Part shown: in pieces, positions 1-27,271 of the stretch | Layout: each line of letters opens with the position of its first letter | Position numbering within the stretch: the first letter of the stretch is position 1 | Source: Ascoidea asiatica JCM 7603 | Lineage: Eukaryota; Fungi; Ascomycota | Assembly: GCA_001600695.1 (NCBI GenBank) | Contig: BCKQ01000006.1 | Coordinates: forward strand, 653,710-680,980 | DNA: 27,271 bases | Direction of reading: 5' to 3' | The notes under the pieces: model-generated | Databases searched by the model: none | What the model was told of the DNA's origin: nothing | The model's input: the letters and a program-made list of their open reading frames with translations, nothing else | Program-made: the position numbers and the translations under genes

Positions 1-1665
1 AACAAAATTGAACAATCAGATGAAACAATAAGCTTTATATCCGATTTTTCTCCAAGTATAATCAACATACAAAATCACGAAAAAGAAAATTATAAGATTC
101 TGAATAAAAGAAACAGATCAACTTCTTTATTATCCATCAGTGAATCTTGTTTCAATAACAAAACTAAAAGTCGTACTAGTAACAATCATCATCATAATAG
201 TAATAATGCTGATAACTTAAATAATGATAGCTTCAATAGTAGTATTAGAAGTATCAGAAGCATAAGCAGAAACAATAGTATTAAAAGCACAAATAGTGGA
301 GGGAGGATTAAAAGTGTGGTTTGCAACATGAGTGTTTCTAGTCTACCAAAGCAGAGTATGAACTTGAGTAGTGCCAATTTAAGTATCAAAAGTATCAACG
401 CTAGTCTTAGAGGAATTGAGGATAAAAAAAATGGAGTTCATGTTCATAATAAATCAAACCTTAGTAATTCTGTTGGTAATTTTGGTAATATTCACAATGA
501 AAGTGGCTCTTCTTTGGGTAACATGGTTTCATCGAGATTCAGTTTCACTCCTTCCATTGCAATAAATGTCATTGACCCTTCAAATGAAAGAAGAACAATA
601 CTGAGATCAAAAGGTAGTAAAGCATATAAATCAATTCGATTATATAAAAAAGATAATAAATCTAAAAGCAAAGAAGATATAATATTCAGAAAAGACAAAA
701 ATACATCATTTGATAAAGTCAATAGAGATTTATATATTCATACAAACAATGATATTTCCGAAATCAAAAGAAATATGTTGGATCTGGGTAGAGGAAATGG
801 AACACAAAAACATAATAAATTCAAGAATCTGTCTAAAATGAGAGTAGAGGTTGCTCTGAGAGAATCTGAAAGAGAGAAACATGGAGATGATAATTATAAA
901 GGTATACAAACAAAAACTAGAGGTAGTCTGAAACCTTTGAGACTGAAGAAGCTGTTTGAGAATTTACGTAATCCACTGTTGAGTAAGAAGACAATTAAAA
1001 ATGTTGATACTAAGAATACCGAAAGTGTTAATGACAAGGAGAAAATAAATACAACCACCATCGGTGCTAATAACAATACAAAGGGGAGTCAAATTAGAGA
1101 TAGTGAAAAGGTAATCGATGACCAAATTGAAAAAGTAAAAAGCCAGGTTCCTGATATTGAGAATAATAAGAAAGATAAAAGGAATACTACTATGGATGCT
1201 AGCATTGATGTCGAGGATAACAAGTCTCTCAAAGATATTATTGATGAAGTTTATCTTTACGATGAAGGAGAGGTATATACCAGTGTGAAAGTTGGCGTGA
1301 GTAGTATAGATTTCGCTGATAGCTGTTTTAGCTATGAGAGTAGTCTGAATGAAAAAAGTAAAGAAAGTGAGATCAGTGAGATTACTGAAACTACCAATAC
1401 TGCAGATAATACCGGAAGCAGAAGCAGTGAAGAGAGTAGTAAGAGCAAGAAAGATGAACTAGCTAGCTTACTTCAGAAGGCCAAGAAACAGGAATTGAAT
1501 ATGATGTTTACAGATGATTATATGAAAGGGATACATAAAGGTCAATATTCCAACGTAGCTGAACTCATCAATGAAAGCCATCATAGAGAATCTAAAAAAA
1601 TTGGAAGGAGATTCTCGAAATGCTTTAAGTTTTTTAAAAGCAAGTCTGAGCTTATAGAAGTTTGA
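1..1665 (+). CDS. 5'-partial hypothetical Ser/Asn/Lys/Glu-rich, largely disordered protein (copy A, inside left IR arm)
   Basis: Frame 1 is stop-free from base 1 (NKIEQSDETISFISDFSPS...) to TGA 1663-1665, 554 codons. The ORF-track start at 316 is an internal GTG. No recognisable domain; basic/aromatic C-terminus KKIGRRFSKCFKFFKSKSELIEV. Confidence 0.8.
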   Translation, partial: NKIEQSDETISFISDFSPSIINIQNHEKENYKILNKRNRSTSLLSISESCFNNKTKSRTSNNHHHNSNNADNLNNDSFNSSIRSIRSISRNNSIKSTNSGGRIKSVVCNMSVSSLPKQSMNLSSANLSIKSINASLRGIEDKKNGVHVHNKSNLSNSVGNFGNIHNESGSSLGNMVSSRFSFTPSIAINVIDPSNERRTILRSKGSKAYKSIRLYKKDNKSKSKEDIIFRKDKNTSFDKVNRDLYIHTNNDISEIKRNMLDLGRGNGTQKHNKFKNLSKMRVEVALRESEREKHGDDNYKGIQTKTRGSLKPLRLKKLFENLRNPLLSKKTIKNVDTKNTESVNDKEKINTTTIGANNNTKGSQIRDSEKVIDDQIEKVKSQVPDIENNKKDKRNTTMDASIDVEDNKSLKDIIDEVYLYDEGEVYTSVKVGVSSIDFADSCFSYESSLNEKSKESEISEITETTNTADNTGSRSSEESSKSKKDELASLLQKAKKQELNMMFTDDYMKGIHKGQYSNVAELINESHHRESKKIGRRFSKCFKFFKSKSELIEV

Positions 1666-1734
1666 GTTCTTATTATGCAAATCTATTCAATCAATTGCGT
1701 AATGAAATATGTAATGAAATATAACGAAATATAA
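1..1734 (+). repeat. Left arm of long inverted repeat (pairs with 25538..27271); may extend beyond the window
   Basis: Position x mirrors 27272-x without indels: ORFs 316..1665/25607..26956 and 1468..1680/25592..25804 are exact mirrors. Manual comparison found only two substitutions: 646 A vs G and 904 A vs C. Confidence 0.98.
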
Positions 1735-1781
1735 TGATATATAACCAAATATAATGAAATATAATGTAATATAATGAAATT
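1700..1781 (+). repeat. 10-bp minisatellite, consensus TAATGAAATA (left copy)
   Basis: One unit at 1700, a TG spacer, then seven units from 1712: taatgaaata, taacgaaata, taatgatata, taaccaaata, taatgaaata, taatgtaata, taatgaaatt. Confidence 0.9.
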
Positions 1782-1808
1782 TTAATAGTTGTATTTTAAA
1801 AGGCTTTT

Positions 1809-1985
1809 TTGAAAGTCGAGCTCGGAATGAACCTAAACCCTAATTACGCTTAAGCTTGAAAACTCGAAAACTTCGAGATTAAAGTTTAGCTCTTTAAATA
1901 CATTATATTTGTTTCATTAAAAACATTGAAAACTATTGTTTCTAATGATAGTTTTTGTTTGACAGTATAAGTGAATTGCCTGGCC
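1809..1985 (+). repeat. Diverged inner extension of the inverted repeat (about 80% identity to reverse complement of 25283..25446)
   Basis: 1809..1923 (...aacctaaaccctaatt...taagcttgaaaactcgaaaacttcgagattaaagtttagctctttaaatacattatatttgtttca) aligns by eye with RC of 25331..25446 (...aacctaaaccttaatt...taagcttgaaatttcgaaaacctcgatattaaagtttagctttttgaatgcattatatttgtttca). A weaker match continues to about 1985. Confidence 0.85.
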
Positions 1986-2950
1986 ATCTTTTATAAATAT
2001 TTTTGAGATTTACTTTGTTGCTTATCAATCAAAGTCTAGAAAATTTCTTACCCAACGATATCTAACTTACCATTATATTATCGCTTATAGCTTATTTTTA
2101 AAGTGACGATTACATATTAGGTGATTCTATAATCTCTAATGAATGATACACAGACTACAAGCAATATCGACATGTTTACACAAAATTAATCGGAAGTGAT
2201 ATCAATAGATGCTACTCTGTAAATATCAAGTCAGAACAATAATAAAAATACCGAGATTTTCAGTAATAACAAACGAAAAAATAATAGTCCATTTATAGAG
2301 CAGAAATTTGAAGTAATCCTGGAAAAATGTCTTGAGAGCATTTGAAAAAGAGAAATGGTATGCAAAAATACATTTTGGTTGATATACATTGCTTATCATA
2401 AAAATCACTTCTTCAATGAGCGATACTATCGCCTATGGTGGATGTGCTTTTTTTAATCGTAAGCAATACTATCACAGATATATAATCAGCATAGTGACTA
2501 TAAAAACTCTTTCATTTAGACACAGTATTTTTTTTCTTTTGAGAGTTATTCTCGATTGAATCAATAGGCTTGCTTCTTGAAAAGATCAAGGATAGATTGA
2601 CAAAGTTTTACAAAGCCAAAGGTGGTTACATAATAGAAATAGACGAGCAGCCAAATTATCCAGAATATTTAGAACAAATTTCTCATAGAAATTTAATCGA
2701 AGAAACTAAAAAAACTTTAAAATATATCTATTTAATGTAAGTATAAAGAAGTATAAATCATAACTAAGTTAAAAGAGTACATAAAAAGAAAAATGTATAA
2801 TTATAAATTTCTATAAAAAAATTTCTAAAATACTTTAAGTCTCCAAATAGGTTAACTAACTATTTTCATATTATTTAGTAATAAATATTTCTTTCAAAAT
2901 ATTATTCATTAATGACAAATCAAAATGGATAAGTATTCAGGAAATATTTT

Positions 2951-4141
2951 TTACTCAATTATGGGCTTTCCAATTCTTTTTTCTTCAATTTGTTTATCAT
3001 ATATTTTTTCATTGCTCGAATTATAATTAGTGTAAGTATTATAGCCATAATTATAGTGAGAAGTAAAAGTGCTAAAATCCCAATTGGTATTTAATGTTAA
3101 GTTATTTTTAAATCTAAAAATTAAATCAGGATTTGAAATGAATAATTTTCCAAAACCAATCAAAGTTCTTTTTTCAACATTATCTGAATTTAAATCATTT
3201 TCAATTAATTTATTATCGGGATACATAAAATAATAATAAGAATTAATTCTGATTAAAATACCTTTCCAATATTTTAAAATCCAATTATTACCATGAATTC
3301 TTGATAATAAATTGCTTTCATTTTTTGAATTTGAAGAAGGAATTGAAATTTTAGATTCAATAATAGAAATATAAGCTAGTTGTTTTTCTGTGCTATTGTT
3401 TGATAAATTTTGTAAATATTCTAAAAGATATTTATAATCTTGAATAATTTGATTTTTAACTGAATTATCAATTTTTAATCTAATTTCACCACTTGACCAA
3501 GGAGATAATCTTAAACCGATTTTATTATAGTCTATGACTTGGCCAATTTCATTAATAATTTCAATTAATAATCTTGACCTATTTATTATACTTTCACCAG
3601 AATATACAGATAATTGATCATTTTTTTGAATTGAATTTGTCTTATGGTGTAAGAAACAGTGTAATAAATTTCCATAACATGATTGAATTTCTATACCGTC
3701 AGCTTTAGCTAATTTAACTGAATTTATAGCTGAAGTCACAAAACTTTTTTTAAGTGAAATAATATCTTTTAAAGTTTTCAATTCACTAAATTCATAAGGT
3801 GAATAGAGTTGAAAGAATATGAAAGAATTATTTGAATGAATTTTTTTTGTAATTTCAAACCAGTTTTTAATTTGAATATCATTATAGATTCCAGGAATGT
3901 GATTAGTATTAGGTGTCAAATTTTCAGGAGCTGAAACTAAAATGGCTTCAGAAATTAATAAAGTGCCTGGTTCTTTTGACCTGTCGTCATAATGTTTCAA
4001 CATTAAATCCGTTGGTATTCCATCAATTGTTGCTCGATTTCTAGTCAATGGAGCCATAACTATCCGATGCTTCAAGTTTATTGAATGCCCATCATCTTTA
4101 ATAGGAAGTGAGATTGGTTTAAAAAGCAAATCAGGAAGCAT
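2951..4141 (-). CDS. Old Yellow Enzyme (flavin oxidoreductase / NADPH dehydrogenase) family protein with degenerate active site
   Basis: OYE motifs LKHRIVMAPLTRNRA, PGTLLISEA, PGIYNDIQ, ADGIEI, NRSRLLIEII, IGLRLSPW, TLIGFGKLFISNPDL, GYNTY. The catalytic EIHSANGY motif reads EIQSCYGN here. Confidence 0.92.
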   Translation of the reverse strand: MLPDLLFKPISLPIKDDGHSINLKHRIVMAPLTRNRATIDGIPTDLMLKHYDDRSKEPGTLLISEAILVSAPENLTPNTNHIPGIYNDIQIKNWFEITKKIHSNNSFIFFQLYSPYEFSELKTLKDIISLKKSFVTSAINSVKLAKADGIEIQSCYGNLLHCFLHHKTNSIQKNDQLSVYSGESIINRSRLLIEIINEIGQVIDYNKIGLRLSPWSSGEIRLKIDNSVKNQIIQDYKYLLEYLQNLSNNSTEKQLAYISIIESKISIPSSNSKNESNLLSRIHGNNWILKYWKGILIRINSYYYFMYPDNKLIENDLNSDNVEKRTLIGFGKLFISNPDLIFRFKNNLTLNTNWDFSTFTSHYNYGYNTYTNYNSSNEKIYDKQIEEKRIGKPIIE

Positions 4142-4434
4142 AAAGTATTAAGAAACAGACTGTAGTTTTATAATTCAAACCACCTTTTTAAAATGTAATA
4201 TAAAAAAGAGATAATCCTCGATAGATAAAAAAATACAAAAACAATAAGGATAATAAAGTTAACTTAGACTTTAACTCCCTTTTTTATTAAAGTTTGGCGT
4301 TCAATGCAGACTGCGCCACAGCCCGGCTTTTGAAAATTTAAGCCTCATTCTTGAAGCTGTGTATTAACGTTAGTTATTGTTGCTTCGTGTTGTGTGATGT
4401 ATTAAGCACCTCTTTCGAAAGCTAGCGGCATAGC

Positions 4435-4469
4435 CACGTGCAGTTGCAGAAACCGGTGGCCGTTACCCG
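4435..4469. promoter_or_regulatory. Candidate bHLH E-box (CACGTG, 4435-4440) and Reb1-type site (TTACCCG, 4463-4469) in the GC-rich core of a divergent promoter
   Basis: Exact motif matches in a GC-rich patch (about 4295-4500) between the divergent starts at 4141 and 4783. Function is inferred from S. cerevisiae Cbf1/Pho4/Tye7 and Reb1 consensus sequences. Confidence 0.45.
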
Positions 4470-4782
4470 GCTCCCTCCGTGAAAATTCTGGTTCTGCCTC
4501 AAGTCTCAAATTTAGGTAAATGCTGTGGATTTTATTCGATTTTGTTCAGTTCAACGTATTTTACTCAATTTTACCCAGTTTGATTCTATCTCTTGCAAAT
4601 TCACTCTATTCTAAATTAATCTAGTCTTATTCAATTGAACTAAATAAACCTACTTTTATTCTTATCCTTTAAAATTAATAGTACTCTTCATAATTATTAT
4701 ATTTTCTTCATTGTTTATAACTTTTTTTCTAATAATAATCACGAGAACAACAATAATATAATCTATTTTTTTTTTTTTCAAA

Positions 4783-6150
4783 ATGACTTCGCAATCGAAA
4801 AAACATTCAAACGATCATCTTATTCATAGACCAAAAAGTTTTTCCTCTCAAGAAGAAATGATATCTGCATTTGCTTTATCAAATCCAACTCCAAGAAGAG
4901 CTTCTAATTTAAATCAAGGTGATATTATCATTAACGATTCTTTTGATAATGAAAATCTTAATGACATTGATGAAATCAATATCGATAATATGGATAATTT
5001 AGATAATATTTCAACTGCTTCTCCCACTTCTTTCACCAACTTAGATTCTTTCAATAATCAAAGTTCTGATATAACCTCTAATAATAATAATGACAATTCT
5101 ACTAATAATACTAATAGTAATACCAATAATATTACAACCAGCGATACTAATACTACCAATAATAATTCGAACAATAACAATAGTAATACTAATACCAATA
5201 GCAACACTGCTAAAAGTAATTATCTATCTGCATCCAATTTAAATTCTTACAATAAAAATCAAATCAATTTAAATAAAAATTATATCTCTTCAACTGCTGC
5301 TTCAATAGCTTCTTCTGATGCTGTTGACTTATTATCAAATTCAATTAATACAAATCCTTCAAATAATTTAAATACAATAAATTCTGCAAATTCAATAGTT
5401 ATATCTAAATCAACAAGTAATTTTACTCCTTTAATTCATTCAACTTCTGTTAGTAGTAATATAATCAATAACAATAATATCAACAATAATAACTCTTTAA
5501 AAGTAAATAATTTAAATAATTTAAATAACTCAAATAATTGGTCAAGTATTTCTTTAGCAAATTCAAATCAATTATCAAGAAATTCTTCAACTTCAAATTT
5601 ATCAACAATTGCAACAAAAGATGGTATTTTAGGTAAAAAAGCTGTTTCAAAATTCAATATTAATAATTTTAATTATAATAATTCAAATTATAGTAATAGT
5701 ATACATAATTATAATCATAATTATAAATTAAATAACTTTAGAAACAATAATAATGATATTAATAACAATAATAATGATGTTGATGATGATCTTGATAACG
5801 ATGATGATGATGATTTATCAGATATTGAAATGGGCTCAAATGATAATAATATTAACTCAAATCATAAAGAAATTAATAATGATATTATTAGTGAAGCTAG
5901 TAATGATAGCAAAGATATAAATCGTAATGAAAATAATGTTTCCTATTACCAAAATAATAATAATATTGATATTAATAATCCAAAAGAATCTAGTTTAAAA
6001 TCAAAGTCTTCTTCTGGTAATGTTATCAATAACAATAATAATTTTATCCTGCAAAACCATCAACAATTATTCATTAAAAGAAATGGCTCCAATTTAACTC
6101 TAGGTGCAATGAGTGATGATATCTCTGTTGATGATTATCCCAAATATTAA
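4783..6150 (+). CDS. Hypothetical Asn/Ser-rich low-complexity protein (455 aa)
   Basis: Long ATG-initiated ORF with A-rich start context and host-like codon use. Short complex segments HRPKSFSSQEEMISAFALSNPTPRRAS and LSRNSSTSNLSTIATKDGILGKK; no family recognised. Confidence 0.8.
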   Translation: MTSQSKKHSNDHLIHRPKSFSSQEEMISAFALSNPTPRRASNLNQGDIIINDSFDNENLNDIDEINIDNMDNLDNISTASPTSFTNLDSFNNQSSDITSNNNNDNSTNNTNSNTNNITTSDTNTTNNNSNNNNSNTNTNSNTAKSNYLSASNLNSYNKNQINLNKNYISSTAASIASSDAVDLLSNSINTNPSNNLNTINSANSIVISKSTSNFTPLIHSTSVSSNIINNNNINNNNSLKVNNLNNLNNSNNWSSISLANSNQLSRNSSTSNLSTIATKDGILGKKAVSKFNINNFNYNNSNYSNSIHNYNHNYKLNNFRNNNNDINNNNNDVDDDLDNDDDDDLSDIEMGSNDNNINSNHKEINNDIISEASNDSKDINRNENNVSYYQNNNNIDINNPKESSLKSKSSSGNVINNNNNFILQNHQQLFIKRNGSNLTLGAMSDDISVDDYPKY

Positions 6151-6482
6151 GAATAAGAACTCAATTTATATACCCTCTTTTGATTCTTTAAACTTTTACT
6201 CTTTTAATTATTTGCTTTTTCTCTTTTCAAAATTTTCAATTCTTCCTATTATATTTTTTTTTTCTGTTATTTACTTTTACTTTCTTTTTGGGGTTCTATC
6301 GTTTTTAATTGTGTTGTTTCTTTTTTGTTCTGGTTCTTATTTCGTTCAATATCAATTTAATTGAATTTTACAAGTTATCCTTAATTTCTATTTATTTGGA
6401 ATATCTTTATCTTTAAAGTTAAATTAAATTAAAAATTTCTATAATCTATAATACACTAATATTTTCTTTATTATATTCTATT

Positions 6483-8522
6483 TTAATTAGATTTATTTGG
6501 AGACGAAACTCTTTCAACAATTCTAAATATTGATATTGTAAAAGTTCCAACCCAAGTTATTAAAATTAAAAATAAAAAGCAAGCTAAAGCTCTTTGAGTA
6601 TCACAGATTTCGCTAATTTTAAGACTAGTCAGTGATAAAGTTCTAATTAATAATCTCAGAAATTTAGTTTTTTGAAATGATTTAGATTCATCATTTGATA
6701 AACTATTTGATTCAGCTTTCAATTGATTTAAAGAACTAACGCAAACCCATTGATCATCATATAAAGTATTGAAAGTTAAAGATAAGTTTGCAGAAGAAAA
6801 AATTATGAATAATAAATCTAAAGAAATTAATTTAATTTTATCCATTGGATTTCTTAACCCAATTTGTTGACCACTATATTCATCATGAGTTATATATAAT
6901 ATATAAATTAAAGCAATACTTTGAACACAAATTGACATTATTGTACTTGGTTGTTGACTAATTTTCTCAACAGTATTATTTTTTGAAGATACAAAAACAG
7001 AGCATGCTAAAGCTAACGCAATTACACTTAATAAAAAAGTTATAGATCTTAAAATAACTAAGATATATGGACTTGATAAGCAAATTCTTTTAAAAGCAGG
7101 TTTCCAACGTTCTCTTTGTTCTGAAGCCATCCAGTATTTTGCTGTAGATCTAATTTTTGGAGGTTTATCAGTATTTTTTCTTGATCTTCTTGGAGAATTT
7201 TTATTATAATCGGTACTTGTATTAAATTTTCTTTTCAAACGTTCATCACCTTCCCATTCTCCAGATAAATCTGCTAATTGATATTCTTCATGTTGTATAG
7301 AAGAAGAATCGAATTTTTGTAAAGAATCTTCTGTGGAAGTTGAAGTATAAGTATTATAGTGATTTTCATTTTCATTTATTATAGACAGTGGGATTCTATT
7401 TTGTATATTGTTTTTAGTATTTTTATTAAATTCATCATTGGAATTATTTTCATTATTTAGAAAATTATTGTGATTATCATCTTCTAAATTATTTATACCG
7501 TTTGAAGAAGGATTGTTAATAAAAGAAGATCTTAAAATTGCAGGTGTATTTTTAATTGTTGATATAAAATTACCCCAATTATCATTTAAAGACGATACAA
7601 ATAAATCTTTATTTTCATAAGTTGAATTTTCTTTTGTTGAATTTGCATAAGATTGTGATAAAGATGGAGAATAAGTGGTTGAAAAATTAGATAGAGTAGA
7701 TTGATGATTTGATCTTGAAGGTAGTAAAGAATCAGAATTAAAATTATCAGAATTTTTAAAGTGAGCTTTTGATATACTATCTAATACAAAAGGGGGGACA
7801 GTTGTTGCCTCATGATTATAATGATTCATAATTGAATTTGAAGATGTATCATTGTTATTATTATTATTATTGATGTTATTTAAGTTGTTATTATTATTAT
7901 TAGGAGCAGTATTATTAGTTATTGTGCTTAAAGGTAATATTGAATTTATATTTGAAGCTGAAAAATTTCTACTTTGAGGAGGCAGTAGAAGTATATCAGT
8001 TCTCAATGTATTACTACTAGTCATAGTATTTATATTATTTATATTAAGTTTACTTGATTGATTATTTGATTGAGGTAATAATTGATTTGAAGAATAAGTT
8101 AGATTAGGAGAAGCCAATTGTTTATTTGTGTTTAAAGTATTTAATGTTGATGATGAATCAGGGATTATATTCTGTATTGAATTTTGATTTGCAGAATTAC
8201 TTTTTTGTCTTGGAGTTTCAAATATATTATTTTCACTATTTATATTGTTTATTTCATTTATGTTGTTTATGTTGTCAATATCGTTTATATCGTTTATGCT
8301 TTTCTTACTATTATTACTGTAAGAGACCGTACTATTATTATTGTTATTACTATTGTTATTATTATTAGGATAAATTTCTGAAATAAATTTTGATTTACTC
8401 TCTGATTTATTATCTGAATTATTTTCTATATTATAATTTTGATTTGAATTTGAATTATATACGAAGTCTAAAATATCAATATGATTGTTTGAGTTATTTG
8501 AGTTGATATTATTTGAATCCAT
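6483..8522 (-). CDS. SRF1: Regulator of phospholipase D Srf1-like membrane protein
   Basis: Asn-rich N-terminus with TVPPFVL motif. C-terminal four-TM domain with QQPSTIMSICVQSIALIYILYITHDEYSG..IGLRNPMDKIKLISLDLLFIIFSSANLSL, WVC and ICDTQRALACFLF, as in fungal Srf1. Confidence 0.82.
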   Translation of the reverse strand: MDSNNINSNNSNNHIDILDFVYNSNSNQNYNIENNSDNKSESKSKFISEIYPNNNNNSNNNNNSTVSYSNNSKKSINDINDIDNINNINEINNINSENNIFETPRQKSNSANQNSIQNIIPDSSSTLNTLNTNKQLASPNLTYSSNQLLPQSNNQSSKLNINNINTMTSSNTLRTDILLLPPQSRNFSASNINSILPLSTITNNTAPNNNNNNLNNINNNNNNNDTSSNSIMNHYNHEATTVPPFVLDSISKAHFKNSDNFNSDSLLPSRSNHQSTLSNFSTTYSPSLSQSYANSTKENSTYENKDLFVSSLNDNWGNFISTIKNTPAILRSSFINNPSSNGINNLEDDNHNNFLNNENNSNDEFNKNTKNNIQNRIPLSIINENENHYNTYTSTSTEDSLQKFDSSSIQHEEYQLADLSGEWEGDERLKRKFNTSTDYNKNSPRRSRKNTDKPPKIRSTAKYWMASEQRERWKPAFKRICLSSPYILVILRSITFLLSVIALALACSVFVSSKNNTVEKISQQPSTIMSICVQSIALIYILYITHDEYSGQQIGLRNPMDKIKLISLDLLFIIFSSANLSLTFNTLYDDQWVCVSSLNQLKAESNSLSNDESKSFQKTKFLRLLIRTLSLTSLKISEICDTQRALACFLFLILITWVGTFTISIFRIVERVSSPNKSN

Positions 8523-9243
8523 GATTGAAAAAGAATGAGCTAAAAAATTGGCTAAATATGAAATGTAAATAAAATGTAAATAAAATGTCTTGAATTAATG
8601 AGCTTTTTGTCTTAGAATATGTTTGAAAGGGACTGTGGAATAAGAATAGGGAGATTATTAGTACTAATTATTTATAGTATTGGGTATTATTGAATTAAAT
8701 TATCTTCTAAGGGTGCTGAAACAAAATATTAATCAATCGCTCAATCAATTATCAAATAAAGAATATAAAGATAAAGATAAAAGGAATAAATAAATGAATA
8801 AATAAAGAATGAATAAAGGAACGAATAGATAAAGAAGTAAATAAATAAAAGCAAATTCACCAAAACAGAGGATTTTCTTTATATTTGGGCCTATTTTGAT
8901 AACGTTACGAGGTTTTGTAAGGAACGTATTTTTCACTCTTGATATGTTGATACGACCACAAAACAGGTCTAAAACACTTAATTTTTCAAAAATGGAAGTT
9001 ATGGAAGAAAGTTAATTCAAATGAGTACAATATTGTCACAACAATGAATGTCAGTATGAATGACATTATCTTTATTATTCAAATGCTACTTTATTTACAA
9101 TATAATAAAGTTATTTAACTAGTCTGGAGAAGTATTTTTATTTGAAGTGTTCTTTTATTAAAAATAGTTATGATATATAAAATATAGATTATATAAATTA
9201 TACAATATATAATGAGACATAAATCACTGAATTAGTTATTTAT

Positions 9244-10248
9244 TCAATTTTTAGATAATTTTGTTAAATCAACGTTCCAAGCAGGATCAACTAATTTTGC
9301 TCTAGCTTCATATAAATATTTATAAATATTTTTTATTGTATTATCACTTACTCCAGTTTTATCAGAAATTTGAGCTGGTTGTAAATTTGCTTTGAAAATT
9401 AATACAGCCATATAAATTACTGCAGCAGCGATAGTTATTGGAGATCTACCACTTAATACACCGGTTTCATTTGATCTTCTTGCAATATATTCAGCACCAT
9501 TTGTAACTTCTACATTCAAACCAAGATGAGAACAAAATCTTCTAATCAAATCAGATGCAGTTGTTTGAGTGGCATGTAATTTATCACCATGAACAATTGA
9601 TGTACCATCTAATTGAGATTTATCATCAATGATTTTTTTAATTATTTTTGAAACTTTTCCAATTTCTTTTTTTGGTACATGAGTTAAAGCCCAAATTTCT
9701 TTGAAAGTTCTTGCAACTCCAGCTTTTCTACAACCTAAAAAAATAGATGCAGCCATTATACTTTCTTGAGATTTACCCTTTAATGCTCTTTCATCATAAG
9801 ATAATTTATAAATTTCTTTTGCAGCATCTTGAACAATTTTTGGTAATGAATAACTTTCACACATTTGAGAAATTTTTGCAAATGCAACTTCTAAAGTATT
9901 TTCTTTTTTAACTACATTTTTCTTTTGAGTTTTAGATAAAGATAAAGAAGATTTACTATCATGAGAATAAGAAATAACAGTGGCTAATTGATCTGTATCT
10001 AATAATGGATTTGCAGCACTTCCAACACGAGATGGATCATCCCCATTCTGATCATCATTTGAAAAAGTTCTCCATTCAGAACTCATATCAACAACTCGAT
10101 TAGATAATACCAATCCACATAATGCACAGACTATATCACCTTCACTGAATCTTTCTACTAATTCTGGTGGATACACTTTACACTCAGGACATGTCAAAGT
10201 AACATTTAAATTTGGTCCTTCATATTTATCACCATATAAGCTTGTCAT
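9244..10248 (-). CDS. SUA7: Transcription initiation factor IIB (TFIIB)
   Basis: Zn ribbon CPEC...CALCG, B-reader SEWRTFSNDDQNGDDPSRVG, two cyclin repeats (CRKAGVARTFKEI; GRSPITIAAAVIY). ATG at 10248 is preferred over the TTG at 10254. Confidence 0.98.
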   Translation of the reverse strand: MTSLYGDKYEGPNLNVTLTCPECKVYPPELVERFSEGDIVCALCGLVLSNRVVDMSSEWRTFSNDDQNGDDPSRVGSAANPLLDTDQLATVISYSHDSKSSLSLSKTQKKNVVKKENTLEVAFAKISQMCESYSLPKIVQDAAKEIYKLSYDERALKGKSQESIMAASIFLGCRKAGVARTFKEIWALTHVPKKEIGKVSKIIKKIIDDKSQLDGTSIVHGDKLHATQTTASDLIRRFCSHLGLNVEVTNGAEYIARRSNETGVLSGRSPITIAAAVIYMAVLIFKANLQPAQISDKTGVSDNTIKNIYKYLYEARAKLVDPAWNVDLTKLSKN

Positions 10249-12435
10249 AATCAATAAAGAGTACGATTAAATATATGAATATGAATAGAATGAATGAGAA
10301 TAAGAGCACAAAATTAATCCCAAGCTGAAAAGATTATCAGATTAATATCAATACTAATATAAATATAAATATCAATGTCAATATCAATGCCAATATATCA
10401 TTTATCAATTATCAATTATCAGTTATCAGCTAACACCTTTTTTTATTAGTATTCAGCATCGCAAAAAACTATTATTAATACCGTTAGACTTCGATTTCAA
10501 ATAAAAAAAATCACGATTAGTTACATAAGCAGAACACATTACTAATCACCGTAGTTATCTACCTTGATACTTTGACAGAAGTTGCATAAGTACCGTCCTG
10601 ACGGTATCGTTACAGCAATTACTTTGGTTATTTTTGTTACTAGTTGGAATATTCTAGCACAATTCAATAAAAATGGCAGAGACCAGCTTTAGGGATATGC
10701 TATTTTGGGCTAAGTCAGATGATAATAATTTAAGATTTTAAAGAATAGAGACCATGTTTGAGGATCTTGTTAAACTTTTAAATTGAACTCGATAAATCAA
10801 AAAAATAAATAAACAAAGAACCTTTAAATTTGTTGAGAAAGTCCAATATATTTATAATTGAGAGTGGATGAAGTAATTCCAAAAAAAGATGATAAAAATT
10901 ATTCATATTCAACTATTTCATAATTTTATCGGGGTAAGTTGTTGGAGTCCATTTGAATTCACTCCTACCACTCAATTGATAAAATTTCTGCGGTAACGAC
11001 GTCAGTTTTGAAGCATTTTATGACATTGTATGGTTTTTAATGATTTCCATTCTTTATCGCACTTTTTACGGTTATGAATATTGATATTAATTGAGTTAAT
11101 AACAGGTTAAAGGTAAATTTAAGATAAACAACAATTGTTAAGTCCAATAACAATAACAATAATAATAATAATAATAAAGACATATTCTATTTGTAAAAAT
11201 GAAAAACTTAGCCTCCAATTCAAATTTTATCAAGAGTTAATTGAAATAAACATTGAATTACGAATCATGTCATCTATGATATCTGTTATCTTTTTTTTTT
11301 TTTCTTTTTTCTTGGATATCATGGAACAGAACTCACTCCTTTTAAACCATAAATGATGAAATGTTTTTTTGTTGCCAATTGGTAAATACATTCGAGTAAT
11401 TTTATTTTACACTAGAAAAAAACTAAATTTATATTAAATTAAACTAAAGTTAGAAGACAATTATTTTTGAAACCAACTTAAAAACTAAATAACAAACAAA
11501 AAAAATACAAAAAAATAAAAAAAGATACACTTGCAAAATTTGTTATGATTAAACAATGATAAAGAATAATAAATCATAATTAGTAGTAATAATAGTAATA
11601 GTAATAGTAATAGTAAATAATAATAATAATAATAATAGTAAATAATAATAATAATAAATGTTAGATCGAAAAAACACAAAGTATAAATTAATATACCGAA
11701 TTAAAAAAACAAAAGATTGAAAGAAAAGGCAAAAGCATACAAAATAACAACAGCGTAATCAATTAATCAATTATGATATTAATGATTTATACAGACAAAA
11801 ACAAACAAACCATATTCAAGCATAAACTTAACTTAACTAAAATAAACTAAACTTAACTTTTTAATGAACAAAAAATTTTTTTTTGAAATTTTTTGTAATT
11901 TTTTTTATTTTTTTATTTTCACAAACATCTAATAAATATGACTGAAATTAATAATAATAATAATGATAGGAACAAACTAAACAATTGATAAAACAAAAAC
12001 ATATTAATGATGAAATAGAATTTTGAATTTTTTTAAAAGTAACGAAAGCATAATAAGAATAAAAAAAATACACAAAAAAATTGAAAAAAAATTTAATAAT
12101 ATAAAACAAGCAGAAACTCATTAACAACCCACGAACACACTCGTATAACTTATAATGAAAAATAAAAATAATGATAACAAAGACAAATAAATATTATAGT
12201 TGAATTTATATTTTAGGTTATTTTATAATTAATATTTTATAATATATCCAATTTTTTAAAATTTCAGTTCCAATATGATATAAAAATAATAAACTTAAAG
12301 CATTTTGAGAAAAAAAAAATTTAAAAAAACAAGCTAGATTAACTAATTGATTGATAAAGAGATAAATAAATAGATAGATAGATAGATAGAGGGGAAAAAA
12401 AAAATTCAATAATCAAAATAATAAAGAAATGAAAT

Positions 12436-14391
12436 TTATGCATAAATAAAACCATTATTACCTTCTAATCTATCCAATCTTGCATCTCTTGAATTATTGT
12501 ACAATTCATTTAATTGAAAATCTGTAGAATTATTTGAATTTTCATCAATGGATGGACTTATTAAAGAACTATTCAAATTAAATCCTTGATTATTAATATT
12601 TGAATCTCCTAAAAATGAAGAATTATTTTGAATACCATTATTTGAAATAGTATTTAATAAAGTATTATCAAAATTAGAATTATAAAGAATTGAATTTGGA
12701 TCTGAAGATAACATAGTATTATTCATATTATTATCTAATCCATAAGGTGTATAAATTGGAGGAGCTTGAGGTTGAGAAACATATCTAACAGAATTATTAT
12801 TATTGTTATTATTAGTAGAATTATTGTTATTGTTATTGTTATTGTTGTTATTATTATTATTAATGACATTTACTTGTGGTAAAGATATTGGGTTGTTAAT
12901 AGCATCAATAGTAGTAGAAATACTATTTGCAGGTAAATTTGCAATATTAGTACCAAAAACACTCATATTATTTAAATAATTTTGTAAATTTTGATTATTT
13001 ATAGAAGAACTTCTACCCCAACTTAGTCTAACTCTACTATTTCCAACAGGATAACCTTGCATTTTTTGAATTGCTAATTCAGCAGAAGAACGTAAAACAA
13101 ATTGAACAAAACCACAATTTTTATTTTGTAAAACTTTAACATAAATAATATCACCAAATATTTGAAAATGAGTTCTTAAAACTTGTTCAGAAACTGAAGA
13201 ATTTAAACCACCAATAAAAACAGTAGTATTATAAGGATCAGTTGATTGATTTAAAGGAGGTTGAGATTGAGGTGCAGAAAATGGTTGAGATAAAGAATTT
13301 GAACCAATACTATTATTTGAATTAGATAAAAGAGAATTTGCAGAAGTTGAATTTCTTAAAATATTATTTACACCAGAAGATAAACCAATTTGAGAATTTA
13401 TATTATTATTTAAATTACTTGCTAATAAAGCAGAATTTAAATTTGGATTTGAATTTTTTGGAACAGCTGTTGAGACTCTAATTGGTCTACCATTAATTGC
13501 AACTCCATTCATTTCAAGTAAGCTTCTTTTTTGTTCTAATTCATTTGAAAATCTAACAAAACCATAACCTTTTGAAGAACCAGTTATTGGATCAATCATA
13601 ATTTTAACATTAATAACAGATTGATATTTAATTTGAAAGGCTTCAAATAAATCAGTTTCTTTAACATCAGAAGCTAAATCTCCAACAAAAACAGATAATT
13701 CTTGTTGTTGTTGTTGCTGTTGATGACCTTGTTGTTGTTGTTGTTGTTGTTGTTGTTGAAAGAAATTAGTAGAACTATTATTGTAACTTTGATTACTATA
13801 AACAGAAGAATTACCACCAGAAGCCCAATTTAATTTAAAAAGTTTATCAGTTGATGGGATTTGAGTACCATTATGTAACATAGCTTTTGAAGCATTATTA
13901 AAATTACCAAATTCAACAAAACAATAACCAGCGTTTAAAGATTGAGATTGAGATTGAGATAATTGTTGAGATTGATTATCTTGATTTAAATTTCTATCTT
14001 TAATTAATTTAATTGAAAATGGATATTCACCTACAGAAGACCAAATGGACATAATTGTATTTTCATCCCATCTTGGATCTAATTCACCCATCCATAATTG
14101 AGATTTTTCTTGCTGTTGCTGTTGTTGTTGCTGTGAATTATTAGTAGTTAAAGGAGTATTTAAAGAGTTGGATAAAGGGTTTATTGGGGAAGTTTGTTGA
14201 GAAGGAGATAATTGATTTAATTGAATTGGAGAAAGTTGTTGTTGATGATGCTGATAAATTGAATTTGGAGCGGAATTTGAGGTGGCGGTAAATTCAGGAG
14301 ATACAATTGAAGAAGAATGTTGATGTTGAGGATAGTTATTGAAGGAATACATGTTTTGATTTTGATTTTGATTTTGGTTTGGATTATTCAT
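12436..14391 (-). CDS. NAM8: Triple-RRM RNA-binding protein of the Nam8/Ngr1 family, most like U1 snRNP protein Nam8
   Basis: RRM1 QLWMGELDPRWDENTI..NAGYCFVEF..KLNWASG; RRM2 SVFVGDLA..SKGYGFVRF; RRM3 DPYNTTVFIGGL..CGFVQF..RVRLSWGRS. The WxSVGE and NGTQIP segments and the C-terminal RLEGNNGFIYA favour Nam8 over Ngr1. PolyQ and polyN tracts present. Confidence 0.8.
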   Translation of the reverse strand: MNNPNQNQNQNQNMYSFNNYPQHQHSSSIVSPEFTATSNSAPNSIYQHHQQQLSPIQLNQLSPSQQTSPINPLSNSLNTPLTTNNSQQQQQQQQEKSQLWMGELDPRWDENTIMSIWSSVGEYPFSIKLIKDRNLNQDNQSQQLSQSQSQSLNAGYCFVEFGNFNNASKAMLHNGTQIPSTDKLFKLNWASGGNSSVYSNQSYNNSSTNFFQQQQQQQQQQGHQQQQQQQELSVFVGDLASDVKETDLFEAFQIKYQSVINVKIMIDPITGSSKGYGFVRFSNELEQKRSLLEMNGVAINGRPIRVSTAVPKNSNPNLNSALLASNLNNNINSQIGLSSGVNNILRNSTSANSLLSNSNNSIGSNSLSQPFSAPQSQPPLNQSTDPYNTTVFIGGLNSSVSEQVLRTHFQIFGDIIYVKVLQNKNCGFVQFVLRSSAELAIQKMQGYPVGNSRVRLSWGRSSSINNQNLQNYLNNMSVFGTNIANLPANSISTTIDAINNPISLPQVNVINNNNNNNNNNNNNNSTNNNNNNNSVRYVSQPQAPPIYTPYGLDNNMNNTMLSSDPNSILYNSNFDNTLLNTISNNGIQNNSSFLGDSNINNQGFNLNSSLISPSIDENSNNSTDFQLNELYNNSRDARLDRLEGNNGFIYA

Positions 14392-16466
14392 TATTGAAAT
14401 GTAATTAATGATATTATAATAATTGATTAATTAATAAATTGATAGATTGATAATGGATTGAATGAAATGTGGCGGTATTGAGATAAATTAATTTAATTTT
14501 ATAATAATGATGATGATAATGATGATTATGAAGATATAGAGTAAGATAAAAAGTAATAAAAGATTATAAAAGATAAAGTGATGATAAAATAGATGAAAGA
14601 TTTATTATGAATTAAAATAATAATAAGAGTAATAGATTGATGAAATATAGAATAACTAAGCAAAGCTTAAAAATGAAACGAAATTATGAGGATTAAAAAA
14701 AGGATAAATAAATTAGTATTAGTAAATAGATTTGTAAATAAGTAAATAAGTAAGTAAGTAAACAAATATATGAGTAAATGAAATTAATTAAATAAATAAA
14801 TAGTTAATTATTAGATTAGTTTTTTTTGAATAACAGGTTAAATGTTAATGGATAATGGATAATGGATAATGGGTAATGAATAAGTGAATAAATAATTAAC
14901 AAAACAAAACAGAACAGAACAGAACAGAACAAAGCTAATTTAAAATTTTGAAATGAATAATAAATCAAAAAAGAAGAGAAGAAACTGATGAATGGAAAAA
15001 AAATATATGAAATAAAATAATGAAGATTAATTGATTGATTATTTGATTATATCTATGTATATTTTAATGCTTTAATATTTTGATATATAATTAATATGAT
15101 AAACTAATAGAAATGTAAATATATTTAAATAAGAAATTTTAAAATTTTTTTAAACTCGAGTAATTGAAGAGCTTATAACAAGTTTTATAATTTTATGGAA
15201 ATTGAAATTGAAATTGAAATTGATAACTATTTTTATATTTATATTTTTATTCTTGATATTTTTTTGTTTATATTTATATTGATATTTATTAATATTTATT
15301 GATATTTAAGATTGGATGAATACCTTAGTGATTAATATTATTCTCTAAAAGAAGTGTTTGGGAGAAGAGTGAATTATAAAATTATTTATATATTTAAGAA
15401 TTATTAAAAAATTAAAAGAAAAAAATAAAATTGAATTTTAAAAAGAGATGGAATTGTGAATATATTTATAAGTAAAATAATTTAAGTAGTTAAGTAGTTA
15501 AGTTAAAGTAAAAATTAATTAGATTGATTAGGTTAATTAAGGTAATTCAGTTAATTTGAATTTGAATTTGAATCTGAATATGAATCTGAATCTGAACTTG
15601 ATTATGAATATGAAAAAGAATATGAATAACAAGTAATGATTATAATAAAGATTATAATGATTACAATAATGTTAAAAGTAAAAGTAAAAGTAAAAGGAAA
15701 TTAAATCAAATTGAATTAAAAGTAAGAGAAAAATGTTGAAATATAAGAATACTTTATTTGAATACTTTCAGGATCTTAAGAAAAGAAAAGATTTATTCAT
15801 TTGACTGTTATTATTATTATTATTATTATTATTCATCACAGTATTACAGATTACAGTACAAGCACAGTAGTAATAGTAGTAATAGTAGTACTACAGCAGT
15901 AATCATCAAAGACGAGTTAACGAAAAGGAATTATTTGATTATGGGTATTCTGGAAATAAAAAGAATTTTAACGTTAAAATTTTATTAAAGATTTAAAATT
16001 TTGAAAATAAAACAAAAACAACAAAAAAAACAAAAAAAACATTTATTTTTTATTTTTTTACTTTCTTATTTTTTACTTTATTTCAAATTTTATTTTAATT
16101 TCAAAAAATTCTTAGCTAAAATTAGTTAGAAACAGACAGAATTAGTAAGAATTAGTGAAATTTACTTAATTTTTAGTGCCTATTTTTATAAATTACACTG
16201 TATATTTTTAATTTTTTTGCTTTTCCGATGGGTCTCTCGAAGGACAAATCGAATAAATATTAGATAATTATTCAAGGTTTTTGGGGATTTATTGGATATT
16301 TATTGAAATTATGGGATTTTACTGTATTTTATGGGATAATACTGGGATATTTGTTGGTGACTGATGGGTGATTCAACAACAAGTACAGGGAAAGTGCCAT
16401 TACCGCCAGAAAAGTAAGCAAAAGTCCTCTTTCAGGGAACCCAGAAGCTTATTCAGCTCCAGGTAT

Positions 16467-16503
<37 letters not shown>

Positions 16504-16543
16504 TCATCTTCACCGTCAGTTCCAGTTCCAGTTCCAGTTCCAG
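16467..16543. repeat. Microsatellites (TAC)11 at 16467-16499 and (CAGTTC)4+ at 16517-16543
   Basis: Read directly from the sequence. Confidence 0.9.
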
Positions 16544-16989
16544 CTCACAGTCCAGTTCGGCTCTGCTTACAGCCCAAGGAAAAAAAACTGAAACTGGAGG
16601 GAAAAAGAAATACTTCCTTTGAAATCCACTCACACACTGTTTCACCGCTGCGTTTCACCCTTCTTTTCACACACACTCCTGTTAAAGCTCCTGGTAAAAC
16701 TCCTTTTCACACTCTGTTGAACACTTTGTTTATCACTGATTTCACAGATTCCACACAGATCCAGTTCCGCAGGGATTTTTGCGTGATTCTAGCATACATA
16801 TTTAATATGATGGCGGGCTAAACGCTTACAGAAAGGTAGCTACTGCCGATACCACCACCACCAGTGACCTGAGCTACAGCTCAGAGTGTTTAGCCTGCTG
16901 CTTTCCCTTTGAAAGTGGTAGCAGTCAGTCTACGATTTCAACTTCAAATTCTCTAATTTCATCTCCTTTTACTGTGCTTGACACCTTGA

Positions 16990-17032
16990 CTGGTGTTCGC
17001 TGGTCTTCACTGGTCTTCACTGGTCTTCACTG
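16990..17032. repeat. 10-bp tandem repeat CTGGTCTTCA x3 plus one degenerate unit
   Basis: ctggtgttcg ctggtcttca ctggtcttca ctggtcttca ctg. Confidence 0.85.
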
Positions 17033-18168
17033 TAGCTGATCCTAGCTTACTGCTATTCGTTTTCGTTTGTGTGTTATTTTGTTGAATGTATGTGTATATT
17101 CTTGTACACTAATAAATGCTCCACCCAAAAATACCTCCATAAACAATTGTTTTTTTTTTGGCTAAACACCCACAAGAAACACCACCTGTGTCAGTGAAAG
17201 ACTCCAGTATCTAGCGTCGTTTCTGGGGAAACATATTAAAGGCTGCTTTGGTGTGAAACAGGTGGCCTTCGCTCATCACACTTTACGCCTCCAAGACTCT
17301 GTTCCTGGGATTGGGATGATACTTTACAAAATTACTTACTCAACTGCACTTCTCTACTGTATTCAAGGTTCATATCAAATTGTTAATATTTCTTCTTTAA
17401 TGTAGTAAGTTAGGTATCTTTATTCCACCACTTTTTCCAAGCATACATGACTCCAGTATTGAAGTGTTCAAGACTGCGCAATAATTAACTGTAACATCAA
17501 ACTGCAGCGCATCACATTTTTTTTAGAAAATGTTCCAAATCGGTAAAAATATGCACTCGTACTATGTGTGCATCAATAAACACCAATATACAGCGCAACG
17601 CTATACCTACAGCACCCATTAAAGTGGACTCTTCCATTACTGATAGACCCACAATACTGGTTTTATTAATTTTTTTAAAATTTTTGTTAGGTTTTAGGAC
17701 TGGCAATGTCCCAGGGCTCTGATTTAATCTCTATTGTCTCTCTAAAATTTAAGTTATTACTAGTAGTACCGTACCATTTTTTATATTCATATTATTTCCA
17801 TATTCTATTTCCATATTCTATTTCCATTTGCATTTCCATTTTCAATTTTATTTTATTTTATTTTATTGTTTTGTTGCTCCAGAATTCAATCATATTCAAA
17901 CTATCAATTCAATATCACTCATATCTTTTCAAATTAATATTCTTTTTTCATTATTCATGATTCATTAATATTCTACTATCTTTTTTATTATTATTATTTA
18001 TTCATCATTCATTAGTTTTTCTTTAATTAAACTAACTTTAATACCTGTTTTTAGAAATTCAAAAAAATTTTAAATTTCAAACCATCTGACATTAATTATC
18101 TTTTCAATCTCTAAAGTTAATTTTTTGAAAAAAAAAAACCCAAAAGAACAATTATATTTATACTCAAA

Positions 18169-18207
18169 ATGAATATTAATCCTTCAAATAATAATTCAAA
18201 TGATCAA

Positions 18208-18264
<57 letters not shown>

Positions 18265-20577
18265 CCTATTTACAGTTTTATAAGTGTAAATGAAAATTAT
18301 GATCCAAAAACAGGTTCAAAATTAAGTAAAAAATCAGTAAAACAAAATAAACAACCTTTAAATAATTCAAATTATTTAATATCTGATAACAATAATAAAA
18401 ATATTAATAATCAATCAAATTCAAATTCAAATTCAAATTCAAATAGTACTAGTACTAGTACAAACACCAATTATATTCATTTATTAAGTGCAACTAAAGA
18501 AACTACAAATTATAATTATACTTCCGCAATGCCAATCTCAACAAAACCAACTTTCAATGTAACTTTAAATAAATCAAAAAGAAATCATAGAATGGTAAAA
18601 CAAATTAATAAATCAAATAATAATAATAATAATAATATTAATATTAATAATAATAATAATAATAATAACACTTCTAAATCTTTGAAATCAATCAAAAATG
18701 TAAATAATTCAAATAACATAAGTAATATAAGTAATATAAGTAATACCAATAATCTTTCAAGTAATATAAATAATGTAAATAATATAGATAATAATGATCA
18801 TAAAGAAGGTGGTGTAGATCAATTAATGAAAACTTTCATTGATCAATTATTTCTTAAACCAAACCTTTCAAATTCTCATTTATCAAATACATCAAATACA
18901 TCAAATAATAACTCAAATAATAGTTCAAACAATATTTCAAATGATAGTCCAAATAATTCAAATACAATAATACCCATAAAAAAGTCAAAAATTGTAACTT
19001 TACAATATAATAAACAAAAATTATTACAAAAAAATAATTCAAACTTATCTCAAAAAAAAAAAAAATTATCACCGAAATTAACTTCTAAATTATTTAAATC
19101 TGATAACTCTGTTAAATCTTCTCAATCTATACCCATATCTATACCTACATCTATACCTACACCTTTGCAATTACCATCATCAATACCATTACCATCATCA
19201 GTACCTTTACCATCTCCATCCCCATTACCATTGTCTTTACCAACTAATACAAACTTAAATGGAAAGTCAAAGTTACTAAAACCAACAAAAACTATTCTAA
19301 AATTAAAATCTCCAAAATCAAAGTATATGTTGAAAAAAGAAAAAGAAAAAGAGCGACAATTGCAAATACAAAAGGAAAAAGAAATAGAAAAAGAAAAGGA
19401 AAAACAAAGAGATAAACGAAAATTAAAACAAAAACAAAAACAGAAACAAAGAGAAAGATATAAACCAAATGTCAAAATTAATGTAAATGAAAAAATTAAA
19501 CTTTCATATCCTGAAAAATATCCAATATCAATTTCTGATAATAAAAATTATGATAAAATAATTTTAAATTCTAAAAAAGTTGATCAATTATCTCCTTTGA
19601 ATATAAATCCTTCAATTTTTTTAAATAATTTAAATAATTATAATTTAAATATTCCATTAATATCTTCTTCATTATTATTATCTTCTGATGATAATTCTTC
19701 TGATAATGAAAGTGAAAATAATGATATTGAAGAGGAATATGATAATGAAAAAAAGAATGTTAATAATATTATCACTTCAAATTCCATTCTTAATGATTCT
19801 ATAAAAGAAAATAAATTAAATGAAGCCAATTTTATTGAAAATTCTCAGAATATTATAAAAATTTTAATATTTTATAAAAAAATTAATAAATTATTAAATG
19901 AACAAATTAGAAAAAAACAAAAACAGCCAACACCTTCCTCATTATCGTCATCCACAGCAATATCATCCTCTATTTTACTTCCACCACCATCGTCATCATC
20001 ATCACCACCTCCCTCCCATGTTAGAAGTAATGGTAAAACCAGTAAAAATTACAATGACAAAAATGATACTTATTCTAATGATAATAATTATAATAACTAT
20101 AATGATAACAATGATAATTATAGCAACAATAAAAAAAATTTATTTTCTAAAAAAAGTATATCATTATCTCCAAGAATCAACAAACCTAAAACAAAAACTC
20201 GGCAAACTTCTTTGTCTCCAGCAAGAAATCTTAATTCATTACAATCAAAGATTAAAAAAACTACAAAATTATTAAATTCAAAAGTTCCATTACCAGATAT
20301 AGACTTCTATTGTTCTCAAAAAGCAATGGATTTATATACAAAACAAAAACATGATTCAAGTCTAATAAGCGTAGATAATATTAACAATATTGATTCAACT
20401 TCAAGAGTTTTAAGAGAAAGATTGCCATTTTCTGAGAAAAAAATTAGTAACGCCAATCAATCTTTGGGTGATCTTATTAAATGCCCTTTTTATTATCTAG
20501 TGATTAAAACTCCAAAAGTTAGAGTAGATGCTAATGAATCACAATTTATTGTAAAGATTAGAAAGATTAACTCATAG
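18169..20577 (+). CDS. Hypothetical Asn/Lys/Ser-rich protein (802 aa)
   Basis: Long ATG-initiated ORF with (AAT)18 polyN at 18208-18261, a PLPSS-type Pro-rich tract, a KE/KQ coiled-coil-like tract and a more complex C-terminal segment (PLPDIDFYCSQ...LIKCPFYYLVIK). No family recognised. Confidence 0.8.
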
Positions 20578-21271
20578 TTTGTTTAAACATGATTAATATC
20601 ATCAAAGCAGAAAGTATAAAAAAGAAAAAAAACTTTTATTTTACCCCAAACTATTTATTTAAGATAGAATTTACTAATTCTTTTCATTTCTCATTTTTTT
20701 ATTTGTTTTTGCTTTTTCTTTTTCTAATTTTAGTACTTCTTTTTCATCTTTCTATATAATTTTTTTATTTCTGTCATATATTATATTACTTTTAAAATTC
20801 CTTTCATATTTTATCTCTTTTCCTTTATACTATAGACTATATAACAAAAATACCATTGGTTCCTTTTTTTTGCTTTGTTTGGCTAAAGTTTTTTCATTTT
20901 TCAATCAATTAACTTTGTAAATAATAATAAATAAGTGTAATTAAAAACAAAAATTAAAATTGATTTCCAAAATATTCTATTCATTTATTTCATTAGTATG
21001 AATTTCGGTTAAATAATTAGCATTTTGATAATTTATTAGCCTTTCATACCTTTTTGTATGCGGAGTGATTTTTTCGTTTTCAGACAAACCAAGAACAAAT
21101 TATTAACATATGAGAATGGGTGCTTTGACATTTTATGTTAAAATATATCTATACTATTAACTGGTTTTAAAGGAATTTCAGAAGTAGTATTATTAGTTTA
21201 CATAATTTCAAAAAAGTATAATCAACCCTTTTTGTCTTTTTTATTTCAAGCAAGTGAAAGAATTGAAAAAA

Positions 21272-22876
21272 ATGAGCTCAAAACTATTGGCTCAATCCAC
21301 CAGAACTTTAGGATTAATTACTAAAAGAGGATTATTGAGTAGTAGATGTTTAAATTCCATCAAACCATGCAATTTTAAGAGAAGTCTTGCAAGTGCTTCA
21401 TTCAGTGAAAGAATTCCTTCAGGGGTATCTGCTGGGCAAGCAATGCATGAAACAAGACCAGCAATGCTAAGTGCTGGAGAATTAACCCCAGGAATAAATG
21501 CCATTGAATATTATGAAAGAAGGCTAAAGCTAGCTTGTTCAATGGAGAGTGAATCAATTGCCATTATTCCCGGAAATGTGGTTAAATATGCTTCTGGAGC
21601 TGTATTTTATAAGTTTCAACAAAACACTGACTTGTTTTATTTAACTGGTTGGAATGAGCCTGAATCTTTAATGATTTTAGAAAAAAAAGATAACAATGAA
21701 ACTGATGATAGTATTATTTTGCATATGTTAGTTTTACCAAAAAATGAATTCAAAGAAAAATGGGAAGGACCTAGAACTGGTGTCAATGGTGTAATGGAAA
21801 TGTTTAATGCTGATCAGGCTAGATCAATAGACGATCTTGAAGACTATTTACATCGATTGATAACAAGAAATAAAAACATTTATTATGATTTTCCAAAAAA
21901 TTCTTACAAACCATCGATGTTTGAAAATTTTTTTGGGTCAACGATAAATGCTTCAGAAAAATCTGGAAAAAGAGAAGCTACAATAGAAAAACTTTTAAGA
22001 GAAAACAGTAGTGGAAAAAAACTTCATCCATTGACATCCTTGGTTTCCCAGATGAGAGCAGTGAAATCAGAAAGTGAATTAAAAATAATGAGAAGAGCTG
22101 GTCAAATATCTGGTAGAACATATAACAAAGCATATTCTCAAAGATTCAAAAATGAAAGAACATTGGCATCATTTTTGGAATATGGATTTGTTTCTGGTGG
22201 TTGTTCAGGGCATGCATATATACCAGTAGTTGCCGGCGGACCAAATTCTTTATCTATTCATTATACTAGAAATGATGATGTTTTATATAATAATGAAATG
22301 GTTTTAGTTGATGCAGCTGGTAAACTTGGTGATTACTGTTCAGATATTTCAAGAACTTGGCCAAATAATGGTAAATTTACTGAACCACAACGAGAATTAT
22401 ATGAAATTGTTTTAAATGTAAATAGAGAATGTATTAAATTATGTTGTTCAAATAATGGTCTTTCATTATTAGATATTCATAGAACAAGTACAGATTTGAT
22501 GTATGAATCTATTAAAAAATTGAGTGGATTTCAAGATATTTCGAAATATGAGTTTACAAATGTTTTATATCCTCATTCAATTGGACATAATTTAGGTCTT
22601 GATGTTCATGATGTTCCAAATTATTCAAATTCAAGAAAATTAAAAGAAAATCAAGTTATAACAATTGAACCAGGTATTTATGTTCCTGATGATATAAAAT
22701 ATCCTTCTTGTTATAGAAATATTGGTATAAGGATTGAAGATAATGTTGCAGTTGGAAAAGATTCGTATACAGTATTAACTTCAGAAGCTGCCAAAGAAGT
22801 ATGTGATATTGAAAATATTGCTAAAAATGGGGTCACAACTAATTATGAGGAAGATGTAATTAATATTTTATCATAA
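21272..22876 (+). CDS. ICP55: Mitochondrial intermediate cleaving peptidase 55 (aminopeptidase P, M24B family)
   Basis: Arg/Ser/Leu-rich presequence; AGQAMHETRP..GELTPGI..EYYERR; metal ligands in DAAG...YCSDISRTW, HSIGHNLGLDVHD, TIEPG, GIRIED. ATG at 21272 is preferred over the GTG at 21254. Confidence 0.95.
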   Translation: MSSKLLAQSTRTLGLITKRGLLSSRCLNSIKPCNFKRSLASASFSERIPSGVSAGQAMHETRPAMLSAGELTPGINAIEYYERRLKLACSMESESIAIIPGNVVKYASGAVFYKFQQNTDLFYLTGWNEPESLMILEKKDNNETDDSIILHMLVLPKNEFKEKWEGPRTGVNGVMEMFNADQARSIDDLEDYLHRLITRNKNIYYDFPKNSYKPSMFENFFGSTINASEKSGKREATIEKLLRENSSGKKLHPLTSLVSQMRAVKSESELKIMRRAGQISGRTYNKAYSQRFKNERTLASFLEYGFVSGGCSGHAYIPVVAGGPNSLSIHYTRNDDVLYNNEMVLVDAAGKLGDYCSDISRTWPNNGKFTEPQRELYEIVLNVNRECIKLCCSNNGLSLLDIHRTSTDLMYESIKKLSGFQDISKYEFTNVLYPHSIGHNLGLDVHDVPNYSNSRKLKENQVITIEPGIYVPDDIKYPSCYRNIGIRIEDNVAVGKDSYTVLTSEAAKEVCDIENIAKNGVTTNYEEDVINILS

Positions 22877-22918
22877 CTTGTATATATATAAATATATAAA
22901 TATTAACATTTGAAAGTT

Positions 22919-24706
22919 TCATTGATTTAAAAAAGATTTAAGTAATTCACTTTGTAAATGAATAACATTTGTTGAAAATTCATTTTGTTCATTGATTTGA
23001 ATTAATTTATCATGGAATTTTTGGTTTGAGAGTTTTGAAATTTTATCATTATAACCAATAAATTCAATAATTCTATCCACTAAATTAATTTTAATATTTA
23101 AATTTAATATTAAAGAAATATTCATTAAATCATCTATTATAATATTTTCATCAATATCTAATCTTTTTGATAAATCTTCAATTTTGATTTTTTTAATTGT
23201 TGAAAGAAAAATTATATAAATTCTATATCTAATCATTAATTTATAATGAATAAATTGATTATTATTCACTTTAATATCACTGTTTCTAAATTTTTTAATA
23301 CTATCAATCATTTTATTAGATTTTTTTGAAGCAGTAAAATGAAGTTCATTGAAATTTAAGTTATTTAGAATATAAGTATTATCAAATTGAATTAAAATAT
23401 CACTAATTTTATTGAAATTTGTTGGATTTAATAGAGAATCAAATAATTTTGAAACTATGATATTTTCTGAGATATAATTATCTAATATATTTATATTTGA
23501 AATGTAACTTTTAAATTCTTTAACATTTGAAGTTATAAATAAAGAAAGTAAAACAGATAAAATTATATCATTTGAATTAATACAATTTGGAAAATTTTCA
23601 TTTATATTATCATTACTATTCATAAATAAACAAAGTTTATTACTTTCAAAAGAATTAAATTTTGAAATTAAAACATCTAATGGAGATATTTTAAAATCAT
23701 TTAATTCAGATTGAATTAATAATTGTCTTTTATTTTCAGGATCTGAATCACTATCAATATGACTATAATTTTTTTTATAATCTAATAAATCTAAGAAATT
23801 CAGTTTAACGTCATAATAATTACCAAGTTTAAATTGTGCAAATAATATTATCCATTTAATTTTCCAATAAATTTCAACATCATTTGAAGAATTAAAAATA
23901 GTAATATTTGAAAGATCTAAATTTTGTTTTATAATCGAATAACTTTTCAGTAATGTTTTTGATCTAATAGATAAAGAGAATATATTTGAGAATAAAATTT
24001 TTAATTCATTTTCTATTGAGATAATTTCAGTATAATCTGAGTTCACATAATCAATATAAGCTTTTAATTGAAATTGTTCTAATTGAAGAGTGCCTTTGAT
24101 TTTTTTAACCACTTTATTATCATTAGTATTATTATAATAATTATTATCATACTCAACTTTTTTCTCTTTGTAAAGTTTATCATTCAATAATTTTATAAAA
24201 GTGGATTGATAGGAAGTATTAGTTAATTGAGCTTCATGTTGAAATAAATTAAAGAAATTTAAATTGAGTGAATCATAGAATAATTGATTTATGGAAAAAG
24301 AATTCAATAAGTCCATGACTGTTTTTTTTTCATTTGGTAAATTTTCTCTCAAAGAAGTAGACTTTGAATTAAAATTATCAATAAATAAATCTAAATCAAC
24401 ATTTAATTTAAACTCAGGATTTAAAATTTCAGTTAAATTCAAATCAAGAAACTCGGATAGATTTTCCAAATTGATTAGATTTATAGAAGGTTTCTGATTT
24501 GAATTTTTGGATTGAATTGAATCTTTGAAATGTAATAAGTAAACTGAAGGAATTTCATGTTTTTGAATTAATTTTATGGCAATAATTGATATAGTTGCAG
24601 ATAAAGAAGGATATTGAATAGTGAGAAAATATAAAATTTCAAATATGATTGGACCTTGATAGCTCTGAAGTACTTTGATGAGATCCAAATCGAATTGTTC
24701 ATCCAT
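22919..24706 (-). CDS. Divergent PCI-domain protein, probable COP9 signalosome subunit (Csn1/Pci8-like)
   Basis: Helical Leu/Ile-rich 595-aa ORF. The C-terminal IRYRIYIIFLSTIKKIKIEDLSKRLDIDENIIIDDLMNISLILNLNIKINLVDRIIEF fits the PCI winged-helix pattern. Subunit identity is inferred. Confidence 0.6.
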   Translation of the reverse strand: MDEQFDLDLIKVLQSYQGPIIFEILYFLTIQYPSLSATISIIAIKLIQKHEIPSVYLLHFKDSIQSKNSNQKPSINLINLENLSEFLDLNLTEILNPEFKLNVDLDLFIDNFNSKSTSLRENLPNEKKTVMDLLNSFSINQLFYDSLNLNFFNLFQHEAQLTNTSYQSTFIKLLNDKLYKEKKVEYDNNYYNNTNDNKVVKKIKGTLQLEQFQLKAYIDYVNSDYTEIISIENELKILFSNIFSLSIRSKTLLKSYSIIKQNLDLSNITIFNSSNDVEIYWKIKWIILFAQFKLGNYYDVKLNFLDLLDYKKNYSHIDSDSDPENKRQLLIQSELNDFKISPLDVLISKFNSFESNKLCLFMNSNDNINENFPNCINSNDIILSVLLSLFITSNVKEFKSYISNINILDNYISENIIVSKLFDSLLNPTNFNKISDILIQFDNTYILNNLNFNELHFTASKKSNKMIDSIKKFRNSDIKVNNNQFIHYKLMIRYRIYIIFLSTIKKIKIEDLSKRLDIDENIIIDDLMNISLILNLNIKINLVDRIIEFIGYNDKISKLSNQKFHDKLIQINEQNEFSTNVIHLQSELLKSFLNQ

Positions 24707-25282
24707 AATAAAGAAGTTTAGTCGCTGTTTAAATTGCCAAAGAAGAGAATTATGAAGTTATTATTTCAGTAAAGATGAATTGATGATTTATATTCAAACC
24801 AACTTTTGGAATAACAATAGATATACTAAAACTAACCATTGCAATTATAATTCAAGTAATTAAGTTTATTGTTATTTAATTCCGCCACAAGAAACAAAAA
24901 AAAAAGAAAACACCCACAAAGCTGGTCTCTACTTGTAGCATATGCGTAATATACATACACGCACAGATTTCAGCATATAGTATAATCGATTTTTTGAATA
25001 AATCTGGGTCCAAAGCCGATTTCATTCATTTCATTATTGTTAAAAAATTGATCAATCTTATAATAGTTTATTTATAATCTAAAAAGCAATTTTAAAATCA
25101 GATTAGATAAAGAAAGCTTATCCTATAATCTAGTGACTATCACCAAACAATTGTTTTTCGTATTTAGAAATATTTACATTTGGGAAAATCAAGATTTTTT
25201 AAGATAAAAAATATTTTGAAAGCACATCATAAAAGTAATCAAGTTCGATATTATTATACTGGTAAAAAATCAACATGTCTAT

Positions 25283-25446
25283 AACCAGAAGAGCTCTTAT
25301 ATACTCAAACAAAAAAAAATAAAGTAATAATTTTCAGTGAAACAAATATAATGCATTCAAAAAGCTAAACTTTAATATCGAGGTTTTCGAAATTTCAAGC
25401 TTAGACGTGAATTAAGGTTTAGGTTTACTCGTAGCTTGGGTTTCAA
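25283..25446 (-). repeat. Diverged inner extension of the inverted repeat (right copy; partner of 1809..1985)
   Basis: Reverse complement aligns at about 80% with 1809..1923 and more weakly to about 1985. Confidence 0.85.
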
Positions 25447-25490
25447 GAAATTTTTATAAATTACTACTACAAATAATAACTTAAAAAAAA

Positions 25491-25572
25491 AAATTCATTA
25501 TATTTCATTATATTTGGTTATATATCATTATATTTCGTTATATTTCGTTATATTTCATTACATATTTCATTA
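25491..25572 (-). repeat. 10-bp minisatellite, consensus TAATGAAATA on the minus strand (right copy)
   Basis: RC units after the TG spacer: taatgaaata, taacgaaata, taacgaaata, taatgatata, taaccaaata, taatgaaata, taatgaattt. Confidence 0.9.
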
Positions 25573-27271
25573 CGCAATTGATTGAATAGATTTGCATAAT
25601 AAGAACTCAAACTTCTATAAGCTCAGACTTGCTTTTAAAAAACTTAAAGCATTTCGAGAATCTCCTTCCAATTTTTTTAGATTCTCTATGATGGCTTTCA
25701 TTGATGAGTTCAGCTACGTTGGAATATTGACCTTTATGTATCCCTTTCATATAATCATCTGTAAACATCATATTCAATTCCTGTTTCTTGGCCTTCTGAA
25801 GTAAGCTAGCTAGTTCATCTTTCTTGCTCTTACTACTCTCTTCACTGCTTCTGCTTCCGGTATTATCTGCAGTATTGGTAGTTTCAGTAATCTCACTGAT
25901 CTCACTTTCTTTACTTTTTTCATTCAGACTACTCTCATAGCTAAAACAGCTATCAGCGAAATCTATACTACTCACGCCAACTTTCACACTGGTATATACC
26001 TCTCCTTCATCGTAAAGATAAACTTCATCAATAATATCTTTGAGAGACTTGTTATCCTCGACATCAATGCTAGCATCCATAGTAGTATTCCTTTTATCTT
26101 TCTTATTATTCTCAATATCAGGAACCTGGCTTTTTACTTTTTCAATTTGGTCATCGATTACCTTTTCACTATCTCTAATTTGACTCCCCTTTGTATTGTT
26201 ATTAGCACCGATGGTGGTTGTATTTATTTTCTCCTTGTCATTAACACTTTCGGTATTCTTAGTATCAACATTTTTAATTGTCTTCTTACTCAACAGTGGA
26301 TTACGTAAATTCTCAAACAGCTTCTTCAGTCTCAAAGGTTTCAGACTACCTCTAGTTTTTGTTTGTAGACCTTTATAATTATCATCTCCATGTTTCTCTC
26401 TTTCAGATTCTCTCAGAGCAACCTCTACTCTCATTTTAGACAGATTCTTGAATTTATTATGTTTTTGTGTTCCATTTCCTCTACCCAGATCCAACATATT
26501 TCTTTTGATTTCGGAAATATCATTGTTTGTATGAATATATAAATCTCTATTGACTTTATCAAATGATGTATTTTTGTCTTTTCTGAATATTATATCTTCT
26601 TTGCTTTTAGATTTATTATCTTTTTCATATAATCGAATTGATTTATATGCTTTACTACCTTTTGATCTCAGTATTGTTCTTCTTTCATTTGAAGGGTCAA
26701 TGACATTTATTGCAATGGAAGGAGTGAAACTGAATCTCGATGAAACCATGTTACCCAAAGAAGAGCCACTTTCATTGTGAATATTACCAAAATTACCAAC
26801 AGAATTACTAAGGTTTGATTTATTATGAACATGAACTCCATTTTTTTTATCCTCAATTCCTCTAAGACTAGCGTTGATACTTTTGATACTTAAATTGGCA
26901 CTACTCAAGTTCATACTCTGCTTTGGTAGACTAGAAACACTCATGTTGCAAACCACACTTTTAATCCTCCCTCCACTATTTGTGCTTTTAATACTATTGT
27001 TTCTGCTTATGCTTCTGATACTTCTAATACTACTATTGAAGCTATCATTATTTAAGTTATCAGCATTATTACTATTATGATGATGATTGTTACTAGTACG
27101 ACTTTTAGTTTTGTTATTGAAACAAGATTCACTGATGGATAATAAAGAAGTTGATCTGTTTCTTTTATTCAGAATCTTATAATTTTCTTTTTCGTGATTT
27201 TGTATGTTGATTATACTTGGAGAAAAATCGGATATAAAGCTTATTGTTTCATCTGATTGTTCAATTTTGTT
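25538..27271 (-). repeat. Right arm of long inverted repeat (pairs with 1..1734); may extend beyond the window
   Basis: Reverse complement of 1..1734 with two substitutions (26626, 26368). The last base of the window mirrors the first. Confidence 0.98.
25607..27271 (-). CDS. 5'-partial hypothetical Ser/Asn/Lys/Glu-rich protein (copy B, inside right IR arm)
   Basis: Mirror of 1..1665, open to the window edge. Differs from copy A by K->E (LYKKD/LYEKD) and I->L (KGIQT/KGLQT). Confidence 0.8.
   Translation of the reverse strand, partial: NKIEQSDETISFISDFSPSIINIQNHEKENYKILNKRNRSTSLLSISESCFNNKTKSRTSNNHHHNSNNADNLNNDSFNSSIRSIRSISRNNSIKSTNSGGRIKSVVCNMSVSSLPKQSMNLSSANLSIKSINASLRGIEDKKNGVHVHNKSNLSNSVGNFGNIHNESGSSLGNMVSSRFSFTPSIAINVIDPSNERRTILRSKGSKAYKSIRLYEKDNKSKSKEDIIFRKDKNTSFDKVNRDLYIHTNNDISEIKRNMLDLGRGNGTQKHNKFKNLSKMRVEVALRESEREKHGDDNYKGLQTKTRGSLKPLRLKKLFENLRNPLLSKKTIKNVDTKNTESVNDKEKINTTTIGANNNTKGSQIRDSEKVIDDQIEKVKSQVPDIENNKKDKRNTTMDASIDVEDNKSLKDIIDEVYLYDEGEVYTSVKVGVSSIDFADSCFSYESSLNEKSKESEISEITETTNTADNTGSRSSEESSKSKKDELASLLQKAKKQELNMMFTDDYMKGIHKGQYSNVAELINESHHRESKKIGRRFSKCFKFFKSKSELIEV

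Follow-up and report, generated by a model that had tools for sequence, protein, structure and literature searches.

Does a block of genes enclosed by near-identical inverted repeats in the genome of Ascoidea asiatica act as an invertible genetic switch, or is it a passive product of duplication? The locus lies on the 1.15-Mb contig C6, where the window, that is, the whole 27,271-bp stretch of DNA analysed here, corresponds to C6:653710-680980, which leaves 654 kb of the contig on one side and 472 kb on the other. FF1 flip/flop loci are known from Ogataea polymorpha, Pachysolen tannophilus and Ascoidea rubescens (PMC6692504, PMC5720833), and their inversion proceeds by homologous recombination, with no site-specific recombinase (PMC6692504). 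A. rubescens, the sister species, inverts a 44-kb MAT region between 2-kb inverted repeats, and strains differ in its orientation (PMC6692504). A preliminary description of the A. asiatica locus had raised the possibility of a comparable switch unrelated to mating type, in which the block would be turned round by recombination between its flanking repeats, exposing the genes near its ends to a position effect.

Extent of the inverted repeat

Sequence comparison confirmed the inverted-repeat architecture, and the repeat proved to be bigger than first described. Inside the window, the two arm cores are reverse complements of each other with exactly two substitutions, at positions 646/26626 and 904/26368. 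Both arms extend ~1.8 kb past the ends of the window, covering window positions -1798..1923 on the left (3,722 bp) and 25331..29099 on the right (3,769 bp). The sole differences in this outward portion are a 16-bp and a 13-bp indel; over the whole 3.53-kb core, the left and right arms thus differ by two substitutions and two short indels and are 99.9% identical. The two cores are 23,803 bp apart. In the inner flanks (189 bp on the left, 207 bp on the right) the identity falls to ~75-80%, with 154 matches in 207 aligned columns. No other repeats of at least 150 bp were found within the 107 kb around the locus. The features are listed in Table 1.

Table 1. Features of the inverted repeat and the enclosed block. 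Positions are those of the window; negative values lie before its first nucleotide.
Feature	Position	Strand	Remarks
Left arm, full core	-1798..1734		C6:651911-655443
Left arm core, window portion	1..1734	+	2 substitutions relative to right arm; twice the k-mer depth
Orphan 611-aa gene, left copy	-170..1665	+	ORF; codons 58-611 inside window
Left inner flank	1735..1923	.	Decayed homology; begins in 10-bp minisatellite at ~1700-1781
Single-copy block	1924..25330	.	23,407 bp; eight ORFs, one 3.8-kb ORF-free stretch
OYE-like FMN oxidoreductase	2951..4141	-	Pfam Oxidored_FMN PF00724, 1.5e-42
455-aa ORF	4783..6150	+	No Pfam family match
679-aa ORF	6483..8522	-	Sub-threshold Anoctamin match only
SUA7 / TFIIB	9244..10248	-	PF00382, 3.9e-47; PF08271, 2e-12
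NAM8-like RRM protein	12436..14391	-	Pfam RRM
ORF-poor stretch, 3.8 kb	14392..18168	.	No ORF of at least 100 aa; 36%-GC segment at ~16200-17750
802-aa low-complexity ORF	18169..20577	+	No Pfam family match
ICP55, mitochondrial aminopeptidase	21272..22876	+	Pfam M24 and AMP_N
595-aa ORF	22919..24706	-	No significant Pfam or PDB match
Right inner flank	25331..25537	.	Decayed homology to left inner flank
Right arm core, window portion	25538..27271	-	Full core 25538..29099
Orphan 611-aa gene, right copy	25607..27442	-	ORF
BDH1-like gene, intact	28646..29941		3' 453 bp inside right arm, past 1.2 kb of upstream DNA

Content and copy number of the arms

Each arm contains an intact 611-aa orphan gene, its 1.2-kb upstream region and the last 150 codons of a BDH1-like gene. 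The arm is thus made up of this ORF, the BDH1 fragment and intergenic DNA, a composition other than that of a transposon, tRNA or LTR, and searches of the arm returned no tRNA, Rfam or transposase matches. A 611-codon open frame would occur by chance with a probability of ~2e-26 at the local base composition, and both copies are intact, the encoded proteins differing only by K273E and I359L. The one clear functional effect of the duplication would appear to be that the orphan gene is present twice, each copy intact and with its promoter. BDH1 residues 282-431 are copied in the left arm at 100% identity, and the outer edge of the arm is sharp and falls inside BDH1. As a complete BDH1-like gene occurs only at the right arm, that arm is the parent copy. 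Counting somewhat against GC-biased conversion, which would predict raised GC3 in the arm, the GC3 of the BDH1 part is only slightly higher within the arm (6.7%) than outside it (2.5%). The orphan gene also has a high GC3, but this could be intrinsic to that gene.

Exactly two copies of the arm are present in the genome by both DNA and protein searches, with no diverged paralogues. The pairing is therefore not an incidental one among many dispersed copies, a caveat attached to the preliminary description.

We considered whether an arm, or the inverted placement of the two, is a product of the assembler, built from a locus that is heterozygous or occurs only once. This is a diploid strain, and inverted repeats created during assembly have been documented in yeast MAT regions (DISCOVAR, PMC6692504). 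The Nextera adaptor is present in the X2 contigs, and the assembly appears to be a short-read plus mate-pair assembly, so that the assembled orientation of the block is only as good as the mate pairs. Furthermore, the left-arm deletions of 16 bp and 13 bp were seen in none of the short-read contigs and may be assembly errors. However, the k-mer depth of the arm was about twice that of the flanks (85 vs. 44, 78 vs. 35-41 and 97 vs. 51 in Logan contigs from three runs on two samples). The Logan contigs collapse the 3.5-kb identical core, across which orientation cannot be phased, and in all three runs the collapsed arm contig forks at its outer and inner edges into single-depth contigs; on the left inner side, the fork is at 1737-1766. 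With its doubled depth and forks at both edges, the arm is neither an assembly duplication nor a mobile element. The four single-depth junction contigs, two outer and two inner, are distinct, and the inner ones enter opposite ends of one unique 23.4-kb block, so the arrangement must be inverted. The inner flanks have diverged, the arms sit inside the contig and away from its ends, and no alternative haplotigs were found for the region. We therefore regard an assembly artefact as highly improbable. In practical terms, synteny work should not rely on the orientation that this short-read assembly gives for blocks of this kind.

Genes of the block and its flanks

The gene names OYE-like, SUA7, NAM8 (here NAM8-like) and ICP55 assigned in the preliminary description were borne out by Pfam domains; the 679-aa and 595-aa ORFs had been called SRF1 and a PCI gene, names for which no significant Pfam or PDB match was obtained. 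The 3.8-kb ORF-poor stretch gave no Rfam match. Compared with A. rubescens, the NAM8-like gene is collinear, ICP55 is 67% identical, the 595-aa ORF has an orthologue at the same position and the 802-aa ORF has a weak one, while the OYE-like orthologue (46% identical) is on another scaffold. At the homologous place, A. rubescens has neither an inverted repeat nor a copy of the arm gene.

The reported absence of MAT, recombinase and transposase genes held up when examined with Pfam and a contig-wide MAT search. Pfam searches of all block ORFs revealed no MAT gene, and nowhere on contig C6 was there a match to MATalpha1, an HMG-box or a homeodomain. The A. asiatica MAT genes sit on other contigs, with MATalpha1 on C50, and the species is classed as a heterothallic diploid (PMC6692504). 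The identification as A. asiatica is based on the 71-contig assembly together with the AGE1-MATalpha1-STE20 allele. No recombinase, integrase or transposase domain was found by Pfam in the 29 larger ORFs between window positions -25.9 kb and +53.4 kb. Within ±40 kb, the flanks comprise only ordinary, densely packed genes, with no MAT gene, recombinase, transposase, telomere, retroelement cluster or gene desert.

Three known types of inverted-repeat locus could be rejected. An FF1 mating-type locus requires MATa and MATalpha at opposite ends of the block, and contig C6 carries neither. A site-specific recombinase system, such as FLP/FRT of the 2-micron plasmid or the bacterial invertons, would need a recombinase gene, and none was found among the scanned ORFs of the block and flanks. 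An inverted-repeat centromere of the kind found in Komagataella phaffii and Candida tropicalis needs a short, gene-free core, and the spacer here is 23.4 kb long with eight ORFs, including SUA7/TFIIB and ICP55.

The architecture nevertheless resembles that of FF1 loci: a single pair of partly gene-derived inverted repeats of at least ~2 kb surrounds a multi-gene block, as in the FF1-like architecture of repeats of at least 2 kb (PMC6692504). Together with the inversion in A. rubescens, this resemblance speaks for a regulated, recombinase-free, non-mating switch operated by induced recombination between the arms. Unlike FF1 loci, the A. asiatica locus has no MATa or MATalpha at the block ends and no recognisable centromere or telomere beside an arm within ±40 kb, and the species has a conventional MAT locus elsewhere. 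Nor does the proposed position effect fit the locus, which is mid-contig among ordinary genes, without a retroelement cluster or gene desert nearby. In either orientation, each block end meets the same 3.7-kb arm, so that a flip alters nothing locally. That the corresponding place in A. rubescens lacks both the repeat and the arm gene, and that similar inverted pairs occur elsewhere in the A. asiatica genome (see below), also argues against a dedicated device. A regulated switch is not supported, and we consider it very unlikely.

Origin and maintenance of the repeat

We consider it likely that the locus is an old inverted segmental duplication that has been homogenised by gene conversion and serves as a passive substrate for inversion by homologous recombination. 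A 3.77-kb segment beside BDH1, consisting of the last 150 BDH1 codons, 1.2 kb of upstream DNA, the orphan gene and ~260 bp downstream of it, would have been copied in inverted orientation 23.4 kb away, between the mIF3/AIM23-like and OYE-like genes. Duplicative insertion may have produced the copy, or it may be a by-product of an inversion. The low identity of the inner flanks, given above, points to an old duplication. The two-tier divergence itself is plain, and from this pattern we infer that 3.5 kb of the arms is kept near-identical by repeated gene conversion within the chromosome, in tracts that presumably extend inwards as far as the 10-bp minisatellite and outwards to where the homology ends. 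A recent duplication that landed on an older, short homology is a less parsimonious alternative to conversion.

Synteny with A. rubescens breaks off after the 595-aa gene, before the right arm is reached, which suggests another origin. The next A. rubescens gene, encoding a PPR protein, is 24 kb off and inverted in A. asiatica. The arms might thus be the footprint of staggered breaks, in which the inverted duplicate arose along with a past inversion of the block and the arms would mark an inversion rather than enable one. This model has been documented for Drosophila inversions (e.g., PMC3355041), in which, as here, an inverted copy of breakpoint-adjacent sequence, cut off within a gene, lies at the other end of the segment; the sharp outer edge of the arm is consistent with it. 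However, A. asiatica and A. rubescens share synteny blocks of only ~4-5 genes, so that chance alone would place a breakpoint near the arm in about one case out of four or five. The model also covers only the origin, since when the A. asiatica arms have been homogenised, and so fits alongside a later history of conversion. We think staggered breakage rather unlikely.

Conversion between inverted repeats sometimes ends in a crossover, and an occasional inversion of the 23.4-kb block by ordinary homologous recombination is therefore expected, without a dedicated recombinase. Every gene and every local junction would stay as before. The preliminary description had argued that such a crossover inverts the block harmlessly, without deletion, and the inverted architecture agrees with this. 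Most likely, then, the structure is not a regulated switch but a passive, near-neutral feature from which inversion polymorphism and rearrangement breakpoints can arise. Its neutrality is suggested by the absence of recognisable landmarks, such as a telomere, retroelement cluster or gene desert, within ±40 kb.

Relation to other inverted repeats and significance

A gene-level check of the same genome revealed further inverted gene pairs: DER1/DFM1 on C20, 11.3 kb apart, and ARP6-like genes on C16, 26.5 kb apart. A. asiatica seems to carry many gene-containing inverted pairs around 7-50-kb blocks, which favours a general property of the genome over a dedicated device. In Saccharomycopsis schoenii, which also belongs to the Ascoideales, numerous large inverted repeats occur across the chromosomes, including 8.5-kb arms at 99.98% identity, from which its authors infer a genomic tendency towards inverted-repeat formation (PMC13148404). 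Unlike the A. asiatica locus, with its 23.4 kb of housekeeping genes, the prominent S. schoenii macro-palindromes enclose or contain MAT cassettes and have spacers of 2-7 kb.

Candida albicans provides another parallel. Its ORF-containing inverted repeats are 1.7-3.2 kb long, >99% identical and 11-32 kb apart (Todd et al. 2019, PMC6591007). These long repeats are substrates for non-allelic homologous recombination and also coincide with CNV and LOH breakpoints; two inversions (~3.1 and ~32 kb) with repeats at their breakpoints were confirmed by PCR and Sanger sequencing, and the genomes of isolates predicted a further seven, all together ranging from 4 to 103 kb (PMC6591007). Both cases involve gene-containing, high-identity inverted copies on one chromosome of a diploid yeast, with no need for a dedicated recombinase. 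They differ in that A. asiatica belongs to the Ascoideales and its repeated gene is an orphan, and in that the inversions were validated in C. albicans, whereas our locus is described from its sequence.

Taken alone, the locus is an ordinary, though large and clean, conversion-homogenised inverted duplication. Its value lies in its context, since the sister species uses the same geometry for mating-type switching. A more speculative proposal, to which we give only a small chance, is that A. asiatica carries the block in both orientations, whether in a single culture or in different ones, as one of a genome-wide family of repeat-bracketed blocks in the Ascoideales that flip by homologous recombination, and that this pool was recruited for flip/flop MAT switching in A. 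rubescens. If such blocks flip, they would provide a natural system in which to measure rates of recombinase-free inversion against arm length and spacer, and to test whether flip/flop MAT switching arises when an invertible segment that already exists is captured. A standing pool of invertible segments would then help to explain the repeated evolution of flip/flop MAT switching in budding yeasts.

Extent of the Inverted Repeat

The window occupies positions 653710-680980 of contig C6 in the A. asiatica assembly G000 (G000:C6:653710-680980); the contig is 1.153 Mb long and the genome comprises 20.3 Mb in 71 contigs. The window and 40 kb on each side of it (107 kb) were compared with themselves. 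As had been described from the window sequence, positions 1..1734 and 25538..27271 are reverse complements save for two substitutions, at 646/26626 and 904/26368. The arms are longer than described there, since the homology runs on for about 1.8 kb past either end of the window. The positions of the arms and of the other features are listed in the table.

Features of the inverted-repeat locus and other inverted pairs in the assembly. Unprefixed positions are window positions, negative values and those above 27271 lying outside the window; C handles are contigs and L handles are fetched sequence pieces.
Feature	Position	Length or spacing	Description
Left arm	-1798..1923	3,722 bp	self-comparison
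Right arm	25331..29099	3,769 bp	self-comparison
Core	-1798..1734 (left)	3.53 kb	2 substitutions, a 16-bp indel and a 13-bp indel between arms
Inner flank		189 bp (left), 207 bp (right)	matches in 154/207 aligned columns; ~75-80% identity
Arm part, gene end		150 codons	3' end of a BDH1-like gene for a zinc alcohol dehydrogenase
Arm part, ORF-free		1.2 kb	no ORF, tRNA or Rfam match
Arm part, ORF		611 aa	intact
Arm part, downstream of 611-aa ORF		~260 bp	
Complete BDH1-like gene	28646..29941		only right of the right arm
ORF-free stretch	14392-18168	3.8 kb	NAM8-like gene to 802-aa ORF; no ORF of at least 100 aa
GC-rich island	30500-31000 (L009:3229-3729)		BDH1-CCS1 interval; 49-55% GC in 22%-GC surroundings, sharp
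Run of N	45992-46042 (L013:8721-8771)	51 N	between two ORFs, ~17 kb beyond the right arm
DER1-family pair	C20:168240 (+), C20:180024 (-)		gene-level check
ARP6-like inverted pair	C16:272637-273881 (-), C16:300405-301649 (+)	26.5 kb apart	gene-level check
Further ARP6-like copies	C46:11301-12545, C62:3114-4265		one per small contig

Both core indels sit upstream of the arm ORF. On the inside, the core gives way to the diverged inner flank, which begins within a 10-bp minisatellite, while the outer edge is abrupt, with no decayed homology beyond it. The self-comparison revealed no other repeat of at least 150 bp in the 107 kb. We also considered that the arms might be two of many dispersed copies, as the preliminary description had allowed, but DNA and protein searches each found the arm exactly twice in the genome, so it is neither a dispersed family nor a mobile element.

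Evidence from Short-Read Contigs

Contigs from three public runs (X1-X3, representing two samples) were aligned to a 6-kb stretch (L016) that spans the entire left arm. In the three runs, the k-mer depth of the arm against that of both flanks was 85 vs 44, 78 vs 35-41 and 97 vs 51. The collapsed arm contig extends from the outer edge to the inner edge of the core, and at each it branches to contigs of single depth. Of the inner branches, one leads to the OYE side and one towards the 595-aa gene. They enter a single unique block of 23.4 kb from its two ends, which requires the copies to be mutually inverted. No allelic alternative contigs were seen in the flanks, so the flank depth is the normal genomic depth. 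The doubled depth of the arm, the branching at its edges and the normal depth of the flanks together rule out a duplicate made by the assembler.

Block orientation is given by the pairing of outer with inner flanks, and such phasing is impossible with short-read contigs because they collapse the core. Nextera junction adaptors are present in X2, and the assembly thus probably derives from short reads of both paired-end and mate-pair libraries; the assembled orientation of the block appears to be supported by mate pairs alone.

The 16-bp and 13-bp deletions of the assembled left arm (window -368 and -275; L016:2531 and 2624) were found in no short-read contig. The longer version was present at double depth in all three runs at the 13-bp site, and in X1 and X3 at the 16-bp site, which lies outside the X2 coverage. 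These deletions may be assembly errors. A 9-bp indel at window ~-1388 (L016:1512) falls within the Thr-Ser-Glu repeat at the BDH1 C-terminus, in the portion of the arm that comes from this gene; contigs of X2 and X3 carry it, whereas those of X1 do not. Since X1 and X2 share one sample, the arm copies or homologues differ at this site, although the assembled arms are identical there.

Content and Origin of the Arms

The BDH1 sequence in the left arm is restricted to residues 282-431, at 100% identity. As the BDH1-like gene is whole only at the right arm, the left arm is derived from the right, parental one. The 611-aa ORF lies at -170..1665 in the left arm and at 25607..27442 in the right; its protein is rich in Ser, Asn and Lys, and the two copies differ only by K273E and I359L. 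An open frame of 611 codons has a chance probability of ~2e-26 at 22% GC. No homologues of the protein were found by word-indexed search, and an exhaustive phmmer search against 1.84 billion representatives returned 0; the best score in the ESM Atlas features search was 0.78, under any useful level. A Pfam match to Sod_Cu was sub-threshold and was taken as chance.

The arm gene has a GC3 of 27.5%, compared to 2-15% in most full-length neighbour genes, and contains 10 CTG codons (16 per 1000, vs ~1.6 per 1000 when the remaining ORFs in the 107 kb are pooled). CUG is decoded ambiguously in A. asiatica. In the BDH1 portion inside the arm, GC3 is raised only slightly, and GC-biased conversion was therefore not counted as independent support.

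Genes of the Block and Flanks

The earlier assignments of OYE-like, SUA7, NAM8-like and ICP55 genes in the block held, and the other four ORFs there have no family match; the names SRF1 and PCI, given previously to two of these, were not confirmed. The flanks include KAR9, PBN1, PPR genes, mIF3-like, BDH1, CCS1, an ARP gene and TFB3. No recombinase or transposase was found in the block or flanks, in agreement with the first reading of the window, nor was any retroelement or gene desert. An inverted-repeat centromere was considered and rejected, the spacer being filled with genes.

Neither the arms nor the 3.8-kb ORF-free stretch of the block yielded any ncRNA or tRNA. One half of this stretch (14.4-16.2 kb) is very AT-rich with a strong GC skew, and the other (16.2-17.75 kb) has 36% GC. 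Outside the block, the GC-rich island is overlapped by a 125-aa ORF with 4 CTG codons, and the run of N may be a scaffold gap.

The absence of mating-type genes noted earlier was upheld, there being no MATalpha1, HMG-box or homeodomain match on contig C6; the sole MATalpha1-domain match in the genome is on contig C50. In the published alpha allele of A. asiatica, which is classed as a heterothallic diploid, MATalpha1 lies between STE20 and AGE1, and A. rubescens is classed as a flip/flop switcher with 2-kb inverted repeats around 44 kb (PMC6692504).

Comparison with A. rubescens

The best match of ICP55 is in Ascoidea rubescens (67% identity). Window 12436-24706 is collinear with A. rubescens NAM8, a 5-kb gap, an 844-aa gene, ICP55 and a 550-aa gene; the collinearity is limited to NAM8 through the 595-aa gene, and A. 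rubescens is too diverged to polarise the block. The 5-kb gap is gene-free, like the 3.8-kb stretch at the equivalent position in A. asiatica; that stretch matches nothing in Rfam and is not conserved with A. rubescens at the nucleotide level.

On A. rubescens KV454489.1 (L018:11847-16578), a PPR gene comes immediately after the 550-aa gene, the orthologue of the 595-aa gene (window 22919-24706). The A. asiatica orthologue of this PPR gene lies on the other strand, 24 kb further right (window 48589-51246; L011:1318-3975). The right arm thus coincides with an interspecies synteny breakpoint, which is weak evidence, since synteny blocks between the two species comprise only 4-5 genes. The A. rubescens OYE orthologue is on a separate scaffold with unrelated neighbours, and the arm gene and inverted repeat are absent from both this locus and the NAM8-to-550-aa locus.

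Discussion

The locus is a real inverted segmental duplication, apparently maintained by conversion. The contrast between the 99.9% identical core and the 75-80% identical inner flank, together with the perfect preservation of a useless BDH1 fragment, is a well-known mark of an old duplication homogenised by gene conversion, and such conversion is the best-supported, though inferred, process. Gene conversion in inverted repeats and crossing-over proceed through common intermediates, and if the arms crossed over, the block would be inverted. Occasional inversion is therefore to be expected from what is known of recombination in yeast. Such an inversion would go almost unnoticed by the cell, since every gene would remain intact and each end of the block would abut an identical 3.7 kb of arm in both states.

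We found no support for the flip/flop switch suggested in the preliminary description. Nor did we find a basis for the accompanying proposal of a position effect on the end-proximal genes: the identical arm faces both ends, and neither 40-kb flank contains a telomere, an island of retroelements or a gene desert.

Other inverted gene pairs occur in this genome (see table); C46 and C62, which carry the further ARP6-like copies, may be haplotigs of the diploid. Known relatives of the phenomenon include the macro-palindromes reported genome-wide in Saccharomycopsis schoenii (PMC13148404), which is in the same order as A. asiatica. They also include the long, ORF-containing inverted repeats of C. 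albicans, which lie at inversion breakpoints: two of these inversions (~3.1 and ~32 kb) were validated by PCR, and seven more are predicted, 4-103 kb in all (PMC6591007).
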